A DNA stretch of 64,000 nucleotides, taken from the NCBI GenBank assembly GCA_964344965.1, contig CAYFPJ010000003.1, positions 22,280 through 86,279 on the forward strand, read 5' to 3'. Below are positions 1-64,000 of this stretch, piece after piece. The stretch comes from an uncultured Gammaproteobacteria bacterium (GTDB taxonomy: Bacteria; Patescibacteriota; Patescibacteriia; Magasanikbacterales; UBA922). How positions within the stretch are numbered: position 1 is the stretch's first letter; each line of letters begins with the position of its first letter. The position numbers were made by a program, and so were the translations under genes. A model generated the notes under the pieces. The model had not been told where the DNA came from, did not search any database, and was given only the letters and a program-made list of their open reading frames with translations.

Positions 1-2
1 TC

Positions 3-857
3 CAGACAGACGTGGCTGTCAACCTGGTCATCAATGGTAGTAAAGGTGACTTCTCCATTCAGCCTGGAGAAGTTATGAATACTAGTGTGATAGTCAAAAA
101 TTCTGGCAGTGAATCTCTCACAAATGCCAAACTTAGACTAATGTTTGATGCTCCATCTTACAATAATATCAATATGATGCGCTGGGCTGCTGTGGAAGAT
201 AGTTTTGATGGTAGCATAGTGGGAGAACAGCTTAGTCCTCAGCGTCGTCGAGGTGTGATCACTTGGAATTCATCTCATATTCCAGATTTGGCTCAAGTAG
301 ACCCTGATGAGGAGATCATTGTTGATGTTCATCTACCAATCAAAAATGGACAAGAAGTAGACCTGACTCAATATAGTGTTCATGACGTCGTTGTCGCTGC
401 TGATTTGCAATATGGAGATGATGAAAAAGAGACTGTCAGTTCCAATCCAATTAAACTTATCATCAATTCAGATACTGATTTTGAAGTACGTGATGATGTC
501 AGTAATAATTTTGCTGGCCAGACAGTACATACCATGACTTGGCTAGTGACCAATTCTTTCCATGAGTTAGAAGGTATTGAAGTAGCTACAGATTTGTATG
601 GTGATATTTTCTTTGATCCCGAGGAGGCTGTAGTCCCGGCCGGTAAGTTGGAATATTCTGAAGAGGATCAGCGATTGATCTGGAAGATAGATAAGATGCC
701 GACAAGTGTTGATGTCCTTGCGTTACAATTGCCAGTAGTCATCCAAGAAGACAATCCTTCTCAAACTCAGCTCACTTCCGTTATTTCATTCAAGGCACTT
801 GATACTATTACTGGTGAAGAGATTATTTTGGTGGGGGATAAGGTGTTGCTTGAATAA
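3..857 (+). CDS. hypothetical protein, 5'-truncated; the ORF is open to the window start, so this is the C-terminal part of a larger protein
   Basis: The reading frame has no stop back to position 3. A hairpin plus T-run terminator follows the stop. No recognisable motif. Confidence 0.5.
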   Translation, partial: QTDVAVNLVINGSKGDFSIQPGEVMNTSVIVKNSGSESLTNAKLRLMFDAPSYNNINMMRWAAVEDSFDGSIVGEQLSPQRRRGVITWNSSHIPDLAQVDPDEEIIVDVHLPIKNGQEVDLTQYSVHDVVVAADLQYGDDEKETVSSNPIKLIINSDTDFEVRDDVSNNFAGQTVHTMTWLVTNSFHELEGIEVATDLYGDIFFDPEEAVVPAGKLEYSEEDQRLIWKIDKMPTSVDVLALQLPVVIQEDNPSQTQLTSVISFKALDTITGEEIILVGDKVLLE

Positions 858-904
858 GCAAGATAAGCAGATTAGGCAGAGTAAGCAGAATAAGTTTTGA
901 ATAT

Positions 905-938
905 AAAAAAACTCTCGCTTTTGGTGAGAGTTTTTTAT
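905..938. terminator. bidirectional intrinsic terminator (A-run, hairpin CTCTCGC/GTGAGAG, T-run)
   Basis: aaaaaactctcgcttttggtgagagtttttt seen directly. It sits between the + strand ORF and the minus-strand tRNAs. Confidence 0.6.
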
Positions 939-950
939 TATATATAAAAG

Positions 951-1022
951 TGCCCCCGGCAGGAATCGAACCCACATCAACGGTTCCGAAGACCGTTGTG
1001 TTATCCATTACACCACAGGGGC
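951..1022 (-). tRNA. tRNA-Arg (anticodon TCG). Cloverleaf folded by hand: acceptor GCCCCTG/CGGGGGC, anticodon loop CTTCGGA, T-loop TTCGATT. CCA is not encoded.
   Basis: Manual fold of the reverse complement. U33 and purine-37 are present. Confidence 0.7.
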
Positions 1023-1098
1023 CTAAAAAGCACGAGACAAGAGACACATATCACACGAGAAATTTGTGTTTTGTGATACGTGACTCGTGTTTCGTGCT

Positions 1099-1174
1099 TT
1101 GGTGCGCCGTGGAGGGCTCGAACCTCCGACCGTTGGCTTAAGAGGCCACTGCTCTACCAGCTGAGCTAACGGCG
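1099..1174 (-). tRNA. tRNA-Lys (anticodon CTT), CCA encoded
   Basis: Manual fold: acceptor GCGCCGT/ACGGCGC, D-arm GCTC..GAGC, anticodon loop CTCTTAA, T-arm GGAGG TTCGAGC CCTCC, 3' ACCA. Confidence 0.8.
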
Positions 1175-1195
1175 CATGATTTGAACTATGAAAAT

Positions 1196-1309
1196 TAATC
1201 GTCATTGCGAGGAGCGACGAAGGAGCGACGTGGCAATCTCATCGTTTTTACTCAAGACCATGAGATTGCCACGTCGTTTCGCTGCGCTCCACTCCTCGCA
1301 ATGACGATT
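1196..1309. repeat. long imperfect palindrome (~115 bp) between rnc and tRNA-Lys
   Basis: The arms aatcgtcattgcgaggag...gcaatctcatc and gatgagattgc...ctcctcgcaatgacgatt are reverse complements with a diverged centre. Confidence 0.6.
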
Positions 1310-1324
1310 TAGTTTTGCTTACTT

Positions 1325-2065
1325 TCATCTCTCCAGTATCTCAATCTTCGGTCCTTTCCAGCCCTTTACTTTCAAAGCCGCTTCGGCAGCAGATACTTGA
1401 GCTTCTTGCTTGCTACCGCCTTTGCCCTGGGCCACCTCTTCTTTTCCTAGATATACTCCAATTACAAATTGCTTGTCATGGTCTGGACCATCTTCTGATA
1501 ATACTTTGTAAGTAGGGGTTACTCCTACCACTTCTTGGGCCGATTCTTGGAACCTAGATTTTGGATCCATCCATAGTCCTAGTTCTAGCACTTCTGGTAA
1601 TTTGGTGATGATCCATCTGGTGATAAATTGCTTGGCAATATCCCAGCCTTGATCTATGTAAATTGCGCCAATCAGAGCTTCGATAGCATTGGCTAGGATG
1701 TACTCTCTTGCTTTGCTGTTGGTGTCTTTTGACTCACCGTGACTCAAAAATAGATATTCATCCAACTCAATTTCGTTGGCAACCTGGGCACACATTTTTG
1801 CATTGACTAGAGCTGCTCGCCAGTTGGTTAGTTCACCCTCTGGATTTAAATATTGTTCAAACAAGAATTCAGTGACTACCAACTCCAAGACAGCATCTCC
1901 CAAAAATTCAAGACGTTCATTGTGGGCCAGAGAGAAATCTCTGTTTTCATTTAGAAAAGAGCGATGAACAAAAGCTTGGACTAGATGATTTTTATTTTCG
2001 AATTTTATACCCAATTTTTCTTCTAGTTTGGGGAAGTTTTTTTCTTCGTATTCTGGTATTGACAT
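1325..2065 (-). CDS. rnc: ribonuclease III
   Basis: RNase III signature ERLEFLGDAVLELVV, plus a C-terminal dsRBD-like region (GKGGSKQEAQVSAAEAAL). Confidence 0.9.
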   Translation of the reverse strand: MSIPEYEEKNFPKLEEKLGIKFENKNHLVQAFVHRSFLNENRDFSLAHNERLEFLGDAVLELVVTEFLFEQYLNPEGELTNWRAALVNAKMCAQVANEIELDEYLFLSHGESKDTNSKAREYILANAIEALIGAIYIDQGWDIAKQFITRWIITKLPEVLELGLWMDPKSRFQESAQEVVGVTPTYKVLSEDGPDHDKQFVIGVYLGKEEVAQGKGGSKQEAQVSAAEAALKVKGWKGPKIEILER

Positions 2066-2141
2066 AGCTTTTTATTTTGTCACCAGTCTGCATATTTCAG
2101 TAATCAAGATCAGACTAGAATACTGGAAGTTGGAGACTGAA

Positions 2142-2573
2142 TTAGTTACTTTCTTCTTTTTGTAAATCATTATATATCGAACCAAGGATGCCGTTGACAA
2201 ATTTACCAGATGATTGCCCGCCGTATGTCTTGGCCACCTCTATCGCTTCGTTAATAGCTACTTTTGCTGGAATTTGATCATTGAAGTTTAATTCGTAGAC
2301 TCCAATTCGCAAAATATTCCTATCTACGAGGGCCATCTGATCGAAAGGCCAATTTGGGGCGTATTTGGTAATTATTTTATCAATTTTTTTGATATTTTTT
2401 AGCACTTCGTCAACTGTATCGCGGATATATTTTTCTTCTTTTTCTAGACCGATACCAAATTCTGCCATGTTTTGGTCTACAATGGCTGGGATTGCTGCAG
2501 TGGGCTTATTTTTGAAATCCCATTGATACAACGTCTGCATGACAATTGATCTGGCCAGGTGTCTATTTGGCAT
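2142..2573 (-). CDS. nusB: transcription antitermination factor NusB
   Basis: N-terminal [14 protein letters not shown] motif typical of NusB. ~140 aa. Located immediately upstream of rnc. Confidence 0.75.
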
Positions 2574-2576
2574 ATT

Positions 2577-2795
2577 CTAACTAAGTGGTTTGGTGTGGAT
2601 TGCACGTCTGGCCTTTCTTTTTTCAACATTTATTACCTTTCTTCCTTTGTACTCTCCACAGTGTGGGCAAGCTATGTGAGGGAGAATTACTTTTTTGCAG
2701 TTTGAACAAGAAGTTGTTCCTCTTTTTTTGAGAGCAAAGTGTGATGCTCGTTGTTTTTTTGAACTTTTGGTTCTTCTTTGTGATGGTAGACCCAT
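2577..2795 (-). CDS. rpmF: 50S ribosomal protein L32
   Basis: Basic N-terminus (SQRRTKSSKKQRASH) and CxxC...CPHCG zinc ribbon. ~70 aa. Confidence 0.75.
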   Translation of the reverse strand: MGLPSQRRTKSSKKQRASHFALKKRGTTSCSNCKKVILPHIACPHCGEYKGRKVINVEKRKARRAIHTKPLS

Positions 2796-2899
2796 ATATT
2801 TAGAATGTTACAATAATCAAATTTGTGTACTCCAAAGCTGTTGTTCTGGAAAACTGAAGCCAATTATAGCTTATTTTTGATAAAAAATCAAGAGCAGGG

Positions 2900-3949
2900 G
2901 TGTGTAAGACCTATATCGTTGCAAATTTCGCTGATTTTAGCTACAATATTGGCATGGAAGTCAAAAATTGCCAAAATAAAAATGATTGGGAAAAATCCCT
3001 CAATTCAGCTACTCATCACGAATTTTTGCAGTCTTGGGAGTGGGGGGAGTTCCAGAAATCTGCTGGCAAAGAGGTTTTGCGTCTTCAGGTCTGGGATGGT
3101 AGTGATGTCGTTGGTCAAATGCAGGGTTTTGTGCATAATCTTGGTTTGAGGATGAGGTATTTGTATGTACCTAGGATCAATGATCAGCGATCAACGATCA
3201 GCGATCAGGTTTTGAATTATATTAGAGATAAATTCATATTTGCTAGAATTGAACCGGCAGGGGAGTTTGAAGTTAGTGGTGAATTTAATTTTGAAAAAAT
3301 AAAATGTCGTCAGCCACAAAATACATTGATTCTTGATATTACAAAATCAGCAGAAGAATTGTTGGCTGATATGCACAGCAAGACTCGCTACAATATTCGT
3401 CTGGCTGAGAAAAAAGGAGTGGAGATTCGGAATGAAAAAAATATAGATGTCTTTTGGAAACTAAATCAAGAAACTACTGACAGGAATAAATTCAAAAGTC
3501 ATGATAAGAAATATTATGCTAAAATGCTCGAGATGGATATTGCTTATCAGCTGACTGCATATTATGAAGACACTGCAATAGCATCTTACATTTTGATAAA
3601 ACATGGCGATACACTGATTTACTTGCATGGCACTTCATCAAGCCAACATCGTAATGTCATGGCTCCATATCTGTTGCAGTGGGAAGCGATAAAATTTGGT
3701 CAAGAACAAAAATGTAAATATTATGATTTTTGGGGGATTGCCAAGACCGTTTCAGAATCTGGAGAAGGAGTAAAATGTTTTAACAATTTTTGTTGGCAAG
3801 AAGACCACCGATTGGCGGGAGTGACGAGATTTAAAGTTGGGTTTGGTGGAAAAGTGAAGTCATATCCAGATGCAGTGGACGTTATATTTGGCAAGACAAG
3901 GTTTATGGTTTATCAGAGTTTGAGGAAAGTAAGAAAAATTTTTACATAA
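2900..3949 (+). CDS. FemAB-family peptidoglycan bridge aminoacyltransferase (putative); an alternative start at 2954 (MEVKN) is possible
   Basis: Size (~330-350 aa) and motifs (FLQSWEWGEF, YYDFWGI) resemble FemX/FemAB GNAT-fold transferases. Recognised from memory, not searched. Confidence 0.4.
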   Translation: MCKTYIVANFADFSYNIGMEVKNCQNKNDWEKSLNSATHHEFLQSWEWGEFQKSAGKEVLRLQVWDGSDVVGQMQGFVHNLGLRMRYLYVPRINDQRSTISDQVLNYIRDKFIFARIEPAGEFEVSGEFNFEKIKCRQPQNTLILDITKSAEELLADMHSKTRYNIRLAEKKGVEIRNEKNIDVFWKLNQETTDRNKFKSHDKKYYAKMLEMDIAYQLTAYYEDTAIASYILIKHGDTLIYLHGTSSSQHRNVMAPYLLQWEAIKFGQEQKCKYYDFWGIAKTVSESGEGVKCFNNFCWQEDHRLAGVTRFKVGFGGKVKSYPDAVDVIFGKTRFMVYQSLRKVRKIFT

Positions 3950-4042
3950 CACGTAACATAGAACATGAAACACATACAATTATTCTTTGTTTCATGTTCC
4001 ATGATCTATGTTCTATGTTATATGTTATATGGTACATGATCT

Positions 4043-4621
4043 ATGAAAAAATCCTGGAGCCACAAATTATTTCTCAAAATTAACAAGCAAGTTGGTTGTA
4101 GACCTTGGCTAGACAGGCTGATGTTTTTTTGTGCTCAGTGGTTGATATATGTTTTGGTGGTCGTCGTGCTATTGTGGGGATTTTTTATATTACCTGACAT
4201 GTCTTCGAGCCTCCTTTATCAGTTTGTTGGGCTGCTTCTGACAGCAATAATTTTTGCAGAGATAGGTAGTTATATTACCGCTCTGTTGTGGAGACATCCT
4301 CGTCCGATAATCGAACTTCCAGATATAAAATTACTTTTGCCGACTGTGCAGACTTGGAAATCTTTCCCATCAGATCACACCATTATTTCTTTCACTATTG
4401 CTCTGGTGGTTGGGGGATTTGTGGGCTTTAATCTCTTTTTCATCTTTTTATTCTTGTCTGCATCTCTAGTTGCTGTTGCCAGGATTTATGTGGGAGTGCA
4501 CTATCCACGTGATATATTAGGTGGGATTGTCTTTGCTGTTGTTTTTTCTCATCTTGCTCCAATTTTTTTAGAAAATATTACTCAACCGATTTTTAGTTTG
4601 GTAAAACAATTATTTTTATGA
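4043..4621 (+). CDS. PAP2-family phosphatase (undecaprenyl-pyrophosphate phosphatase-like), polytopic membrane protein
   Basis: PAP2 motifs PSDH(T) and ...ARIYVGVHYPRDILGG (SRxxxxxHxxxD-like). Multiple TM segments. Confidence 0.7.
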   Translation: MKKSWSHKLFLKINKQVGCRPWLDRLMFFCAQWLIYVLVVVVLLWGFFILPDMSSSLLYQFVGLLLTAIIFAEIGSYITALLWRHPRPIIELPDIKLLLPTVQTWKSFPSDHTIISFTIALVVGGFVGFNLFFIFLFLSASLVAVARIYVGVHYPRDILGGIVFAVVFSHLAPIFLENITQPIFSLVKQLFL

Positions 4622-5310
4622 ATTTAGTGATACTTTGTGGCGGACTATCCACCAGATTAGGAAAAATAACAAAAGATATACCGAAGATTCTTTTGCCGAT
4701 TGCTGGGCAGACTGTTTTGGATTGGCAGTTGAAGATGTTTGCAGATTTGGACATAGAAGAAGTTGTGTTTGCCGCCGGTCACTTGTCTCATGTGCTGGAA
4801 GAGCATATTGGTGACGAGTATACAGGATACAAAATAAAATACGTAGTCGAGGACAAAAAATTGGGGACAGGTGGGGCTATCAAAAATGCACTCAAATTTG
4901 TAAAACGTCCTAGTGAGCCGACTATCATTTTCAATGGTGATGTTTTGACAACAGCAGACTTGTCAGATATGGTTGATAAGTTGCCAGAGGATAGTGACGG
5001 TATTATTTTAGCTTCTCGTGTCGAAGATGCTTCTACCTACGGTACTCTTATATACGATGAAAAATTCCACTTGAAAAGTTTTCAAGAAAAAAATCCGGAA
5101 CAAGTTCCAGGATATATCAATGGTGGGATTTACATTTTTAATCCTCAGATAAAAAAATATTTTCCAGATAGTGACGTCTTCAGTATAGAACATGATGTAT
5201 TCCCAAATGTAGAAAATTTGTATGTCTACCAGGCCGACTCTCTTTGGATAGATGTAGGAGTGCCAGAGAGGTTGGAATGGGCGAGGGAGAATTGGAATAA
5301 AGATTTATAA
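4618..5310 (+). CDS. sugar-phosphate nucleotidyltransferase (NTP-transferase family)
   Basis: N-terminal LCGGLSTRL (GxGxR signature). Overlaps the upstream stop (ATGA), consistent with translational coupling. Confidence 0.7.
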   Translation: MNLVILCGGLSTRLGKITKDIPKILLPIAGQTVLDWQLKMFADLDIEEVVFAAGHLSHVLEEHIGDEYTGYKIKYVVEDKKLGTGGAIKNALKFVKRPSEPTIIFNGDVLTTADLSDMVDKLPEDSDGIILASRVEDASTYGTLIYDEKFHLKSFQEKNPEQVPGYINGGIYIFNPQIKKYFPDSDVFSIEHDVFPNVENLYVYQADSLWIDVGVPERLEWARENWNKDL

Positions 5311-5313
5311 ATT

Positions 5314-6360
5314 ATGAAGCAAAAAAAACCAACAAAAATAATTATATCCATTTTGATTTTTTGTATTGTCATTGGAGTTTGGTTTGTCTATACAGAACTG
5401 TACACAGCTGAAGCTCAGCGTGTTGAGAAAGTAAATTTTCAAATCAATCCAGGTGAGTCGGTCAGTATCTTGGCCGAGCGACTAGAAGAACAAGTGATAC
5501 GTAATGCATGGCTATTCAAAAAATATATTGTTTTCAAAGGAATCGATCGAGAGATCAGGCAAGGTAATTTCGAGGTCACTTCTCCAATCACTTTGTCTCG
5601 TGTGGTACAGTCTCTTGCCAATCCTAGTGTTAGCGAACAGACCATCACTATTTTACCTGGTTGGAGTTTGCGAGAAATTGCTGAGTATTTTGAAGAAGAA
5701 GGTGTTGTCAGTTCCACAGATTTTGATCTGGTAGTTGGTAAGCCAGCCTATAATTATAAAGTGTCAAAAGATAAAATGGTGGATCTAGAACTTGATCATA
5801 AAGTCGTCGAAGATAAGCCCTGGTATGTGAGCTATGAAGGATACCTGGCGCCAGATACTTACCGTATTTTTAAGAATGCTTCAGTAGAAGATATCTTAAA
5901 TAAGCTTGTTGGTCACCTGGACAGTCAATTTACTGAAGAAATGTATAGGGACATTGAAAAGTCTGGCCGAACAGTTTTCGAGGTGATTACTATGGCCAGT
6001 GTGGTGGAGAGAGAGGTAAGATCAAAAGAAGACAAAGCAAGGGTGGCAGATATTTTTTGGCGTCGCTATGATCTGAACTGGGCCCTTCAGGCTGATTCCA
6101 CTGTTCATTATGCTGTTGGTACCAGTGGAGATGTGTTTACAACCCAAGCTGATAGGGAATCCTTGTCTCCATGGAATACTTACAAATATCCAGGCTTGCC
6201 TCAAGGTCCTATCTCTAGTCCAAGCCTCGAAACCATAAAAGCGACTATCTATCCTGAAGCAAACAAAGATTGGTATTTCCTCACTGATCTTGAGGGTGAG
6301 GTGCATTATGCCAAGACTTTGGAAGGGCATAATTTGAATGTGCAGAAGTATTTGCGGTGA
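5314..6360 (+). CDS. mltG: endolytic murein transglycosylase MltG/YceG family
   Basis: N-terminal TM helix. ~340 aa. Conserved ...MASVVEREV... block typical of YceG-like proteins. Confidence 0.65.
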   Translation: MKQKKPTKIIISILIFCIVIGVWFVYTELYTAEAQRVEKVNFQINPGESVSILAERLEEQVIRNAWLFKKYIVFKGIDREIRQGNFEVTSPITLSRVVQSLANPSVSEQTITILPGWSLREIAEYFEEEGVVSSTDFDLVVGKPAYNYKVSKDKMVDLELDHKVVEDKPWYVSYEGYLAPDTYRIFKNASVEDILNKLVGHLDSQFTEEMYRDIEKSGRTVFEVITMASVVEREVRSKEDKARVADIFWRRYDLNWALQADSTVHYAVGTSGDVFTTQADRESLSPWNTYKYPGLPQGPISSPSLETIKATIYPEANKDWYFLTDLEGEVHYAKTLEGHNLNVQKYLR

Positions 6361-6384
6361 GAGTTAGTTTTTTAAGGGGGTGCT

Positions 6385-6759
6385 ATGGCAAATGTTACAA
6401 AACAATTGATCATTGATCGTTCCAGATATCTTAGAAAAAATCAGACTAGAGCAGAGAAGAAATTTTGGCGGTATGTTCGAAAGAAACAACTAGCTGGTTT
6501 AAAATTTTTGAGACAACACCCACTCTTACTAGATGTGAGTGGTAAGAAAATATTTTTTATAGCTGATTTTTATTGTGATGAATATAAATTGATAGTTGAG
6601 ATAGATGGTGGTATCCACGAACTACAAAAAGATTATGATGAGAGGAGAACTCTTGTTTTAGATGAAACCGGGTTTAGAATAATTAGATTTAGTAATAAAG
6701 AAATTTTTGGTGATATCGATAGAGTGTTAGAAAAAATTAAAAAATTTATTGAATTATAG
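6385..6759 (+). CDS. DUF559 endonuclease-domain protein (Vsr-like fold)
   Basis: ~120 aa. Motifs RAEKKFWRYVRK, ADFYCDEYKLIVEIDGGIH and RRTLVLDETGFRIIRF are typical of the DUF559 family. Confidence 0.6.
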   Translation: MANVTKQLIIDRSRYLRKNQTRAEKKFWRYVRKKQLAGLKFLRQHPLLLDVSGKKIFFIADFYCDEYKLIVEIDGGIHELQKDYDERRTLVLDETGFRIIRFSNKEIFGDIDRVLEKIKKFIEL

Positions 6760-6779
6760 TTGGTTTTATGCGAGTACGA

Positions 6780-6899
6780 CGCAACCCACCCTCTGTCTCC
6801 CTCCCTTAAAAAGGGAGGGAGGACGAGATAAGTAGTCTGTACTATTTAGTACGTTCCTCCTCCCTTCAAAAAGGGAGGAGGACAGGAGGTGGGTTGCGT
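6780..6899. repeat. composite palindromic element, family B copy 1 (outer stem cgcaacccacc/ggtgggttgcg enclosing two CCTCCC...GGGAGG hairpins)
   Basis: Seen directly. Its reverse complement is near-identical to 36580-36696. Confidence 0.7.
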
Positions 6900-6920
6900 T
6901 GTTTCCACTACTAAAGTTTT

Positions 6921-7988
6921 ATGAAAACAAAAGACTTCAACTACAACTTACCACAAGAACTAATCGCTCAAAAATCAGCAGAGCCGCGTGATAGCTCGCG
7001 TCTTATGGTGGTGAATAAGAAAAATAAAAAAATAGAGCACAAAGTTTTTACAGATATTGTTGATTATTTTAAAGCAGGAGATCTATTGATTTGGAATAAT
7101 TCTAAAGTTTTCAAAGCTCGTTTGTTTGGTAGATTACTTTCGGCAGAAGGACAAGAACTTCGTGGTCATGATGACCCGGTTGAGATTTTTCTTGTTCGTC
7201 CGATGGAAAACATAGGTGTGTGGAAAGTACTTGCTAGGCCTGGGAAACATGTTCGTGTGGGTACAAAAATAGAGTTTGCAGAAGATTTTTATTGCGAAGC
7301 AATCATCAAAGAGCGAGATGGTACGATTCTTGTCCAATTTCCAGATGGTCAAGACATGGTTCGAGAGAAAGCAAATAAGTATGGGCATATCCCGATTCCA
7401 CCTTATGTAAAAGATGAGCCACATGAGTTGGAAATATATCAGACTACGTATTCCAATGATGATAAAGAGGGTTCAGTGGCAGCCCCTACTGCTGGTTTTC
7501 ATTTCACTCCAGAGCTAATTGAAAAATTGAAAAAGAAAGGAGTGGAATTTGCAGAAGTCACTCTGCATGTGGGGCTTGGGACTTTTTTGCCTATAAAATC
7601 AGAGCGAGTAGAAGATCACACTATGCATAGCGAGTGGGTGGAGGTGAGTGAAGAGACTGCAGAGAAAATAAATCTTGCTAAATCAGAAGGACGTCGAGTT
7701 GTGGCTGTTGGTACTACTAGTGTCAGAACACTGGAAGGAGTCGCTATGTTTGGAGATCACAATAAGGTGAGTGGGTATACCGGCGATATAGATATCTTCA
7801 TCAAACCTGGGTTTGAGTTTCAGATTGTTGACGCTATGATCACCAATTTTCATTTACCTAAGTCGACACTTCTCATGTTGGTTTCAGCTTTTGCCGGTGA
7901 TCGGGAATTTATGCTTGGGTGTTATAAAAATGCTGTAGAAGAGAAGTATCGTTTTTATAGTTTTGGGGATGGGATGATTATTCATTAG
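6921..7988 (+). CDS. queA: S-adenosylmethionine:tRNA ribosyltransferase-isomerase
   Basis: N-terminus FNYNLPQELIAQKSAEPRDSSRLMVV is typical of QueA. ~350 aa. Confidence 0.85.
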   Translation: MKTKDFNYNLPQELIAQKSAEPRDSSRLMVVNKKNKKIEHKVFTDIVDYFKAGDLLIWNNSKVFKARLFGRLLSAEGQELRGHDDPVEIFLVRPMENIGVWKVLARPGKHVRVGTKIEFAEDFYCEAIIKERDGTILVQFPDGQDMVREKANKYGHIPIPPYVKDEPHELEIYQTTYSNDDKEGSVAAPTAGFHFTPELIEKLKKKGVEFAEVTLHVGLGTFLPIKSERVEDHTMHSEWVEVSEETAEKINLAKSEGRRVVAVGTTSVRTLEGVAMFGDHNKVSGYTGDIDIFIKPGFEFQIVDAMITNFHLPKSTLLMLVSAFAGDREFMLGCYKNAVEEKYRFYSFGDGMIIH

Positions 7989-8033
7989 GTGTTTAGGCTC
8001 TAGGTTATTAAACTTTACTACAAAGAATAATTT

Positions 8034-8621
8034 ATGAAAAATAAAAAGCCGTTGTTAATTGTAGTTGATTACCAAAACGATTTTGTCGACCAAAGAAGTA
8101 AGATTGCAAAAAAATTAGGAATTGACTTGAGCGCATGTAGAAAAATATTTCCTGTAATACAAAAGTTAATTGAAAAATGGCATATAGATAAACATCCTGT
8201 TTTATTTTTACTAAATGACTACAGTAGTAATAATTACAAAGGAGAATATAAAAAACACAGATCAAAAACTGCTTATGGCGATACTGCTATCGAAGGAACA
8301 TGGGGGCATGAATTGTACAATATTAAAATGAGTAAAAATGATAAGTCTATTGTAAAAAATTTTCCAAACGGATTTGCAAATACAGATCTTGAAGAAGTTA
8401 TAAAAAAAATAAAACCAACATCTATATATTTTGTTGGCGTAAATACTGATGTATGTGTCTTTCATACCGCTTTTCATGCTTCCTTTTTAGGTTATAAAAT
8501 ATTTGTAGTAGAAGATGGTACCGCAACATCAAATAACAAAATGAAAAATATATTTTTGGATTATTTACATGACATTGCAGGAGTACATATTATAAAAAGC
8601 AAACTCATTCTTAAAAAATAA
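8034..8621 (+). CDS. isochorismatase-family cysteine hydrolase (nicotinamidase-like)
   Basis: LLIVVDYQNDF motif and ~190 aa size. Confidence 0.55.
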   Translation: MKNKKPLLIVVDYQNDFVDQRSKIAKKLGIDLSACRKIFPVIQKLIEKWHIDKHPVLFLLNDYSSNNYKGEYKKHRSKTAYGDTAIEGTWGHELYNIKMSKNDKSIVKNFPNGFANTDLEEVIKKIKPTSIYFVGVNTDVCVFHTAFHASFLGYKIFVVEDGTATSNNKMKNIFLDYLHDIAGVHIIKSKLILKK

Positions 8622-8626
8622 TTTTT

Positions 8627-9433
8627 ATGGCACGAGAAGATGTAAGAATTCTGTATGCTTCTGAGGCTGCAGACCAGTGGGGCCCAAAAACAATGGAGCA
8701 TGCTTCTGGAATTTGGGGGCGTGATCCAATGCTTAAATATTTGAGAGATGATATTATACAAGAAGGTGACAGAGTCGTAGATTTTGGCTGCGGTCAAGGA
8801 TACCCAACAATGCGGGTTGCAGAAATGGTTGGAGATTCTGGTAGGATTGTTGGTGTTGACTATAGTAGAAGTCAATTGGGCTTAGGTGATGAACAGTCCC
8901 CACTTCACGAAAGATATGGTTCGCCAGATAATGTTGAATTTAGACAAGGTGATGTGAAAAGAGCCCCACTTACTTCCGACTCTATGGATAAAGGTGTTTC
9001 TTTTATGGTCCTCCATAATTTAGAAATATCTGAAGTCAGGCTAGTATTCAAAGAAATGGCAAGAGTTCTAAAAGATGGAGGAAAAGCGGTATTTTTAACA
9101 ATGCATCCGGAAGTGCTTGATTCTGAGCCTTGGGATTTAGATTTTTGGAAATATGACGATGAGGATATAGAGACATACAGAGCCGCGGATGATAAAGAAG
9201 GTGTAAAAGTAAGAGGTACTGTTCAAAATGTATCTGGTGGAGAAAAAAAAGTAACCATGTATAACCACACACGTCAAAATATTATGGAAGCAATACAAGA
9301 TGCCCAACTTAATTTAATTTCGGAGATACCTCTTTTTGTTGATGAAAAAACCGCGAAAGAAAAGTTTGGTTCAGAGTCAACAAAAAAAGTTCCAAATAAA
9401 CCAGTTTTTTGGATGATTACTGTCGAGAAATAA
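8627..9433 (+). CDS. class I SAM-dependent methyltransferase
   Basis: Motif I VVDFGCGQGYPT. Confidence 0.65.
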   Translation: MAREDVRILYASEAADQWGPKTMEHASGIWGRDPMLKYLRDDIIQEGDRVVDFGCGQGYPTMRVAEMVGDSGRIVGVDYSRSQLGLGDEQSPLHERYGSPDNVEFRQGDVKRAPLTSDSMDKGVSFMVLHNLEISEVRLVFKEMARVLKDGGKAVFLTMHPEVLDSEPWDLDFWKYDDEDIETYRAADDKEGVKVRGTVQNVSGGEKKVTMYNHTRQNIMEAIQDAQLNLISEIPLFVDEKTAKEKFGSESTKKVPNKPVFWMITVEK

Positions 9434-9457
9434 ATTTTTGTCTAGTGTCTAAATATA

Positions 9458-9532
9458 AAAAAACACCACCCTTCCTCCTAATTTGCATTCAAATATCTTT
9501 GGATGCAAATCTGTGAGTGGGTGGTGTTTTTC
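9458..9532. terminator. long nested hairpin (acaccaccc...gggtggtgt with an inner ttgcat...atgcaa) followed by a T-run; terminator for the methyltransferase gene
   Basis: Inverted repeats seen directly. Confidence 0.45.
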
Positions 9533-9580
9533 CCCTCTTCCCACCACCCGAGTCTGGCTCGGGGGTGGTTGGGGGGGGTT

Positions 9581-9736
9581 TTATTTTTTTCGACACCTCC
9601 TTTTGTCGTACCACACAGCGTAACGGAGTTGGGCGTACCTGACGCCCTCCTCCGCCACGAACAGGACGAGGCCGACAGCCGTTATGGCTGCGGCCACGGA
9701 GAAAGCTGCTGCCTTCTTCGCGACGCTATCGCTCAT
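9581..9736 (-). CDS. GC-rich mini-gene encoding a 51-aa single-TM peptide (MSDSVAKKAAAFSVAAAITAVGLVLFVAEEGVRYAQLRYAVWYDKRRCRKK); the ORF track omitted it because it is under 60 aa
   Basis: Translated by hand. Strong SD (AGGAAGAGGA) 6 nt upstream, a candidate -35/-10 upstream, and a GC hairpin plus T-run downstream. Local GC is far above the genome background. Confidence 0.3.
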   Translation of the reverse strand: MSDSVAKKAAAFSVAAAITAVGLVLFVAEEGVRYAQLRYAVWYDKRRCRKK

Positions 9737-9820
9737 TCCTCTTCCTGGGCTGGTTGGTTCGCTGACTTCGTGCCAGCGACATTGGTGCAGTATATCATTT
9801 GTGCATTTTTTTCAACAGTA

Positions 9821-9848
9821 AAAAAACCGAGTTGAGCTCGGTTTTTTG
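9821..9848. terminator. bidirectional terminator hairpin CCGAG-ttgag-CTCGG flanked by A- and T-runs
   Basis: Seen directly. Sits at the 3' end of the minus-strand transporter gene. Confidence 0.55.
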
Positions 9849-9862
9849 ATAATTTTATTTTA

Positions 9863-10531
9863 TTATTTGGTAGCAATCGGATTGAAGTCAGTATCTTTAT
9901 CAAAGTAATCTATTTCTTCTTTTTTCTTTAGCCAATTGACTACACGATAAGTCACTGGCAGCAAGACTACTTCTAGAAGGATTTTGAAAACATAGTTGGT
10001 GATCCAGATAGTCCAGAGGAGACTCCATGGCAAGATACCAGCAAAAGCAATCAATAAGAATACAGTAGTATCAAAGAACTGTCCGACAAAAGTAGACCCA
10101 ATGGCACGAAACCAGAATCTTTTACCATCCATCTTTACTTTCAGCTTAGCAAGAACGTAGCTGTTCATGAATTCACCAAGTAAGTAAGCAGCGAGACTAC
10201 CGAGGACTATACGTGGCACTACTCCGAGAATGGCATTGTAAGAATCTTGTAATCCCCAGATTGGATCTGCTGGCAGCATGCCAACTAGCCAGAAGGTGAG
10301 GACCATCAAGAGATTCATCGCAAATCCGATCCAGATGACACGGCGAGTACGAGCATAGCCATAGACTTCGGTCAAAATATCTCCAAAGATGTAGGCAAGA
10401 GGAAAGAGGATCAGTCCACCATCGAAGCTCATCCCATTCAAAATGGCGATTTTTGTGCTGGCTATGTTAGAAAGCACTAGAATTACAGCAAATGCTGCTG
10501 TGAGGAGGTCAAGATGTTTGAAACGGGGCAT
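9863..10531 (-). CDS. queuosine-precursor transporter, YhhQ/DUF165 family
   Basis: Polytopic membrane protein of ~220 aa with FPLAYIFGDILTEVYGY, characteristic of the YhhQ family. Located next to queuosine genes. Confidence 0.6.
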   Translation of the reverse strand: MPRFKHLDLLTAAFAVILVLSNIASTKIAILNGMSFDGGLILFPLAYIFGDILTEVYGYARTRRVIWIGFAMNLLMVLTFWLVGMLPADPIWGLQDSYNAILGVVPRIVLGSLAAYLLGEFMNSYVLAKLKVKMDGKRFWFRAIGSTFVGQFFDTTVFLLIAFAGILPWSLLWTIWITNYVFKILLEVVLLPVTYRVVNWLKKKEEIDYFDKDTDFNPIATK

Positions 10532-10615
10532 AGGGATTAAGTATTAATATTGTGTAGAGCAGTATTTGTCCTGCAGGACAAATATCATATTTGGTATTTT
10601 TACTTTAAAAAGTTG

Positions 10616-10948
10616 TTATCTAGAAGATCTCTGCGCTACTTTTGTTGCTATGTCTGCCACAACTGTTCTAAAAATCCCATGAAGCATACTTTCACCATCT
10701 TCGTTGAGCAATATCGGCCGCATAAATTCAATCTCCAATTTTTTCATTATAGATGGATCCCCTTTAGTTTGTATTAAGGCTGTTACTGCTGTATCAATTA
10801 TTTCATTAAAAACTTCATTTCCTACTTCCTTATTAGGTTTAGAACCGTGTACTACTGTAACATCATTTTGAAAACGATCTTTAAGTTCACTAAACTTGGT
10901 TGATACTTCTTGTACTACTCTTTTTTCATGTCCAAATTCTCTGTCCAT
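10616..10948 (-). CDS. hypothetical protein (~110 aa). The ORF-track extension to 10990 reads into repeat A, so the likely start is MDREF
   Basis: The first 14 codons of the tracked ORF are encoded by the repeat (atgcaagcatcgagg...). No motif recognised. Confidence 0.35.
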   Translation of the reverse strand: MDREFGHEKRVVQEVSTKFSELKDRFQNDVTVVHGSKPNKEVGNEVFNEIIDTAVTALIQTKGDPSIMKKLEIEFMRPILLNEDGESMLHGIFRTVVADIATKVAQRSSR

Positions 10949-10955
10949 AATTTTA

Positions 10956-11102
10956 AATCTTAAAGTGGTTTTATTCCTCGATGCTTGCATCGAAAAGGTG
11001 AAGGCTGATATTGGCCGAAATAAATATTTACTGCCAATACCCCGTAGCTCTGCTACGGGGATGGCCAGATTAAATCTTACTTAAACCAAATTTACTTTTA
11101 TT
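10956..11102. repeat. 145-bp dispersed repeat, family A copy 1 (diverged copy)
   Basis: About 85-90% identical to copies at 11502-11646 and 38941-39085. The CCCCGYAGC..GCTRCGGGG hairpin is kept by compensatory substitutions. Confidence 0.8.
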
Positions 11103-11201
11103 CTTAAATTATTGAAATTATACCATGATTGACAAGTTTTGTAAATCTACATTAAAATATTAAAGTCCGATATAATTTTGTCTTTTTACCATCTGTATAA
11201 T

Positions 11202-11483
11202 TTATGTTTTAATATACTTTAAATCTTCTTCACTTATGCGAAAGCCTCCATTCTCTCCAATTCTTTTCTTAATATAATTTTCATAATCTTCATCTGTGAG
11301 TGCTTGTTTAGCAATTTTTTGAGCTTCATTTGCTATTACCATCATTGATTTTTCTTGAGCTGCTCTTGCAAAGGATCTGCCAAAGAGTCCTATATCAAGT
11401 CTGATCTGTGTTTCTCTATCTTTATAAAAATCAATACGTCTTTGGAGTTTTTGTTTTTCTTCGTCGTTTCTTGTTTTTTTCAT
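11202..11483 (-). CDS. hypothetical small protein (93 aa), charged/helical
   Basis: ORF only. Flanked on both sides by family A repeats. Confidence 0.35.
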   Translation of the reverse strand: MKKTRNDEEKQKLQRRIDFYKDRETQIRLDIGLFGRSFARAAQEKSMMVIANEAQKIAKQALTDEDYENYIKKRIGENGGFRISEEDLKYIKT

Positions 11484-11501
11484 TTTTGTATTTATTTTTT
11501 T

Positions 11502-11646
11502 AATCTTTAAGCGGTTTTATTCCTCGATGCTTGCATCGAAAAAGTGAAAACTAACATTGGTTGAAATAAGATTTTCTGCCAATACCCCGCAGCTTGCTGC
11601 GGGGATGGCCCGATGAAGTCTTACTTAAACCAAATTTACTTTTATT
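11502..11646. repeat. 145-bp dispersed repeat, family A copy 2
   Basis: Near-identical to 38941-39085. It overlaps the last 20 codons of the 473-aa ORF. Confidence 0.85.
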
Positions 11647-12972
11647 TTTTGTCGCACAATCGTCCAATTCAATCTTTAATATCTCTGCTAAGCCGTCGAT
11701 GCATGACTCAATGGTATCACATCTATGTGAAGGTGCTCCGCGTAATGTCCAGCCAAAATCTATTAATCCTTCTTCTAGTTCATATCTTTTATTATCAACG
11801 ACAGTTATATTTTCTTTTTCACCTACATAGCTTAACATTACCTCCTCCCCTGCCCTCAAAGCATCAAAAGCTCTCCTTTCGGTCAGGTCGAGTTTGAAAG
11901 GAGAATCATCAAAAATTTTCTCTCTCGCGCTTTGTTTTTGCTCATCACTAATCACGAAATTGTTTTTTATGATGTCTTCTGGAGAGACACGATCTCCTTT
12001 TTTTATTTTCCCATCGTGTTCAATTTCTAATTTGTAAAAATGAGAATCTGCTGTCTGTAGATAGACTGGCATGTCTTGCCTATTGGCGTAAACTGTCAAG
12101 TTGTGTGCGTGGGAAAGGACTTCTTCTCTGTCCTTGCCATACGTATCTGTTGCAATGGTAGTCCAAGTTGGATTTAAAAGATCTTCGTGCACATATATAC
12201 CAGCAATACTTGGATCAGATATGATAATTTCGTTGTAATCACCGTCTTGTTTTTGTGTGATTGCTGTTGATATTTCTTTTTCAATATCTTCGGGATCTAG
12301 GTATCCTGACATTCGTGCTGTTCCTCTGGCACTTGCACCTGCATCATGTCTATTTGCATTTTTTACTACACCGCCATTTAGTAAAACCCCCATTTTATAA
12401 AATGTTTTATCTTTGGTTTCCGGGTCATCTCTGACACTGCTAGTTGAAATTTCAGGGGCAAGTCCAATAAGTACAGAGAGCCGTTCTTTCCACGTTGCTT
12501 CTTTTAACATAACAGTATTTGCTCTTGTTTTAGTAGCTGCAAAGCCATGAGTCAAAAATATATTATATTTTTTGATTACTTCTTTTACATCGTATGTCTT
12601 ATGACTCTTTTCACGCTTTTCTGTGGTTAGAAGTTCAAGTTCAGACGCCATGACGTCTGTTCTATCCATTCCAGATGATACTCTTGTTACTTCATTAAAT
12701 TCTGTCTCTAATTCTAACAAGGTTTTTCTCTCTCTTTCAAGATCTTTAGATAGTTTGCGTATCTTAAAATAGTTTAATATTTCACCTAAAATTTTTATTT
12801 TTAATAGAGTAATCCTTTGCTCAAGATTTTCAATGTCCCTTCGTATTTGTTCAGAAAGTTTTTTGTCTCTTTCGTCTTTAGTATCTTTCCCTGTTCTCCC
12901 CATGACAGATTCCATACCATTTTTTAATTCTCTAGACGATATATGTGTATCTTGTGTAAGATTTTTATCCAT
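11551..12972 (-). CDS. hypothetical protein (473 aa): N-terminal coiled coil plus a globular C-terminal domain. Its C-terminal 20 aa are encoded by repeat A
   Basis: Long ORF immediately downstream of tgt (4-bp spacer), probably co-transcribed. No motif recognised. Confidence 0.45.
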   Translation of the reverse strand: MDKNLTQDTHISSRELKNGMESVMGRTGKDTKDERDKKLSEQIRRDIENLEQRITLLKIKILGEILNYFKIRKLSKDLERERKTLLELETEFNEVTRVSSGMDRTDVMASELELLTTEKREKSHKTYDVKEVIKKYNIFLTHGFAATKTRANTVMLKEATWKERLSVLIGLAPEISTSSVRDDPETKDKTFYKMGVLLNGGVVKNANRHDAGASARGTARMSGYLDPEDIEKEISTAITQKQDGDYNEIIISDPSIAGIYVHEDLLNPTWTTIATDTYGKDREEVLSHAHNLTVYANRQDMPVYLQTADSHFYKLEIEHDGKIKKGDRVSPEDIIKNNFVISDEQKQSAREKIFDDSPFKLDLTERRAFDALRAGEEVMLSYVGEKENITVVDNKRYELEEGLIDFGWTLRGAPSHRCDTIESCIDGLAEILKIELDDCATKNKSKFGLSKTSSGHPRSKLRGIGRKSYFNQC

Positions 12973-12978
12973 ATTATT

Positions 12979-14325
12979 TTATTGTGTCCACTCTTTCTTC
13001 ATTTCTAAAAATTTATTTTCTCGAATTTTTTCTCGGACCCTTTTCATCAAGTTTAACATAAAATGTAGATTGTGTATTGTGGCTAGTCTATAGGCGAGCA
13101 TTTCTCCTGCTTTGAACAGGTGATGGAGGTATTGACGAGAATGGTTTTGGCAAGTGAAGCAGGTGCAAGTTGGGTCGATTGGGTTGGGATCATTGCGGTG
13201 TTTTGTGTTGCGGATGTTGAGGGTATATTTTTTTTCTTTCAACGAAGAACCCCCCTTTATCCCCCCTACAAGGGGGGAAATATAGAGAGTACCATTTCTG
13301 GCGATGCGGGTGGGGGAGACGCAGTCGAACATGTCGACGCCGCGTTCGACAACTTCGAAGAGGTCTAGCGGAGAGTGTCCTACTCCCATAGTGTAGTGAG
13401 GTTTTTCTTTGGGAATTATAGGATTGACCCAGTCAAGGATTTGTTTGGTTGCCTCCATATTGTAACCAACACTTTCTCCACCAATGGCAATGCCATCAAA
13501 ATCAAGTGATGAAATGAATTTTGCGCTTTCTTCACGGAGATGTTTGTGATTGGCGCCTTGGATTATGCCAAAGAGAAATTTTTTATGAGTTGCAGACCCA
13601 AGAGACCCCTCCCGCACTCGCTTCGCTCGTGTCGACCTCCCCTCAGAGGGGAGGTTAACTCGCTGTAGTTTGGTATGTTCGATAAGACAGCGGCGAGCCC
13701 AGTCGTGAGTTCTTTCCATTGCTTTTTTTGTATATTTTTCATTAGCATCATCTGGGGTACATTCGTCAAAAGCCATGATGATGTCTGCTCCAATCTTGTG
13801 CTGTATATTTATTGCTTCTTCTGGAGTGAAGCGGTGTGTCGATCCGTCTATGTGGGAACGGAATGTGACACCGTCGTTGTCTATTTTGACTAGTTTTGTT
13901 TGATTGTTGGTTTGTGTTGGTGGGGTGTTACTCGATTCCAGCGAAGACCCCTCCCGCACTCGTTTCGCTCGTGTCGACCTCCCCTTATAGGGGGGGTTAT
14001 TTACTTGCTTTCTTACTTTTTCCTTACCAAGAGAGAACACCTGAAAGCCTCCTGAATCTGTTAGGACCGGCCGATCCCAGTTCATGAATTTATGGATTCC
14101 TCCAGAATCGGCAATTAGATTTTCTCCGGGTCGAAGATGAAGATGGTAAGTGTTGGCAAGAATGATTTGAGCGTCAATATTTTTCAAATCTTCGTTATCA
14201 AGAGATTTGACGGTGGCTTGGGTTCCGACTGGCATGAAGATCGGTGTTTCAACATCACCATGATCAGTATGGAGTATTCCTGTTCTTGCTAGACAGTTTT
14301 TTTCTTGATGTGTTATTTCAAACAT
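12979..14325 (-). CDS. tgt: queuine tRNA-ribosyltransferase, with three in-frame repeat-derived insertions (448 aa against ~370-385 typical)
   Basis: Tgt blocks FMPVGTQATVK, LTDSGGFQVFSL, IMAFDEC, GIAIGG, MFDCV and zinc site CxC..C are all present. Confidence 0.85.
   Translation of the reverse strand: MFEITHQEKNCLARTGILHTDHGDVETPIFMPVGTQATVKSLDNEDLKNIDAQIILANTYHLHLRPGENLIADSGGIHKFMNWDRPVLTDSGGFQVFSLGKEKVRKQVNNPPYKGRSTRAKRVREGSSLESSNTPPTQTNNQTKLVKIDNDGVTFRSHIDGSTHRFTPEEAINIQHKIGADIIMAFDECTPDDANEKYTKKAMERTHDWARRCLIEHTKLQRVNLPSEGRSTRAKRVREGSLGSATHKKFLFGIIQGANHKHLREESAKFISSLDFDGIAIGGESVGYNMEATKQILDWVNPIIPKEKPHYTMGVGHSPLDLFEVVERGVDMFDCVSPTRIARNGTLYISPLVGGIKGGSSLKEKKYTLNIRNTKHRNDPNPIDPTCTCFTCQNHSRQYLHHLFKAGEMLAYRLATIHNLHFMLNLMKRVREKIRENKFLEMKKEWTQ
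13246..13282. repeat. GC hairpin micro-repeat (CCCCCC-tacaa-GGGGGG) inserted in frame in tgt (encodes PLVGGIKGGSS)
   Basis: Same hairpin type as 49689-49709 and 37897-37917. Absent from the Tgt alignment recalled from memory. Confidence 0.6.
13604..13660. repeat. GC-rich palindromic element (agacccctcccgcactcg..gtcgacctcccct-cag-aggggagg) in frame in tgt (encodes SEGRSTRAKRVREGS)
   Basis: ~93% identical to 13944-14000. Related to the intergenic copies at 37979-38010 and 49789-49820. Confidence 0.7.
13944..14000. repeat. GC-rich palindromic element, second in-frame copy in tgt (encodes KGRSTRAKRVREGS)
   Basis: Direct sequence comparison with 13604-13660. Confidence 0.7.
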
Positions 14326-14502
14326 ATGTATGATTCTAATCTACAAATTTTATCCGAATCCTTCGACTTTGTTCAGGACAGGTTCTACAGAAAGTACAAA
14401 TTTACGAATATATTGGAGTTTAGCTTATTTTAGGATAATTTTCAATCTTTTGCTTTTGCATCGCAAATTGCTAGATTATCAAATTGTTGTTAACATATCT
14501 TT

Positions 14503-15315
14503 ATGAAGAGGAAAGATTACACTCTATTTAATCTACTTTGTCTATTTTTGATAGTATTTTTTGGTGTTGGTACATATTATGTTTGGCAAAATGGTGAGCC
14601 AATCGACTATACAAAGCAAGTGGCAGATGTCCCTACTATTGCTTATCAAGACAGTACTTTAGCATCTAAACACTTAAACACCTCAACACCTAATCAAGTC
14701 GGCACTTTGGACATTGATCAGCCTAACGAGATTAATACAGACAAAAGTTCTTTACCAACAGAAATAAATTTGGAGGTTCCATTTACATCTCAAGCACCAG
14801 AAAAAAATTGGGATCAGCCGTGGCAAGATGCCTGCGAGGAGGCGGCGGTACTTATGCTTGATGCTTATTATAATAATTATGGACTAAGTGTGTTGTCAGC
14901 CAAAGATGAAATTTTGAAAATGGTAAATTGGCAAGAAGAGCTTGGATGGGGAAGAAGTATCCCTATTGAGAAAGTAGAAAAGCTTGTCGAAGAGTTTAAG
15001 ACTCAAGATTTAAGATTTAAGATTATTACCAACCCCACTGTCCAAGAAATAAAAAGATATATTGCCAGTGGGCATCCTGTGCTAGCTGTCGCTTCTGGTA
15101 AAAAGCTACCTAATCCGCATTTCCGGAACGATGGGCCAGAATATCACGCTCTCATTATTCGTGGGTACACGGAAGATAGTTTTATTACCAATGACCCAGG
15201 TACTCAGTTTGGCAAAAATTTTCAATACAAGTATAATGATCTCATAAATGCCATCCACGATTGGAATGACGGAGACGTAGAATCTGGTCAGAGAGTCATA
15301 TTGGTGGCGGAGTGA
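14503..15315 (+). CDS. membrane-anchored C39-like (papain-fold) peptidase domain protein (putative)
   Basis: N-terminal TM. The QAPEKNWDQPWQDACEEAAVLML block resembles the Peptidase_C39_2 catalytic Cys region, and a His lies near the C-terminus. Confidence 0.4.
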   Translation: MKRKDYTLFNLLCLFLIVFFGVGTYYVWQNGEPIDYTKQVADVPTIAYQDSTLASKHLNTSTPNQVGTLDIDQPNEINTDKSSLPTEINLEVPFTSQAPEKNWDQPWQDACEEAAVLMLDAYYNNYGLSVLSAKDEILKMVNWQEELGWGRSIPIEKVEKLVEEFKTQDLRFKIITNPTVQEIKRYIASGHPVLAVASGKKLPNPHFRNDGPEYHALIIRGYTEDSFITNDPGTQFGKNFQYKYNDLINAIHDWNDGDVESGQRVILVAE

Positions 15316-15438
15316 GGTTTGCCTGTCCGGCGTAGCTTTCTTGTCCTTCGTAGTTCTAACAAAGGGGGTAGCGAAGCCGGAGAACGGTGGTGATGTGGAT
15401 GGTGGTCGAAAAGTTATATTAGTAATTGATAAATAAAT

Positions 15439-15948
15439 ATGACTAGAAAAAAATTAGGAAGAGATGGTGTGCATAAGGAATGGTTGGCTAATCTACCAGA
15501 GAGACATCGACTCACTGATTTACAGGATGATTTGACGAACAGTTATTGGAGAAGTAGAAGGATTCACCATTTTGGTCGTGAAGGTGATGATGGTTATTTG
15601 AGCGGCGAAGCTAAGAAGAAAGGTTGGCTTGATGAAAATGGTAGCCTGACGAGAGAAGGAGCTTTGGAAATACTACGAAGACAAGATGAGGAGAGAGAAA
15701 AAGCCCTGAAAGATGCAAACAAAAAGAAACAAAAAAAAGGTGCAGAAACAAAACAACCATCTAGGGGAGATGTCATCAGACGGTTATTGGAAAGTTTTGG
15801 TATAAAGAAAGCAAGAGTTAGAAGAAACAGGAAGAAGGATAATGGTTATACAATTTCAATTCCAGATATGGATGTTAATTTCACCATAGGCTCTAATGTT
15901 CCCGACGATAGATTAGAGGAAGAAATTCAGAGACATCTACCTCAGTAA
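15439..15948 (+). CDS. hypothetical basic/charged protein
   Basis: ORF only. Confidence 0.35.
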   Translation: MTRKKLGRDGVHKEWLANLPERHRLTDLQDDLTNSYWRSRRIHHFGREGDDGYLSGEAKKKGWLDENGSLTREGALEILRRQDEEREKALKDANKKKQKKGAETKQPSRGDVIRRLLESFGIKKARVRRNRKKDNGYTISIPDMDVNFTIGSNVPDDRLEEEIQRHLPQ

Positions 15949-16005
15949 ACCCTGGGTTGTCACAGAATATTTTTCAAATCGTTATAATAACATGAAAATC
16001 CAGCT

Positions 16006-16557
16006 ATGCATGATGCTGAGGAAATAAAAAATTTGCTAAATAGAGCAAAAAATGGAGACAAAGAGGCTTTCGGGACAGTCTACGAGTCTTATTTTACCCA
16101 AATTTATCGTTATATCTATTTTCGAGTGAAAAACAAAGAACTAGCTGAGGATTTGGTTCAAACTGTATTTATCAGAATTTTTGTAAATCTAGATTCTTTC
16201 AATCCAAAATATCCCCGCGCCTATTTTTTTACAGTAGCCAAAAATATTATCACTGATCACTGGCGAAAGAAGAAAGATATTTCATTTGACGAGACAGATG
16301 GTGTTTTTACCAATATTATGGCAGAAGGCGATGATCCTCTAGAGCAAGTAGAAAAACAAGAAAAACAAGAAAAAATTCACCAAGCACTCCAGACCCTACC
16401 AGAAGATCAAAAAGAAGCTCTTTCTCTCAGATTTATCCACCAATTTTCCAACCAAGAAATTTCTGAAGTGATGGAAAAGAAAGAGCCTGCAGTGCGACAA
16501 CTACAATCAAGGGGAATAAAAAAACTTCGTCAACATTTTAAAACAGTCGCCATATGA
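16006..16557 (+). CDS. RNA polymerase sigma factor, ECF (sigma-70 group 4) family
   Basis: Region 2 (YRYIYFRVKNKELAEDLVQTVFIRIF) and region 4 (LPEDQKEALSLRFIHQFSNQEISEVM) motifs. Confidence 0.8.
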   Translation: MHDAEEIKNLLNRAKNGDKEAFGTVYESYFTQIYRYIYFRVKNKELAEDLVQTVFIRIFVNLDSFNPKYPRAYFFTVAKNIITDHWRKKKDISFDETDGVFTNIMAEGDDPLEQVEKQEKQEKIHQALQTLPEDQKEALSLRFIHQFSNQEISEVMEKKEPAVRQLQSRGIKKLRQHFKTVAI

Positions 16558-17249
16558 ACAAATTAGATGACACAATTGAGGAAAAAGTTTTGGGTATGAT
16601 TTCTTCTGGAAAAAGTCATGAGGAAATTTTGTCGTCTTTTGTCAATGAAAGGTCTAAGGTGGAAGGTATTTTGGGAACCATAAATAGCCTAGAAGATTTT
16701 GTGGGCCCAAGCCCGGACCCTTCTTTATTGCAGGCGGCTATAGTAGAGGTAAATAAGCAGACTGTCACAAAAATGACAGAATCACGTTTAAACAATTCAG
16801 AACAAGCGCGCCTAAATAGAAGTTCTTTCATTAATTCATTAAATCAAATATTCTCTATGAGAAAATCATTTGCGTTTGCTGGCAGTGGCCTAGTCGCTAT
16901 TCTCCTTGTAGTAGGTCTCTGGTCACTGATCAGCCAAAATAGCAACACGTCATTAGTCTCGTTACCAGAATTAGAGCAGAATATTGCTTCAGAGATAGAT
17001 TCTCTAGATTCAGATCTAGAGGAATTAGACTCTTTTTTGGTGGCAGAGATAGATCTAGAATCAGATCTACTAGCATTGGCTGATTTGGAATCAGTCAGTC
17101 CAGAAGGAGTCACCTCTGGTATAGCAGATTTGGCTAGTGAGGTAGAGGCAGATCTAGACAGTCTGTTGGAGGATTTAGAAGAGTTAGAAGGATTTGAAAA
17201 TGAATCTACAGGTGATGTCGATACAGAGCTTGGAGAGTTATTTTCATAA
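16554..17249 (+). CDS. putative anti-sigma factor (single TM, acidic repetitive C-terminus)
   Basis: ATGA overlap with the sigma-factor gene. TM segment FAFAGSGLVAILLVVGLW. Confidence 0.4.
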   Translation: MNKLDDTIEEKVLGMISSGKSHEEILSSFVNERSKVEGILGTINSLEDFVGPSPDPSLLQAAIVEVNKQTVTKMTESRLNNSEQARLNRSSFINSLNQIFSMRKSFAFAGSGLVAILLVVGLWSLISQNSNTSLVSLPELEQNIASEIDSLDSDLEELDSFLVAEIDLESDLLALADLESVSPEGVTSGIADLASEVEADLDSLLEDLEELEGFENESTGDVDTELGELFS

Positions 17250-17280
17250 AGTTATCAATTAAATAATTATTAATATTATT

Positions 17281-18168
17281 ATGACTAAAAAAATATTTAT
17301 CGCTAGCCTCTTGTCTGCATTCATTTTCAGCTCATTTGCTGGCAGTGTCAGTGCTGTAGAGGCTCCTCAGGACGATCGCTTGGATCGATCTAGGTTTATC
17401 CACAGTGAAAAGGCAGAGGAATTAAAAGAAGCTGAAGCTCGTGCCAGAGGTCTTCATATCAAAATTGGACAAGAGCAAAAAGACGCAGTTGATAGGGTGT
17501 TATCCCCTCAAGATGATCGTCTAGACCGCAGACGCTATCTCAATGCCAAGTCTCAGTACCAAAATACAGTACAAGAGTACAGACTCTCTAAAGATCAATT
17601 GTTGGAAGCAAGAGAGCGCTATCTCAACTCAAAAGATGAAGACAAAAGACAAGAATTACAAGAAAGAATAGTTAATTATCTAAGTAAGACTGTCGAGTCT
17701 CTGGTGCACAGATTGAACCGCATCAAGGTGTGGGTCAGTGGTAATCAAAAAATCAGTGCTAATGCTAAAGCCGACATTTTAGATGATCTAGACAATGAAA
17801 TTGCTTATCTCAACAACTTGGTTGCCAACTCTGATGATAAGTCTATCCAAGAGTTACAAGAGATTGCAAATACAGTAAAAAATCGTTTGACCAACTATAA
17901 CGAAATAGTAAGAAACGTTGTAAATAAAGCCAAGAGCTCTCAGATTGATAATGCCTGGACAAAAGTGAATAATTTGTTTGATCGTCTTGTGAGCCATGTC
18001 AACAAGTTCGAAGAAAAAGGTCTTGATGTGTCTACAGCAAGAGAAATGCTGGCTAGCGTGCAAGAAAAATTGTCAGGTGAAAAAACCAGAGAAGCAGTTT
18101 TGGAAGCTTACAAAGAACTACGTATTTTGGCCAACCACCTAAAGAGTGTGGCATCTTCCAATCAATAA
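17281..18168 (+). CDS. secreted coiled-coil protein (signal peptide)
   Basis: Signal peptide MTKKIFIASLLSAFIFSSFAGSVSA. Heptad-like charged repeats. Confidence 0.4.
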   Translation: MTKKIFIASLLSAFIFSSFAGSVSAVEAPQDDRLDRSRFIHSEKAEELKEAEARARGLHIKIGQEQKDAVDRVLSPQDDRLDRRRYLNAKSQYQNTVQEYRLSKDQLLEARERYLNSKDEDKRQELQERIVNYLSKTVESLVHRLNRIKVWVSGNQKISANAKADILDDLDNEIAYLNNLVANSDDKSIQELQEIANTVKNRLTNYNEIVRNVVNKAKSSQIDNAWTKVNNLFDRLVSHVNKFEEKGLDVSTAREMLASVQEKLSGEKTREAVLEAYKELRILANHLKSVASSNQ

Positions 18169-18173
18169 TTAGC

Positions 18174-19610
18174 TTGTTAATTTCAAAAAAATCTTCCTAC
18201 TTCGGAAGATTTTTTTGTTATCCATTACTATGTTATAATAAGCATAAATATATGCCAAAAAAACAAACCACATTTGATAAAGCCTACATTGTCACAGTAG
18301 ACATGGGTTATGGCCACCAAAGAGCAGTTCACCCTCTAAAGGATATTGCTGCTTGTCCTGTAGATTGGAAAGGTGTGGATATCATCACTGCCAATAATTA
18401 TGCTGGGATACCAAAGAGTGATCGTCGTAAATGGGAAAGCGGAAGGAAAATTTACGAGAAAATTTCTAGGATGAAAAAATTACCATTGATTGGTAAACAT
18501 ATTTTTGGAGTCATGGATCATATTCAAAGAATAGAACCATTTTACCCCAAAAGAGATCTTTCTAACCCTACATTGCAGGTCAAGCAGATTTATAAAATGA
18601 TAAAAGGGGGGTGGGGCAGGCACTTGATAGAGGAATTGAACAAAAATCCTTTACCTTATGTTACTTCTTTTTTTACCACTGCTTTTTTTGCAGAAGAACA
18701 TGGTTATAAAGGAGAAATATATTGTCTTTGCACTGACACAGATATCAGTAGAGCCTGGGTGCCAATCGATCCCAAGAAGAGTAGGATAAAATATTTTGCC
18801 CCCAACAAAAGAGTTAAGCATCGTCTTGAATTATATGGTGTGAGATCGAAAAATATTTTTATTACTGGTTTTCCTTTGCCAAAAGAGAATATTGGCCCTA
18901 AATTAAAAGTTTTGAAGGAAGATCTGGGGGCAAGAATTTGCAACCTTGATCCAGAAGGAAGATATCAAGAAAAGTATTCCGCAACTCTAAATCATTATCT
19001 GGGAAAGAAATATTGTGACGTCGCTATCCATCGCCCTTTGACCATTACCTTTGCTGTAGGTGGAGCAGGTGCCCAACGAGAAATCGGAGAGACTATCTTA
19101 AATAGTTTGCACAAATTGATTGTTAAGAAAAAAATAAAATTGAATCTCGTGGCTGGTTCTCGTAATGATGTCTATCGTTTTTATGAAGCAGTAGTCCGAT
19201 CACTTTGTTTGGAGAAGAGGTGTGGTGATTCAATAAACATAATTTATGACGAAGATAAAATAAAATATTTTTCTAAATTTAACCAAGCTTTACGCACGAC
19301 AGATATCTTATGGACCAAGCCCAGTGAGCTTTCTTTTTATGCAGGCTTGGCACTACCTATCATAATGGCACCAACAGTTGGTTCGCAGGAGGATTTCAAC
19401 AAACAATGGCTCATGTCAATTGGTGCTGGAGTTCCTCAGCCAGATCCTAAGTATACTCATGAATGGCTTCCTGATTGGCTTTCTTCTGGTTGGCTGGCAC
19501 AGGCTGCTGTAGAAGGTTTCTTGGATGCTCCTCGTAATGGTGCTTATCATATTGAAGATATAGTACTTCGAGGTAAGAAAAGTGAGATTGAGGATATGCA
19601 TCTTTTGTAA
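18174..19610 (+). CDS. GT-B glycosyltransferase, MGDG-synthase/MurG-like (putative); the likely start is 18252 (MPKKQ)
   Basis: VTVDMGYGHQRA resembles the GxGH N-terminal motif of GT28 enzymes. A later FAVGGAGAQ block also fits. Confidence 0.35.
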   Translation: MLISKKSSYFGRFFCYPLLCYNKHKYMPKKQTTFDKAYIVTVDMGYGHQRAVHPLKDIAACPVDWKGVDIITANNYAGIPKSDRRKWESGRKIYEKISRMKKLPLIGKHIFGVMDHIQRIEPFYPKRDLSNPTLQVKQIYKMIKGGWGRHLIEELNKNPLPYVTSFFTTAFFAEEHGYKGEIYCLCTDTDISRAWVPIDPKKSRIKYFAPNKRVKHRLELYGVRSKNIFITGFPLPKENIGPKLKVLKEDLGARICNLDPEGRYQEKYSATLNHYLGKKYCDVAIHRPLTITFAVGGAGAQREIGETILNSLHKLIVKKKIKLNLVAGSRNDVYRFYEAVVRSLCLEKRCGDSINIIYDEDKIKYFSKFNQALRTTDILWTKPSELSFYAGLALPIIMAPTVGSQEDFNKQWLMSIGAGVPQPDPKYTHEWLPDWLSSGWLAQAAVEGFLDAPRNGAYHIEDIVLRGKKSEIEDMHLL

Positions 19611-19639
19611 TTTTCAATTTGAAATTTACAATTTTTAAA

Positions 19640-20250
19640 CAATTTAAAATTTAAAGACCCCCCCGTGGGATTAAATCCCCAGCTTTTAGGCTGATCTTTC
19701 AAGTCCAGGCATCCTGTGATAGTATGTCCGTATATGAAATACGAAAGAAAATCCTCCCATACCATATACGATCATAAGTACCACATATGCTGGATTACCA
19801 AGTATCGCTACCAGGTACTAAAAGGTCAGGTTGCCATTAGATTACGTGAATTAATCAAACAAGTTTGTAAGCAACAAAGCGTTGAGATTATCGAGGGTCA
19901 CGTCCGCCCAGAACACGTCCACCTATTCGTCTCAGTACCTCCACACATCTCCATCAGCAAGCTGATGCAACTAGTCAAAGGACGAACAGGCAGAAAGATG
20001 CTCCAGGAATTTGAAGAGCTTCGCAAGCGATACTATGGCGGACACCTTTGGACAAGAGGATTCTACTCTGCCACTTCAGGTAATGTAACCGACGAAACCA
20101 TCCAACAATACGTACATAGCCAAGACAAGAAAGAAATGAAAGATGACGAAACATTCCAAGTAACAGAGTAATCGTACTTTAGTGTCATTCATGACAAATT
20201 CCCACAGATTCTTTCGGCTTTAGCCGATAGTGGTTCAAATTAAAATTAAA
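19640..20250 (+). mobile_element. IS200/IS605-family insertion sequence (tnpA only); boundaries approximate
   Basis: Y1/HUH transposase gene, with subterminal hairpin-capable sequences on both sides. Confidence 0.6.
19716..20171 (+). CDS. tnpA: IS200-type transposase TnpA (Y1 HUH); the likely true start is 19734 (MKYERK)
   Basis: HICWITKYRY, HVHLFVSVPP (HUH) and the catalytic YY...G region. ~140 aa. Confidence 0.85.
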   Translation: MIVCPYMKYERKSSHTIYDHKYHICWITKYRYQVLKGQVAIRLRELIKQVCKQQSVEIIEGHVRPEHVHLFVSVPPHISISKLMQLVKGRTGRKMLQEFEELRKRYYGGHLWTRGFYSATSGNVTDETIQQYVHSQDKKEMKDDETFQVTE

Positions 20251-20266
20251 AATTCCCAATTTTTTT

Positions 20267-21175
20267 ATGCTGTGGTTCTTCATAGCCCTATTAGGATATT
20301 TTTTTCTCGCTCTGACATTTATCCTCGACAAGCTAATCCTCACCAAGTCACTTGGTAAGCCGGTGGTCTATACTTTTTATTCCACCATTTTCATGTTTGG
20401 TGCTCTTTTAGCTCTACCTTTTGGAGTAGAATTTCTCAGTGGGATGGACTGGTGGTGGGCGATTGTTTCTGGGGTTGGGTTTGGTCTTGGTCTTTGGACT
20501 TTATTCAAGGCCGTGAAAATTGGGGAGGCCTCACATATCAATCCTTTTAATGGTGCTGTAGTGACAATTGTCACCTATCTTTTTTCCTCTCATTTTGTGG
20601 GAGAATCTCTCAGCAGCTTACAAATTTCTGGAATTGTTATTTTGATTTTTGCTTCACTCTTGCTGTCATTTGAAAAATCCAAAAAGCATAGTGGATTTCA
20701 TATTGGTTTTGTTTGGGCTATTATTTCGGGAATATTTTTTGCCATGTCCCACGTTAGTGCTAAGTATCTCTATGAACTATATCCATTCCTCACTGGTTTT
20801 GTATGGACGCGTGCTACTACTGGTCTAGTAGGACTTTTTGTTTTATTTTTTCCTTCGGTCCGGGCCACTTTGAAAAAGAAAGAACAAACCAAGAGATCAG
20901 AAAAAAAGAGAAAGAAAACTATCACTCTTGTTGTCAGCACAAAATTATTGGCAGTATTAGCAGTGATCTTGATTCAGTTTGCTGCTGCCATCGGTTCAGT
21001 TTCTCTTGTTATTGCTCTTAGCGGACTGCAGTACGCTCTCATGTTTGTCATGATTTACTTACTTACCAAGTTTGCTCCCAAAGTTTTCAAAGAATACTTT
21101 ACTAAACGTGAATTGACAGTGCAGTGGGTGGCAATTTTTCTTGTAGTTGTTGGTTCGGCGATGTTTGTATTGTAG
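20267..21175 (+). CDS. polytopic membrane protein (DMT/EamA-like, 10 TM) (putative)
   Basis: Hydrophobicity pattern only. Confidence 0.35.
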   Translation: MLWFFIALLGYFFLALTFILDKLILTKSLGKPVVYTFYSTIFMFGALLALPFGVEFLSGMDWWWAIVSGVGFGLGLWTLFKAVKIGEASHINPFNGAVVTIVTYLFSSHFVGESLSSLQISGIVILIFASLLLSFEKSKKHSGFHIGFVWAIISGIFFAMSHVSAKYLYELYPFLTGFVWTRATTGLVGLFVLFFPSVRATLKKKEQTKRSEKKRKKTITLVVSTKLLAVLAVILIQFAAAIGSVSLVIALSGLQYALMFVMIYLLTKFAPKVFKEYFTKRELTVQWVAIFLVVVGSAMFVL

Positions 21176-21203
21176 GAATTATGAATCAGGAATTATGAAT
21201 TAT
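21176..21203. repeat. left inverted repeat (ggaattatgaatcaggaattatgaatta) of the pair bracketing the four-helix-bundle gene
   Basis: It is the reverse complement of 21574-21601. A third related copy lies at 35112-35139. Confidence 0.6.
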
Positions 21204-21578
21204 TATGGAGGAAAAATTAAAAGTTTTACAGACCTACATGCTTGGAAGGAGGGTCATAGACTTGTTCTTATGATTTATGAAAGTGTTAAGTTTTTTCCAA
21301 AAGAAGAATTGTTTGGTCTCGTTAGTCAAATGAAAAGAAGTTCAGTTTCTGTGACATCAAATATTTCTGAGGGATTTAGTAGAAGTTCTTATAAAGATAA
21401 ATTAAGGTTTTACTTTATGTCACTTTCTTCGATTAGTGAACTGCAAAATCAAATTTTGATAGCTCGAGATGTGGGATATATCACTACAAAAAAATTTCAA
21501 GAATTAGCAACACAAAGTATAAAAGTACACAAAATAACTAATGGCTTGATAAAGAAAACAAAAACATATATATCATAA
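21195..21578 (+). CDS. four-helix-bundle protein (TIGR02436-like, the 23S rRNA intervening-sequence protein family)
   Basis: FTDLHAWKEGHRLVLMIYE...SQMKRSSVSVTSNISEGFSR is the family signature. AGGA RBS upstream of the ATG at 21195. Confidence 0.65.
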   Translation: MNYYGGKIKSFTDLHAWKEGHRLVLMIYESVKFFPKEELFGLVSQMKRSSVSVTSNISEGFSRSSYKDKLRFYFMSLSSISELQNQILIARDVGYITTKKFQELATQSIKVHKITNGLIKKTKTYIS

Positions 21579-21601
21579 TTCCTTATTCCTGATTCATAAT
21601 T
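21574..21601. repeat. right inverted repeat (ataattccttattcctgattcataattc)
   Basis: Seen directly. Confidence 0.6.
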
Positions 21602-21606
21602 CTTTT

Positions 21607-22602
21607 ATGAAATTCCTAAAACTCATATTCATAATAATTCTCATTTTGTTTACACTGTGGATAATCTCCTATCTCTTCAGTCACAAAAAATTTCCAGTTG
21701 AATATGGTATAAGCTTCAATCATCATCATGCGCAGTCTCTTGGATTTGATTGGCAGGAAGTCTATATGGAAATACTGGAGGATTTACAGCCAAAGCATAT
21801 TAGGATTGCAGCCATGTGGAGTGAGGTAGAGAATAAAAAAGGTGAATACAATTTTGCCAATGTTGACTGGATGATGGATAGAGCAGGAGTGAACGGTGCA
21901 AAAGTGGTGTTGGTAGTAGGCCAAAAAGCTCCGCGTTGGCCAGAGTGTCATGTGCCAGTATGGCTGGAGAGATATGATGACGTGGATTCATCTGCGTATT
22001 TGATAGATTATGTGGCTGCAGTTGTGAATCGTTACAAAGATCACCCGGCACTTGATATTTGGCAAATAGAGAATGAACCATATATCCGATTCAAATTTGG
22101 TGAGTGTGAAGGGTATAGGGAAGATTTGGTTAAAAAAGAGATAGATTTGGTAAGAGAACTGGATCCAGATCATAAAATCATTTTGACTGATAGTGGTGAG
22201 ATGTCTACCTGGCGTCAATCCAGCAAGTATGGTGATATTTTGGGGACTACTATGTATAGGATAGTGCGCACTCCTAGTGGGAAAATATTTAATTATAATT
22301 GGCTCCCTTCTGGATTTTATCGTCTAAAAGCTAAGATTTGGAAAAAGGATTATAATCATTTTTTTGTATCTGAACTCCAGGCTGAGCCGTGGTTTGGTGA
22401 TGCCGATCCAGTAGACACTTCAGTGGAAAAAATGGAAGAGACAATGAACATCGATCGTCTGCAAGTGCACATGGATTATGCTGAAACTGTGGGCGCCTCT
22501 CGCGTCTATCTGTGGGGGGTGGAGTGGTGGTATCTTATGAAGGAAAATTTTGCAGACAATAGCTATTGGGAGGCGGTAAAAAGTAAGATTGGCGAATCTT
22601 GA
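21607..22602 (+). CDS. glycoside hydrolase, clan GH-A (GH5-like TIM barrel), N-terminal TM anchor
   Basis: WQIENEPY (catalytic NEP motif), WSEVE...GEYNF and ELQAEPW blocks. Confidence 0.5.
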   Translation: MKFLKLIFIIILILFTLWIISYLFSHKKFPVEYGISFNHHHAQSLGFDWQEVYMEILEDLQPKHIRIAAMWSEVENKKGEYNFANVDWMMDRAGVNGAKVVLVVGQKAPRWPECHVPVWLERYDDVDSSAYLIDYVAAVVNRYKDHPALDIWQIENEPYIRFKFGECEGYREDLVKKEIDLVRELDPDHKIILTDSGEMSTWRQSSKYGDILGTTMYRIVRTPSGKIFNYNWLPSGFYRLKAKIWKKDYNHFFVSELQAEPWFGDADPVDTSVEKMEETMNIDRLQVHMDYAETVGASRVYLWGVEWWYLMKENFADNSYWEAVKSKIGES

Positions 22603-22757
22603 AATTTTTTAGGGTAAATTTTTCATCTGTGATATACTAATATTGTTAGTTAATCCATAGCAAGCGTCCCATAAGAAGCATCGGATGTGCTGACTAAATA
22701 TAAAGTAAAATTTATTCATACTTTGTCTTTTTGACGAGGTGTTTAACTATATAATAT

Positions 22758-23006
22758 ATGAAATGTGGAACAAATTGTTGTACAGGGTCAAAGGTTGGCT
22801 TTGCCCTAGTAATGATCGGCGCTCTCAATTGGGGTCTTGTCGGTTTGGGTGGATTTTTTGGAGGAGATTGGAACGTGGTGAATCTCCTTTTGGGTAGTGT
22901 AGAGTGGCTGGAGTCTCTTGTGTACCTACTAGTAGGACTTTCTGCTGTGATGATGCTTGTGGGTTGCAAATGCAAAAAGTGCAAGGCGGCGCCTAAAGCT
23001 GAATAA
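22758..23006 (+). CDS. DUF378-family small membrane protein
   Basis: ALVMIGALNWGLVGLGGFF is the DUF378 signature. Terminator hairpin at 23025-23051. Confidence 0.65.
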   Translation: MKCGTNCCTGSKVGFALVMIGALNWGLVGLGGFFGGDWNVVNLLLGSVEWLESLVYLLVGLSAVMMLVGCKCKKCKAAPKAE

Positions 23007-23024
23007 TTTAGCTTGCAAACACAG

Positions 23025-23051
23025 AAAGGACGGCTTCGGTCGTCTTTTTTG
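23025..23051 (+). terminator. intrinsic terminator (GGACGGC-ttcg-GTCGTC plus T-run)
   Basis: Seen directly. Confidence 0.6.
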
Positions 23052-23071
23052 TCCCATAGGCTCTAAAAAAT

Positions 23072-23779
23072 ATGAAAAAATTACAACTTTTGAGATCTAT
23101 TCGTGATGAATTGGAACAAAACAAGGAATTGGTTTACAAAAATGGTGTAACCAGATATCTTAAAGAAGATGTAAATCCAATCGGAGTACGCATGCCAAAA
23201 GTGCGCAGAATTGCCAAAAAATATTTTCCAAAAGATCTAAATAAAAAAGAAATTTTTGAACTTTGTGAGCAGTTACTTGAGAAGAGAACGATGGAGGAGA
23301 CATTTATTGCTTTTGCTTGGGTTCGTAGAATTGAAGATAATTTGGTGATTACAGATTTTGCCAGGTTAGAAAGATGGCTAAAAAAATATGTAGACAATTG
23401 GGCTTTTTGTGATGATTTTTGTACCCATGCCTTTGGCTCTTTTATTTTGCAGTTTCCAAGCCTTATTCCAAGGGTAAAAAAATGGACAAAATCAAAAAAT
23501 CGGTGGCTTAGACGTGCTTCAGCAGTAATCTTTATTCATGCCATCAAAAAGAAAGCATATCTAAAGCATATCTTTGAGATTGCTGATATTTTACTCCTAG
23601 ATCGGGATGATCTAGTCCAAAAGGGGTACGGCTGGGCTCTAAAAGAAGCTAGTAATAAATATCCAGCAAAGGTGTTTGCATTTGTGATGAAAAGAAAAAA
23701 ACAAATGCCAAGGACAGCATTGCGGTATGCCATTGAAAAATATCCTCAGGAAATGAGGAAAGAAGCTATGAAAAAATAG
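23072..23779 (+). CDS. DNA alkylation repair protein (AlkC/AlkD-like HEAT-repeat family)
   Basis: Overall similarity to the PF08713 family (…GVRMPKVRRIAKKYF…WAFCDDFC…). Recalled from memory. Confidence 0.5.
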   Translation: MKKLQLLRSIRDELEQNKELVYKNGVTRYLKEDVNPIGVRMPKVRRIAKKYFPKDLNKKEIFELCEQLLEKRTMEETFIAFAWVRRIEDNLVITDFARLERWLKKYVDNWAFCDDFCTHAFGSFILQFPSLIPRVKKWTKSKNRWLRRASAVIFIHAIKKKAYLKHIFEIADILLLDRDDLVQKGYGWALKEASNKYPAKVFAFVMKRKKQMPRTALRYAIEKYPQEMRKEAMKK

Positions 23780-23859
23780 CTAATTTTAGCCAAATTTTCA
23801 TGAAGTCTTATTTACTCCCGTTTTTTTGTCACAATAGTGGATTTTGACCGTTAAAATAC

Positions 23860-23888
23860 TTGACAAAAGTTCCAATTTGGTGTATCTT
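23860..23888 (+). promoter_or_regulatory. sigma70-like promoter (TTGACA, 17 nt, TATCTT) upstream of the subtilisin gene
   Basis: Hexamer match and spacing seen directly. Confidence 0.4.
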
Positions 23889-23925
23889 GGTATATCAATT
23901 GATTTTTAAATAATTTAGCAAAATT

Positions 23926-26496
23926 ATGCATTTTTATTACAAAAAAATATTACGAAAAACTGGCTTGTCACTAGCAGCTGTCTTGCTTGTGATGATGACT
24001 TTTGTCCCTTCTTATGCTGTGTACGCAGATGAGAGACGCGGTGACACAAGATCAGATTCATCAAATAGTAGATCTTCTGAAAGATCCACCGAAGTTCGTT
24101 CTGAAAGTAGGTCTGAGCAAACAAGATCTTCTGAATCAAGTAGCTCAAACAGAAAGTCTACTTCTTTAAGACCTACTACAAATTCTTCTTCAGTCAGTTC
24201 TAGACCAGTGTTTGACAAAATTATCAGAGAGCAGTTTGCTGAGTCAAAAATGGAAAATATTGAAAAAAAATTACCTTACACACAAGGTGAGGTTTTGGTA
24301 AAATTTAGAAAAAATAAAATTAATTTAAAACAAGTTACAGGAATAAAGGATGCCAATACTTTTTCTAATCTTCGTAACTTAGAAAATAAGAGAAACATTC
24401 GTAATAGTAATATTTCTATCATGAAAACAACTGGTGACGAATCAGTTGAGCAGTTGATTGACAGATTGAAGAGCGATGCAAATGTCGAGTATGTAGAGCC
24501 AAATTATGTTCATCCTTGGTCTGCAAATGTCCCAGATGATACTGCTTTTGGTAGTTTGTGGGGCATGAATAATGATGGTGATACAGATATAGACGCACCC
24601 GAGGCTTGGGATATTTTTACAGGTAGTTCTGATATGGTCGTGGCTGTGTTAGACTCTGGTGTGGGTTACAACCATCCTGACCTAAAAGCTAATATGTGGG
24701 ATGGTACAGATTGTAAAGACCAGTTTGGTAGTCAGAGCACCTGCCCTTTTCATGGTTGGGATTTTATCAACGATGACAACAATCCGGTGGATGATCATGG
24801 ACATGGAACTCATGTGGCTGGTACTATCGGTGCCGTAGGGAATAATGCTAGTGGTGTAGTTGGAGTGAATTGGGATGTTCAGATGATGGCTCTGAAAGTT
24901 GGTGATGTGCTTGGTGCTGTGACTGGTGACATAGTTTCTGCTATTGATTTTGCAATTGAGAATGATGTTTATATTATCAATGCTAGTTTTGGTGGTTACT
25001 CTTTTTCACAAGCTGAGTATGATGCTATTAGTAAGTTTCAAGATTTTGGTGGCTTGTTTGTGACTGCAGCTGGTAATTTTGGAATTGATAATGAAGTCAT
25101 GCCGTATTATCCGTGTAGTTATGATCTGGATAATATTATTTGTGTAGCTGCTACAGATGAGACAGATGATTTGGCTTATTTTTCAAACTATGGGTTCAAC
25201 TCTGTAGATGTTGCAGCTCCAGGGCAATCTATTTTAAGTACTATTGTTTTTCCAAAAATAGAACTTGATGAATCTTTTAGAAATGGTTTGCCTGCTGGTT
25301 TTGAATCCAATGGTGATTGGGATTTTACTACAGATAATGGATTGTGGAGTGATATTACTTTTCCGTATAGTCCAAATAGTCATTTCACCCTCCAATCTCC
25401 TACTATGGATTTGTCTGGTGTTGATACTGCGAGTGTGCGTTTTAGTAGTATTTGTGATACAGAATATACAGATCCGGCGGGAGAGTCTGATTATATGGTG
25501 CTTGATCTAGCGAAAGACGGCATTAATTTTGATTATGAATTGGCTAGATTGAATTCTTATTCTATTCTCAATTCTTTTGCCAATGCTACAGAATTTTCTT
25601 TAACTATACCAGATGATTATTTCACTGATAATTTAAAGCTTCGAATCAGCTGGATTTCTGATGGTGATGATGATTTCGGGGACTTTGGTTCTGGTTGTCT
25701 TATTGCAGATATGAGGTTGGCTAGCTCTGAAGACGGTTTATCTGGACAGAATTACTACAGCAGCGGTACTTCTATGGCTGCTCCTCATGTTGCTGGGTTG
25801 GCTGCATTGATCAAAGGGTACAATCCAGAACTTACTTCTGCTGAAATTAAAGAAATTATTGTCAGTAGTGTAGATCCTATTGTTGCCTTAGAAGGTGATG
25901 TCTTGTACGAGGGTAGAATAAATGCTCACAGTGCGCTATTGGCAGCTGAAGGTAGTCATATTGTATCTGGTTATCTATTTTTTGGTGAAGAAGTGTTGGG
26001 AGATGTCTCTATTTCTCTTGAAGATAGTCAAGGACTAGAGGTCGCTAATACTTTGACAGATGAAAATGGATTTTATCAGTTTGAGGATGTCCCTACTGGT
26101 GAAGACTATAGTGTTATAGCTTCTTTAGTCAATGATGATACTTCTGAAGGAATAAATATTGCAGATGCATTTGTAATCAAGGCTTCGATTGGTAATGAAG
26201 AACTAGTCTTTGGTGATGACGGGTATAAGTGTATTGCGGCTGATGTAAATCAAGATGGTACTACCATAATTGACGATGCTTTTTTTGCAAAAGCTTATGC
26301 AGGACGAGGTGATCTTATGACTGCTTTGTTACTCCCACAATGGCTGTTTTTTGAAGATGTTCTAGGACTATCTTGTAGTGATAGTGTCCCAGGCACAGTT
26401 TTAAATATTGAAAATCTTTCTACCGACTCAGAAGACAACAATTTCCGGGCTGTGAGAGTCGGCGATGTGTTTGATGATTCAGCACCTTTAAATTAA
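23926..26496 (+). CDS. secreted subtilisin-like serine protease (S8), with an RS-rich low-complexity N-terminal region and a large C-terminal extension
   Basis: Catalytic triad blocks VAVLDSGV (Asp), HGTHVAGTIGA (His) and GTSMAAPHVAG (Ser). Signal peptide present. Confidence 0.85.
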   Translation: MHFYYKKILRKTGLSLAAVLLVMMTFVPSYAVYADERRGDTRSDSSNSRSSERSTEVRSESRSEQTRSSESSSSNRKSTSLRPTTNSSSVSSRPVFDKIIREQFAESKMENIEKKLPYTQGEVLVKFRKNKINLKQVTGIKDANTFSNLRNLENKRNIRNSNISIMKTTGDESVEQLIDRLKSDANVEYVEPNYVHPWSANVPDDTAFGSLWGMNNDGDTDIDAPEAWDIFTGSSDMVVAVLDSGVGYNHPDLKANMWDGTDCKDQFGSQSTCPFHGWDFINDDNNPVDDHGHGTHVAGTIGAVGNNASGVVGVNWDVQMMALKVGDVLGAVTGDIVSAIDFAIENDVYIINASFGGYSFSQAEYDAISKFQDFGGLFVTAAGNFGIDNEVMPYYPCSYDLDNIICVAATDETDDLAYFSNYGFNSVDVAAPGQSILSTIVFPKIELDESFRNGLPAGFESNGDWDFTTDNGLWSDITFPYSPNSHFTLQSPTMDLSGVDTASVRFSSICDTEYTDPAGESDYMVLDLAKDGINFDYELARLNSYSILNSFANATEFSLTIPDDYFTDNLKLRISWISDGDDDFGDFGSGCLIADMRLASSEDGLSGQNYYSSGTSMAAPHVAGLAALIKGYNPELTSAEIKEIIVSSVDPIVALEGDVLYEGRINAHSALLAAEGSHIVSGYLFFGEEVLGDVSISLEDSQGLEVANTLTDENGFYQFEDVPTGEDYSVIASLVNDDTSEGINIADAFVIKASIGNEELVFGDDGYKCIAADVNQDGTTIIDDAFFAKAYAGRGDLMTALLLPQWLFFEDVLGLSCSDSVPGTVLNIENLSTDSEDNNFRAVRVGDVFDDSAPLN

Positions 26497-26529
26497 TTAA
26501 AATTTTACAAAATAATTTAATTTACATTT

Positions 26530-29500
26530 ATGAAAAAAAGATACTTTGAGAGGGTGAAAAAAGCGATTAGCAGCTTTCTGGTATTTTCGATGTTGCTTCT
26601 TACTGCTGGTCCAGCAGTAGTAAGTGCGGCCACTAGTTTGGTGACCTATACTTTGCCAGATGTGACAATCGATCTCAGTGAAGGTGATAGCGATGTCACT
26701 ATACCTCTGACTGTCGAAGGATTTGAAGATATTTTGGGCGGACAATTATCTATAAATTACGACAGCACAGTTTTGGATTTTTCAGAAAATACTGATGAAG
26801 CAGTGCTAGGCCTAACTATCACAGATGGTGATGGTGTCTTGACTTTGGTCTGGGGTGATTTGGTGAATTTGGAAACTTCCACTATCGTTGATGGTGGTGT
26901 ACTTACCAATCTCGTCTTTGATATTCTTGGTGAAGATGGTGATAGTACTGAATTGGGAATAGTAGATCCACTTGCTTCTGTCGCAACACAACCTTTTCCA
27001 GATGCTCCAGAAATAATTTTACCAAGTGCTATTGCTACTGCTTCTGTAGACGGATCAGTTGTTTTGGAAGATAGTACTCTTGGTGCAGATGATATAGAGC
27101 AAGTTTCTTTGACATTTACCAACTTGAATGACAACGACGAAATTGAGCTCGGCGACACTCTTCAGTTTACAATGCAGTTTATGGTAGAGGATGGGCAAGG
27201 AGGATTTGTATACATCCCTGCTGAATTGCCTTTTCCAGATGGGATCGGTCTTAAGCTAACAAATTTCACTGAAGGTGTGACCAAGGTGTTGGATATGTCT
27301 TCCTCTCTTACTTTGGATTCTGACGTGTTTTCATATCTACTTGGATTAGATGATGATGGCTCTGACCTTACAATTGGTGAATATCGTGTTAGTCTCACTG
27401 GTACCCAGTCTGGTAATTTTCTTGCAGGTACGTTTAATTTGATCATCGATGAACCCCCTTATCCAGTAAGTAGTTTTCCAGAAGATGGTTCAATTGATGT
27501 CTTGATTGATAGCGAGCTGTATATTGATTTTTCTGAAGCAGTTGACACTTCTACTGTAGATTCAGACTCAGTTCAATTGCGACCGTTCTCAGATACCAAT
27601 GGTGATGATAAGGTTTCTGTAAGTTTTGAGTTTGAAGAAGGTGATACTAGAGTTGTTTTGGGATTAGGCGAAGTTTTGGATTATGATACCCAATACTACT
27701 TTTTTGTCGGTAGTACTGTAGAAGATCTCAAAGGTAATAGTGTGGGGACAGAAAATGCTTGGTATGGGTCTGATAAAGAAGATCATGAGTTCACTACCAT
27801 AAGTGAGCCAGATGTGATTGCTCCTGTAGGCACTGTTAGTTATTCTACAGAAGACGCCACCAATGATGATGTGGTGGCTACACTTAGCCTAGATGACCCA
27901 GAAGCAATAGTGACCAATAACAATGGATTATTCACATACACATTCACAGAAAACGGCTCCTTCACATTTGAGTTTGAAGACTTGGCTGGAAACAGTGCCA
28001 CTGCTGTTGCTGAAGTCAATAATATTGATAAAGTTGCTCCAGTTATTACTTTGAACGGGGAATCTGAGATCACTCTTGTTTTGGGGGCTACATATGTAGA
28101 GGAGGGGGCCACAGCTGCGGATGATGTCTTTTTGGGAGAGATGGAGATAGACATTGGTGGTGATGTGGTTGATACAGACATAATTGGAACTTATATTGTT
28201 ACATACAATACTTCTGATAATGCAGGAAATAATGCTGAAGAAGTGACTAGAACAGTTAATGTGGTAGAAGCGTTTCCAATCGGAGACCTTGAGCTTCTTT
28301 CTCCTGATCAAGTTTATCCTGGAGAAGATGTGATTGTGCAGACAGCCTATGATTTTTCAGGACAGGGTAATTATACCGTTTTCGATGACGGATCGTTCAT
28401 TGTGAAGGTGTTTGGTCAGGATGAATTTGGGGAGTATACCGAAGAGATATCAGCTGTTGTGTCTAACTATAGTAATCCCATAAATTTTGATTTTATAGGA
28501 AAACAATTTGTCGTTTCTGAAGATCTCTTTGATCCTGGAATGTACAAAGTATCTCTTATCAAAATCGATGGTCAAGTAGAAAACGACGCTGTATATTTTG
28601 AAGTTTTAGAACCACTCCCAATTGGTGAACTAGAGCTCTTGTCTTCTGCAGAGGTATTTTATGGTGAAGATATCGAACTTCTTACTTCTTATGATTTCAC
28701 AGAACAAGGAAATTATTCACCTGCTCATGACGGATCTTTCACTATTGAGGTATTCGGTCAAGATGAATTTGATGAGTACACAGAAGAGGTATTGATTGAT
28801 ATTTTTGTAAATGGTGGTCCAGGAGAAAGAGCGTTTACTGTTACTGAAGACCTCTTCGACCCTGGCATGTACAAAGTTTCTTTGGTTCAGAATGTTACTA
28901 ACATAGAAAACGACTCTGTATATTTTGAAGTTTTGGAGCCACTGCCTATCGGTGATTTGGAAATGCTATCTCCTGCCGAGTTGGAATATGGTGAAGACGT
29001 CGAACTTCTTACTTCTTATGACTTTGCTCAGCAAGGAAATTATTCACCTTCCCACGATGGCTCGTTTACCCTCAAGGTATTCGGTCAAGATGGTACTGGT
29101 GAATACACAGAAGAAGTGTCGGTTGATATATTCATAAATGGTGGTGCGGGAGAAAAAGGATTTACAGTAACAGAAGATCTATTTGATCCTGGTATGTACA
29201 AAGTTTCTCTTATTCAAATCAGTGGTCAGGTAGAAAATGATGCTGTGTATTTTGAAGTTGTTGACGACATTGCTCCTATTGGAACTATTACTTACTCTAC
29301 TACTGAGCTTACCAATCAAGATGTGGTAGCAACTCTTAGTGCAAATGAAGATATTATTATCACAAACAATGAGGGTTCGGATACATACACATTCACAGAA
29401 AATGATAATTTTGTATTCAAATTTGAAGATCTAGCTGGAAACACTGCTACGGCAATTGCTGAGGTGAATAATATTGATAAAGTTGCCCCAGTAATTGTAT

Positions 29501-31179
29501 TTAGTGATGGTACTGGAAATGATGTTACTCTTGAAGCTGGAGTAGATAGTTTTGATCCAGAAACTCAGACAGATGCCACTGACGACGCTTCTGACGTAAG
29601 TGTGTCTGTCTCTGGTTCTGTAGACACAAATGTCCTCGGTGACTATGAGATAACATATACTGCAGAAGACGGAGCTGGAAATACAGCAACTCTTGTCCAG
29701 ACTGTTCATGTGGTTGATACTATAGATCCTGTTGTCACATTGAATGGAGATTCAGAAGTTACCATTACAACTGGTGATGACTATGAAGAATTGGGTGCTA
29801 CAGCGATAGATAGCTTTGAGGGCGATCTCGATGTGACAATTACTTTGCCAGACGATTTTGATACTGACACTGCAGGGGTTTATGAAATAACTTATAGTGC
29901 AGAAGATTCTACTGGTAATAGAACTCAGGTAGTCAGAACTGTAACTGTAGAAGATCCTGACACAGAGGCTCCTGTTATTACACTGAACGGTGAATCTTCT
30001 ATTACTCTGACTGTGGGAGATACTTATACAGAAGAAGGTGCCACAGCCGCTGATAACCGTGACACTGTAGAAGTGATAATTGGTGGTGATACTGTCGATA
30101 CTTCCACTGTCGGTGTCTACATTGTGACTTACAATGCAACTGACGAATCTGGTAATGTAGCTGACGAAGTTACCAGGACAGTAACTGTAGAAGCCGCTCC
30201 AACTCCAGTTTCATCTGGCGGTGGGGGAGGTGGAGGTGGTCCTATTACCAAAGCTTATAAGCCGGCTGATTTAGGGATTGATTTTCTAGAAGATACTCTT
30301 GATTTGGAAGCTGATAATGTAGAGTTACAACTCTCAGCAGACAGCAAAGCTAGCCAAATGGCTATCAGTGAAAATGAAAATTTCAGTGGTGTAATCTGGC
30401 AAGATTTCTCAGAGTCATTGACTTGGGATTTGGAAGACGGAGTGAGTGGTGATGTGACAGTATATGCCAAGTTCAGAACTGGTAAAGGGGAAGTAAGCAG
30501 TGTTGTTTCAGATACTATTACAATCAATCCATTCGTACCACAAGTTTTGGGTGAGAAGATTACTGATTGTCCTCTAGACATTGGTAGTGCTTACAAGCAT
30601 CCTGGACATAGTGGTGTCTGGTTTATTACCACCGATGAATTTGATGCAGAGAATACCAGCTGTGCTCGCCGAGCTTTCAAGAATGCAGATATTTATGATT
30701 CATATGGCTTGGTGCGTTGGAGTGATGTCAATGTGGTCTCTCAATCAGAATTGGAAGAAGTCGTAGAGCACACCATTCCATTCATCGAATGGGGGACTGA
30801 ACGTACTTATCTTCACGGAGATTTGGTGAAGACTCCAAGTGATAGTAAGGTCTATATGCTTCTAGATGGTAAGAAGCATCCAATATCCTCTGGAGAAGTG
30901 TTCAAGGATCTTGGTCTAGAGTGGAGCTCTATCGTCGATGTATCCAGTGATGTTCTTGTGAGTTATCCTACAGGATCAGAGATCGATGGTATTGGTTCTC
31001 TGCCAGAAGGAACACTTTTCATGTACGAAGGTGCTCCAGAAGTATATAAGCTAGAAGATGGTAAGCAAAGAAAGATAAAGGATACTACAGCATTCAAAGC
31101 AAATGGATTTAGCTGGGCTGGTGTAGTAGTTCTCCCTGCTGATCATACACCATTTACAACTGGTGAAGAGATTCAGTAA
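26530..31179 (+). CDS. very large secreted surface protein (1549 aa) with DUF5011/Ig-like domains and three internal ~110-aa tandem repeats
   Basis: Signal peptide. Repeated TLNGxSxxTxxxGxxYxExGATAxD blocks (DUF5011-like). Poly-Gly linker. Confidence 0.65.
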   Translation: MKKRYFERVKKAISSFLVFSMLLLTAGPAVVSAATSLVTYTLPDVTIDLSEGDSDVTIPLTVEGFEDILGGQLSINYDSTVLDFSENTDEAVLGLTITDGDGVLTLVWGDLVNLETSTIVDGGVLTNLVFDILGEDGDSTELGIVDPLASVATQPFPDAPEIILPSAIATASVDGSVVLEDSTLGADDIEQVSLTFTNLNDNDEIELGDTLQFTMQFMVEDGQGGFVYIPAELPFPDGIGLKLTNFTEGVTKVLDMSSSLTLDSDVFSYLLGLDDDGSDLTIGEYRVSLTGTQSGNFLAGTFNLIIDEPPYPVSSFPEDGSIDVLIDSELYIDFSEAVDTSTVDSDSVQLRPFSDTNGDDKVSVSFEFEEGDTRVVLGLGEVLDYDTQYYFFVGSTVEDLKGNSVGTENAWYGSDKEDHEFTTISEPDVIAPVGTVSYSTEDATNDDVVATLSLDDPEAIVTNNNGLFTYTFTENGSFTFEFEDLAGNSATAVAEVNNIDKVAPVITLNGESEITLVLGATYVEEGATAADDVFLGEMEIDIGGDVVDTDIIGTYIVTYNTSDNAGNNAEEVTRTVNVVEAFPIGDLELLSPDQVYPGEDVIVQTAYDFSGQGNYTVFDDGSFIVKVFGQDEFGEYTEEISAVVSNYSNPINFDFIGKQFVVSEDLFDPGMYKVSLIKIDGQVENDAVYFEVLEPLPIGELELLSSAEVFYGEDIELLTSYDFTEQGNYSPAHDGSFTIEVFGQDEFDEYTEEVLIDIFVNGGPGERAFTVTEDLFDPGMYKVSLVQNVTNIENDSVYFEVLEPLPIGDLEMLSPAELEYGEDVELLTSYDFAQQGNYSPSHDGSFTLKVFGQDGTGEYTEEVSVDIFINGGAGEKGFTVTEDLFDPGMYKVSLIQISGQVENDAVYFEVVDDIAPIGTITYSTTELTNQDVVATLSANEDIIITNNEGSDTYTFTENDNFVFKFEDLAGNTATAIAEVNNIDKVAPVIVFSDGTGNDVTLEAGVDSFDPETQTDATDDASDVSVSVSGSVDTNVLGDYEITYTAEDGAGNTATLVQTVHVVDTIDPVVTLNGDSEVTITTGDDYEELGATAIDSFEGDLDVTITLPDDFDTDTAGVYEITYSAEDSTGNRTQVVRTVTVEDPDTEAPVITLNGESSITLTVGDTYTEEGATAADNRDTVEVIIGGDTVDTSTVGVYIVTYNATDESGNVADEVTRTVTVEAAPTPVSSGGGGGGGGPITKAYKPADLGIDFLEDTLDLEADNVELQLSADSKASQMAISENENFSGVIWQDFSESLTWDLEDGVSGDVTVYAKFRTGKGEVSSVVSDTITINPFVPQVLGEKITDCPLDIGSAYKHPGHSGVWFITTDEFDAENTSCARRAFKNADIYDSYGLVRWSDVNVVSQSELEEVVEHTIPFIEWGTERTYLHGDLVKTPSDSKVYMLLDGKKHPISSGEVFKDLGLEWSSIVDVSSDVLVSYPTGSEIDGIGSLPEGTLFMYEGAPEVYKLEDGKQRKIKDTTAFKANGFSWAGVVVLPADHTPFTTGEEIQ
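28270..29262 (+). repeat. three tandem ~325-bp intragenic repeats (units beginning PIGxLExLSx...)
   Basis: Units 28270-28610, 28611-28939 and 28940-29262 are ~75-85% identical at the protein level. Confidence 0.7.
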
Positions 31180-31203
31180 ACAAGTCTTCATTTTATCCTA
31201 AAC

Positions 31204-31228
31204 AAAAGCCAGCATTAGCTGGCTTTTG
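31204..31228 (+). terminator. intrinsic terminator (AAGCCAGC-atta-GCTGGCTT plus T-run)
   Basis: Seen directly. Confidence 0.65.
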
Positions 31229-31278
31229 GGGGATAAAAATGATATTATGTTAGTTACAGATTACTAGTTACCAATAAT

Positions 31279-32652
31279 ATGCGTAAACATCTTCACAATT
31301 TTTTCATACCACATGAGGGTAATGATTATCATCCGCATATTTTGCATACCAAGCGTGCTTTCTTTTATAGCACTGCTTTTTTGATTACAAAAATTATTGT
31401 GGTAGGTTTTGCTCTCTTGTTGCCAGCTCAAGTTTTTGTCATTCCAGATGTACTACAGCAGCAGCAATCTGAGATTGTTGCTCTTACCAACCAGGTTCGT
31501 GAGAGTAGAGGAGTGCAAGTGCTAGAACAAGAAGGAAAATTATTTACCTCCTCCCAACATAAGGCTGATGATATGGGTCTGCATAGTTACTTCAGCCACA
31601 CTAGTCCCAATGGAGAAAAGTTGGCTGATTTTCTTATAAAATCTGGATATGATTATGAGGCTGCTGGTGAGAATTTGGCTGTCGGATTTAGTAGTGCCGA
31701 GGAGCTCATCGATGCCTGGATAGCCAGTCCTACACATTACAATAATTTGATAGATACTGATTTTCAGGAATTTGGAGTTGGTCTTACTGCTGGTAGCTAC
31801 GAAGGGCATCCAGTTGTGTATGTGGCCAGTCACTTCGGTAGTCCAAAATCTTTGCCTGAGGTGGAAGTTGCTGCTGAAATTATACCAGAGCCTGTAGAGG
31901 ATGTTCCTTCAGTTGATCTTGAGCCAGGGGTGGTAGAAGAAATAGTTGAACAGCCTGTAGAAACAATACCAGATCCGGTAGAGCTACCTTTGGCAACAGA
32001 AGAGATTGTAGAAGTGGTAGAAAAAGTGGAAGAATCAGAGTTGGTAGAAGATTTGGAAAATACCGAAGATGTTAGCCCATTTTTGACCAGTGTTATAAGT
32101 CAGCCAAAAGAGGAGGAGCAAGAGGTGGAATATCAACCGATAGAGTATGATGAAAGAGAGTCTTACTTGCTTTGGAGAGATGTGGGTGAGTCTGTTGAAG
32201 TGAGAGCAGTGGCTTACTTGCTTGGTGATGTCACCAGCGCCGGAGTGAAAGTGGCTGGTGAAACTATAGAATTGTCTCCGGATGAGAGTTATGGTGTCTA
32301 TACTGGTTCTGTGCTCGTAGGACAATCTTCTGACGAATTGTTTAGAGTGGTGTTGACACCGCAGGTTGATGTTCTTGGGGAAGATGGTAGTGTCTTGCAA
32401 GAAGATATAAGATGGCAAGAACCTAAGATCGTCAGTCCAACACCAGTAGAAAAATATACTCAGTCCAAGAAATTTCTTGGCTCCATCACATCTATTTTTG
32501 ATATCTCTAGAGACATATATCTCTTCTTTGCCATGTTCTTTGCTATAGTGCTGTTCATGAATGTGTTGATTGAATTTAAGAAACAGCACCATCACGTCAC
32601 AGTCCAAACTTGCGGGATGATCTTACTTCTTATTTCTTTGTGGATGGTTTAG
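31279..32652 (+). CDS. CAP/SCP (YkwD-like) domain protein with N- and C-terminal TM segments and an acidic linker
   Basis: HTSPNGEKLADFL...GENLAVGF...AWIASPTHYNNLIDTDFQEFGVGL are the CAP-domain motifs. Confidence 0.6.
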   Translation: MRKHLHNFFIPHEGNDYHPHILHTKRAFFYSTAFLITKIIVVGFALLLPAQVFVIPDVLQQQQSEIVALTNQVRESRGVQVLEQEGKLFTSSQHKADDMGLHSYFSHTSPNGEKLADFLIKSGYDYEAAGENLAVGFSSAEELIDAWIASPTHYNNLIDTDFQEFGVGLTAGSYEGHPVVYVASHFGSPKSLPEVEVAAEIIPEPVEDVPSVDLEPGVVEEIVEQPVETIPDPVELPLATEEIVEVVEKVEESELVEDLENTEDVSPFLTSVISQPKEEEQEVEYQPIEYDERESYLLWRDVGESVEVRAVAYLLGDVTSAGVKVAGETIELSPDESYGVYTGSVLVGQSSDELFRVVLTPQVDVLGEDGSVLQEDIRWQEPKIVSPTPVEKYTQSKKFLGSITSIFDISRDIYLFFAMFFAIVLFMNVLIEFKKQHHHVTVQTCGMILLLISLWMV

Positions 32653-32696
32653 CTGGGCGACTGACTACTGTCGACAGACTACAGTCTTTGTAAAAT

Positions 32697-32736
32697 AATA
32701 GCCCCAAGTTCTATTAGGAATTTGGGGTTTTTTTTG
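32697..32736 (+). terminator. intrinsic terminator (CCCCAAGTTC..GAATTTGGGG plus T-run)
   Basis: Seen directly. Confidence 0.6.
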
Positions 32737-32744
32737 TTATGATA

Positions 32745-32885
32745 TATACAATCCGTATCTAATCCGACCTCGTTCCTCGGTACGGGACGAGGGGTTGGTT
32801 TAACCTGCCTGCCGGCAGGCAGGTTCTCCGAGGCTCGCCTAGGAAAAATGGGTCCAGGGCTTGCCCTGAGGTTCATACCTTTGAT
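32745..32885 (+). other. GC-rich multi-hairpin element in the 5' region of the amino-acid permease gene (candidate structured leader/ncRNA, or another GC-hairpin repeat cluster)
   Basis: Hairpins CCTCG..CGAGG, AACCTGCCTGC-cgg-CAGGCAGGTT and CAGGGC-ttg-CCCTG. Far higher GC than the surroundings. Confidence 0.25.
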
Positions 32886-32926
32886 TAGCCAGGTATATAA
32901 AAACCTATAACCTAATACCTAAAAAT

Positions 32927-34105
32927 ATGTCTAGTAAAAAACACGATGCTCCACTAGAGCAGCACCACGGTATCTTCCGTCGCCAGTTATCTATGTGGGA
33001 GTCTGTCGCACTCATTGTCAGCGGTACGATTGGGGCTGGAGTACTTGGAATTCCTTATGCTGTTGCTAAGGTGGGAGTGAAGATCGGCCTCTTGTATATT
33101 GTAGTGCTCGGTGCTCTTATGATTGGCCTCAATTTGTTTTTGGGTGAGGTTACTATTCGCACCAAACAAAAACTCCAATTATCTGGATTGGCCAAAAAGT
33201 ATCTTGGTACTGCTGGAGAATATCTGATGACAACAATTTTTTATTTGAGCGTCATTGGGACCATGGTGGTATATATTATCGGAGGAGGACATTCTCTTGA
33301 GGCTCTTTTTGGCGGCTCCAACGTGATGTGGAGTGTTGTATTTTTTGCTATTGGCACTTTACTTATTGCCATCGGGATGAGGACTGTGAAGACTGTAGAA
33401 TTGTTTTTGACGATGGCTTTGCTTTTTGTTGTCTTGCTGATAGCTGCTTGGAGTACGCCACATATCTCTACCGCCCATCTCGAAGTTTATGATATGGCTT
33501 ATTTGTTTTTTCCTTATGGAGTAATCCTGTTTGCTTTCTCAGGTGCCACGGCCATACCTGAAGCTCACACTCTTCTTGCCAATAAGGAGTTATCTTTCAA
33601 AAAAGCAATTATAATTTCTGGTGTTATTAGTATTTTTGTTTACGCCCTCTTTGCGGTGATGGTAGTGGGAGTGACTGGGTGGGGGACGACAGAGATAGCC
33701 ACTATTGGGCTTGGTCAGTCTGTCGGTCCGATGATGACTGTATTTGGCAATATCTTTGCTATTCTCGCTATGGGGACTAGCTATTTGCTTGTCGGACTGT
33801 CTCTTCGTGATTCGATGACTTGGGACTTCAAGGTACCTCGTCATTTATCGACATTTTTGATATCTGCCATCCCATTTACTATTTTTATTTTGGGAATCAG
33901 GCAGTTTATCACAGCGATAGATTTTGTAGGAGGAGTATTTGTCAGTCTACAGATGCTTCTTATCATTCTTATTTACTGGCGAGCTAAGCATGTTGGTGAT
34001 GTCAAGCCAAGTAAGTACCAGTTGCATCATGTTTGGTTTTTGATCGGACTTTTGGTGTTGGCTTTCAGTATTGGGGCGATGCATAGTGTGTGGAAGTTGT
34101 TTTGA
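32927..34105 (+). CDS. APC-superfamily amino-acid permease (aromatic amino acid/Trp-Tyr permease-like)
   Basis: 11-12 TM segments. N-terminal SMWESVALIVSGTIGAGVLGIPYAVA is typical of this family. Confidence 0.65.
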   Translation: MSSKKHDAPLEQHHGIFRRQLSMWESVALIVSGTIGAGVLGIPYAVAKVGVKIGLLYIVVLGALMIGLNLFLGEVTIRTKQKLQLSGLAKKYLGTAGEYLMTTIFYLSVIGTMVVYIIGGGHSLEALFGGSNVMWSVVFFAIGTLLIAIGMRTVKTVELFLTMALLFVVLLIAAWSTPHISTAHLEVYDMAYLFFPYGVILFAFSGATAIPEAHTLLANKELSFKKAIIISGVISIFVYALFAVMVVGVTGWGTTEIATIGLGQSVGPMMTVFGNIFAILAMGTSYLLVGLSLRDSMTWDFKVPRHLSTFLISAIPFTIFILGIRQFITAIDFVGGVFVSLQMLLIILIYWRAKHVGDVKPSKYQLHHVWFLIGLLVLAFSIGAMHSVWKLF

Positions 34106-34140
34106 GTAATGCTTAGTAATGCTAATGACACGAATATTGT

Positions 34141-34722
34141 TTGGATAACACGAATATCTTTATGGATGAGATAATCAATAAGGCAAGAAAACTAGCTCTA
34201 CGAGAGTCAAAGGAAGGAGTGAGACCATTGTTTGGGATCGCAAATAAATTTGGACAAAAATTGGCAGAACAATTTGGTGCAGACAAAGACATTGTCATGC
34301 TAGGGACACTGTTTATGGATATCAAGCGTAAACAAGCCCAAGAAGAAGGTAGGATAGACGAACATATCCAAATGGGATTGGAGGTAGCACATGAATTTTT
34401 TGGACCATTGCAAGAAATTTCTAAAGAAGGAAAAGAAAAAATTTATAATTGTATAGCAGCACATCATGGAGATATTCCTTTCACCTGTCTTGAAGCTGAG
34501 GTTTGTGCTAATGCTGATTGCTACAAATTTTTACATCCCAAGGGGATTTTTATTTTTTTAAGAATTTTGACTGAAAGAGGAAAAAGTCTAGAAGAATCTC
34601 TAAACTATCTTGAAGAGAAGATGGATGAGAAGTGGAAGACGTTGTCTCTAGATGCTTGTAAAGAAGAGTTGTCAGGATATTATCACGATTTTAAAAGGTA
34701 TATAGCTTTGGCGAAAAATTAG
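34141..34722 (+). CDS. HD-domain-like protein (putative, possibly degenerate metal site)
   Basis: A weak HD-like arrangement (LGTLFMDIKR, AHEFF, IAAHHGD). Low confidence. Confidence 0.25.
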   Translation: MDNTNIFMDEIINKARKLALRESKEGVRPLFGIANKFGQKLAEQFGADKDIVMLGTLFMDIKRKQAQEEGRIDEHIQMGLEVAHEFFGPLQEISKEGKEKIYNCIAAHHGDIPFTCLEAEVCANADCYKFLHPKGIFIFLRILTERGKSLEESLNYLEEKMDEKWKTLSLDACKEELSGYYHDFKRYIALAKN

Positions 34723-34809
34723 GATTCCTTCCGAGAGGCGAGCTACCACAGATTTTGCTACCAAATTTCTACTGTACTGCCTTTCGGCAGTAATCCTTTG
34801 AAAGAAAAT

Positions 34810-34837
34810 AAAAACCCAGCCACTCGGCTGGATTTTT
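34810..34837. terminator. bidirectional terminator aaaacccAGCCactcGGCTggattttt (copy 1)
   Basis: An identical 27-nt sequence recurs at 35079-35107. Confidence 0.6.
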
Positions 34838-35078
34838 GTATTTCTCTGCAAGGAAATAAAGTGTGTTAGTAAGTTCTCTCTCCTTTTGGGAGAGAGGCAG
34901 ATAGAGGTCTTTGTCGTCTCTGTAAGTTTTATTTACAATTTCTTGATAAGTTCTGTTCTTAAAGTGCGAGACCTCAACCTGTCCTTCTCCTACGAGGAGA
35001 AGGAACGTGCTATGTTATTTTTCACTATGCTTTATTCTGCATGCTACAATATTTTCATAAGTAATCTGGTGGGAATAA

Positions 35079-35107
35079 CAAAACCCAGCCACTCGGCTGG
35101 ATTTTTT
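35079..35107. terminator. bidirectional terminator, identical copy 2 (serves clpP on the minus strand)
   Basis: Seen directly. Confidence 0.6.
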
Positions 35108-35165
35108 TAATCATAATTCTTTATTCCTGATTCATTATTCTACATTCCAAATTCTACATTCAAAA

Positions 35166-35759
35166 TCACTCAATCACCTTATCCACCAATCCATATTTCA
35201 CCGCCTCTTTGGCAGTCATGAAGTGATCACGATCAGCATCTTGTTCCACTTTTTCAACACTCTGACCACTGTGTTTTGCAAGAATGGTATTCAATCTTTT
35301 TTTCATTTTGACAATTCTTTCGGCATGGATCTGAATATCACTAGCTTGACCCTGAGTGCCGCCCATCACTTGGTGGATCATCACCTCACTATTTGGTAGA
35401 CAAAATCTCTTGCCTTTTTCACCAGCAGCGAGGAGGACAGAGCCCATGCTAGCTGCCATGCCGACACAGATGGTCGAGACATGAGGCTTGATATATTGCA
35501 TGGTATCGTAGATAGCCATACCAGCAGTGACAGAACCTCCTGGAGAATTTATATAGAGCTTGATATCTTTGTCTGGGTCTTGGTTTTCGAGGAAGAGAAA
35601 CTGAGCAATGATGGTATTGGCCACACTGTCGTTTATGGCTGTGCCTAGGAAAATAATCCTGTCTTTCAAGAGACGAGAATAGATATCATAGGCTCGCTCA
35701 CCATGGGTAGATTTTTCGATTACAGTGGGGATGAGGTATTGGGAAGTTGGGGTTGTCAT
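35166..35759 (-). CDS. clpP: ATP-dependent Clp protease proteolytic subunit
   Basis: Catalytic Ser block GMAASMGS, His block MIHQ, and [12 protein letters not shown]. Confidence 0.9.
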
Positions 35760-36044
35760 AGTAATATTGTTAATTTATGAAGGGTATTTTAGCAGAAAAT
35801 ATGGGGTTTGTGAATAGGGAATAAATTGTTAAATGGTCAAATTGTTGTATTGCTGTATTGTTGGTTTATCTTTGGTAATTCTCTCAAAGAGGGCTGTTTT
35901 TTCTACTACTATTGACTAAGTGGTAGTTTTTATGTATACTTGGGGCGATTTATTTAGGAAATTGCTAAATAGTTATATTGTTGTAGGACTGTCATATTCT
36001 GAATAAAACAGTGTAACAATTTAACAATATAACAATTTTAAAAT

Positions 36045-36524
36045 ATGAACTTCGAAGGAATTTATGAAAAAACAATTGTCATCGTCAAACCAGATGGAGT
36101 CCAGCGTGGTTTGGTGGGGGAAGTTACTAAACGCCTAGAGACCAAGGGTCTCAAAGTGGTAGGCCTCAAGATGATGATCCTCAGTGAAGACAAACTTCGC
36201 GAACATTATGCTCATCATGTTGAAAAACCTTTTTATCCAGGACTAGAGAAATTTATGCGCTCTTGCCCAGTAGCAGTAATTTGCGTAGAGGGTAAAGGAG
36301 CAGTGGATGCAGTTCGTCTGGTTGCTGGCGTTACTCATGCTGGTCAAGCAGACGGTGGTACGATCCGTGGTGATCTGGCTATGGGAATGTGTAATGTTGT
36401 GCATTGCTCTGATTCAGTAGACTCTGCCAAAGCTGAGGTAGCTAGATTTTTTGAAGAATCAGAAATCTTTGACTACGATAAGACTGACTACTTGCATGTG
36501 TATATGGATGATGAGAGGGAATAA
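36045..36524 (+). CDS. ndk: nucleoside diphosphate kinase
   Basis: TIVIVKPDGVQRGLVGEV, active-site His block NVVHCSDS. ~150 aa. Confidence 0.9.
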   Translation: MNFEGIYEKTIVIVKPDGVQRGLVGEVTKRLETKGLKVVGLKMMILSEDKLREHYAHHVEKPFYPGLEKFMRSCPVAVICVEGKGAVDAVRLVAGVTHAGQADGGTIRGDLAMGMCNVVHCSDSVDSAKAEVARFFEESEIFDYDKTDYLHVYMDDERE

Positions 36525-36541
36525 AATTTACCAATGATACT

Positions 36542-36572
36542 AAAAACTCCTGCTGATTGTGGGAGTTTTTTT
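36542..36572 (+). terminator. terminator ACTCC-tgctgattgtg-GGAGT plus T-run; a near-identical copy lies at 37856-37887
   Basis: Seen directly. Confidence 0.55.
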
Positions 36573-36579
36573 ACTACCA

Positions 36580-36696
36580 CGCAACCCACCTCCTGTCCTC
36601 CTCCCTTAAAAAAGGAGGAGGAACTTGCTGAATAGTAAATACTTATTAGAACGTCCTCCCTCCCTAATAAGGGAGGGAGACAGAGGGTGGGTTGCG
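36580..36696. repeat. composite palindromic element, family B copy 2 (inverted orientation relative to copy 1)
   Basis: cgcaacccacc...ggtgggttgcg outer stem with CCTCCTCCC/GGAGGAGG and CCTCCCTCCC/GGGAGGGAG inner hairpins. Confidence 0.7.
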
Positions 36697-36800
36697 TGAT
36701 AGCATCAAAATCCCTTGCAACACCCTCTTCTCCATGTGGACAACTTTCTTGACAGTACTATCCTATAGGTCTAAACTAAAAATAGATTATATTAATCAAT

Positions 36801-36974
36801 ATGTTTAATTTCACACATATCACAAACCTCTTTATTAACTCCCTTATTAAGGACTGTGGTTTTGTTTTGCCAGTAGGTGTGGTGAATACAGCCAATACAG
36901 TGGTATATCTGGGAGGAGAGGGGTGTGGATGTGGACAAAATTGTAATTGCGAGGGGGGCTGCAATTGCGGTTAA
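36801..36974 (+). CDS. small Cys/Gly-rich protein, 57 aa (MFNFTHITNLFINSLIKDCGFVLPVGVVNTANTVVYLGGEGCGCGQNCNCEGGCNCG); the ORF track omitted it because it is under 60 aa
   Basis: Hand translation. A terminator hairpin follows immediately (36991-37022). The C-terminal 20 residues contain 7 Cys in CxC/GC motifs. Confidence 0.35.
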   Translation: MFNFTHITNLFINSLIKDCGFVLPVGVVNTANTVVYLGGEGCGCGQNCNCEGGCNCG

Positions 36975-37544
36975 CTAGGTTCAAATAGCATTACACATCC
37001 CGGTAAAATGGGATGTTTTTTATTAGAGATTAAGTACATTTGTAGATAATAGCAGGAACCCTCTCCCCTCGGCCTGAGCTCGGGACGAAGGCCAACTCCC
37101 CCTACTAGGGGGAGGGAAATATCGGATGATCGAGGTTTGCAAGGCTGATTAAGCTATGTAGACCTTGGTTACTTCGGTAGCCTAACCTATTGACAAATGA
37201 CCTGGATACTGGTAAGTATTCAGCAAGGTTGTGGGATTTTTAAGGAATGTTGGTCTGATATTCCTTTGAAATTTCTATAACCTTTGAATCATTTGTCATT
37301 TCCCCTCGTTCTTTCCAAGGAGAAATAAGCAGCATATGAATGCACATGTTCCCCACAAACGGTGGATTAGGCGTTGATGATTTCAAGCCGGGCGGAGGTC
37401 TTTGGTAGATTATTATAATAATCTCTAAAGATCACCGTCTGGCCGAGAAATTTTTCAAAGCCGGGCACCTTGGGGCCTCGCCCCGAAACCTAAGGGGTCA
37501 TCTCGGCCCCGCATTCGGGGCATTCGCTCCAAGGAGAGAGGTCC

Positions 37545-37829
37545 ATGACCTCCGACTTCAGCACCACCACCGCCACCACCGCCACCACCGCCACGGATCC
37601 AGTGGATCCGAGAGAGACCGCCGACCCTGACACCGTCAGGGGATGGAGATCCTGGTCCGCCTCAACCGAGGAGGGAGCCGGCGTCGCCGGCAGCGGTCTT
37701 GGCCCAGCTAGGGTCGTGGTAGGGGTGGGGGAGCGTGTGAGTTCCCCGAGATGTAGGTCGTTCGCGACCTGTCTATCTCGGGCGTCATTTCGTATGCTGC
37801 CCCACCTCTCTTGTTCATTTAAGTTTTAA
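37545..37829 (+). CDS. small ORF in a ~400-bp GC-rich patch (94 aa, starts MTSDFSTTTATTATTATDPVDP); doubtful
   Basis: Strong SD AAGGAGAG 6 nt before the ATG. Contains an (ACCACCGCC)x3 microsatellite. GC content is far above background. Confidence 0.2.
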   Translation: MTSDFSTTTATTATTATDPVDPRETADPDTVRGWRSWSASTEEGAGVAGSGLGPARVVVGVGERVSSPRCRSFATCLSRASFRMLPHLSCSFKF

Positions 37830-38077
37830 GTGGGTAGAAGAGGCGGATGATTTTGAAAGACTCCTACTGATTGTGGGAGTTTTTTGTATGAAAAAATTCT
37901 CCCCCTCTTAGGGGGAGTTAGAGGAGGTTCGTTGTAATGAGATTATCTGTCATTATGTCAGTCTTATAAAATTGGTATGCACCCCTCCCAGCCTCCCCTA
38001 AAAGGGGAGGAGATATTTTGTCTTGTTAAAAAACACAATTTGAAAACACCCCTCATCTCTGATAAAGTATTCACTAT

Positions 38078-38941
38078 ATGAATCATGACCTCTTCAAACC
38101 AACTCATCTCAAAGAACTCTGTCAAAAATACGATCTCACGCCATCGAAAAAATATGGACAAAACTACTTGATCTCTGACGCTCCGATCAAAAAAATGATT
38201 GAGGCAGCTGACGTAAAAAAGACCGATATTATAGTAGAGATCGGTCCAGGTTTTGGAGTGCTTACTTTTGCTCTAGCAGAAGGAGCGGGTAAAGTTTTCA
38301 CATTTGAGATAGAAAGGAAACTAGAAGAGTATTGGGATGATGTTTTGGGAGATGGAGACAAGGAGATAAGTAGAGATAATAATATAGAGATAATTTGGGG
38401 CAATGCTTTGAAAAGTCTTAAATCTTATGTCTTAAATCTTAAGTCTGGATACAAAGTGATTGCAAACTTGCCATACCAGATTACTTCCAATGCTTTGAGG
38501 ATAATTTTGGAGGCAGAAAATAAGCCAGAATCTGTGACTGTGATGGTCCAGAAGGAGGTGGCAGAAAGAATTGTGGCGAAGCCAGGGGATATGAGCCTAC
38601 TTGCTGTTTCAGTGCAATATTATGGTGGACCAAAGATTGTTTGTAAGGTTCCGAGTGGATCATTTTGGCCTAGTCCGAAAGTGGATTCAGCGGTATTGTA
38701 TATAGACACCTCAACACCTAAACACTTTAACACTTTTTCTGATGATGATTTTTTTAAAGTTGTGCGGGCGGGATTTGCAAATAAGCGCAAACAACTGTGG
38801 CGAAATATTAGTGATGGATTGAAGATTGATAGGGGAGAGGTGAAAGAAGTCTTGAAGAATGTCGTTGGTAATGAAAAAGCACGAGCGCAGGAATTGAGTG
38901 TAGAGGAATGGAGAGAGGTGGTATCGACACTAAATAGTTAA
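38078..38941 (+). CDS. rsmA: 16S rRNA (adenine1518/1519-N6)-dimethyltransferase
   Basis: YGQNYLISDAPIKKMIEAA, SAM-binding VEIGPGFGVLT, and NLPYQITS. Confidence 0.85.
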   Translation: MNHDLFKPTHLKELCQKYDLTPSKKYGQNYLISDAPIKKMIEAADVKKTDIIVEIGPGFGVLTFALAEGAGKVFTFEIERKLEEYWDDVLGDGDKEISRDNNIEIIWGNALKSLKSYVLNLKSGYKVIANLPYQITSNALRIILEAENKPESVTVMVQKEVAERIVAKPGDMSLLAVSVQYYGGPKIVCKVPSGSFWPSPKVDSAVLYIDTSTPKHFNTFSDDDFFKVVRAGFANKRKQLWRNISDGLKIDRGEVKEVLKNVVGNEKARAQELSVEEWREVVSTLNS

Positions 38942-39085
38942 ATCTTTAAGCGGTTTTATTCCTCGATGCTTGCATCGAAAAAGTGAAAACTAACATTGGT
39001 TGAAATAAGATTTTCTGCCAATACCCCGCAGCTTGCTGCGGGGATGGCCCGATGAAGTCTTACTTAAACCAAATTTACTTTTATT
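38941..39085. repeat. 145-bp dispersed repeat, family A copy 3 (abuts the rsmA stop codon)
   Basis: Near-identical to 11502-11646. Confidence 0.85.
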
Positions 39086-39092
39086 GTACGAA

Positions 39093-39165
39093 ATTACGAA
39101 CAGTATGAAATGTACGAACAAGTATTTCGCAACTTTCGTACTGTTCGTAATTTCGTACATTTCAG
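39093..39165. repeat. long perfect hairpin (gtacgaaattacgaacagta ... tactgttcgtaatttcgtac), followed by a small terminator hairpin at 39180-39207
   Basis: Seen directly. Confidence 0.5.
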
Positions 39166-39235
39166 TTATCCACGAAAAACACCGACAAAAATTGTCGGTT
39201 TTTCTATTTTTCTGCTATAATATTAGCAATATTTT

Positions 39236-40039
39236 ATGAATATCGATCCTCCACAACAGGGTCTTTCTGCTGGGCAAAAGACAGGGTTTATCTTTTTGCT
39301 CGTTTTTGGTTTTTTGGCTGTTGGATTGGGGTTTGTACAGATGCGCAATAATATTTTTGGACCATTTTTTGTCTCTCCTGGTTCTCAGGCTATTGACCAG
39401 GCCCAGGTGGCTTTTGATCAGACAGTCCGTCTCCAGAGTATCGACACAGATCAAGATGGGATAAAAGATTTTGAAGAATTGACATTTTATCATACTAGTC
39501 CCTTCCTACCAGATACAGACTCAGATGGTCTTAGTGATCAAGAAGAGATAGATGCCGGCACTGATCCACTGTGTCCAGAAGGTCGTGACTGTAGTACGGC
39601 AGAGTTTGTCCCAAACACAGAAACAGAGGTTGAGGACGTGTCCCTCACTCCTGTCGGAGGAGATGCTGTGGGATCTATCGGTGAAGGTTTCAATCCAGGA
39701 TTACAAATGCAACAGCTTTTGGGAGATCCGACCCAGTTGCGTGCCATGCTTCTTTCCACAGGACAATTTACCGAAGCTCAACTAGACGCCATTGACGACG
39801 AAGCACTATCCCAGATGGCTGCCAATGTCATCCAAAAAGGAGCCCCCTCAAATATCAATCTTGGCACAGGTTCAGAAGCTGGTAGTACAGTTTCGACAGA
39901 TTTGACAGAATTGCTAGATGATCCTGACAAGCTGCGTCAGGCCCTAATCGACACAGGAAATATATCAACAGCTGACCTCGAAAAAATAGATGACGATATG
40001 CTAGCGGAAATTGCCAAAGAAGTGTTGCTAGGGAATTAG
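39236..40039 (+). CDS. membrane-anchored acidic protein with thrombospondin-type-3-like Ca-binding Asp repeats
   Basis: N-terminal TM. DTDQDGIKDFEE and DTDSDGLSDQEE motifs. Confidence 0.35.
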   Translation: MNIDPPQQGLSAGQKTGFIFLLVFGFLAVGLGFVQMRNNIFGPFFVSPGSQAIDQAQVAFDQTVRLQSIDTDQDGIKDFEELTFYHTSPFLPDTDSDGLSDQEEIDAGTDPLCPEGRDCSTAEFVPNTETEVEDVSLTPVGGDAVGSIGEGFNPGLQMQQLLGDPTQLRAMLLSTGQFTEAQLDAIDDEALSQMAANVIQKGAPSNINLGTGSEAGSTVSTDLTELLDDPDKLRQALIDTGNISTADLEKIDDDMLAEIAKEVLLGN

Positions 40040-40128
40040 GTTTTAGGTGTTTAGGTGATTAGTTATTTTAGACTAAATCACCATAACCTAATAACCTATA
40101 CTACCTAAATTTACCTAAAACCTAAACT

Positions 40129-43100
40129 ATGTTCTGGGACAAAGATAGGAAAAGAAAATTTTTTACACTAACTGCTCTTACTATTTTTGTTAGTTTCAAT
40201 GTTTTTGTTTTCACTATTTTTCCGTCCAGTGTTGTACATGCTGCTGCAGCTGCTCCGGTAGCAGAAGTGGAGAGTGCCCCTCAAAAAGAAAAAGCTATAG
40301 AAGATAAAATTATCGAAGGAGTGTTGTCGGCTCTTATGGGTTCTCTAGTTAATTTTACCTCACACTTCATGAGGACTCTTGCTTATGATACTGCAGTCTA
40401 TATTGCGTCTGGTGGTAAAGGTGAAGGTTCTCTTATTTTTGAAAAACCATTTGATGAGTATTTGCTCGGTGTGACTGGTGATTCGGCTGGAGCAGCTATC
40501 GATGCTCTTGGTGAGGAGTGGGGGCTAGATCTCTGTGCTCCTCCAAGTCTTGATCTCCAGGCTGGTTTGAAAGTAGGTCTTAGTGAAATATATGATGCTA
40601 CTGATCTAGAGATTGGTAATTATACAGATCAGGCCCAATCTTATGCCGAAGGTGTGAGTTTCGGGGATGGACCTACTGGACGTCCTCAATCTAGCTGTAC
40701 TTTCAACGAGTTGAAAGGGAATTGGTTTGATGAAGATGGAAACTTGAAAGCACCAGAAGTGAATATCGACATGGCTGCAGACTTTGCAGCAGATGTAGAT
40801 GTCACTGAGACAGATTTTGGCTACATGCTTGGAGCCATAGAAAAAGTAGACCGTCTAGAAGCTCACCAGGAAGAGTCTGCATCTTTGGAGAGATTGGCTG
40901 GCGAAGGATTTAAGGCAGTGACTGACCTGATAAGTGGGGAGATTAAGACTCCACCAACAATTGTAGAAGAAGAAGCTACTGCTCTTACTGGCAAGCACCA
41001 GGGTGAGCAAAATGCCGAACAGATTGCTGGCATGTATGCTTCTGAACTGTGGCAGATAATTCCTATGTCTGCTTCAGTATTTCTCAATACTCTTACTTCT
41101 GAATTATTGAATAGAGTGTTTACCAAAGGTCTTGTGCCTGCTGGTCCACCACCAGGATCTTTTGATTTCTATGGAGTGTCTGCTTTGCTTGGCAAAAGAA
41201 AGGCAGCTGAAAGAGCCTTTAGTTTTCTGACTGTCAATAATCCTACCAAGAGTTTGGAAAATTATGATATAACAGCCTTCTATGCCTCATGCCCCAATCC
41301 CGATAATCCTGGTATTAACGAGTGTGTGATCAATAGTGATTTTAAGACAATTATCGACATTGCTTCCAATGGGCGACCTTTGACAATTTATCAGGCTATT
41401 TTTGAAGAAGAGTTAATTGATGAAAACACCCAGCTCATCTCTCCTCGTAGGACTTCTGACAATGAGAGTCCTGACTGTCGCAACAAAGGATTTTGTCATT
41501 CCAATGTCCAAAAGCTAAGAAAGGCGAGAGTATTGCCACTAGGTTTTGAAATTGCCACTCTTCGTTCAGATCCAGACAATCCTTGGACCATTGGTGAAGT
41601 GGTAAAAGGTTTTGAAGACTGTACCGTTGAAAATGGAGAAGTAATACTTGATAGCAACAAACCATTTTGTCATCTCATAGATCCAAACTGGGTTATCCGT
41701 GCTCCAGAGGCTCGCTGTGAAGCGTTTGTTGACAATCCTATCTTGCAAGTAGAGAATTCTCCAAAGAGAAAAAATGAATGTGCCGACATATCTACTTGTA
41801 TCACCGAAGATCCTAATGGCTCTTGTTCGAATGATGATTATTTTGCATATTGTACCAAGGAGTCCAATGTCTGGCATTTGCCGGGCGATAGTTGTCCTGC
41901 AGAGTATGTAACTTGTCAAAACTTTTTCAACGAGACAACTAAAGAAAACGTATCGTATCTCTCTCGGACTCTAGACTACGGTAGTTGTGATGTCGATTCA
42001 GTGGGCTGTAGTGCTTATAGCGTAGAAAAGATCAATGGAGAGTGGGTCGGTACTGCTAGTGATGATTACCAAATAGGGTACAAATCTATCGGCAGAAACC
42101 AGGTGATAAATTTCAATGAAAAAATCACAGCTGGAGGCACCAAACAAAATTCTAGTTGTTCTCCAGAAAATGATGGTTGTACACTATTTTATTCTGCCGA
42201 AAGAATAGTCAATACTCTTAGTTTTGCCAAAGACGTGGATGGTAATTATATAAAAGATCAAAATGATCAGCTCTACCTCAAAAAAGCTCCATATTATTTG
42301 GGATGTTATGACACAGACCTAGATACACCAGAGATAGAATGGCCAACCACCTTACAGCAAGTCACAAATAATATTGACGGTGACTCAGAGTGTTCCAATT
42401 TTGCCCAGGTGTGTGTCGAAGAAGAGATCGGCTGTGATCTATATACACCGATCAATGGTGGTGCTGGTGTGCCTGGCGTAGTTGGAAATAATATTTGTCA
42501 TGAAAATTGTGTTGGATATGAGACTTTCCAGCAAGAAGCCACCAACTTTGAATCTTCCGATTACCCACTCTATTTCATCCCCAAAAATGGTGACCAGTGC
42601 AACCTGGCGTATGAAGGTTGTGATGAATTTACCAATATTGACGCTGTCTCTGCCGGCGGAGAAGGTCTAGAGTACTACACATATATAAAGAGATGTGAGA
42701 AGCCAGAAGGAGAAAACAGCAATGTCTACTATTCTTGGGAAGGTTCTGGTACTGAAGGATATGTGTTGAAAGTTCACAATTTGGCTCGTGTCGGTACTGA
42801 AGATGCTAGCTACATCTCATCTCTTGGTATTGACCTAGAAATAAAAAATACTTTCACGGCTGATTCACCAGCATATATTGATGATACAGTAGAGATTCTA
42901 GAAGAAAACTATGCCAAATGTAATGAAGACTTGTACAACAATCTAGTGAACAATATTCCTGGCGTAGATCATGCTGATGAAGACTGTCGAGCTCTATATG
43001 GGACCGATGGTAGTATTTATTATAGAATTTTGGCAGACACTGTCACTGTCTCAGAGGCTTGTCACCCACTTAGAAAATCTGAGTCTAGACTTGAAGTCGA

Positions 43101-46100
43101 TCTCGATATAGACCAGTCTCAGTGCCTAAAGAAAAAAGGAATTTGGGGTTCTGTAGAGGTGGATGGAGATAGTATTACTGCTTGTCAGAGATGCTATGCT
43201 GGTGGAGAATGGAACGAAGATAGTGAATCATGTATCTACCATGCCATCGATGCGGTCGGTGAGTCTACTTCTTGTCCAGCTGAGTTCAATGGCTGTCGAG
43301 CGTATAGTGGCAATGCTGCCAATAATGTGGAATCGGTATTTGGTGGTACAGAAACTTTTGAAGTGTTTGATGCTGGTGATGCTGATGCTCTCAATAATGC
43401 CAAAGAAGGTTGGTCTCCACAATCACTGAAGGTAAGTCCTGAGTCTCTCCAGGTTGGGGGATATTCTTTGGAAATTGATGTCGACTTGGCGAACAAGATT
43501 ATTCTTTCTGACAATGTGAAGACTAATACATCTTATGAGCTGTCTTTCTGGGCTAGAGGAGTGACCCAAAATGTAGATATTTACTTACAGCAAGGAAATA
43601 ATACTTGGTCACTTACGCTAGACCCACTACTTGATATCGAACAAGGTGTTTCTATTGGTTCTACCTGGAAAAAATATCAAGTAGGCCCTGTCCAGTTTAA
43701 TGGATCAGAGGATGAAGATATGTTCTTGGTCTTTGATCGTTCCGATAGTCTCAATAAAGGAATTTATTATATTGATAATATAGAGCTTTTCCGAGTGGAT
43801 GAAAAAGAATACCTCATAAAAAATTCATGGAAAACACCAGAAGGATATGATGCGCCTGAAATATGTTTTGATCCAGGACAAAATCCAGCTGGTCCATTCC
43901 CTGGAGCAGATCTTGGTTGTCAGGAATATAGCAGCATTCTTTCTCCAGAACTAGTATATACAACAGGATTTGAATCTCTTTGTCGAGAAGAGGCGGTCGG
44001 GTGTCAGCCAGTCTATGATACCTACAACACTCTCGAAGGTGATGATGCCGAGTACACCCAAGTATTCCACGCCAAATGTGTCAACGGTACTTATCAGTCT
44101 GCCATTGGTCAGGATGTTTTTGCTCAGACAGTAATTGGAGAAAAAATTGTGGGCCAGCCTGTGACTTGTAGTCAGGAAGTGGCTGGCCAGACTTATGAGT
44201 GTGTGATTGGCTCTGGTCAAGATCATTGTTATATTGATGAACCAGTCGTGATTCCTTCCCCAGGTTGGATTTTTGGTGGTACCAAGACCACTGGAGAATT
44301 ATTGATTAAGGAGACTCCAGATGAATCAGGCAATCCAGATGCAGGTGATGAAGGCCTGTTCTTGGTAATTGATAATTCTAGCATCCTTATTCCAGCCGAC
44401 ACTCCAGATGATTCTCCGCTTTTCCTCACCAATAGTCCAGAATCACGATGTCTGGAGGATAATCCAGAACTTGGTTGTCAGAAGGTTGCTCTTGAGGATC
44501 AAATTTTGCCAGATGATGACAATCCTGGTTCTTATAATTTTCATGAGAATTTTGTTATAAATAATCCAGATAATTATCTCGGCACAGATGGTACTATTTG
44601 CTTAGAAGAGCAATTGGCTTGTGGTAGATTTTCTTTCGAAGGTCAGACTGCTTATTTCAAAGACCCACTCCTCAATGGGCATAAGTTCTGTCAATACTTG
44701 CCAGAGACTACTATCAATGGTAGTGAGCTTAGTGGATGGTTTTTGCAGGATGGTATCGGCAGATGTAGTGTCAATGATGGTTCTGGTGCAGAAGGAGAGC
44801 TTTGTCTTGAAGATTCGGAGTGTGGAGCAGGTAACATTTGTCTCACAGAAGAGAGGATTCCTTGTTATCCTGACTATCTAGATGATTTTGCCAGTTATGG
44901 ACTGTGGTCCAATGGTGCTCCAGAATATGATGGTTTTGTGGGACTTTGTGAGCCACAGTATCATACTTGTACAGAATTTTTGGATCCTATGGATGTGAAT
45001 GATAATCATCCGGATGGTAAGCCATATTATATTCTTGATAATGACAACTTGGATTTGAATAATGAGTGTGGTGGGCAGGTCAGTCTGCGAGAGGGTTGTG
45101 TCTTGTTTGATCAGACAGACAATCCAAGTAAGATTTATAATACTGCACTTACCTATGCCGAGAGTGAAGAAAAAGCCAAAGGTGGATTTGGAACTGTCTT
45201 TGAAAGTTTGGTCCCGCCATTATCAGACACAGACAACCCAGCCAACAACAATGCCAATAGGATTTTGAAAGTAGACCGTGATAGGCAGTGTAGTGAGTGG
45301 TTGGAGTGTAAGTCTTTTGTACCTTTTGAGCTAGAAAATGGTCGAGATGCCAAATTGTGCTACGAGCTTCGATCTTGTGATGAGACAGATGGAAACAATT
45401 GTACCAATTGGGTGACTAGAGATGTGAATGATATTTCTGATGATTTTCTTGATTATGATAAATATATAAATCGTGACACTTCTTGGTATGGTGATGGGGA
45501 TTATAGCGGATATTCTTTGTTTGAAAGTTATCAGATTGGCGACTTTGCTGGTGTTGATATTCCAGAGGATATCTTTTTTGGAGATGATGATGAGCAAGTT
45601 TACAACGATGAAGGTGTGGATGTAAAAAATTATTATCTAGTCTATAGAATCCCGAATAGTTATTTTGAATTTCCTCTCTACTCTGATCAGGCTTGTCCTG
45701 GTGATGCGACTGACTGGATTACTACTTGTGGGCCAGATGACAAGGCTAGGTGTGTGCAAGGGAAGTGTGTATTGCCTATTTCGGGAGATGATTTCCCAGG
45801 AAGTATTAATCAAGCAGATTATATTCAGAAATTGGCAGAAAAGGTGGGTTCATCCGAGTGTAAAGCTCCTTCCTCTGACCAGAGTCCACTACCAACTACT
45901 GTCGCCATCCTAAATGACAATGCCAAAAATGGGGCTCTCTTTGGTGACAATGAAGAAGCTCTAGTTCGATATGATTTCAATGAGTGGAAGAGTGGTTATA
46001 AAAATACCAATGTCTGCCAAGATGGGGAATGTGCTTGTGAGTATGTGGAACTGACTTATGGTGATTTGGCCAATACATCTGACTTCTGGTCTTTGTCTGC

Positions 46101-53583: not shown

Positions 53584-56500
53584 GCTGCTTATATTTTTAG
53601 TACTACCGACAGCAGTCGTTGCTTCAATAATATTCAAACTCCCTTTCCAAGAAGGTGAGTATAGGGTTTTAACCAGGGGTTATGGTGTGCAGACTCATGT
53701 CGGCAAAGATGTGTATGCATTAGATTTTGCACTTGATGGCTGTGATTCTTGGAATAGGCCAGTAGTGGCGTTCATGGGTGGTACTGTAAGTAAGGTAGAC
53801 ACTGGCCATAAGCATGGGGAGAAAAATAGTTACGGAAACCAGGTGTTAATAGAGCATGAAGATAATTTGGTAAGTAGGTATGCTCACTTAAATGAGGTGT
53901 TGGTTGATGTTGGTAATGAAATTAAGCAAGGAGAGATTTTAGGAAGAGAAGGTAATACAGGGAGTGTTTGGGGCTCTGCATGTAAAGAACACCCCGGAAC
54001 ACATCTTCATTTTGTTGTATACAAGAGGGATGATTTTGGTAACCTCGCTCCTTACAAACCAGAGCCCATGTCTGGTTATCAAAATTTTACACCCGGAAAA
54101 TGGTACCAATCTGACAATAAAATTCAGGAAGAAAATAAAGAAGAGCCAACAGAACCTCCACAAACAAAACCACAAAAAAATCCTTCCTTTTTTGAAAAAA
54201 TAAAAGATTTTTTTAAAGATATTTTTTATGGAGATGATAATGAGGTAGAGACAGAAGTAGAAGAAGAAATAGTTTCAGAGGAAAATGATTTGGGTGATAG
54301 CTTGGAAAAAACTTATAATGTTTCCATCTTAAACACCCCTGCCTCTGCAGAAGTGGACAAAGATACTGCAGAATATCAGGTAGTGGTAAAAATAAAAAAT
54401 ACCAGTGATATTACAATAAAAAAAGAAGAATTCTCGGTCAACATTGTAGGTGAGCCATATCAATACACAGATTATTATCACCCCTCTTGGCTGACAAAGA
54501 GAAGGCCTGCACATCTCGACCAGAGCGAGATTGAACCTGGACAAAATGGTACTTTTTCATTTCTCATTTCGGTCCCCCCGGAACCTGGAAAACACAATTT
54601 TCAATTACAAATTGTCCGTCAAGAAGGCAGTCAGTTTTTTCAAGTTGGCGGTCAGTTTTTTGACCTAAACATACAGAAACAAGAAGAACAAAAAATAGAG
54701 GAAGAAAACGTGGAAGAAGTACTTGGTGAGAAAATATATCAAGAGGAAAGTGAAGGAGTGGTGGAGAAGGCCAAAGAAATAATTGAAGACGTCAGTGACA
54801 CAGTAGAAGAAATAATAGAAGATTTTGTCGAAGTATTGCCCCCATTTTTTTATGGAGGCGGGTCTTCTCAAACAGAGGGGAGTGAAAATGTGGAAGAGCA
54901 AGAGGAGGATGCTGTCGAAGACGATAATCCAGAAGATAGCATCCCTCATATCACAATCACCAATCCGGCTGGCTTGGAAGTGTTTACCAATAATCAGATC
55001 TTAACCATCGAAGGAACTAGGAGCGCTGAAGATGTGGATATTTATATCAATGGAGTGCCAAATTCAGTATCATTTTCTTCTGGCACAAACTGGTCTACAG
55101 AGATGAATTTGGAAGAAGGAGAAAATATTTTTGAAATTTGGGGAGAAGATAGTGATGAGAATAAGACTGCCGTTTTTTCTTTTTTGGTTGTTTTAGATAC
55201 TACATCTCCGACAGTTCCCACTATAGACATCATACAGACTAACTTTGTCACTCCCACACTTCAAGTGAGCTGGTCTAGCACAGATGATGGAGTCGGGGTG
55301 AGTAGCTACGATGTGGAGTATAAAATTGGCAATGAAGATTGGAGTAGTTTATTTTTACACACCACCACAACAGAGAGTGAAATACAAGTCGAACAACAGC
55401 AAGAATATTTTTTTAGAGCTAGAGCTAGAGATGTATTGGAGAATATTTCTGAATGGAGTGGTGACGAAGACAGTGTTTTCTTTGCTGACTGGACAAAAGA
55501 TGTAGTCATCAACGAGGTGGCTTGGATGGGTACCTCTGCTGTAAAAAATCTATCCAACGACTGTACAAAAAATGAGTGGTTGGAATTGTACAACGGTACT
55601 GCAGAGAATATCAATTTGGATTCTTGGGCACTGGGTATACTCTCTCCAAATGGAGATGTCCAAACCATTGAATTATCTGGAAGCATCTTGCCAGAAGATT
55701 ATTATTTGATCGTGAGGAAGCTCGGTAAGAGGCAAGCTCTGAAAAATATTGAAATTGGTCAAATTTTTGAATCAATTGACATTCCTAACAATGGTGGAAG
55801 TCTGGTACTGAAAGATGAATCTGGAAATATCATAGATGAAGTCGACTTTTCCACTGGATGGCCTGGAGGGTCTGTCAGCTCTGGGCCAAATAATAATTTT
55901 TATCAACCAATGTCGCGGGTCTCTCCCAATGCGCCTGGAAGTTTGTCGTCAAATTGGGGTACCAGCTCTCACTTATCAATGTTTGGTTCGACTGATAACT
56001 GTGGAGAGCTATTTGGTAGTCCTGGTAAAAAAAATAATCAACTTTGGCTACTAAAAAATTTACCATTTTATTATGCTGACTTTTTTGAAAATGGAGAAAT
56101 GGTTCTTGAGGAAAAACATAGTCCTTATGTCTTAGACTATGGTACAGAAGTGCCGGTCGGGAAAATGATGAAAATAAATCCCGGAGTGACAGTGGTAGGT
56201 GCAGGTCCGGATGCTTATTTGCGAGTCACTGGTGATCTGTCTGTAAATGGTACAAGTGAGAAGCCGGTAGTTTTTACTTCAGCTCGAGATTTAGATTATG
56301 GAGATTGGAATTTGCCAAATTTTGACCAAGAAGATCCTCGGCCTGGAGATTGGTCACGAATCGAGGTCGAAGAAGGTGGTAGTATCCATATTGACCATGC
56401 AGAATTTTTGTATGGAGGATATCCTTTCAAAAAAGGGAATGATTGGGTCTATGGACTCAAAGAGCTTTCTCAAGTGATTAGAGTGTCTTCGGCAAATGCA

Positions 56501-57439
56501 GATATTAGTAATTCTAAATTTTTGTACAATTATGAATATGATCTCGAACCATACTATAATTCTGTTGTATGGGTCGATACACAAAAAGGTGAGCCTTCTA
56601 TAATAGATTTTGACAACAATATCTTTGACTCAGGATATGTGGCGATAAACTTGTGGGGTCAAAACAATGGTTTGGAAATAAATTCTACAATTACAAATAA
56701 TATTATTCAAAATTTTTCTAGTCCAGAAGGCCCCCTTAAATTCATTCATAATTCGCCAACATTAATAGATAATACATTTTTAAATAACATTTTTGATGGT
56801 ATTTCTGGAGGACATATTTTGGTGAGTGATGCGCAGACAATGGACCCAAGTTTTTCACATATTTATGATGAAATAGAGATATTAGACTCTGGCAGCTTGA
56901 TCATTCCGGCTGGTACTGAACTGTATATTCGTGTTGGAGGAGGTATAATAAATAGTGGTTTTTTAAATTTTAGCGGCACCAATATTGCTCCTATCAACAT
57001 ATCTGGCTATGGTGGAAGTTGGGGTAACATGACTACTGATGGAGGTGTGCTTTCGGCAAATTATTTGAATATGAAAGGAGGAAGTGGAGCTGAGGGGATG
57101 CTTATTTTGGAAAATCAATCTGTAGCCAACATTGAGAATAGTCAGCTTATGGATTCAAGTAGGCCGGGGATTATCTTGCAAAGCACAGGGAGTGAGATTA
57201 ATTTGAAAAATACAACAGTGGGCTGGAGTACACCTCTGGCAGCAGATGCACCAGATAGTTGGACAACGACTGGGATAGAAATGTTTGGTGGAAGTTTGAG
57301 TTTGGACAATGTCACTCTACAAGAGATGACAAATGGGATAATTGGCTATGATGGGGCTATCGCTACTATGATCAATATGTCCAGCAGCAGTTTTATAAAT
57401 ATTAGTGAATTGGATTGGTGGCCTGATGACCTGCTGTAG
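53543..57439 (+). CDS. large secreted multidomain protein: N-terminal M23 (LytM-like) metallopeptidase, an Ig/Fn3-like region, a lamin-tail domain, and C-terminal right-handed beta-helix repeats
   Basis: M23 motifs HVGKDVYALDF...GNQVLIEHEDNLVSRYAHL...GTHLHFVV. LTD motif VVINEVAWMG...NEWLELYNGTAENINLDSW. NNIIQNF-type beta-helix repeats. Confidence 0.65.
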   Translation: MKLSKKLLKARVAKLLIFLVLPTAVVASIIFKLPFQEGEYRVLTRGYGVQTHVGKDVYALDFALDGCDSWNRPVVAFMGGTVSKVDTGHKHGEKNSYGNQVLIEHEDNLVSRYAHLNEVLVDVGNEIKQGEILGREGNTGSVWGSACKEHPGTHLHFVVYKRDDFGNLAPYKPEPMSGYQNFTPGKWYQSDNKIQEENKEEPTEPPQTKPQKNPSFFEKIKDFFKDIFYGDDNEVETEVEEEIVSEENDLGDSLEKTYNVSILNTPASAEVDKDTAEYQVVVKIKNTSDITIKKEEFSVNIVGEPYQYTDYYHPSWLTKRRPAHLDQSEIEPGQNGTFSFLISVPPEPGKHNFQLQIVRQEGSQFFQVGGQFFDLNIQKQEEQKIEEENVEEVLGEKIYQEESEGVVEKAKEIIEDVSDTVEEIIEDFVEVLPPFFYGGGSSQTEGSENVEEQEEDAVEDDNPEDSIPHITITNPAGLEVFTNNQILTIEGTRSAEDVDIYINGVPNSVSFSSGTNWSTEMNLEEGENIFEIWGEDSDENKTAVFSFLVVLDTTSPTVPTIDIIQTNFVTPTLQVSWSSTDDGVGVSSYDVEYKIGNEDWSSLFLHTTTTESEIQVEQQQEYFFRARARDVLENISEWSGDEDSVFFADWTKDVVINEVAWMGTSAVKNLSNDCTKNEWLELYNGTAENINLDSWALGILSPNGDVQTIELSGSILPEDYYLIVRKLGKRQALKNIEIGQIFESIDIPNNGGSLVLKDESGNIIDEVDFSTGWPGGSVSSGPNNNFYQPMSRVSPNAPGSLSSNWGTSSHLSMFGSTDNCGELFGSPGKKNNQLWLLKNLPFYYADFFENGEMVLEEKHSPYVLDYGTEVPVGKMMKINPGVTVVGAGPDAYLRVTGDLSVNGTSEKPVVFTSARDLDYGDWNLPNFDQEDPRPGDWSRIEVEEGGSIHIDHAEFLYGGYPFKKGNDWVYGLKELSQVIRVSSANADISNSKFLYNYEYDLEPYYNSVVWVDTQKGEPSIIDFDNNIFDSGYVAINLWGQNNGLEINSTITNNIIQNFSSPEGPLKFIHNSPTLIDNTFLNNIFDGISGGHILVSDAQTMDPSFSHIYDEIEILDSGSLIIPAGTELYIRVGGGIINSGFLNFSGTNIAPINISGYGGSWGNMTTDGGVLSANYLNMKGGSGAEGMLILENQSVANIENSQLMDSSRPGIILQSTGSEINLKNTTVGWSTPLAADAPDSWTTTGIEMFGGSLSLDNVTLQEMTNGIIGYDGAIATMINMSSSSFINISELDWWPDDLL

Positions 57440-57578
57440 TCACCAAAATGACTAAAAAATACGTCTAAAAGCGTATTTTTTGTGCACAATTTTTATTGTT
57501 AAGTAAGTAAAAAAAGGGTATAATTAAACAAAGTAAGAACTCATATCAAGTTTTTCAAACCCACCAAAATATTAACTT

Positions 57579-57704
57579 ACGAGTAGTGTGAATTAAAATT
57601 GATATTTTCCTTATTTTAGCAAAATATGAATTTTCCGCATATCTATTTTCTAAAAATATTTAGCTAAATTAAGCCAAACGAGTCTAATTCACACTACTCG
57701 TTAA
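57579..57704. mobile_element. 126-bp element with 17-bp terminal inverted repeats (ACGAGTAGTGTGAATTA ... TAATTCACACTACTCGT), copy 1
   Basis: 100% identical to 62363-62488 in direct orientation. Perfect TIRs and no coding capacity. Confidence 0.65.
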
Positions 57705-57721
57705 TTAGTGATTAGAAAAAT

Positions 57722-57757
57722 AAAAACATCCTAATAGATATTGGGATGTTTTTTTAG
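57722..57757 (+). terminator. terminator ACATCC-taatagatatt-GGGATGT plus T-run
   Basis: Seen directly. Confidence 0.5.
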
Positions 57758-57769
57758 AACTTACATCAT

Positions 57770-57876
57770 TCAGTCGGAAATATATATCTTTGACTTGGCG
57801 CCAACTCAGGATCGCAAGCAGCGGCGCTCAAGTCAAAGATATATATTTTTTCCTAAAGCTCAAACGTATAAGTCCT
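57770..57876. repeat. 107-bp hairpin element D, copy A (left flank of the GC island)
   Basis: ~75-80% identical to 58769-58876. The internal hairpin is kept by compensatory changes (gacttg/caagtc against gtcttg/caagac). Confidence 0.65.
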
Positions 57877-57986
57877 ATTTTTTTTGAGAAAGGAATCTTT
57901 CCAGAATTGGAAGAGCGGACCTGTGGGAGGGTCCGCTCGTTGTTCGCCGCCGCCCGCCTCCGGAGAGGCAGGCGACGACAGGCAAT

Positions 57987-58715
57987 TCAATCGACGAAGG
58001 GGGTGCGGTGGCACCACTCCTTCGTCGAAAGCTGGACGTCGCCGTCCTTCCCCGTCACCTGACGGGTCTGGACGAGACACCCGTCCTCGCCGAGGAAGGT
58101 CTCGTAGACCTCCTCGGCGAGGACCGTTTCAAATTCGTCGAGGTAGGTGAGGATTACCCTCACCGGGAGCTCGGCCTGGAGGCCGAACTCGCCCTGGAGG
58201 AGCGCCTCGCTCCCCCAGACCTCGACGAGCCACTGCTCGTCGTGTGGGGTGGCGTGGAACTCTACCACGCCGTCCCACAGCCCCACAGCGTTGGCGAAGG
58301 GGCCCTCCACCTCGACCGTGGGGTCGTCGTCGACCCCGACATTTGGAGACTCGGGCAGTGCCCGAGTCTCCGCTGCCAGGGGGGGGTGGCCAGTGACCGC
58401 CCCCTCGTTGGTTGCCCCCGCCACCTTGGCGGGGGCTTCTGTCGCGACCGGCCCCTCGATTGGGGCCGAGTCACACCCCCCCGCCCAAAGGGCGAGGAGG
58501 ACCGCCGCCAGAATGGCGGCGGGGCGGCGCTCAATCCACCGGCCGGTGGAGAGCGCCGAGGCACGGGTGTGTCGCACCCGTCCTCCTTCCCCTTGCGGGG
58601 GGTGTGTGGAGCTCCCGCCATCATCCCCCGTGGATGATGGCAGTTGCTCCGGTAATGAGAAGCGCTTTTTTTGCAAAGATATTCTCAATACCGGAGCAGG
58701 AGAGTCTCCATTCAT
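57987..58715 (-). CDS. secreted/lipoprotein-like acidic protein in a ~65% GC island (signal ...AAILAAVLLALWAGGC)
   Basis: Signal peptide plus Cys. GC hairpin just downstream. All six frames are open in this island, so the frame is chosen by protein-likeness. Confidence 0.35.
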   Translation of the reverse strand: MNGDSPAPVLRISLQKKRFSLPEQLPSSTGDDGGSSTHPPQGEGGRVRHTRASALSTGRWIERRPAAILAAVLLALWAGGCDSAPIEGPVATEAPAKVAGATNEGAVTGHPPLAAETRALPESPNVGVDDDPTVEVEGPFANAVGLWDGVVEFHATPHDEQWLVEVWGSEALLQGEFGLQAELPVRVILTYLDEFETVLAEEVYETFLGEDGCLVQTRQVTGKDGDVQLSTKEWCHRTPFVD

Positions 58716-58768
58716 TTATTCTAGTGAATTTTTGTATCCACAAAGAAAAATCTTAGGACTTACGCCTT

Positions 58769-58876
58769 TCAGTCGGAGATATATCCCTTTGTCTTGGCGC
58801 TAACTGAAAGTCGCAAGCACTAGCGCTCAAGACAAAGGGATGTATTTCCTCCTTATAGCTCAAAGGCGTAAGTCCT
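58769..58876. repeat. 107-bp hairpin element D, copy B (right flank of the GC island)
   Basis: Direct comparison with copy A. Confidence 0.65.
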
Positions 58877-59297
58877 GAATCTTTAGAAGATGTCTGTACG
58901 TATCAAAGATTCATTTTTGTAGATACAAATCTACCAATGATATTAGTTACTTTCATTGATTTAACAAAAGTATTTTTTCGCTGTGAAATTCTCCGCCAAC
59001 TGGCGGATCAGACAATCTTCGCTTCAAAAATACTTTTGTTAAATCAATTGGGGAAAATAATTGCCTTGAATTACGAAAACCTGCCTTGAGAGCGAATAAA
59101 TAAAAGTTATATTCCTCCCCCGCCTTCGGCGGGGGAGGAATATTTCTCTTTTTTCTTCGCAGCAAGTTTAGCTTCGTAATCCAAAGTAATTAATATCATT
59201 GGTAAATCCACCAAGAGTTATCAAGGCCCAATTATCCATTATCTAGTATCTCTCAAAAAATATAGTTTTGTCAAGATATGACTAGATAATTGCCCTA

Positions 59298-62177
59298 TTA
59301 TAAACGAGATGTTTCATGATAGCGGACAGATTTGTCCACTCTTAAAATTTTTTCATTTCTACTATTTTCTAACACATCTCCGATATATGATGGAGTAGAA
59401 AATACATCACTATAGAAGTCAAAAAAATCTGGTTCAATAATCAATCTTAGATCATCGAAAATCACTGCTCCACTGTCTTGGGCAGACAAGTCTTCATCAG
59501 TCATCATCATTACTTTTATAGAAGCTGTATTGTCTGGGATTTTTTTGTTTTTGGCAAACAGTTGGACTTTTTCGGGATTGCTCCCTGGCACATAAAAGAT
59601 TTTGTACATTTCATTTATTACTACGCCGGCATCATCCAAAAATTGGATTTTCAATACAGGATCGAGATTGCTCGGCCCACTTTTCACTTTGGCTTCTAGA
59701 TTGGCCGACAGCCAGCCAAAATTCACCTCTGGAATATCAAGACAATCCAGAGAAACCTCTTGACTTAGACTACCCCCTTTATATATCTGGAAGTGGGGAT
59801 TTCCGCCAAAGTCAAATAAGCCAACTTTTTTTAGATCATTGGCCTGCCATGATGACAAGTCATTGTCTTTTGCTCCCGGATTCAAGAGATTGGACGACGA
59901 AGGATAAGTGACTGAAGCCCTGACAGAATTATAGTTGACAGGATCAATTGTAACGGCACTTTCAGTGCCAACCAAAGTCTCTGCAGGATCAAATGTCCCT
60001 TTGGCATACCATTGTATTGCCATGTCTGTCTCTTCTATCTCTGCATCAAGTTCAATTGGGATCTTGGCGAGATAATTCCCAGACCATGGAAGAGGATCAA
60101 GAGTAATGGTGTTAAGTTTTAATTTGTTTCTACATGTTGCATCAAAGGTCATCGTTCGGAGACCTTTGGTTTCTTCATTGAAATATTTTGCCAAATTTAA
60201 TTCTGCTTGGATTGGTCTACTTTTCAAAAAGTATTCGATGTCATCAATTTTTTGTTGCCAAGTTTTTTTCCAATCACTAGCACTTTTATCAGACTCTTCA
60301 AAGGGAATAATCCATTTTTCAGCTTGTTTCTCTATCTCTGGATCTATTTTTTGAGCTAGTTCTTCTAGGAGGGGAATCGTATTTTTTGATTTGAAATGAG
60401 TATTCAAAAGATCAAGATAACGATTGATGAATTGATGACGAAATGTTTCATTATCCATCATCTTATCTAGGACAAAACCAAATAGAGATGGGGCTGGGCC
60501 TTGCCAGTCCACACCACTAAGCACTTCATCAATTTTATTTTGATTAATGGCATTATTGACTCCCACCTGTGCACCAAAAGTAGAGTCTCCATCTTTCAGT
60601 ACCCAGTGCCAAACATCATGAGAGCTTTCTGTTGATTGCCAAAATTTTATATTGTTGCCAGGCCAATCATTGTTGGATACAAATATGTTCAAGATTGCAT
60701 AGTCTATAATATTTTCTACATCAACATTATTTTTAATAAAAGAATAAGCAGATCCAGAATCCATGTCATATTCATTGAGAGCATAAAAAAATTCTTCAAA
60801 ATTTTCATTATGAAATACTCCAATCTCTTCATCTTCTCCAAACTCGACGCTATCTTTGTCAACATTATGATTTGACTCCACATAGTATTGATCTATTCTC
60901 TCTCGGAGATTGTAAATACCATAGTATTCTCCATTTACAAATAGAGAAACAGGTATATATTCTTGATTATCTACATTCAACCCTCTACCAAGCACATTTA
61001 AGAGAGGATCATTGAGGTGACTAGCTATTGCAGGAGACGCAAAACTACTTTGACTACCACTGCGAAGGACTAGTCTTTTGAAAGTATCAATATTTTTTTC
61101 TGGAAAAAATTGGTATTCAAAATTATCAGTCCCATATTTTTCTCTTGCATAAAGGCGAAATGAACCTGGTGGCACATCTGAAAATTTTGCAATACCATTT
61201 CTTTTCATTCCGACATTTGCCCGCAATATTGGCTCTCCAGTGGGTGAAAAATACTCAAAATAACCCTGATGTTCATATACATTTTGGTTGGTAGTGTCCA
61301 AGACTCCTTTTGCGCCAAACAAATCATGATCTGTGGATATAATAGATACAATAGGAAGGGTAGATTGTTCATTGAAAAAAAATGTCCGATTTACGACTTG
61401 ACTGGCTCCGCCATTTTCGTCAAATGCTTTGGCACGTATGACCATGGTATCGGTGCCATTGATAGGCTGGGTGTAAAATATGCCGGATTTATCTGGAATA
61501 GAGCCATCAAGTGTATAGCGAATTTCCAAATCCAAATTTATCTCGTTATTTTCTGATATCGCTAGCAGCCCCACCCAAAAAGGATTGTATTGGATGCTGC
61601 TTGTATCTGAAAACAAAGGAGAAAGCAAGATTTGACTTTCAGCGTTTTCTTCTGCCGGTGTGGGAATGGCAAATGTCGACCAGGTATTGCCTCCGGCAAG
61701 TCTGCCGTATGAGATGTCTACAGGCAACTGATCAAAGTATACTTCATCGATGAGAGTGATTCCTGCTGGGTTATAAATACCGACATATTCACCATCTGCA
61801 TCTAATTTGAATTTTAGTTCATTAGGGTATGGGGGACTATCTCCATTGGCCCACAAGATGCGATATTCATGAGGCCCTATGTCCGGAGTATCGGATGGAA
61901 TCATGGTCTTGTCTGGATTTTCTGGATCGTCTGTAATCAGGAGATTGGCGATGGTGATCGGCTTGTCTGTAGGGTTGTACAACTCTATCCAATCTGAATA
62001 ACCTGTGACAGGGTGCTCTAAGGTATTGCCATTGGCAGACATTAGTTCATTTATTACCAAATCTTGCAATTCTCCTTTCACTTGTAACGGAAAAAACACC
62101 AATCCGATGAAGAATATCAACATGCTTATTTTTTTACCTATGTATAGGCAATATTTTGTCTTTTTGTTTAGATGCAT
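59298..62177 (-). CDS. secreted lamin-tail-domain plus CotH-family protein (959 aa)
   Basis: Signal-anchor. LTD block LVINELMSANGN...SDWIELYNPTDKPITIANL. The central region resembles the CotH kinase-like family. Recalled from memory. Confidence 0.6.
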   Translation of the reverse strand: MHLNKKTKYCLYIGKKISMLIFFIGLVFFPLQVKGELQDLVINELMSANGNTLEHPVTGYSDWIELYNPTDKPITIANLLITDDPENPDKTMIPSDTPDIGPHEYRILWANGDSPPYPNELKFKLDADGEYVGIYNPAGITLIDEVYFDQLPVDISYGRLAGGNTWSTFAIPTPAEENAESQILLSPLFSDTSSIQYNPFWVGLLAISENNEINLDLEIRYTLDGSIPDKSGIFYTQPINGTDTMVIRAKAFDENGGASQVVNRTFFFNEQSTLPIVSIISTDHDLFGAKGVLDTTNQNVYEHQGYFEYFSPTGEPILRANVGMKRNGIAKFSDVPPGSFRLYAREKYGTDNFEYQFFPEKNIDTFKRLVLRSGSQSSFASPAIASHLNDPLLNVLGRGLNVDNQEYIPVSLFVNGEYYGIYNLRERIDQYYVESNHNVDKDSVEFGEDEEIGVFHNENFEEFFYALNEYDMDSGSAYSFIKNNVDVENIIDYAILNIFVSNNDWPGNNIKFWQSTESSHDVWHWVLKDGDSTFGAQVGVNNAINQNKIDEVLSGVDWQGPAPSLFGFVLDKMMDNETFRHQFINRYLDLLNTHFKSKNTIPLLEELAQKIDPEIEKQAEKWIIPFEESDKSASDWKKTWQQKIDDIEYFLKSRPIQAELNLAKYFNEETKGLRTMTFDATCRNKLKLNTITLDPLPWSGNYLAKIPIELDAEIEETDMAIQWYAKGTFDPAETLVGTESAVTIDPVNYNSVRASVTYPSSSNLLNPGAKDNDLSSWQANDLKKVGLFDFGGNPHFQIYKGGSLSQEVSLDCLDIPEVNFGWLSANLEAKVKSGPSNLDPVLKIQFLDDAGVVINEMYKIFYVPGSNPEKVQLFAKNKKIPDNTASIKVMMMTDEDLSAQDSGAVIFDDLRLIIEPDFFDFYSDVFSTPSYIGDVLENSRNEKILRVDKSVRYHETSRL

Positions 62178-62362
62178 AAATTTGTCTGTTTTATTTCTAT
62201 ATGATAAAATATACTACATATTGAGTGATAAATAAACAACTCATTATACATATGAAATTGGGTTTTGTCAAGATGCTCGAAAAAATAAAGGAGGAGCAGT
62301 CTTTTTTGGTATTGTATAAAAAATTACCATCCTCCTCTTAATTTTTAGGAGATAGAATATTT

Positions 62363-62488
62363 AACGAGTAGTGTGAATTAAAATTGATATTTTCCTTATT
62401 TTAGCAAAATATGAATTTTCCGCATATCTATTTTCTAAAAATATTTAGCTAAATTAAGCCAAACGAGTCTAATTCACACTACTCGTTA
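62363..62488. mobile_element. 126-bp element with terminal inverted repeats, copy 2 (identical to 57579-57704)
   Basis: Identity seen directly. Confidence 0.65.
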
Positions 62489-62527
62489 TTTAACAAAAAG
62501 CTATATCCATCAGAACATTTGGTTAAT

Positions 62528-64000: not shown

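Follow-up and report, generated by a model that had tools for sequence, protein, structure and literature searches.

The analysed stretch of DNA (the window) was 64,000 nt long and carried on its minus strand a tgt gene encoding queuine tRNA-ribosyltransferase (14325..12979, Pfam TGT E=2e-146), followed by three open reading frames and a yhhQ/COG1738 (Vut_1) gene for a queuosine-precursor transporter (9863..10531, Pfam Vut_1 E=4e-54). The three frames, all on the minus strand, were ORF473 (12972..11551), ORF93 (11202..11483) and ORF110 (10616..10948). This order, with ORFs of 473, 93 and ~110 aa, had been described in the initial annotation and was recovered together with the positions of the ORFs and repeats, except that tgt and ORF473 were separated by 6 nt and not by 4 bp. 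The tgt gene formed the upstream border of the block and yhhQ the downstream border, with queA located 2 kb away. A palindrome with a 10-bp stem was found between ORF110 and yhhQ (10562..10585, no strand given). Codon usage showed that all three ORFs score as coding in the annotated frames, with +0.26, +0.30 and +0.30 bits per codon for ORF473, ORF93 and ORF110, respectively, and negative values for every other frame. The GC3 of the block was 0.18-0.27, which is at the low end for the window but not a clear outlier. Searches of ORF473, ORF93 and ORF110 against Pfam, NCBIfam, PADLOC and PHROGs gave no match for any of them, in agreement with the earlier remark that the three proteins have no recognisable motifs. 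In addition, alignment of tgt with its relatives showed three lineage-specific in-frame insertions, and GC-rich repeats were observed in frame within tgt on the same contig.

The closest genomes found were MAGs of Ca. Magasanikbacteria and Parcubacteria. In three of these (L011, L012 and L014) yhhQ followed tgt directly with a gap of 70, 93 and 22 nt, respectively, and orthologue identity was 79% for tgt (aligned) and 79% for queA. The yhhQ gene had 86% identity with its orthologue in L011, which is located immediately after tgt in that genome. Since only 22-94 nt separate tgt and yhhQ in the closest genomes, the 2.45-kb block is a lineage-specific insertion between tgt and yhhQ in a Magasanikbacteria-like Patescibacteria genome, although insertion and loss in relatives are not fully separable, as protein identity to the nearest relatives is only ~80%. 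The neighbourhood comparison suggested in the initial annotation pointed the same way, as none of 80 tgt loci held a relative of ORF473, and the presence of the block is therefore variable. No integrase or transposase was found at the borders of the block. An 8-nt direct repeat, ACACAATA, was present at both borders and was rejected as an insertion mark, since 11% of shuffles would be expected to yield such a repeat by chance.

Homology searches showed that ORF473 and ORF93 are two halves of one gene (hereafter gene X) interrupted by a copy of a ~153-nt repeat, c2 (11497-11649, minus strand), so that the three-gene unit proposed earlier was reduced to a cut gene and ORF110. ORF93 aligned at the very C-terminal end of homologues 551-640 aa in length (BLASTP: P0002 E=3e-17, P0004 E=9e-8), and tblastn located ORF473-like and ORF93-like segments within single genes in seven loci (L001-L003 and L007-L010). 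ORF93 produced no BLAST match with L004/L005 (P0003), yet the C-terminus of P0003 aligned in alignment A2. Homologues matched the window in two pieces lying in different frames, and deletion of 154 nt (11496-11649) produced a single open frame of 538 aa. AF2 modelling of the fused protein gave a pLDDT of 93-98 for the ORF93 portion, which represents the helical C-terminal region cut off from gene X, and placed the c2 split point in a loop predicted to connect two C-terminal helices. The native N-terminal part (11650..12972, minus strand) was delimited by family search, alignments, AF2 and codon score as residues 1-441 of ORF473, where K/N residues ahead of the tail fall in an ambiguous A-run at the repeat boundary that permits up to 444. 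The last 29 residues of ORF473 had no counterpart in homologues and are supplied by the repeat, as is the stop codon (11551..11649, minus strand, inside c2). This repeat-encoded tail had a codon score of -0.16 and an identical sequence in another repeat copy, c3, and it is not native coding sequence. Overall, the window holds the sole split copy of gene X that was seen, and the restored product of ~538 aa is shorter than the family median of 607 aa.

A chimeric contig was considered as the source of this arrangement, in which the MAG would be misjoined across a multi-copy repeat and ORF473 and ORF93 would not be true neighbours. A second, independent assembly of this organism (L006, a contig in ENA) does end inside c2. 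However, the sequence right after c2 is the exact missing C-terminus of the same family with few residues unaccounted for, a chimeric join would not restore the correct continuation of gene X, and P0152 (ORF110) is recorded on the same 92-kb contig, all of which makes an assembly artefact extremely improbable. An intron or a translational bypass was rejected for c2 in view of its size, the differing frames and the intervening stop codons.

By sequence, the fused product can be assigned to a widespread, uncharacterised Patescibacteria family (P0002-P0151, for example 'hypothetical protein KKG22_00495' of a Patescibacteria group bacterium), with which ORF473 plus ORF93 aligned end to end at 20-38% identity. 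The family comprised 339 clusters at 50% identity, with no match in Pfam, NCBIfam, PADLOC or PHROG. The N-terminal region of the protein contains a coiled coil, the central domain is of alpha/beta type and carries invariant His, Asp and Asn-Glu, and the C-terminal region is a helical bundle in which one Arg is invariant. The invariant residues H142, G201, D210, N247, E248 and the C-terminal Arg were all present in gene X, the last being R74 of ORF93 or R518 in fused numbering. Structure prediction, which had been recommended in the initial annotation, gave confident AlphaFold models (AF2 pLDDT of 81.7 and 91.9) with no Foldseek neighbour in the PDB. The order of the H-G / S-T-S / N-E motifs is one that we take to be ADP-ribosyltransferase-like; such a fold for the central domain was rejected, as it was suggested by motif order only and Foldseek gave no support. 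Our best guess, held with low confidence, is that the product may be a cytoplasmic enzyme that oligomerises by way of its coiled coil and acts with a His/Asp/Glu site.

Queuosine-related accessory function had been proposed for the block from its linkage to tgt, queA and the transporter. YhhQ/COG1738 is a transporter of preQ0/preQ1 (PMC5372724), and the genes flanking the block are orthologues of the tgt-yhhQ salvage pair for queuosine precursors, adjacent in relatives, whereas no relation of the inserted block to this pathway was detected. The reading of three separate genes as an accessory module co-transcribed with tgt and yhhQ would account for the short gap between tgt and ORF473, the single strand shared by all ORFs and the nearby queA; two of the other gene X loci also adjoin genes of tRNA-modification type (L001 with TsaD, L007 with a deaminase). 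However, ORF93 is the C-terminus of the family of ORF473 and tgt directly precedes yhhQ in relatives. No relative of gene X was found when the 80 tgt loci were inspected with flanks of up to 8 kb, and none of six independent gene X loci had tgt, queA or yhhQ nearby. The neighbours of gene X in these six loci all differed, with none shared, and included a cation ATPase with translin, FBPase, HhH-GPD and glutamine synthetase, and the homologues were solitary. Gene X is not specific to queuosine, and an accessory module of three genes is highly improbable.

The other earlier proposal, arrival in the operon of a small mobile cargo module for toxin-immunity or anti-phage defence, agrees with the lineage-specific insertion, the GC3 below that of the neighbouring genes, the small orphan ORF, the repeats within the block and a gene X neighbourhood that differs in every genome examined. 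On the other hand, PADLOC returned no match for the three ORFs and only weak, coiled-coil-type matches of family members to SMC-like models (LmuB), which are regarded as noise, and no relatives were found in phage, plasmid or IMG/VR collections. The borders, as described above, carried neither a mobility gene nor a direct repeat beyond chance expectation, and gene X homologues had no conserved small partner gene. A toxin, immunity or defence cargo therefore found no backing in these searches and is considered improbable.

The repeat that interrupts gene X, the 'family A' repeat of the initial annotation, was ~153 nt in length (153-155 nt) and occurred three times in the window, always on the minus strand and in unrelated contexts. 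Copy c1 (10951-11105) lies between a promoter-like site and the start codon of ORF110, c2 lies inside gene X and has two strong hairpins, and c3 (38936-39088) is antisense, between the stop codon of rsmA and its terminator. ORF93 is flanked by c1 and c2, as the bracketing by two repeats described earlier implied. Copies c2 and c3 were 99% identical while c1 was 87-88% identical to both, and the repeats are far beyond chance. A covariance model (R1) scored the three copies at 164-190 bits with no other match on that strand, the only further signal being palindromic reverse-strand echoes of the same copies. The fold z-score of the repeat was -5.8, its 9-bp hairpin showed one compensatory change (C-G to U-A), and all six frames contained stop codons.

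No further copy of the repeat and no matching RNA family was found in the searches performed. Rfam 15 gave no match to any copy at the gathering threshold nor at E up to 10, and R1, applied to 415 kb of sequence from relatives and from gene X loci, returned the three copies of the window only. Searches with exact cores in GTDB representative genomes, JGI metagenomes (with two cores) and IMG/VR showed no further copies; a single exact-core match, L091, was dismissed as a chance 21-mer. A six-frame search with repeat peptides, aimed at ORFs that enter other copies, gave no scored match and was uninformative, as even P0001 was not returned.

The longest frame of ORF110 starts at 10990, inside c1, and the first ATG outside the repeat (10948) gives the product of 110 aa. 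ORF110 retrieved only itself among 5.8e9 clusters and had no match in related loci. Just upstream of c1 was a sigma-70-like promoter (11117..11145, minus strand; TTTACA-17-TATAAT with TG), an 11/12 match and the best of the region on that strand, though as a consensus match only, with overall site counts not above chance. Derivation of ORF110 from a longer ORF upstream, of which it would be a fragment, was rejected, as the 96-nt spacer ahead of c1 has stop codons in every frame. Judged by sequence, ORF110 is a putative orphan gene with its own promoter-like site, and c1 may have landed between this promoter and the start codon, where it would make up most of the ORF110 leader.

These positions raise the alternative that the repeat is a functional structured RNA (leader or small RNA) and that gene X is deliberately two-part, the repeat giving the first part its stop and the second part a regulated restart, and likewise regulating ORF110. 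The strong predicted fold, with one compensatory and three G-U-type changes, the near-consensus promoter directly upstream of c1, and the ends of c1 and c2, both 5-14 nt ahead of an ATG, would suit such a role, as would a split at a predicted inter-helix loop that leaves pieces with open frames and coding-like codon usage. However, pair-breaking substitutions on this strand were as many as pair-keeping ones, and c3, antisense between rsmA and the terminator, precedes no gene on its own strand. The 99% identity of c2 and c3 fits recent copying better than long-term function, and translation of the first 29 or more repeat codons yields junk, for which the codon score is negative. In addition to the lack of an Rfam match and of any copy at the loci of relatives, the 150 listed homologues were all single polypeptides or fragments and none carried the repeat. 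A functional RNA is accordingly given a low probability.

The three copies on one contig instead point to a small non-autonomous mobile element, by which a hairpin-rich non-coding repeat would have landed at least three times in the contig, in one case (c3) just after rsmA. Prokaryotic MITEs and related small intragenic repeats (Correia, ERIC, BOX, RUP and Rickettsia palindromic elements) have been reviewed (PMC10969869). The repeat of the window resembles them in being ~150 nt long, non-coding, multi-copy and rich in secondary structure, in occurring both in intergenic and intragenic positions, in changing a gene product (fused foreign tail, split ORF) and in giving a neighbouring gene a new 5' leader. 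It falls within the size and coding limits of MITEs (<~500 bp, non-coding), and its three dispersed similar copies in 64 kb are also as in MITEs. Terminal inverted repeats were weak and not convincing: an 18-nt pair with 72% complementarity was found near the ends of c1 only, and in the long inverted repeat of c2 the 5' end pairs with the middle of the element and not with the other end. Nor was a target-site duplication readable, because the flanks are A/T-rich; the boundaries, flanked by A/T runs, were ambiguous by 1-3 nt and no shared duplication could be read from the three copies. No empty site was seen either. Unlike MITEs and small intragenic repeats, it is known from three copies only, all in one contig. 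Finally, the host frame continues through Rickettsia palindromic elements; the present repeat, which carries stop codons in every one of its six frames, truncates its host gene.

No related autonomous IS was seen as a parent, another difference from MITEs, as the sole transposase gene seen (Pfam Y1_Tnp, 19734-20171) has unrelated flanks. PATEs (non-autonomous and derived from IS200/IS605) and REP/REPIN elements are mobilised by Y1 transposases. Like PATEs and REP, the repeat is hairpin-based without clear terminal inverted repeats or target duplications, and the Y1 transposase gene is present 8 kb away. However, the hairpins and ends beside the Y1_Tnp gene had no similarity to the repeat (BLAST), and the three copies shared no common 5' tetra- or pentanucleotide (AAGA, AAAA, TACA); an IS200/IS605-type PATE or REP-like element was rejected on these hairpins and 5' flanks. 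A diversity-generating retroelement was considered in view of a bAvd-like ORF (21147-21578) and of a repeat overlapping the 3' end of a gene, and was likewise rejected, as the differences between c1 and c2 were not adenine-specific; no reverse transcriptase was seen in the examined parts of the window.

With a mobile repeat of this kind, c2 would have inserted into gene X at the stretch encoding the loop between two C-terminal helices. The upstream frame would then enter c2, gain 29 foreign residues past the ambiguous boundary and stop, giving ORF473, and the final 93 codons would persist as the separate ORF93, whose start is an internal Met codon located 14 nt beyond c2. The insertion was probably recent, given the 99% identity of c2 and c3 and the still open frames of both halves. 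Gene X is probably inactivated or crippled, as its invariant Arg is now on a separate piece, although both halves keep intact frames and gene-like codon usage and a two-piece protein may still work. A stronger version, in which the central domain is a new enzyme fold widespread in Patescibacteria and the protein still works here as two chains because the repeat cut the gene in a loop, is rather unlikely; the 93-aa piece would in that case be re-expressed from the downstream edge of the repeat.

Overall, the best explanation, and a likely one, is a lineage-specific segment inside the tgt-yhhQ pair that consists of a gene X split by the repeat and the orphan ORF110. The whole event is an ordinary small-repeat gene disruption, and the gene X finding has no bearing on queuosine biology. 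For annotation, the ORFs of 473 and 93 aa become one interrupted gene, with the last 29 residues of the 473-aa product derived from the repeat. For the evolution of CPR (Candidate Phyla Radiation) genomes, the locus presents a reduced Patescibacteria genome that is actively reshaped by small structured repeats. For protein discovery, gene X leads to a sizeable Patescibacteria-specific family, which is a reasonable structural and biochemical target since its predicted structure is confident and has no known relative.

The window belongs to a Patescibacteria (CPR) genome, and the closest relatives of its tgt gene were found in Candidatus Magasanikbacteria and Parcubacteria MAGs. On the minus strand, tgt (14325..12979) was followed after a spacer of 6 nt by ORF473 (12972..11551), ORF93 (11483..11202), ORF110 (10948..10616) and yhhQ/Vut_1 (10531..9863), with queA located 2 kb beyond yhhQ on the opposite strand. 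The layout of the initial annotation was confirmed, as two copies (c1 and c2) of a ~153-nt repeat flanked ORF93 and none of the three ORFs had a match in Pfam, NCBIfam, PADLOC or PHROGs. The ORF473 protein was recorded solely in NCBI and ENA assemblies.

A word-indexed search with ORF473 produced just three relatives with lengths of 551-586 aa, and HMMER, run exhaustively against 1.84 billion representatives, gave 339 clusters of relatives (E up to 1e-3) with a median length of 607 aa among the matches listed. ORF93 aligned to the extreme C-terminus of the longer homologues; its '...EDYENYIKKRIGENGGFRISEEDLKYIKT' paired with '...DEYTSYIDRRVGKDGGFKMTEEDLQYIST' in the homologue P0002 (BLASTP, E=3e-17), and it also matched L007, the locus of the closest homologue (tblastn, E=2e-20). 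At the loci that BLAST could match (L001-L003 and L007-L010), ORF473-like and ORF93-like segments were inside a single gene; in the window the two occupy different frames. The 3' end of ORF473 falls within c2, and the identical stretch occurs again in the third copy, c3. The last 29 residues ('SKFGLSKTSSGHPRSKLRGIGRKSYFNQC') had no counterpart in the aligned homologues and a negative codon-usage score, and the native parts of the gene scored like known genes of the window. Deletion in silico of 154 nt, comprising the repeat as bounded by copy similarity and one base from an ambiguous A-run, produced one open frame of 538 aa ('...LDDCATINTKMKKTRNDEEKQ...'). The reading as three genes is thus not supported: ORF473 and ORF93 are one gene, here termed gene X. 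Mis-assembly at c2 was also considered; an independent ENA assembly ends within c2, and assemblers break at multi-copy repeats. It is unlikely because exactly the missing end of this family stands beyond c2.

The three repeat copies, c1 (10951-11105), c2 (11497-11649) and c3 (38936-39088), were in the same orientation, with 99% identity between c2 and c3 and 87-88% between c1 and either. The repeat was non-coding (each of the six frames carried stops), and its fold was far stronger than that of shuffled sequence (z -5.8), consisting of a long bulged stem capped by a 9-bp G+C hairpin and a second, 10-bp hairpin. One difference between c1 and c2/c3 was compensatory (C-G to U-A, in the first hairpin); the remaining changes were disruptive as often as conservative on both strands. 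No Rfam family was matched, and searching GTDB representatives, JGI metagenomes, IMG/VR and also 415 kb of related loci yielded no additional copy. The terminal inverted repeats were weak, and the flanks were A/T-rich, where target duplications were unreadable. Insertion contexts were unrelated to one another: c2 in the interior of gene X, c1 between a near-consensus promoter-like TTTACA-17-TATAAT and the ORF110 start codon, and c3 antisense in the stretch from the rsmA stop codon to the terminator. By analogy with the features of MITE, RPE and ERIC elements (reviewed in PMC10969869), it is best read as a small non-autonomous repeat of that kind, whose mobility we infer. Directly next to c3, on the upstream side of the rsmA terminator, lies an inverted repeat at 39085-39159 whose 34-nt arms are 88% complementary and enclose a 7-nt loop. 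The window also has a lone IS200-like gene for a Y1 transposase (Pfam Y1_Tnp; 19734-20171, plus strand) with hairpins on either side; its flanks and ends did not resemble the repeat.

Synteny was compared across 80 loci with tgt relatives. Identities to the window were 79% (tgt, aligned columns), 86% (yhhQ) and 79% (queA) for L011 (Ca. Magasanikbacteria), 73% (tgt, aligned) and 71% (yhhQ) for L012, and 58% (tgt) and 74% (yhhQ) by tblastn for L014. In these three closest loci tgt was directly followed by yhhQ, with gaps of 70, 93 and 22 nt, respectively, and in L011 the neighbours of tgt on its far side, which are a peptidase C39 gene, a sigma factor gene and two more ORFs, stood in the window order. 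Relatives of ORF473, ORF93 or ORF110 were found within 8 kb of tgt at none of the 80 loci. Given this near-adjacency and absence, the 2.45-kb stretch separating tgt from yhhQ is most probably an acquisition of this lineage, in support of the insertion initially proposed. The borders of the block had no mobility gene or significant repeat; an 8-mer (ACACAATA) at both borders (10548-10555 and 12980-12987, minus strand) gives no evidence of a target duplication, with a chance expectation of ~11% of shuffles. ORF110 had gene-like codon usage, a promoter-like site upstream and no relatives in the word-indexed search; it is best described as an orphan gene with a leader now made of c1.

Other features were observed in the window. 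The tgt gene has three in-frame insertions (34, 21 and 10 aa) absent in its closest relatives, at 13603-13657, 13945-13999 and about 13255-13290 on the minus strand. Two of the three are copies, at 93% identity, of a palindromic, G+C-rich repeat of ~55 nt that encodes '..GRSTRAKRVREGS..' and the 32-nt core of which occurs only at those two sites window-wide; in being in-frame they resemble Rickettsia palindromic elements. A second repeat family, an unrelated G+C-rich ~130-nt palindromic element with GGGAGG/CCTCCC arms, has two mutually inverted copies, upstream of queA and downstream of ndk (6776-6902 and 36566-36710). Between queA and yhhQ, isochorismatase-family and SAM-methyltransferase genes (8034-9433) may represent a second lineage-specific insertion, since the queA-yhhQ separation in L011 is only ~860 nt. 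The stretch 9480-9800, situated between that methyltransferase gene and the terminator of yhhQ, is G+C-rich (GC 0.50 vs ~0.38 around) and contains poly-C/poly-G hairpins, but none of its ORFs was convincing; it may represent either a further repeat or a structured RNA. An ORF at 21147-21578 (plus strand) matched the 23S_rRNA_IVP/bAvd-like four-helix bundle, bAvd being the accessory protein of diversity-generating retroelements; no reverse transcriptase was noticed close to it. A set of three 327-nt repeats in tandem, 70-77% identical, and a giant ORF of 3174 aa occurred in the stretches 28479-29264 and 40129-49653.

AlphaFold2 modelling of the fused gene X protein from a 41-sequence alignment (pLDDT 81.7) showed a long, low-confidence N-terminal helix, a central alpha/beta domain (modelled separately, pLDDT 91.9 and pTM 0.87) and a helical bundle at the C-terminus. 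In the ORF93 portion the pLDDT was 93-98. Foldseek with the fused and central-domain models found no PDB neighbour below E=0.1 and one marginal BFVD match (an uncharacterised Tupanvirus protein), and profile searches of PDB sequences produced coiled-coil noise only. Invariant residues were H142, G201, D210, N247, E248 and an Arg now on ORF93 (R74), which suggests an enzyme and a truncated 473-aa product that would be defective by itself. Function in two pieces is possible because the cut lies in what the fused model predicts to be a loop (residues 444-450). Six homologue loci had six unrelated neighbourhoods (TsaD and DnaE; cation ATPase and translin; deaminase and glutamine synthetase; HhH-GPD; FBPase; a short contig) with no conserved partner gene, and tgt, queA and yhhQ were absent from all six. 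Together with the 80 tgt loci, this argues against the queuosine link first suggested. A toxin or defence role was likewise disfavoured by the lack of PADLOC matches and conserved partners and of relatives in phage, plasmid and IMG/VR collections. The only domain fusions seen in the family were P0148, with an added DUF4116 repeat, and P0059 (2129 aa, representative search), in which two XRE-type HTH domains (1454-1586) immediately precede the central domain (1601-1851).

Overall, the event is of an ordinary kind, in which a small structured repeat has disrupted one gene and entered the leader of another, here within a lineage-specific insertion of a CPR genome. Both families, that of the repeat and that of the gene X protein, are undescribed, yet of known kinds. 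The gene X family is the part most worth following up, since, with no fold neighbour found, it has a confident model and is widespread in Patescibacteria.

Follow-up and report, generated by a model that had tools for sequence, protein, structure and literature searches.

A near-identical repeat of about 148 nucleotides at gene ends in a Candidatus Magasanikbacteria genome is probably a non-autonomous interspersed DNA element

A sequence of about 148 nt recurs between genes in the 64,000-nt stretch of DNA analysed here (the window), which raises the question of whether it is a mobile DNA repeat, a structural element maintained by the host or the gene of a structured RNA. Three copies, all on the plus strand, are present in the window, as proposed in a preliminary description; alignment shifts their left ends 3 nt leftward, which places c1 at 10953-11102, c2 (the reference) at 11499-11646 and c3 at 38938-39085. 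The near-identity claimed for c2 and c3 is borne out by matches at 147 of 148 positions, and the diverged c1 shares 131 of 148 aligned positions with c2 (approximately 88% identity), with two single-base indels in addition. A search for further copies, as the preliminary description had advised, revealed three more in the same metagenome, so that the genome holds at least six. The fourth copy (L029, 1-124) is located approximately 2.7 kb past the right end of the window in the same orientation, and the other two occupy the two ends of a 609-bp contig, L022. These additional copies are 99-100% identical to c2 across approximately 124 nt, and five of the six known copies show this level of identity. 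Repeats of such length and identity cannot have arisen by chance, and the hairpin pattern of the preliminary description has no match in 100 shuffles. The plus strand, whose GC skew is positive, carries all four copies of the contig; with so small a sample, this uniformity is not significant (p ~0.125).

Mis-joins at repeats can occur in contigs of metagenome-assembled genomes, and short-read assemblies do break at the element: the MEGAHIT k127 contigs of PRJEB17505 end inside it at every copy except the diverged c1, which contig L025 crosses without interruption. However, the junctions between flank and element are reproduced over approximately 124 nt in independent assemblies (ENA MEGAHIT and Logan) of at least four sequencing runs, and an assembly artefact or chimeric join is extremely unlikely.

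Each copy comprises a 40-nt 5' module and a 105-nt imperfect palindrome, followed by a conserved 28-nt 3' end (...TCTTACTTAAACCAAATTTACTTTTATT). The 5' module holds hairpin 1, UCGAUG-CUUG-CAUCGA, which is located on the plus strand at 10978-10993 in c1, 11524-11539 in c2 (TCGATG-CTTG-CATCGA in DNA) and 38963-38978 in c3. This hairpin, noted earlier as TCGATGC..GCATCGA, is invariant and lies within a stretch of 30 nt (element positions 15-44) without a single difference among the copies. The palindrome spans 10994-11099 in c1, 11540-11643 in c2 and 38979-39082 in c3, also on the plus strand; that of c2 (element positions 42-145) shows a 74% match to its own reverse complement. The GC-rich tip of the palindrome forms hairpin 2, CCCCGCAG-CUUG-CUGCGGGG, found at 11585-11604 in c2 (CCCCGCAG-CTTG-CTGCGGGG), at 39024-39043 in c3 and, as CCCCGTAGC-TCT-GCTACGGGG, at 11040-11060 in c1, all on the plus strand. 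The CCCCGCAGC/GCTGCGGGG hairpin is retained in c1, as first described; compared with that of c2, it has one compensatory change of C-G to T-A and one extra nucleotide in the loop. The two hairpins have a common core, CG-NN-GCTTGC-NN-CG, and the long hairpin is flanked by an A-tract and a U-tract. The identity between c1 and c2 is weighted toward the ends: positions 15-44 and 121-148 are unchanged, and all but three of the differences are interior.

The right end of the element is sharp, with ...ACTTTTATT followed by four different flanks (first base C, T, G or A). The left boundary is blurred by flanks that are all T-rich and end in TT, and c2, c5 and c6 have approximately 12-18 extra low-complexity bases in common; no specific motif is present in this small sample of left flanks, and no conserved target motif is evident at the insertion sites. 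Terminal inverted repeats are absent, as the two ends, TTAAATCTTTAAGCGG on the left and AAATTTACTTTTATT on the right, are not inverses of each other, and the internal position of the palindrome (42-145) leaves the 5' module asymmetric. The target-site duplications that the preliminary description had suggested looking for did not appear: the flanks of c1, c2 and c3 contain no consistent direct repeat. Although the element is small (148 nt), non-coding and multi-copy (at least six), as MITEs are, it lacks the terminal inverted repeats and target-site duplications that define a classical, DDE-derived MITE. No parent insertion sequence with matching ends was found in the 64-kb window or in approximately 3 kb of the same genome beyond it.

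The copies sit between genes or at gene ends, in transcribed spacers, and supply the stop codons of three ORFs: rsmA, a 473-aa ORF and an EamA gene fragment. The stop codon of rsmA (TAA, 38939-38941, plus strand) had been described as abutting the element; the location is right, but the codon lies inside the first four bases of c3, and RsmA is full-length compared with its homologues. A 75-nt near-perfect palindrome (39085-39159) adjoins the right end of c3; it is outside the repeat family and single-copy in the window. The contribution to the 473-aa ORF is larger than the 20 codons first reported, in that the last 31 codons and the stop (NKSKFGLSKTSSGHPRSKLRGIGRKSYFNQC*, 11551-11646, minus strand) are all encoded by the element. 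Of the six frames of the element, five contain stops and the sixth is open for only 31 codons. At c1, the gene previously listed as a 124-aa ORF begins with the ATG at 10948, which is 5 nt away from the left end of the element, and encodes 110 aa, as it is called in the ENA contig L025; the 14-codon N-terminal extension into c1 (10949-10990, minus strand) is spurious, as had been suspected. Relative to flanking transcription the element occurs in both orientations, in agreement with the preliminary description, with c3 sense to rsmA and c1 and c2 antisense to minus-strand genes, while the absolute strand on the contig is the same.

On L022, the two copies enclose part of the interior of an EamA transporter gene. 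This fragment matches only positions ~43-165 of the ~285-position DMT/EamA profiles, which indicates that both gene ends are missing, and the element encodes its last 31 residues, in the frame that also gives the 473-aa ORF its tail. A search of 1.84 billion representative proteins with the element-encoded peptide returned two clear matches: P0121, which is the 473-aa ORF of the window itself, and P0122, which matches the whole 31-aa peptide at 100% identity (E ~1e-11 to 1e-12). A third candidate carrier, P0123 (E = 8e-4), was rejected as an unrelated repetitive protein.

The layouts of the window (473-aa ORF, element, 93-aa ORF, element, 110-aa ORF) and of L022 (element, EamA fragment, element) recall gene cassettes bounded by an attC-like site for site-specific recombination. 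The element-ORF-element layout is seen twice, and none of the cassette-like ORFs of the window has a match in Pfam, NCBIfam, PHROG or PADLOC; they sit between the queuosine gene tgt and a gene for a Vut_1/YhhQ-family transporter. The Vibrio VCR-type attC sites, at ~120-150 nt, are imperfect palindromes between small ORFs without known function and resemble the element in size and imperfect dyad symmetry. However, the palindrome ends bear no RYYYAAC/GTTRRRY core sites: the base of the palindrome is AAAAGTGAAA/TTTACTTTT, without R''/R' cores, and the nearest match, GTTAGTT, is internal with one mismatch. No integrase or tyrosine recombinase was found in the ORFs scanned or Pfam-annotated, which comprise most of those in the window, and the orientation is inconsistent, with c3 lying the other way round after the housekeeping gene rsmA. 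One of the "cassettes" is, moreover, an internal gene fragment, and the attC reading is very unlikely.

The distribution of the element is extremely narrow. No true copy was found in 596 Gb of GTDB species-representative genomes or in JGI metagenomes, IMG/VR, PLSDB plasmids or INPHARED phages. The nearest relatives (with RsmA at 71-72% identity) also lack the element in the orthologous rsmA spacer, and neither nhmmer --max nor the covariance model R1 detected a copy in approximately 35 kb of their DNA. These relatives keep the synteny of rsmA, the TSP3-repeat protein and the giant protein, as well as the downstream terminator-promoter block, and are too diverged for exact insertion boundaries to be read; no precise empty site was recovered. 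Some similarity exists elsewhere: the 5' module shares approximately 80% identity with an intergenic repeat of two Flavobacteria.

These results bear on the possibility that the element is an ERIC/REP/BOX-type intergenic sequence maintained by the host, not actively transposing and homogenised by gene conversion, which would act in mRNA as a long hairpin (a stabiliser, an RNase III target or an insulator of adjacent genes) or in DNA as a protein-binding site. The constant placement between genes or at their ends, the occurrence in both senses, the strong predicted fold on both strands (z-scores -4.9 and -6.9), the tracts flanking the long hairpin, the RNase III gene in the window (1325-2065) and the lack of a linked transposase, inverted repeats or target duplications are all compatible with such a role. 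Nonetheless, the absence from the relatives' spacer and from every public collection searched, the 99-100% identity of five copies, the gene fragment enclosed by two copies and the ORFs that run into the element look like recent invasion and damage rather than a conserved host function, which makes this alternative unlikely.

Somewhat less probable still is a multi-copy gene for a structured small RNA, or a 5' leader RNA that acts in cis and is read from the minus strand, immediately upstream of start codons. The predicted structure is stable, CUUG tetraloops cap both plus-strand hairpins, and in three of the five assessable copies the left end, read on the minus strand, is 5-15 nt from a start codon (5 nt for c1, 15 nt for c2 and 14 nt for an L022 copy). 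The 5' module also resembles the Flavobacteria repeat, one copy of which (L008) lies just upstream of the start of a GTPase gene. A strong sigma-70-like promoter match (TTTACA-17-TGnTATAAT, by consensus only) is located on the minus strand just beyond the right end of c1 (11117-11145), and transcripts from it would cross c1 antisense, as the 5' leader of the 110-aa gene. However, no promoter common to the copies was found upstream of them, and c3, downstream of rsmA, has the opposite sense. The "covarying" stems of the preliminary description amount to two compensatory pairs, both contributed by the diverged c1, and this is not significant, as 65 of 500 shuffles do as well; two pairs are disrupted on the plus strand and five on the minus strand, and the folding energies of the two strands are equal. 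At gathering thresholds, Rfam identifies only two tRNAs in the window, and even at E ≤ 10 no match is centred on a copy of the element, although a weak match to STnc340 (E = 7) overlaps part of c1. Nor is the element a canonical intrinsic terminator, in line with the earlier argument against a simple strand-specific terminator: the terminator scan flags neither strand and no U-tract follows the GC hairpin; hairpin 2 is followed by AUGGCCCG on the plus strand and by UAUUGGCAG on the minus strand. ORFs also read through the element, and its distribution is very narrow. None of the tests identified it as the gene of a structured RNA, and the small-RNA-gene option has no support.

Several known repeat classes share features with the element. 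It resembles the IS200/IS605-derived PATEs (palindrome-associated transposable elements) and the Y1/HUH-mobilised REPINs in being small and non-coding, in lacking terminal inverted repeats and target-site duplications, in its conserved hairpins with a shared core and in the common strand of the four contig copies, and the window contains a Y1 transposase gene at a distance of 8 kb. Unlike in those systems, hairpin 2 is not subterminal, being separated from the right end by 42 nt, a conserved target tetranucleotide was not seen, and no copy of the element borders the Y1 gene (IS200 TnpA, 19734-20171), which encodes the sole transposase of the window. The flanks of this gene have no significant similarity to the element, and the resident IS200 hairpins CAGCTTTTAGGCTG and CGGCTTTAGCCG do not align with the element hairpins TCGATGCTTGCATCGA and CCCCGCAGCTTGCTGCGGGG. 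With NF033573 (IS200), the Y1 protein reaches 147.5 bits, but with NF047646 (REP_Tyr_transpos) only 42 bits, below the RAYT cut-off of 80 bits; in view of this score and the unrelated flanks, a REP/REPIN-RAYT system was rejected. The element does form a 105-nt imperfect hairpin, but its arms are not recognisable as REP units.

The Correia elements of Neisseria and RUP of pneumococcus are likewise 100-155 bp long, multi-copy, intergenic or at gene ends and co-transcribed; their RNA folds into a long hairpin, and they can provide gene ends. However, they have terminal inverted repeats and TA target duplications, whereas the present element lacks both, and its 40-nt non-palindromic 5' module makes it asymmetric. 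Similarities also exist to ERIC/IRU of enterobacteria (imperfect palindromes of ~127 nt in transcribed spacers, in either orientation) and, in modular build, to BOX of pneumococcus, to which the element is unrelated in sequence and lineage; its near-identical copies, confined to a single lineage, indicate recent spread rather than long-standing conservation. As with Rickettsia palindromic elements (RPEs), a repeat of a small genome joins open reading frames; RPEs, however, are inserted in frame inside genes and translated through, whereas the present element gives only C-terminal tails and stops. A separate, RPE-like repeat is located inside tgt in the window.

Taken together, the element is probably a lineage-specific, non-coding, non-autonomous interspersed DNA repeat of a Candidatus Magasanikbacteria (CPR/Patescibacteria) genome that has spread recently, and most likely a small mobile repeat of ordinary type within the broad MITE/REP/ERIC/PATE group. 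Nearly identical copies occur at unrelated loci, the nearest relatives lack the element, it has inserted at or into gene ends, and two copies enclose the EamA fragment; all this supports mobility, although gene conversion could also account for the near-identity. Of the "mobile or structural element" first suggested, the interspersed repeat is supported (at least six copies, contig breaks, absence from relatives), whereas the classical MITE, the REP/RAYT system and the small-RNA gene are not. The element appears to have been amplified recently into several intergenic or gene-end sites, and spread among such different loci would occur in trans, through an enzyme for which the conserved end modules and hairpins serve as recognition signals. 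A single-strand HUH/Y1-type mechanism (PATE-like, as in IS200/IS605, or REPIN-like) fits better than a DDE cut-and-paste MITE, given the lack of inverted repeats and target duplications, the two related hairpins and the uniform strand. In the cell, the element would be transcribed only passively, within neighbouring mRNAs and in either sense, where the long hairpin could affect mRNA processing or stability, possibly through the RNase III encoded in the window; any such effect would be a by-product rather than a dedicated function.

The three copies of the hairpin-forming repeat claimed in the preliminary description (c1, c2 and c3) are recovered by direct reading, and alignment, a repeat finder, nhmmer and a covariance model of the element (R1) place them on the plus strand at 10953-11102 (c1), 11499-11646 (c2) and 38938-39085 (c3). 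c2 and c3 differ by 1 base in 148, and c1 is identical to c2 at 131 of 148 aligned positions, with two additional single-base indels; the differences between c1 and c2 are mostly interior, with element positions 15-44 and 121-148 identical in both. The right end is sharp: in four copies, the base after ...ACTTTTATT is C, T, G or A. At the other end, (T)TAAATCTTTAAG is embedded in T-rich DNA, and this left boundary is uncertain by a few to ~18 nt because c2 and two copies outside the window (c5 and c6) have ~12-18 additional low-complexity bases in common there. A comparison of the flanks reveals no target-site duplication beside any copy, and terminal inverted repeats are absent, as the outermost bases of the element are not inverted repeats.

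The search for further genomic copies, suggested in the preliminary description, adds three to those in the window, giving at least six in all; the three are identical to c2 at 123-124 of ~124 bases. When the 31-aa tail encoded by the element is used as the query against 1.84 billion representative proteins, the protein P0122 is matched in addition to the window's own ORF, and its longer cluster-mate P0124 leads to a 609-bp contig (L022) of the same metagenome that begins and finishes in the element. Between its two copies this contig holds a fragment of an EamA/DMT gene, limited to ~43-165 of the ~285 profile positions; the element encodes the final 31 residues of the fragment and is read there in the frame that also gives the tail of the window's 473-aa ORF. 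The sixth copy lies at the start of another contig (L029), ~2.7 kb past the right end of the window and on the window's plus strand. The element is probably a lineage-specific, recently amplified and non-autonomous interspersed repeat, which is passively transcribed and has remodelled several gene ends.

The ENA and Logan assemblies of the metagenome project PRJEB17505 contain proteins identical to those of the window, as does an NCBI MAG with a 92,042-bp and a 75,391-bp contig. MEGAHIT k127 contigs of PRJEB17505 (L003, L005 and L025) stop ~124 nt into the element at c2 and c3, and one 27.5-kb contig extends exactly from c2 to c3. Such breaks could raise the suspicion of an assembly artefact, which is extremely improbable; contig ends inside the element are what an exact repeat in several copies should produce. 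The interpretation of c2 and c3 as attL and attR of a 27-kb island is rejected, as other copies exist and the housekeeping genes tgt, clpP and ndk lie in between. A tandem segmental duplication giving c1 and c2 is likewise rejected, since the neighbouring proteins of 93 and 110 aa show no relationship to each other. Cassette boundaries resembling attC are very unlikely, and an attC/integron identity is rejected since core sites are absent and no integrase is found among the window ORFs covered by Pfam, which are most of them.

The element supplies three stop codons, in addition to a 31-residue C-terminal tail and one bracketed gene fragment. The tail of the 473-aa ORF (P0121) is indeed supplied by the element, but it comprises 31 codons plus the stop codon rather than the 20 codons first counted. 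Similarly, the rsmA stop codon does not merely abut the element but lies within the first four bases of c3, despite which RsmA is full-length in comparison with its homologues. The N-terminal extension of the "124-aa" ORF was correctly regarded as spurious: an independent gene call yields a 110-aa gene that starts 5 nt outside c1. c1 and c2 separate three co-directional ORFs (473, 93 and 110 aa) on the minus strand at 10616-12972, none of which has a match in Pfam, NCBIfam, PHROGs or PADLOC; these ORFs are flanked by the queuosine genes tgt and a Vut_1/YhhQ-family transporter gene, and the block may be an inserted segment. In four of the five assessable copies, the left end of the element points to a gene start (at distances of 5, 15, 14 and ~300 nt), with transcription of that gene leading away from the element; this is not significant with n = 5, and close abutment is likely anyway with short spacers. 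c3 is located downstream of rsmA and has the sense orientation; beyond it come an unrelated palindrome, a canonical terminator and a promoter. This near-perfect palindrome of 75 nt (39085-39159; arms of 34 nt, 88% complementary) adjoins the right end of c3 and has no second copy in the window.

The element consists of a 5' module of ~40 nt that contains hairpin 1, an imperfect palindrome of 105 nt (element positions 42-145) that shows a 74% match to its own reverse complement and carries hairpin 2 at its tip, and three bases beyond the palindrome. The hairpins named in the preliminary description exist: TCGATG-CTTG-CATCGA is invariant, and hairpin 2, CCCCGCAG-CTTG-CTGCGGGG, is present in c1 as CCCCGTAGC-TCT-GCTACGGGG. 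The core CG-NN-GCTTGC-NN-CG is common to hairpins 1 and 2, which suggests a common ligand. The element folds far better than shuffled controls on both strands (z = -4.9 for the plus strand and -6.9 for the minus strand). The folding energies of the two strands are near-equal with RNA or DNA parameters, with three G-U pairs per strand, and neither G-U asymmetry nor these energies separate the strands.

Among the three window copies, the plus strand displays two double-sided changes (93/103, C-G to U-A; 78/119, U-G to A-U), one or two one-sided changes and two disruptions, and the minus strand displays one compensatory change and five disruptions. The double-sided changes behind the earlier claim of covarying stems therefore exist, but they come from a single diverged copy only, and the observed covariation is reached in 65 of 500 shuffles, so that the claim is reduced to an anecdote. 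A structural element maintained by the host, as in the ERIC and REP families, appears unlikely. A strong promoter-like site is predicted on the minus strand at 11145-11117, and transcripts starting there would carry c1 as a leader ahead of the 110-aa gene. A search of the window with Rfam returns no match to the element at gathering thresholds and, at E <= 10, none centred on any copy, and the view of the element as a small RNA or leader RNA is considered quite unlikely. Neither strand of the element constitutes a canonical terminator, and hammerhead and other ribozymes are rejected, with no Rfam match and with core motifs that do not fit.

The only transposase of the window is an IS200-type Y1 TnpA (19734-20171), whose score on the IS200 equivalog is 147 bits and whose gene occupies a single locus in the samples. 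This protein falls below the RAYT cut-off, and a RAYT/REPIN system is accordingly rejected. On present evidence IS200 is also rejected as the mobiliser of the element, because the element has nothing in common with the ends and flanking hairpins of IS200. Pfam scans and annotations covering most of the window ORFs reveal no integrase or second transposase. The IS200-type element itself (19600-20270) has candidate LE and RE hairpins, CAGCTTTTAGGCTG (~19679) and CGGCTTTAGCCG (~20213), and is found as an isolated 620-bp contig (L033) in one sample, suggesting variable flanks within the population. Single-strand transposition of the HUH type, as in PATE- or REPIN-like systems, is compatible with the lack of terminal inverted repeats and target-site duplications, the hairpins and the uniform strand of the element, whereas the link to a specific enzyme that defines such systems is not found.

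RsmA homologues place the window in Candidatus Magasanikbacteria, within the CPR. Outside this organism, no true copy of the element is found in 596 Gb of GTDB representatives, JGI metagenomes, IMG/VR, plasmids and phages; BLAST of the element against plasmids and phages gives no match, and scans of IMG/VR with other blocks of the element return nothing. The nearest relatives, whose RsmA is 71-72% identical, have kept both the gene order and the terminator-promoter block further downstream, and in them 8-mers of the TAAACACC type occupy the position of the element between rsmA and this block (L012 and L015); neither nhmmer --max nor R1 detects a copy in ~35 kb of their DNA. Tandem repeats of this 8-nt type also recur in the window at 14659-14708 and 38703-38736.

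The exact 20-mer CCTCGATGCTTGCATCGAAA, scanned against IMG/VR, GTDB representative genomes and JGI metagenomes, gives six matches that have only hairpin 1 in common with the element, except that two of the six, both flavobacterial intergenic loci, additionally share its 5' flank. These loci (L001, 1809-1912; L008, 5380-5500) have a repeat of ~85 nt in common, TTTAATCCTACCAGTGGGTTAATTCCTCGATGCTTGCATCGAAAT..., the first ~43 nt of which are ~80% identical to the 5' module, CCTACCAGTGGGTT-AAT-CCTCGATGCTTGCATCGAAAT, a value biased upward because the loci were found via the exact 20-mer. Outside the seeded 20-mer, 16-19 of ~23-25 bases are identical, and R1 scores one of the two regions, chosen by the 20-mer match, at 29.6 and the other at 40.8 bits. 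The similarity may be fortuitous, may reflect distant homology, or may have arisen by convergence on a stable G-CUUG-C hairpin. A broader reading, which is improbable, would place the element in a wider undescribed family of hairpin elements of CPR and Flavobacteria. An unrecognised enzyme of the HUH type would mobilise this family in the form of single-stranded DNA, and a copy landing in a gene would provide a stop codon at one end and perhaps an A-rich start context (AUG/UUG-AAAAAA) at the opposite end, so that gene fragments would stay expressed.

Several other repeats are present in the window. A GC-rich palindromic repeat of 55 nt occurs in two copies, 93% identical (13603-13657 and 13945-13999), in frame within tgt (12979-14325, minus strand, 448 aa); each adds the peptide ...RSTRAKRVREGS..., and Tgt is apparently lengthened by the two inserts, which are intragenic and RPE-like and leave the ORF open. 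A second family of 129 nt (57579-57707 and 62364-62492, 99% identical; also at both ends of contig L030) has perfect 18-bp terminal inverted repeats, AACGAGTAGTGTGAATTA...TAATTCACACTACTCGTT, and looks like a classical MITE; a CotH-domain gene and a gene for 242 aa lie between the two window copies, and breaks of ENA contigs fall within this repeat. Long palindromic repeats rich in GGGAGG/CCCTCC, with arms of 48-57 nt, lie in opposite orientations at 6776-6902 and 36566-36710, and related short hairpins, CCTCCCCTAAAAGGGGAGG, are found elsewhere (for example, at 37992-38010). Inverted 31-nt repeats, ATCATAATTCCTTATTCCTGATTCATAATTC (21176-21206 and 21572-21602, with a third at 35110-35140), bracket a gene for a 23S-rRNA-intervening-sequence protein (four-helix-bundle, bAvd-like; 21147-21578). 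In a relative (L012), a gene of this family is inserted between the TSP3-repeat and giant-protein genes, and the family seems to move around. The 1549-aa ORF (26530-31179) contains tandem 327-nt (109-codon) repeats at 28479-29264, 70-77% identical, which probably encode a repeated protein domain.

The phenomenon is ordinary, and the family itself is undescribed, as nothing matched in any library; literature searches on the accession PRJEB17505 and on MITEs or repeats of CPR found nothing relevant. To our knowledge, small mobile repeats are little described in CPR genomes. A new biological question would arise only with the discovery of an enzyme dedicated to mobilising the element or of a discrete RNA made from it. 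In MAGs of Magasanikbacteria, the element accounts for broken contigs and for spurious extensions of ORFs, and it could be used as a marker of strain-level insertion polymorphism. The genomes of CPR/Patescibacteria are ~1 Mb in size and usually held to be streamlined, yet several distinct families of repeats are present in this 64-kb window, and at least one has undergone recent amplification.

What the first reader, a model, noticed from the sequence alone, without database searches (positions are those of the whole stretch)
12979..14325. tgt carries three in-frame insertions of GC-rich palindromic repeat elements (RPE-like behaviour)
The queuine tRNA-ribosyltransferase ORF is ~65-75 aa longer than typical Tgt. 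The extra residues fall at three sites, each coinciding with a GC-rich hairpin repeat that also occurs elsewhere in the window.
- 13944-14000 and 13604-13660 are ~93% identical to each other. Each encodes ...GRSTRAKRVREGS... inside otherwise conserved Tgt blocks.
- 13246-13282 is a CCCCCC-tacaa-GGGGGG hairpin encoding PLVGGIKGGSS.
All three preserve the reading frame and keep the conserved catalytic and zinc-site blocks. This is how Rickettsia palindromic elements insert into protein-coding genes. I know of no description of it in a Patescibacteria-like genome.
Basis: partly seen in the sequence, partly recalled or inferred. Interest (0 to 1): 0.85.

Follow-up and report, generated by a model that had tools for sequence, protein, structure and literature searches.

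The report
Palindromic repeats inserted in-frame in tgt
An otherwise normal tRNA-modification gene (tgt) of a Magasanikbacteria-type (Patescibacteria) bacterium carries three in-frame pieces of a GC-rich hairpin repeat family that also sits between genes and inside other genes of related bacteria, much as Rickettsia palindromic elements do.

Summary
The tgt ORF (12979-14325, minus strand, 448 aa) is 66 aa longer than its closest, syntenic orthologue (382 aa). The extra residues fall at three sites (+34, +21, +10 aa), and each contains a GC-rich hairpin module.

- **Protein:** the catalytic Asp and Zn-site residues are intact. AlphaFold places all three inserts in low-confidence loops.
- **The 55-nt unit:** its two copies are 93% identical, and in the data I could search they occur only in tgt.
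- **The module:** its core (C-box, spacer, CCTCCCCT-NNN-AGGGGAGG hairpin) recurs five more times between genes in the window. Four of these form two complete bipartite palindromic elements of 115 and 143 nt.
- **Other genes:** the same bipartite element lies in-frame inside an RsmB/F-type methyltransferase of another Magasanikbacteria genome.
- **Scale:** 70 of 120 Tgt homologues and 50 of 120 RsmB/F-like homologues carry such inserts at the same loop hotspots, drawn from a shared peptide repertoire.
- **Age:** in two relatives the site-1 element is 92% identical in DNA while the surrounding gene is 70% identical. The element is therefore younger than the genes, or is being homogenised.

The Rickettsia-palindromic-element-like reading is supported and extends beyond this gene. 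How the elements move is unknown: no matching transposase was found. I rate this a new member of a known kind, of moderate interest.

The parts
12979..14325 (-). tgt coding sequence (queuine tRNA-ribosyltransferase), 448 aa, intact
   Evidence: ORF. Pfam PF01702 at E = 2.3e-146. Matches PDB Tgt at E = 3e-95. The public assemblies call it as a single gene. Catalytic and Zn-site residues are conserved.
13915..14016 (-). Site-1 insertion: 34 codons (aa 104-137) absent from the closest orthologue. It contains a left-type module with a 22-nt middle, plus flanking element sequence.
   Evidence: Codon alignment to L003/P0004. About 85 nt are homologous to the site-1 element of the P0074 and P0023 tgt genes. 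pLDDT is below 50 over residues 93-142.
13945..13999 (-). 55-nt repeat unit, copy in site 1. On the + strand it reads C-box ACCCCTCCC, 22-nt middle, hairpin CCTCCCCT-TAT-AGGGGGGG.
13591..13653 (-). Site-2 insertion: 21 codons (aa 225-245) absent from the closest orthologue
   Evidence: pLDDT is below 50 over residues 228-244.
13603..13657 (-). 55-nt repeat unit, copy in site 2. It is 93% identical to the site-1 copy and is read in the same orientation and frame. Similarity to site 1 stops at the ends of these 55 nt.
   Evidence: As DNA the hairpin folds at -12.6 kcal/mol, z = -2.3.
13237..13266 (-). Site-3 insertion: 10 codons (aa 354-363) absent from the closest orthologue
   Evidence: pLDDT is below 50 over residues 357-362.
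13243..13283 (-). Module in site 3. On the + strand it reads AACCCCCC-TTTA-TCCCCCCT-ACA-AGGGGGGA, the same C-box / spacer / hairpin layout. It encodes SPLVGGIKGGSS.
   Evidence: It aligns with the intergenic modules, although it was itself one of the sequences used to build that profile. P0065 carries SPLLGGIKGGSS at the same site.
37898..38012 (+). Complete bipartite palindromic element between genes, upstream of rsmA/ksgA. It has a left module (hairpin plus G-box), an AT-rich centre and a right module (C-box plus hairpin).
   Evidence: RNA fold z = -3.2.
49680..49822 (+). Complete bipartite palindromic element between genes, just after the 3174-aa gene. Its left module carries an extra internal hairpin (CCTGCC-GAA-GGCAGG).
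   Evidence: It folds as hairpin A, a central stem pairing G-box with C-box, and hairpin B, at -71.4 kcal/mol, z = -6.7.
37053..37116 (+). Solo composite module between genes (C-box ACCCTCTCCCC, 27-nt middle, hairpin CTCCCCCT-ACT-AGGGGGAG)

Best explanation
The three extra segments of Tgt are in-frame remnants of a family of small GC-rich palindromic repeat elements that is dispersed in Magasanikbacteria-type Patescibacteria genomes.

**The element.** The complete element is 107-143 nt long and has three parts:
- a left module: hairpin CTCCCCCT-NNN-AGGGGGAG followed by a G-box;
- a variable AT-rich centre;
- a right module: C-box ACCCCTCCC followed by hairpin CCTCCCCT-NNN-AGGGGAGG.

The G-box and C-box pair with each other, so the whole element folds into three stems. 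tgt carries single modules. Two of them have an extra 22-nt middle between hairpin and box.

**Shown.**
- The segments are absent from the closest orthologue.
- They lie in predicted disordered loops.
- They keep the reading frame and contain no stop codons.
- They leave the catalytic and Zn-site residues untouched.
- Copies of the same family lie between genes in this window and in-frame in other genes of related genomes.
- The element DNA is much more conserved than the host gene around it.

**Inferred.**
- The elements spread as non-autonomous DNA. Only insertions that are in-frame, stop-free and in tolerant surface loops survive selection, which produces the hotspots.
- The inserts are translated as floppy loops and are roughly neutral.
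- The most likely way they move is a trans-acting enzyme that recognises hairpins in single-stranded DNA (a Y1/HUH type, as in REP-RAYT or IS200/IS605 systems). This would fit the hairpin-plus-adjacent-box layout, the absence of visible target-site duplications and the one-sided orientation of the copies. I give this step only about 0.3-0.4.
- The site-2 copy is a 55-nt internal fragment of the longer site-1 element. It probably arose locally, by gene conversion or template switching 342 nt away.
For: **Lineage-specific insertions.**
- Codon alignment with the syntenic orthologue P0004 shows gaps of 34, 21 and 10 codons.
- P0004 is the sister of this protein in the core tree and has no inserts at any of the three sites.

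**Loops with an intact enzyme.**
- pLDDT is below 50 only at the insert sites and two short stretches.
- Catalytic and Zn-site residues are invariant or nearly so.
- tgt sits near queA and a Vut_1/YhhQ-type transporter gene, which suggests a working queuosine pathway.

**Dispersed family.**
- The composite motif matches 4 times against 0 expected, and the hairpin class 7 times against 0.01 expected.
- The window holds 8 modules.
- The ends of the bipartite element are conserved between genomes of 32-43% GC, while the centre varies.

**In-frame in other genes.**
- The L075 RsmB/F-type methyltransferase has about 45 extra aa exactly at the element, compared with PDB 1ixk.
- 50 of 120 RsmB/F-like homologues carry an insert at one hotspot loop.
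- 70 of 120 Tgt homologues carry inserts, 36 of them at two or more sites.
- The two families share 16 identical 6-mers at their hotspots, for example HCEERGTSDEAIQ, SRDTSPS and LPLVGG.

**Element younger than the gene.** Between the P0023 and P0074 tgt genes the 90-nt site-1 element is 92% identical (93% at third codon positions). The rest of the gene is 70% identical (43% at third positions).

**Same element in a distant clade without flanking recombination**.

**Not an assembly artefact.** The identical protein is found on three contigs from separate assemblies.
Against: - The exact 55-nt unit, with its 22-nt middle, was found nowhere except tgt.
- tgt is the only one of about 55 genes in this window with such inserts, and it has three.
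- No target-site duplication can be seen.
- No transposase is flanked by these modules. The only Y1 transposase in the window is an ordinary IS200/IS605 member with unrelated ends, and it scores below the RAYT (REP-associated tyrosine transposase) cut-off.
- There is no expression or proteomic evidence that the inserts are translated.
- The middle of the tgt units folds only weakly.
Confidence: 0.78

Rival explanations
1. Local origin only. The 55-nt unit is not itself mobile. One module entered tgt once, at site 1, and the second copy arose inside the gene by gene conversion, template switching at the hairpin, or ectopic repair. On this view the pair says nothing about genome-wide dispersal.
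For: - The exact unit is seen only in tgt.
- The site-2 copy is an internal 55-nt fragment of the longer site-1 element, about 85 nt of which is homologous to the elements of P0074 and P0023.
- Both copies have the same orientation and frame.
- The same pattern appears in relatives: P0002 has one element in all three sites, and P0015, P0114 and P0082 each have one element in two sites.
Against: - This does not explain where the first copy came from.
- It does not explain why the core module recurs between genes and in other gene families.
- It is compatible with the main explanation as an account of the second step only.
Confidence: 0.35
2. Adapted loop extensions. The segments are old, selected additions to Tgt, for example basic peptides that help bind tRNA. 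On this view their hairpin-forming DNA is incidental.
For: The GRSTRAKRVREGS peptides are rich in Arg and Lys. The same three loops are extended in many relatives.
Against: - The insert sequences differ completely between relatives (acidic, polar or basic), and the closest relatives lack them.
- They are predicted to be disordered.
- Third codon positions inside the element are 93% conserved against 43% in the gene, which points to conservation at the DNA level or recent arrival rather than protein-level selection.
- The same DNA occurs between genes.
Confidence: 0.05
3. Not translated. The GC-rich hairpins are removed from the mRNA or skipped by the ribosome, as with the bypass elements of some yeast mitochondria. 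The protein would then be of normal length.
For: The hairpins are stable in the mRNA, at -19 to -25 kcal/mol.
Against: - All three inserts here keep the frame and contain no stop codon.
- So do the five module copies seen at DNA level in the tgt genes of P0002, P0023 and P0074 and the complete element in the L075 methyltransferase, and so must the many inserts seen only as protein. Removal or bypass would not require this. The caveat is that interrupted genes would be missing from the protein database.
- No Rfam intron or ribozyme family matches.
Confidence: 0.03
4. Assembly or chimera artefact at repeated sequence.
For: Contigs of this population often end near repeats.
Against: The identical 448-aa protein is encoded on three contigs from independent assemblies and runs. 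Relatives from unrelated samples show the same architecture.
Confidence: 0.01

Closest known systems
Rickettsia palindromic elements (RPEs)
   Same: Both are short palindromic repeats of about 100-150 nt, found between genes and also in-frame inside unrelated housekeeping genes. Both add surface peptides without destroying the protein. A 2024 review describes 44 integrations in R. conorii, many of them in-frame (PMC10969869).
   Different: - The host phylum is different, and I have no evidence of sequence relatedness.
- The elements here are modular, and often only one module (30-55 nt) is present.
- The same few loops of one protein family are occupied again and again, in many lineages, by different family members.
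- The same element often sits in two or three loops of one protein.
REP sequences / REPINs mobilised by RAYT (Y1) transposases
   Same: Both have GC-rich imperfect hairpins of 20-40 nt. Both occur as inverted doublets separated by a short spacer (the REPIN layout). Neither shows an obvious target-site duplication. Related motifs are found across many bacterial phyla.
   Different: - There is no GTAG or CGTC tag at the foot of the hairpin.
- No RAYT is flanked by the modules. The only Y1 gene in the window is IS200/IS605-type, scoring 147.7 bits there and 42 bits against the RAYT cut-off of 80.
- REPs are by definition extragenic, whereas these are frequently inside coding sequence.
Bacterial MITEs with modular structure (for example pneumococcal BOX, Neisseria Correia elements, cyanobacterial Nezha)
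   Same: Both are non-autonomous and roughly 100-150 nt long, with conserved inverted ends and a variable centre. Both occasionally fuse in-frame with ORFs (review PMC10969869).
   Different: No target-site duplication was identified, and no parent IS with matching ends was found. The ends are hairpins themselves rather than simple terminal inverted repeats.
Mobile GC clusters and double-hairpin elements of fungal mitochondrial genomes (from my own knowledge; not checked here)
   Same: Both are GC-rich hairpin elements in AT-rich genomes that insert into coding regions in-frame.
   Different: Those are organellar and eukaryotic, and there is no sequence relation. I raise this as a lead from memory only.

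Membership tests
Queuine tRNA-ribosyltransferase (bacterial Tgt) | TGT TIM-barrel domain (Pfam PF01702) | tested here: met
   E = 2.3e-146 and 487.9 bits against a cut-off of 26.3. Matches PDB Tgt at E = 3e-95.
Queuine tRNA-ribosyltransferase (bacterial Tgt) | Catalytic aspartates (Z. mobilis D102, D156, D280) and Zn ligands (C318, C320, C323, H349) | tested here: met
   These map to D90, D187, D334 and to C387, C389, C392, H418. All are invariant or nearly invariant in alignment A1.
Rickettsia palindromic elements (RPE) | Sequence homology to one of the RPE families, in a Rickettsia host | not tested
   No RPE sequences were available to align. The host is Magasanikbacteria-like. I do not claim membership.
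Rickettsia palindromic elements (RPE) | Palindromic repeat of about 100-150 nt, found both between genes and in-frame in unrelated genes | tested here: met
   Full elements are 107-143 nt. They lie between genes in the window. They lie in-frame in Tgt and in an RsmB/F-type methyltransferase.
REP / REPIN-RAYT system | GC-rich imperfect palindrome of 20-40 nt, often as inverted doublets | tested here: met
   Hairpins of 19 nt plus a box. There are two inverted doublets in the window.
REP / REPIN-RAYT system | Conserved GTAG or CGTC tetranucleotide at the foot of the hairpin | tested here: not met
   Module sequences show no such tag next to the stem.
REP / REPIN-RAYT system | A RAYT gene flanked by the repeats | tested here: not met
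   The only Y1 gene in the window (19734-20171) is an IS200/IS605 equivalog and scores below the RAYT cut-off. Its flanks are unrelated to the modules. The rest of the genome could not be searched.
MITE | Terminal inverted repeats | tested here: met
   The left and right modules are imperfect reverse complements of about 33 nt.
MITE | Target-site duplication, and a parent IS with the same ends | tested here: inconclusive
   No duplication is visible at the ends of the five aligned full elements or of the two 55-nt units. No parent IS was seen in 64 kb.
Integron attC site | R''/R' core sites (RYYYAAC ... GTTRRRY) bracketing an imperfect palindrome next to gene cassettes | tested here: not met
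   Reading the element ends, the consensus is met only sporadically. L051 and L111 have ACCTAAC or ATCTAAC on one side. The window copies and L075 do not.

The most novel reading that the evidence does not exclude
The modules belong to a site-selective system that homes to hairpins, rather than to a randomly inserting repeat filtered by selection.

**What points that way.**
- The same element sits at the same codon position and in the same frame in Tgt genes only 71-73% identical in their core, with insert-free lineages in between and no recombination of the flanks.
- The same element occupies two or three loops of one protein.
- Elements nest inside each other, as in P0011 and in the modules that carry internal hairpins.
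- A 'C-box, internal hairpin, hairpin' motif is found across many phyla. Its internal stem changes sequence from copy to copy while staying self-complementary.

**What it would mean.** A conserved structured DNA or RNA signal, read by widespread and so far unidentified machinery, would be continually remodelling surface loops of housekeeping proteins in Patescibacteria.
Probability: 0.2. Interest if true: 0.8.

Novelty: new member of a known kind. Interest (0 to 1): 0.55.

Why it matters
- **A second clear case.** It would give a second, independent and very widespread example, in a different phylum, of palindromic repeats being written in-frame into housekeeping proteins. More than half of the 120 sampled Tgt homologues and about 40% of the sampled RsmB/F-like homologues are affected.
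- **Practical consequences for Patescibacteria genomics.** Many unexplained insertions and low-confidence loops in their proteins may be repeat-derived. Such inserts inflate apparent divergence in alignments and trees. The repeats also break assemblies.
- **A natural experiment.** The data offer hundreds of independent insertions at defined loops. These could show which loops of a TIM-barrel enzyme tolerate 10-60 extra residues, and how the elements move.

Tried and rejected
- **Peptide search for the inserted sequence.** A 70-aa concatenated query returned nothing and did not even recover the source protein. The result is uninformative and is not evidence of absence.
- **Rfam.** No family matches the modules or the full elements at the gathering threshold or at permissive E-values. 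The only hits were generic long-hairpin microRNA models on a different palindrome at 36571-36705.
- **Viral contigs.** Only 4 exact matches, so there is no sign of a phage vector.
- **RAYT or IS200 as the mobilising enzyme.** The IS200/IS605 transposase at 19734-20171 has unrelated ends and scores below the RAYT cut-off. No link could be shown.
- **Mosaic gene.** I tested whether the tgt loops were imported by recombination from the clade of P0074 and P0065. A sliding-window comparison shows P0001 closest to P0004 along the whole core. Rejected.
- **attC-like recombination sites.** I considered this because the full elements lie next to the high-GC islands. The core-site consensus is not consistently present. 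Rejected.
- **Triple helix or G-quadruplex.** The C-box is a mirror image of the hairpin's C-arm, so a triplex is formally possible. I could not test it, and part of the symmetry was imposed by my own search pattern. I leave it as an idea.
- **Extending the sequence of this genome.** Public contigs break at repeats and added only about 2.7 kb beyond the window.
- **nhmmer profile of the modules.** It found no further decayed copies inside other genes of the window.
Full report
**1. The observation**

The ORF at 12979-14325 on the minus strand encodes 448 aa. It is a clear queuine tRNA-ribosyltransferase, matching Pfam PF01702 at E = 2.3e-146 and Zymomonas mobilis Tgt at E = 3e-95.

The alignment to the solved Z. 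mobilis enzyme breaks into three blocks. Query residues 102-144, 214-248 and 352-366 are left unmatched.

The two segments 13603-13657 and 13945-13999 are 93% identical over 55 nt. Their 39-nt core occurs exactly twice in the window, against zero expected from shuffled sequence. Both copies are read in the same frame, as GRSTRAKRVREGS. The third segment contains the perfect hairpin TCCCCCCT-ACA-AGGGGGGA and encodes SPLVGGIKGGSS.

The full 55-nt unit is not found elsewhere in the window. Only its core module is.

**2. These are insertions, and the enzyme looks intact**

The best database relatives are Tgt proteins of Candidatus Magasanikbacteria and other Patescibacteria, ranging from 381 to 465 aa.

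The closest is P0004 (382 aa), which is 85% identical over 341 core columns. It lies in the same gene neighbourhood, with a C39-like peptidase and an ECF sigma factor upstream. Codon alignment shows that it lacks 34, 21 and 10 codons at residues 104-137, 225-245 and 354-363 of the window protein.

The catalytic aspartates (D90, D187, D334) and the Zn ligands (C387, C389, C392, H418) are conserved.

An AlphaFold model built on 29 homologues is confident over the barrel. It drops below pLDDT 50 at residues 93-142, 228-244 and 357-362, which are the three inserts, and otherwise only at two short stretches, 35-39 and 61-64.

The identical protein is encoded on three contigs from separate assemblies, so this is not an assembly artefact. 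queA and a Vut_1/YhhQ-type transporter gene lie nearby, which fits a working queuosine pathway.

**3. Anatomy of the repeat**

Read on the plus strand, which is antisense to tgt, all three inserts share one layout:

- a C-rich box (ACCCCTCCC, or ACCCCCC in site 3);
- a spacer;
- a hairpin whose 5' arm is again C-rich (CCTCCCCT-NNN-AGGGGAGG).

In sites 1 and 2 the spacer is a 22-nt middle that folds only weakly.

The composite motif occurs four times in the window against zero expected. Two copies are in tgt and two lie between genes, at 37981-38010 and 49791-49820. The hairpin class occurs seven times against 0.01 expected.

Each of the two intergenic copies is the right half of a larger bipartite element, at 37898-38012 and 49680-49822. 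That element has a left module (hairpin CTCCCCCT-NNN-AGGGGGAG plus a G-box), an AT-rich centre of 25-60 nt, and a right module (C-box plus hairpin). The same element, with nearly identical ends and unrelated centres, occurs in three other Magasanikbacteria contigs of 32-43% GC.

Folded as one strand, the G-box pairs with the C-box. This gives hairpin A, a central stem and hairpin B, with z = -6.7 and -3.2 against shuffles.

A profile of the modules finds eight copies in the window: three in tgt and five between genes. The tgt inserts are therefore single modules, or partial copies, of this family. The tail TCTTCG(C/T)TG after the G-box is shared by sites 1 and 3, and a related tail, TTCGTTG, follows the G-box of the element at 37898.

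**4. Is this behaviour general?**

Yes.

In contig L075, a 367-aa RsmB/F-type RNA methyltransferase carries a complete element in-frame (SSPYQGELEGV...DPSQPPLVGEE). Against the solved homologue 1ixk, about 45 extra residues fall exactly at that place.

Among 120 RsmB/F-like homologues, 50 carry at least 8 extra residues at this one loop.

Among 120 Tgt homologues:

| Site | Homologues with at least 8 extra residues |
|---|---|
| Site 1 | 53 |
| Site 2 | 21 |
| Site 3 | 43 |
| At least one site | 70 |
| Two or more sites | 36 |

The inserted peptides come from a shared repertoire. Sixteen identical 6-mers occur both in the Tgt sites and in the methyltransferase hotspot, including HCEERGTSDEAIQ, SRDTSPS, LPLVGG and SPYKGE.

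Several Tgt proteins carry the same element in two or three sites. P0002 has it three times, and P0015, P0114 and P0082 each have it twice. One protein, P0011, appears to have one element nested inside another.

A SucC-like gene in L051 and L111 also contains a full element within its ORF. There the net insertion relative to a solved homologue is small, so I do not count it as a clean case.

**5. Age and inheritance**

The site-1 element of the window is homologous over about 85 nt, in the same position and frame, to the site-1 elements of P0074 and P0023. The site-3 peptide recurs in P0065.

These three proteins nevertheless belong to a distant clade, only 71-73% identical to the window protein over the core and ranked 107-119 of 120. 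The sister lineage and most near relatives are empty at these sites. A sliding-window comparison shows no imported flanks.

Between P0023 and P0074 the 90-nt element is 92% identical, and 93% at third codon positions. The rest of the gene is 70% identical, and 43% at third positions.

Either the element arrived after the genes diverged, at the same site, or it is kept uniform by exchange with other copies. Simple vertical inheritance of an old neutral loop is excluded.

**6. What remains uncertain**

The exact 55-nt unit with its 22-nt middle was found only in tgt.

- It has two copies in the window, both in tgt.
- The scan of JGI metagenomes for the sub-family junctions returned only tgt genes of the P0023 type, one GC-rich contig and one chance hit.

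Similarity between the site-2 and site-1 copies stops at the ends of the 55 nt, whereas the site-1 element extends further on both sides. Site 2 therefore looks like a partial local copy, made by gene conversion or template switching 342 nt away. I treat this as a rival for that one step, not for the origin of the inserts.

The mobilising enzyme is unknown. The only Y1 transposase in the window (19734-20171) is an ordinary IS200/IS605 member, scoring 147.7 bits there and 42 bits against the RAYT (REP-associated tyrosine transposase) cut-off of 80. Its ends are unrelated to the modules.

No target-site duplication is visible. Translation of the inserts is inferred from frame conservation only.

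**7. A wider motif**

The exact composite motif occurs in more than 118 contigs from many phyla (Alpha- and Gammaproteobacteria, Bacteroidota, Chloroflexi, Cyanobacteria, Armatimonadota and Patescibacteria).

Where the spacer is 17-25 nt, it is usually a near-perfect internal hairpin whose stem sequence differs from copy to copy, for example GGATCGCC-TTCG-GGCGATCC and GGACCGC-TTCG-GCGGTCC. The outer sequences were fixed by my search pattern. The internal hairpin was not.

This suggests a broad class of REP-like (repetitive extragenic palindrome) elements with a conserved shape. No Rfam family covers it.

**8. Comparison with known systems, and verdict**

In behaviour this is closest to Rickettsia palindromic elements: repeats of about 100-150 nt that occur between genes and in-frame in unrelated genes (review PMC10969869). 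In form it resembles REP doublets (REPINs) and modular MITEs.

It fails two defining REP/RAYT features that I could test: the GTAG/CGTC tag and a flanked RAYT gene. I made no test of sequence homology to RPEs. I therefore file it as working like an RPE, not as a member of that family.

Full-text searches found no paper that links palindromic or MITE-type in-frame insertions with Patescibacteria. The search covers only the held library.

This is a new member of a known kind, with moderate interest (0.55). It would rank higher if the recurrent same-site, same-frame insertions prove to reflect a targeting mechanism.

Noticed in passing
window 49900-50410, 57907-58643, 37453-37760, 9503-9835: There are islands of 54-67% GC in a 39.6% GC window. 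Two encode lipoprotein-like ORFs with a signal peptide followed by Cys (49960-50325 minus strand, 57987-58715 minus strand). None has a Pfam hit, and the two lipoprotein-like ORFs are not similar to each other. The islands lie next to hairpin modules or full elements, which may indicate imported or mobile cassettes.
   Followed up: partly
window 10951-11105, 11497-11649, 38936-39088: A repeat of about 150 nt occurs three times, and two copies are 99% identical. It contains the hairpins CCCCGCAGC-TT-GCTGCGGGG and TCGATGC-TT-GCATCGA. One copy supplies the last ~32 codons of the 473-aa ORF immediately downstream of tgt. Another starts at the stop codon of rsmA/ksgA.
   Followed up: no
window 6756-6899 and 36556-36697: A second kind of long palindromic element (~140 nt) has two internal CCCTCCC/GGGAGGG hairpins. 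The two copies are 71-84% identical. Its only Rfam matches are generic long-hairpin microRNA models, all below their thresholds.
   Followed up: partly
window 57579-57707 and 62364-62492: Two 129-nt direct repeats, 99% identical and 4.8 kb apart, bracket one high-GC island and a 959-aa CotH/LTD-domain gene. This may be a mobile or recently duplicated cassette.
   Followed up: no
window 19650-20240: An IS200/IS605-family insertion sequence is present. Its Y1 transposase (19734-20171, plus strand, 145 aa) scores 147.7 bits for NF033573. Its own subterminal hairpins are unrelated to the tgt modules.
   Followed up: yes
window 21195-21578 (+): This 127-aa ORF matches the '23S rRNA intervening sequence protein' / bAvd-like four-helix-bundle family (PF05635, E = 1.3e-32). 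Such proteins often accompany diversity-generating retroelements, but I looked for no reverse transcriptase.
   Followed up: no
loci L005-L122 (many phyla): The motif ACCCCTCCC(C)-[internal hairpin]-CCCTCCCCT-NNN-AGGGGAGGG is widespread in Alphaproteobacteria and other phyla. The sequence of its internal stem differs from copy to copy while staying self-complementary. In some genomes copies occur as tandem direct repeats about 82 nt apart (L043, L078). No Rfam family matches.
   Followed up: partly
window 28479-29264: Three tandem copies of a 327-nt repeat (70-77% identical) lie inside the 1549-aa ORF 26530-31179.
   Followed up: no
window 6921-7988, 9863-10531, 12979-14325: queA, a Vut_1/YhhQ-type transporter gene and tgt lie within 8 kb. 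The same genes neighbour tgt in relatives (L003, L123), consistent with a queuosine salvage cluster.
   Followed up: partly

What the first reader, a model, noticed from the sequence alone, without database searches (positions are those of the whole stretch)
37979..38010. Dispersed families of GC-rich hairpin micro-repeats in an AT-rich genome
Three recurring unit types appear.
- gacccctccc..cctcccct-NNN-aggggagg at 13604-13660, 13944-14000, 37979-38010 and 49789-49820.
- (a)aaatt(t)ctccccct-NNNNN-agggggag at 37897-37917 and 49689-49709, with a related one at 13261-13277 and at 37093-37111.
- Further C-run/G-run hairpins with UUCG-like loops at 59105-59140 and 9541-9575.
Loops differ while stems are conserved. 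That pattern suggests selection on structure (REP/RPE-like elements, protein-binding sites or transcription punctuation) rather than on sequence.
Basis: seen in the sequence. Interest (0 to 1): 0.6.

Follow-up and report, generated by a model that had tools for sequence, protein, structure and literature searches.

The report
BoxC-like triplex-motif hairpin repeats
The GC-rich hairpins are real and belong to a known but poorly understood class of bacterial repeats (E. coli BoxC, or "intrastrand triplex motifs"); here they occur in a candidate-phyla-radiation bacterium, and three copies sit in frame inside an intact tRNA-modification gene.

Summary
The hairpins exist and are far above chance: 10 perfect C-arm/G-arm hairpins against 0.02 in shuffles. 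Every hairpin is followed, after a 3-nt linker or a small extra hairpin, by a G-rich box that is the mirror image of the G-arm. That makes a pyrimidine arm, a purine arm and a mirrored purine strand, which is a class II intrastrand DNA triplex motif. The window holds 12 such units (11 by an automatic scan, 0 in 100 shuffles). They occur as singles, as inverted pairs (6775-6902, 36576-36701, 37899-38010, 49681-49820), and as three in-frame copies inside tgt.

This is the architecture of E. coli BoxC / PIT / TM_ECO repeats (Holder et al. 2015). No function or transposase is known for them. The same unit occurs in at least ten phyla.

Three things go beyond the E. coli description:
- The host is a Magasanikbacteria (CPR) genome.
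- Some units carry a hairpin inside loop 2.
- Copies sit in frame within protein loops, with presence/absence among 120 Tgt orthologues and also in other genes.

The two "UUCG" hairpins are ordinary terminator-like hairpins. Verdict: a real feature of a known kind, in a modestly new variant.

The parts
6775..6902 (.). X1: a palindromic pair of triplex-motif units. The left unit is 6783-6821 on the minus strand; the right unit is 6858-6894 on the plus strand (CCTCCTCCC N8 GGGAGGAGG ACA GGAGGTGGG). The G-boxes form part of the outer stem ACGCAACCCACC...GGTGGGTTGCGT. It lies 16 nt after the DUF559 gene (6385-6759) and before queA (6921-7988).
   Evidence: (RNA fold -83.9 kcal/mol, z -10.95).
12979..14325 (-). 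Host gene tgt (queuine tRNA-ribosyltransferase, 448 aa, intact ORF). It carries three in-frame units in three loops.
   Evidence: (PF01702, E 2e-146).
13248..13279 (-). Unit in tgt loop 3: TCCCCCCT TGT AGGGGGGA TA AAGGGGGG TTC. It encodes ISPLVGGIKGGSS.
13604..13654 (-). Unit in tgt loop 2, with a 23-nt mid-hairpin in loop 2: CCTCCCC TCTGA GGGGAGG [TCGACACGAGCGAAGCGAGTGCG] GGAGGGG TC. It encodes NLPSEGRSTRAKRVREGS.
   Evidence: (D15).
13947..13996 (-). Unit in tgt loop 1. It is 93% identical over 55 nt to the loop-2 copy, with one mismatch in the C-arm. It encodes NNPPYKGRSTRAKRVREGS.
   Evidence: (D15).
36576..36701 (.). X2: an inverted copy of X1. The right unit is 36655-36694 on the plus strand. 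The left unit is at about 36580-36622 on the minus strand and has a 9-nt loop 1. X2 follows the ndk terminator.
   Evidence: the left unit was read by eye.
37059..37114 (-). Single intergenic unit with a 25-nt hairpin in loop 2: CTCCCCC TAGTA GGGGGAG [..GGCCT..AGGCC..] GAGGGGA, with 1 mismatch.
37899..37928 (+). Y1 left unit: CTCCCCCT CTT AGGGGGAG TTA GAGGAGG TTC, with 1 mismatch in the third strand.
37981..38010 (-). Y1 right unit, which is the locus named in the finding. On the plus strand it reads CCCCTCC CAG CCTCCCCT AAA AGGGGAGG, with a perfect 7-nt mirror.
49681..49729 (+). Y2 left unit, with the hairpin ACCTGCC GAA GGCAGGT in loop 2, then the box GAGAGGG TC. It starts 28 nt after the stop of the 3174-aa ORF.
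49791..49820 (-). Y2 right unit. On the plus strand it reads CCCCTCC CAA CCTCCCCT GAT AGGGGAGG, with a perfect mirror. A terminator-like hairpin follows at about 49848-49872.
9531..9578 (+). Not a member. A long C-rich/G-rich hairpin followed by TTTTATTTTTTT, about 100 nt after the methyltransferase gene. It looks like an intrinsic terminator.
   Evidence: -35.8 kcal/mol, z -3.2.
59109..59141 (.). Not a member. A perfect 16-bp hairpin with a TTCG loop and T-rich tails on both strands, downstream of the CotH-domain gene 59298-62177 (minus strand). It looks like a bidirectional terminator.
   Evidence: z -7.8 and -6.7.

Best explanation
The hairpins are units of a G/C-rich intrastrand triplex motif repeat family. 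This is the kind known in E. coli as BoxC, PIT elements or TM_ECO.

Each unit has five parts, in order:
- a homopyrimidine arm
- a 3-8 nt loop
- the complementary homopurine arm
- a short linker (YYR), or instead a small hairpin
- a purine box that mirrors the purine arm, usually ending in TC

Shown here:
- The sequence anatomy and its excess over chance.
- Covariation between the box and the arm.
- The spread of the unit across phyla.
- In-frame residence in genes, with presence/absence polymorphism among orthologues.

Inferred:
- On single-stranded DNA the unit can fold into a hairpin whose major groove is filled by the third strand, through G.G-C and A.A-T (or T.A-T) reverse-Hoogsteen triplets.
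- The complementary strand offers the C+.G-C version.
- The mirror constraint means that the DNA triplex fold, or a factor that reads it, is what is selected.
- The purine-motif triplex is reported not to form in RNA, so the constraint points to DNA.
- The units behave as selfish, non-autonomous DNA. They spread or homogenise within a genome by an unknown route: a trans-acting enzyme, or repair/recombination at stalled forks.
- They survive inside genes for two reasons. Pure C/T and G/A arms cannot contain stop codons in any frame. They also encode Pro/Leu/Ser ... Gly/Glu/Arg turns, which surface loops tolerate.

They are probably not gene-specific regulators.
For: Anatomy and excess over chance:
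- The window holds 11 class II motifs by an ITxF-like definition. Seven have loop 2 of at most 6 nt and four have a hairpin in loop 2. 100 shuffles gave 0.
- A twelfth unit was read by eye.

Mirror covariation:
- I used 143 informative units that were not fixed by my search pattern.
- The A position in the box tracks the A position in the arm over six classes, with 69 units on the diagonal.
- The mirror score is 7.35 of 8. Permuted pairings give 6.47, with a maximum of 6.66 in 1000 permutations. The direct-repeat score is 6.85.
- Each box matches its own arm better than it pairs with the opposite box.

Shared architecture with E. coli:
- An E. coli locus reads CCCTCACCC CGA CCCTCTCCC ACA GGGAGAGGG ... 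CCCCTCGCCCC TTT GGGGAGAGGG TTA GGGTGAGGGG.
- The published pattern, the loop-2 types TTA/CCG, the inverted pairs and the trailing GTC all match (PMC4666352).

The extra loop-2 segments are themselves hairpins in every variant, which keeps the third strand next to the duplex.

No link to particular genes:
- The neighbours of 120 loci hit 216 different Pfam families, with none enriched.
- No Rfam family matches.

Mobility or homogenisation:
- The two tgt copies are 93% identical over 55 nt.
- In L161 the tgt and uvrD copies share the same mid-hairpin core, and tgt sites 2 and 3 share loop and mid-hairpin type. Copies at the same site in other genomes differ.
- 120 Tgt orthologues range from empty loops (381-390 aa) to varied inserts (up to 465 aa).

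Tolerance inside proteins:
- The AlphaFold model of Tgt has pTM 0.82. Its lowest-confidence stretches (95-142, 238-243 and 356-363, against inserts at about residues 100-145, 222-243 and 348-366), together with 61-64, coincide with the inserts.
- In-frame copies occur in MetH, HsdM, PolA, MutS, MutL, CobQ, AcrB, CusB and an ImuB-like gene in other phyla.
Against: - Triplex folding was not measured here.
- In E. coli the triplex formed in vitro, but in vivo DMS footprinting did not detect it (PMC4666352).
- Stems here are only 7-9 triplets. The published scan found that 7-nt motifs are common in scrambled genomes, although my C-rich version gave 0 in shuffles.
- Copies are related by descent, so the permutation p-value is inflated. 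Independence rests on the six arm classes and on the many phyla.
- No mobilising enzyme, target-site duplication or empty/filled pair between near-identical genomes was found. 'Mobile' is therefore inferred from paralogue similarity and from presence/absence among orthologues.
- Only 64 kb of this genome was seen.
Confidence: 0.72

Rival explanations
1. REP/REPIN-type elements mobilised in trans by a RAYT (Y1 tyrosine transposase). The hairpin plus the flanking box would be the recognition and cleavage module.
For: - The elements are dispersed, occur as inverted pairs, and sit mostly between genes in the window.
- A Y1_Tnp gene is present at 19716-20171, and a Y1_Tnp fragment in L162.
- From general knowledge: IS200/IS605 enzymes use base interactions between a guide sequence beside the hairpin and the cleavage site.
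Against: - The window's Y1 gene is IS200-like and has its own, unrelated end hairpins.
- tblastn with it finds no homologue beside units in the other loci (genome, viral and Magasanikbacteria).
- There is no GTAG/CGTC tag.
- No transposase family appears among the neighbours.
- TM_ECO was reported as not associated with transposons (PMC4666352).
Confidence: 0.1
2. RNA-level elements: transcription terminators or attenuators, mRNA-stabilising 3' hairpins, or small RNAs.
For: - The intergenic copies lie at gene ends, near terminator-like hairpins (37856-37885, 49848-49872).
- X1 and X2 fold very stably as RNA.
- The pyrimidine-motif triplex can form in RNA (PMC4666352, introduction).
Against: - No T-run follows the units.
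- Three copies lie inside an intact essential-type gene, and others lie inside genes in both orientations.
- There is no association with any gene family and no Rfam match.
- PIT elements showed no promoter or terminator activity in E. coli (PMC4666352).
- On the tgt sense strand the third segment is the purine version, which does not form RNA triplexes.
Confidence: 0.08
3. Classical MITEs, that is, deletion derivatives of an IS with terminal inverted repeats, moved by a DDE transposase.
For: X1 and X2 have 19-nt terminal inverted repeats and are about 125 nt long.
Against: - No target-site duplication flanks X1 or X2 (flanks read).
- Single 30-55-nt units exist on their own.
- No parent IS with matching ends is in the window.
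- The conserved feature is a mirror repeat, which no transposase-end model predicts.
Confidence: 0.04
4. A by-product with no element identity: low-complexity C/G runs, or convergent Pro/Gly-rich linker coding, that happen to be self-complementary.
For: - The arms are low-complexity.
- The inserts encode flexible Pro/Gly loops at permissive sites.
Against: - Shuffles give about 0.
- The polarity is strict, 10 to 0.
- Most copies in the window are non-coding.
- The arms and box are kept as exact C/G runs at synonymous positions between Tgt orthologues that are only 60-63% identical.
- 55-nt copies are 93% identical.
Confidence: 0.03

Closest known systems
E. coli BoxC repeats = PIT (potential intrastrand triplex) elements = TM_ECO (Holder et al. 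2015, NAR 43:10126, PMC4666352; earlier work by Bachellier and by Hoyne/Maher is cited there)
   Same: - The order of segments is the same: C-rich arm, 3-6 nt loop, G-rich arm, 3-nt loop (TTA/CCG in E. coli; TTG/CTG/CAG/TTA/ACA here), then a mirrored G-rich arm, often ending in GTC/TC.
- It is a class II purine-motif triplex on one strand and a C-C-G motif on the other.
- Units frequently occur as inverted (palindromic) pairs.
- Loops vary while stems are conserved.
- There is no link to any gene class or to transposons.
- G/C-rich motifs are also abundant in cyanobacteria, which match my genome hits.
   Different: - Stems here are 7-9 nt with other T/A positions, so the published TM_ECO regular expression is not matched.
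- 4-5 of the 12 units have a 12-29-nt hairpin in loop 2, outside the ITxF loop limit.
- The host is a Patescibacteria (Magasanikbacteria) genome.
- 3 of the 12 units are in frame inside a gene, whereas TM_ECO in K-12 is 'always intergenic'.
Rickettsia palindromic elements (RPE) (from general knowledge)
   Same: Both are small palindromic repeats that insert in frame into protein-coding genes, add surface peptide segments without destroying the protein, and also occur between genes.
   Different: - RPEs are about 100-150 bp, AT-richer, restricted to Rickettsia, and not homopurine/homopyrimidine mirror repeats.
- No sequence relationship was tested here.
REP / BIME / REPIN elements with RAYT transposases
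   Same: Both are short extragenic palindromes. They are often inverted doublets, high in copy number, vary between strains, and have debated functions.
   Different: - REPs carry a GTAG or CGTC tag and are linked to a RAYT gene flanked by REPs. Neither was found here.
- REPs have no mirrored third segment.
H-DNA-forming homopurine/homopyrimidine mirror repeats
   Same: Both have mirror symmetry of a purine tract and form Hoogsteen or reverse-Hoogsteen triplets.
   Different: - H-DNA forms within duplex DNA from a mirror repeat alone.
- Here the mirror half lies next to an inverted repeat, so a single strand can fold back twice.
- The tracts are also short (7-9 nt).
Cyanobacterial small dispersed repeats (Elhai et al. 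2008; recalled from memory, not read here)
   Same: Both are very small (about 20-30 nt) hairpin-forming units that appear mobile, nest in other sequences and occur in Nostoc, where my scan also found the unit.
   Different: Identity with those families was not checked.

Membership tests
Intrastrand triplex motif, class II (ITxF definition, PMC4666352) | A pyrimidine-rich arm followed by a complementary purine-rich arm (a Watson-Crick hairpin). | tested here: met
   All 12 units meet this. 10 are perfect hairpins of at least 7 bp.
Intrastrand triplex motif, class II (ITxF definition, PMC4666352) | A third 3' segment, antiparallel to the purine arm, that gives G.G-C, A.A-T or T.A-T triplets (a mirror repeat of the purine arm), with at most 1 mismatch for stems of at least 7 nt. 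| tested here: met
   11 units were found automatically with at most 1 mismatch, against 0 in 100 shuffles. The mirror covariation holds across arm classes.
Intrastrand triplex motif, class II (ITxF definition, PMC4666352) | Stem of 6-15 nt and both loops of 1-6 nt. | tested here: inconclusive
4 units have a loop 2 of 22-25 nt that is itself a hairpin, and 1 unit has a 9-nt loop 1.
TM_ECO / BoxC sensu stricto | Sequence pattern CCCTCNCCC N3-6 GGGNGAGGG N3 GGGNGAGGG[GTC]. | tested here: not met
   The arms here are CCTCCCCT, CTCCCCCT, TCCCCCCT, TCCCTCCCT and CCTCCTCCC. Only the architecture and the trailing TC are shared. The nearest matches are the right unit of X1 and the tgt site-1 unit of L162.
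TM_ECO / BoxC sensu stricto | Located between genes ('always intergenic' in E. coli K-12). | tested here: not met
   3 of the 12 window units lie in frame inside tgt. All 8 distinct units found in 48 kb of related Magasanikbacteria DNA are inside genes.
TM_ECO / BoxC sensu stricto | Frequent inverted-repeat pairing of two units of different subtype. | tested here: met
   X1, X2, Y1 and Y2 are each pairs of units with different arms. The E. coli example L163 shows the same arrangement.
TM_ECO / BoxC sensu stricto | Forms a stable triplex as isolated single-stranded DNA (by CD or NMR). | not testable with these tools
   This needs oligonucleotide biophysics. ViennaRNA models Watson-Crick and G-U pairs only.
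REP / REPIN | A conserved GTAG or CGTC tag at one end of the palindrome. | tested here: not met
   The unit ends read show a C-box/CAA or TTG/G-box instead.
REP / REPIN | A cognate RAYT gene flanked by REP copies. | tested here: not met
   The only Y1 gene (19716-20171) is IS200-like and is flanked by unrelated hairpins. None lies near units elsewhere. The whole genome was not available.
Rickettsia palindromic elements | In-frame insertion into ORFs that leaves the host protein intact. | tested here: met
   The tgt ORF is intact. The inserts coincide with the low-pLDDT loops, while the TIM-barrel core is modelled with confidence.
Rickettsia palindromic elements | Homology to the RPE-1..8 consensus sequences, with a length of about 100-150 bp. 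| not tested
The units here are 30-55 nt and G/C-rich, so homology is unlikely.
MITE | Terminal inverted repeats plus a target-site duplication. | tested here: not met
   X1 and X2 have terminal inverted repeats, but their flanks show no direct duplication. Single units have neither feature.
Intrinsic terminator | A G+C-rich hairpin immediately followed by a T-run. | tested here: not met
   The units lack a T-run. By contrast, the hairpins at 9531-9578 and 59109-59141 do have one.

The most novel reading that the evidence does not exclude
This reading has three parts.

1. The box/arm mirror covariation, seen over six arm classes and at least ten phyla, would be natural evidence that the third (Hoogsteen) strand is under selection in vivo. 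The DNA triplex itself, or a factor that reads it, would then be the functional or recognised form. That is something experiments in E. coli could not show.

2. These units would be a pan-bacterial class of miniature mobile DNA. They routinely colonise protein-coding genes in frame, in the manner of RPEs.

3. They would seed Pro/Gly-rich loops in housekeeping proteins, including many DNA-metabolism enzymes: Tgt, UvrD, MutS, MutL, PolA and HsdM.
Probability: 0.3. Interest if true: 0.7.

Novelty: new variant of a known kind. Interest (0 to 1): 0.45.

Why it matters
BoxC/PIT triplex motifs have been known for decades without a function, a mobility mechanism, or in vivo evidence for the triplex.

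This window adds three things:
- The same architecture exists in an ultra-small CPR genome. Non-coding DNA is scarce there, so persistence demands an explanation.
- Comparative data give covariation that is specific to the third strand. This makes 'is the triplex what is selected?' testable by sequence analysis alone.
- The units live in frame inside conserved enzymes and differ between orthologues. That makes them a source of protein-loop variation. They are also a practical trap for annotation, alignment and phylogeny of CPR proteins.

If none of this holds, they remain an ordinary repeat family.

Tried and rejected
- **DUF559 endonuclease as a partner gene.** X1 lies 16 nt after a DUF559 gene. 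Only 4 of 120 genome loci have a DUF559 homologue, and only 3 of those are adjacent to the unit. Judged not general.
- **IS200-like Y1 transposase and the 23S-IVP/bAvd-like gene as partners.** Neither has a homologue near units elsewhere. The Y1 ends are unrelated.
- **Enrichment of any Pfam family next to units.** The neighbours gave 216 families, with none above 5 of 150.
- **Rfam.** Nothing reached gathering score in the window or in 16 loci. X2 hit only generic miRNA-precursor models below threshold.
- **Lineage-specific copies of the 22-nt mid-segment of the tgt units in JGI metagenomes.** 0 hits.
- **Literature searches** for in-frame palindromic elements in Patescibacteria, for the motif string, and for cyanobacterial small dispersed repeats. 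These found nothing directly relevant. The triplex paper turned up only after I had noticed the mirror symmetry.
- **Direct-repeat reading of the box.** It explains the data less well than the mirror reading.
- **Outer-stem pairing of the two boxes as the main constraint.** Rejected, because each box matches its own arm better than it matches the opposite box.
- **Target-site duplications.** None were seen.
- **The terminator scanner.** It discriminated too poorly to help (21 found against 13.8 expected).
Full report
**Setting.** The window has 39.6% G+C. It comes from an ENA metagenome assembly (ERZ930061, PRJEB17505). Its Tgt protein is closest (59-68% identity) to proteins that the sources name Candidatus Magasanikbacteria, Parcubacteria or Patescibacteria, so the host is a CPR bacterium. 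Gene content fits this: giant ORFs, and queA, tgt, ndk, ksgA and clpP.

**Observation.** One coordinate is about 8 nt off: 49681-49699 rather than 49689-49709.
- I counted perfect hairpins whose 5' arm is at least 7 pyrimidines with at least 5 C. There are 10, against a mean of 0.02 in 200 dinucleotide-preserving shuffles. There are none of the opposite polarity.
- The composite type 1 pattern occurs 3 times, against 0 in 100 shuffles.
- The two 'UUCG-loop' hairpins (about 9531-9578 and 59109-59141) have mixed-base arms and are followed by T-runs. They look like ordinary intrinsic terminators and are not part of the family.

**Larger anatomy.** The hairpins are parts of composite elements.
- X1 (6775-6902) and X2 (36576-36701) are about 125-nt near-palindromes, inverted relative to each other. 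Each holds two C/G hairpins inside a long outer stem. X1 folds at -83.9 kcal/mol with z = -10.95.
- Y1 (37899-38010) and Y2 (49681-49820) are two copies of one design: hairpin A, a spacer of 50-60 nt, then hairpin B.
- The copies at 13248-13279, 13604-13654 and 13947-13996 all lie inside the intact 448-aa tgt ORF on the minus strand. They add ISPLVGGIKGGSS, NLPSEGRSTRAKRVREGS and NNPPYKGRSTRAKRVREGS. The last two copies are 93% identical over 55 nt.

**The unit.** I compared copies in the window, in four related Magasanikbacteria loci and in other bacteria. This defined a common unit, in order:
- a C-arm, a loop and a G-arm
- a 3-nt linker (YYR), or instead a small hairpin of 12-29 nt
- a G-rich box, usually followed by TC

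The box is the mirror image of the adjacent G-arm. Examples:
- AGGGGAGG is followed by GGAGGGG.
- AGGGGGAG is followed by GAGGGGG.
- AGGGGGGA is followed by AGGGGGG.
- AGGAGGGG is followed by GGGGAGG.
- GGGGGAGG is followed by GGAGGGGG.

Statistical support, and why a triplex:
- I tested 143 informative units whose box had not been fixed by my search pattern. The A position in the box tracks the A position in the arm across six classes. The mirror score (7.35 of 8) exceeds every one of 1000 permutations (mean 6.47, maximum 6.66) and the direct-repeat score (6.85). Because copies are related, this is not a true probability. The six classes and the many phyla are what provide independence.
- Templated DNA synthesis produces inverted or direct repeats, not mirror repeats.
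- Each box matches its own arm better than it pairs with the opposite box.
- The simplest reading is therefore a constraint on Hoogsteen-type pairing. Pyrimidine arm, purine arm and antiparallel purine third strand together make a class II intrastrand triplex.

**Count under a published-style definition.** I wrote an ITxF-like scan with 7-nt stems and at most one mismatch, allowing G.G-C, A.A-T and T.A-T triplets.
- It finds 7 motifs with loop 2 of at most 6 nt, and 11 when loop 2 may reach 30 nt. 100 shuffles gave 0.
- The left unit of X2 is a twelfth, with a 9-nt first loop (read).
- In the four long-loop units the extra segment is itself a hairpin, for example ACCTGCC GAA GGCAGGT. This keeps the third strand next to the duplex. 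The same holds for long-loop units in relatives and in alpha-proteobacteria.

**What is known.** The mirror symmetry led me to Holder et al. 2015 (PMC4666352). [quoted passage not shown]
- The E. coli family TM_ECO is the same as BoxC and as Maher's PIT elements. Its pattern is CCCTCNCCC N3-6 GGGNGAGGG N3 GGGNGAGGG[GTC], and the second loop is TTA or CCG.
- E. coli K-12 has 23 copies, all intergenic. Five pairs are in inverted configuration.
- The triplex is stable in vitro by CD and NMR. It was not detected by in vivo DMS footprinting.
- There is no promoter or terminator activity, no link to gene classes and no link to transposons. There is an association with local genome variability.
- G/C-rich motifs are very frequent in cyanobacteria.
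- The consensus I reconstructed from their control oligonucleotide matches 4605 of 5426 complete E. coli genomes, with a median of 4 places per genome and no annotated feature under the five matches listed.
- One locus shows the same design as X1 and as the Gallionella-type elements: box, arm, arm ... arm, arm, box.

The window's elements are thus members of this general class. They are not members of TM_ECO in the strict sense, because the arm sequences and lengths differ.

- The hosts include Gallionellaceae (the most frequent), other Beta-, Gamma- and Alphaproteobacteria, Bacteroidota, many cyanobacteria, Chloroflexota, Nitrospirae, Planctomycetota, Omnitrophota, Armatimonadota, Desulfobacterota and several Patescibacteria.
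- It also occurs in 36 viral contigs.
- The ORFs next to the unit hit 216 different Pfam families, with none enriched.
- No Y1 transposase lies nearby, and only 3-4 DUF559 genes do.
- No Rfam family covers the elements.

**Units inside genes.**
- Among 120 Tgt orthologues, three loops vary greatly in length. They lie after QVFSLG, after WAxRCIxxHKK and after PTRxARNGxLF.
- Many proteins have short 'empty' loops and are 381-390 aa long, for example QVFSLGLQKEAKGQGSLTKIDD.
- Others carry different Pro/Gly-rich inserts, such as SPLLVGEGQGEV, LPSEGRST..REGSSL and PPARGGDARRAEGEG.
- At the DNA level, the inserts I could fetch are triplex-motif units on the tgt sense strand.
- Copies within one genome resemble each other more than they resemble copies at the same site in other genomes:
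  - Window sites 1 and 2 are 93% identical.
  - In L161, the tgt site 1 copy and the uvrD copy share the mid-hairpin core CTGATTCGCATCAG.
  - In L161, tgt sites 2 and 3 share loop and mid-hairpin type.
- A UvrD-like helicase carries a unit in the same loop in two genomes. The units are of different subtype and antisense to the gene.
- All 8 distinct units found in 48 kb of related Magasanikbacteria DNA lie inside genes.
- The AlphaFold model of the window's Tgt has pTM 0.82 and mean pLDDT 80.4. The core is confident. Apart from a short dip at 61-64, its lowest-confidence stretches are 95-142, 238-243 and 356-363, and they coincide with the inserts.
- The behaviour is not limited to CPR. In the genome loci the unit sits in frame inside MetH, HsdM, PolA, MutS, MutL, CobQ, AcrB, CusB and an ImuB-like protein.
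- Pure C/T and G/A arms cannot contain a stop codon in any frame on either strand, and they encode Pro/Leu/Ser and Gly/Glu/Arg. I infer that this explains their tolerance in surface loops.
- The arms and box stay exact C/G runs between Tgt orthologues that are only about 60-63% identical. This points to DNA-level constraint or ongoing homogenisation, rather than protein-level selection.

**Mechanism.**
- Shown: the anatomy, its excess over chance, the mirror covariation, the wide distribution, the independence from neighbouring genes, in-frame residence, and presence/absence among orthologues.
- Inferred:
  - The unit folds as a triplex on single-stranded DNA.
  - This fold, or a factor that recognises it, is what is conserved.
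  - The units spread or homogenise within genomes as selfish DNA.
- The route of spread is unknown. I found no transposase, no target-site duplication, and no filled/empty pair between near-identical genomes.
- The RNA-level, REP/RAYT, MITE and chance explanations each fail at least one direct test. See the rival explanations and membership tests.

**Verdict.** The finding is real, but it is an instance of a known, functionally unexplained repeat class. What is new is modest:
- a CPR host
- a variant with a hairpin in loop 2
- clear in-frame colonisation of conserved enzymes
- comparative evidence that the third strand is constrained

Noticed in passing
window 10951-11105, 11497-11649, 38936-39088: A 150-nt repeat in three direct copies, 85-99% identical. 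It contains two internal hairpins (TCGATGCTTGCATCGA and CCCCGCAGCTTGCTGCGGGG). Two copies lie immediately upstream of the small minus-strand ORFs 10616-10990 and 11202-11483. There is no Rfam match. It could be a leader, a small RNA or a MITE.
   Followed up: partly
window 57579-58853 and 62364-62492: A GC-rich island (about 57790-58800; the enclosing 58001-60000 bin is 48% GC, against 39.6% overall) with dense mixed-base hairpins and overlapping ORFs on both strands; none of these ORFs was searched against Pfam. It is bracketed by 101-nt direct repeats (57754-57854 and 58753-58853, 78% identical). A separate 129-nt repeat, 99% identical, lies at 57579-57707 and 62364-62492. No Rfam hit.
   Followed up: partly
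window 49900-50920: A second GC-rich stretch (49900-50560) with many hairpins; the one ORF there that was tested (49906-50556) has no Pfam hit. A weak tmRNA match lies at 50844-50919 (21 bits, against a gathering score of 47). ARAGORN found no tmRNA. This may be a divergent structured RNA.
   Followed up: partly
window 19716-20171: An IS200-like Y1 transposase gene (PF01797, E 2e-41) with its own sub-terminal hairpins, which are unrelated to the triplex-motif units.
   Followed up: yes
window 21147-21578; 21572-21603; 35110-35155: A gene of the 23S-rRNA-intervening-sequence-protein / bAvd-like type. An AT-rich repeat with a period of about 7 nt (ATCATAATTCCTTATTCCTGATTCATAATTCT) follows it and recurs near 35110.
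   Followed up: no
window 36801-36974: A 57-aa ORF with a Cys/Gly-rich tail (GGEGCGCGQNCNCEGGCNCG), followed by a terminator-like hairpin. It may encode a small secreted or modified peptide.
   Followed up: no
window 907-936, 36542-36571, 37856-37885: Three near-identical terminator hairpins, AAAAACTCC...GGGAGTTTTTT, 80-93% identical to one another (family D14).
   Followed up: no
window 28479-29264 (inside ORF 26530-31179): Three tandem repeats of 327 nt, 70-77% identical, inside a 1549-aa ORF (families D1 and D2).
   Followed up: no
Tgt orthologues P0001-P0120, loops 2 and 3: Other in-frame insert families also occupy the same Tgt loops in relatives: HCEERGTSDEAI, HPDRAERVEGSL and (I)RKSGLSGNPD. 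They look like translations of different hairpin repeats, so these loops are general landing or tolerance sites.
   Followed up: no
loci L008, L070, L072, L074, L082, L091, L108, L113, L120; L161 7717-7770; L162 716-750: The host genes with in-frame units are MetH, HsdM, PolA, MutS, MutL, CobQ, AcrB, CusB, an ImuB-like gene, UvrD and Tgt. Six of these eleven act on DNA. Whether this is more than chance was not tested.
   Followed up: partly
window 37460-37830: A strongly GC-rich stretch (judged by eye from the sequence; not measured) upstream of Y1. It contains a 94-aa ORF (37545-37829) with a Thr/Ala-rich N-terminus and no Pfam hit. It may be foreign DNA or a structured RNA.
   Followed up: no
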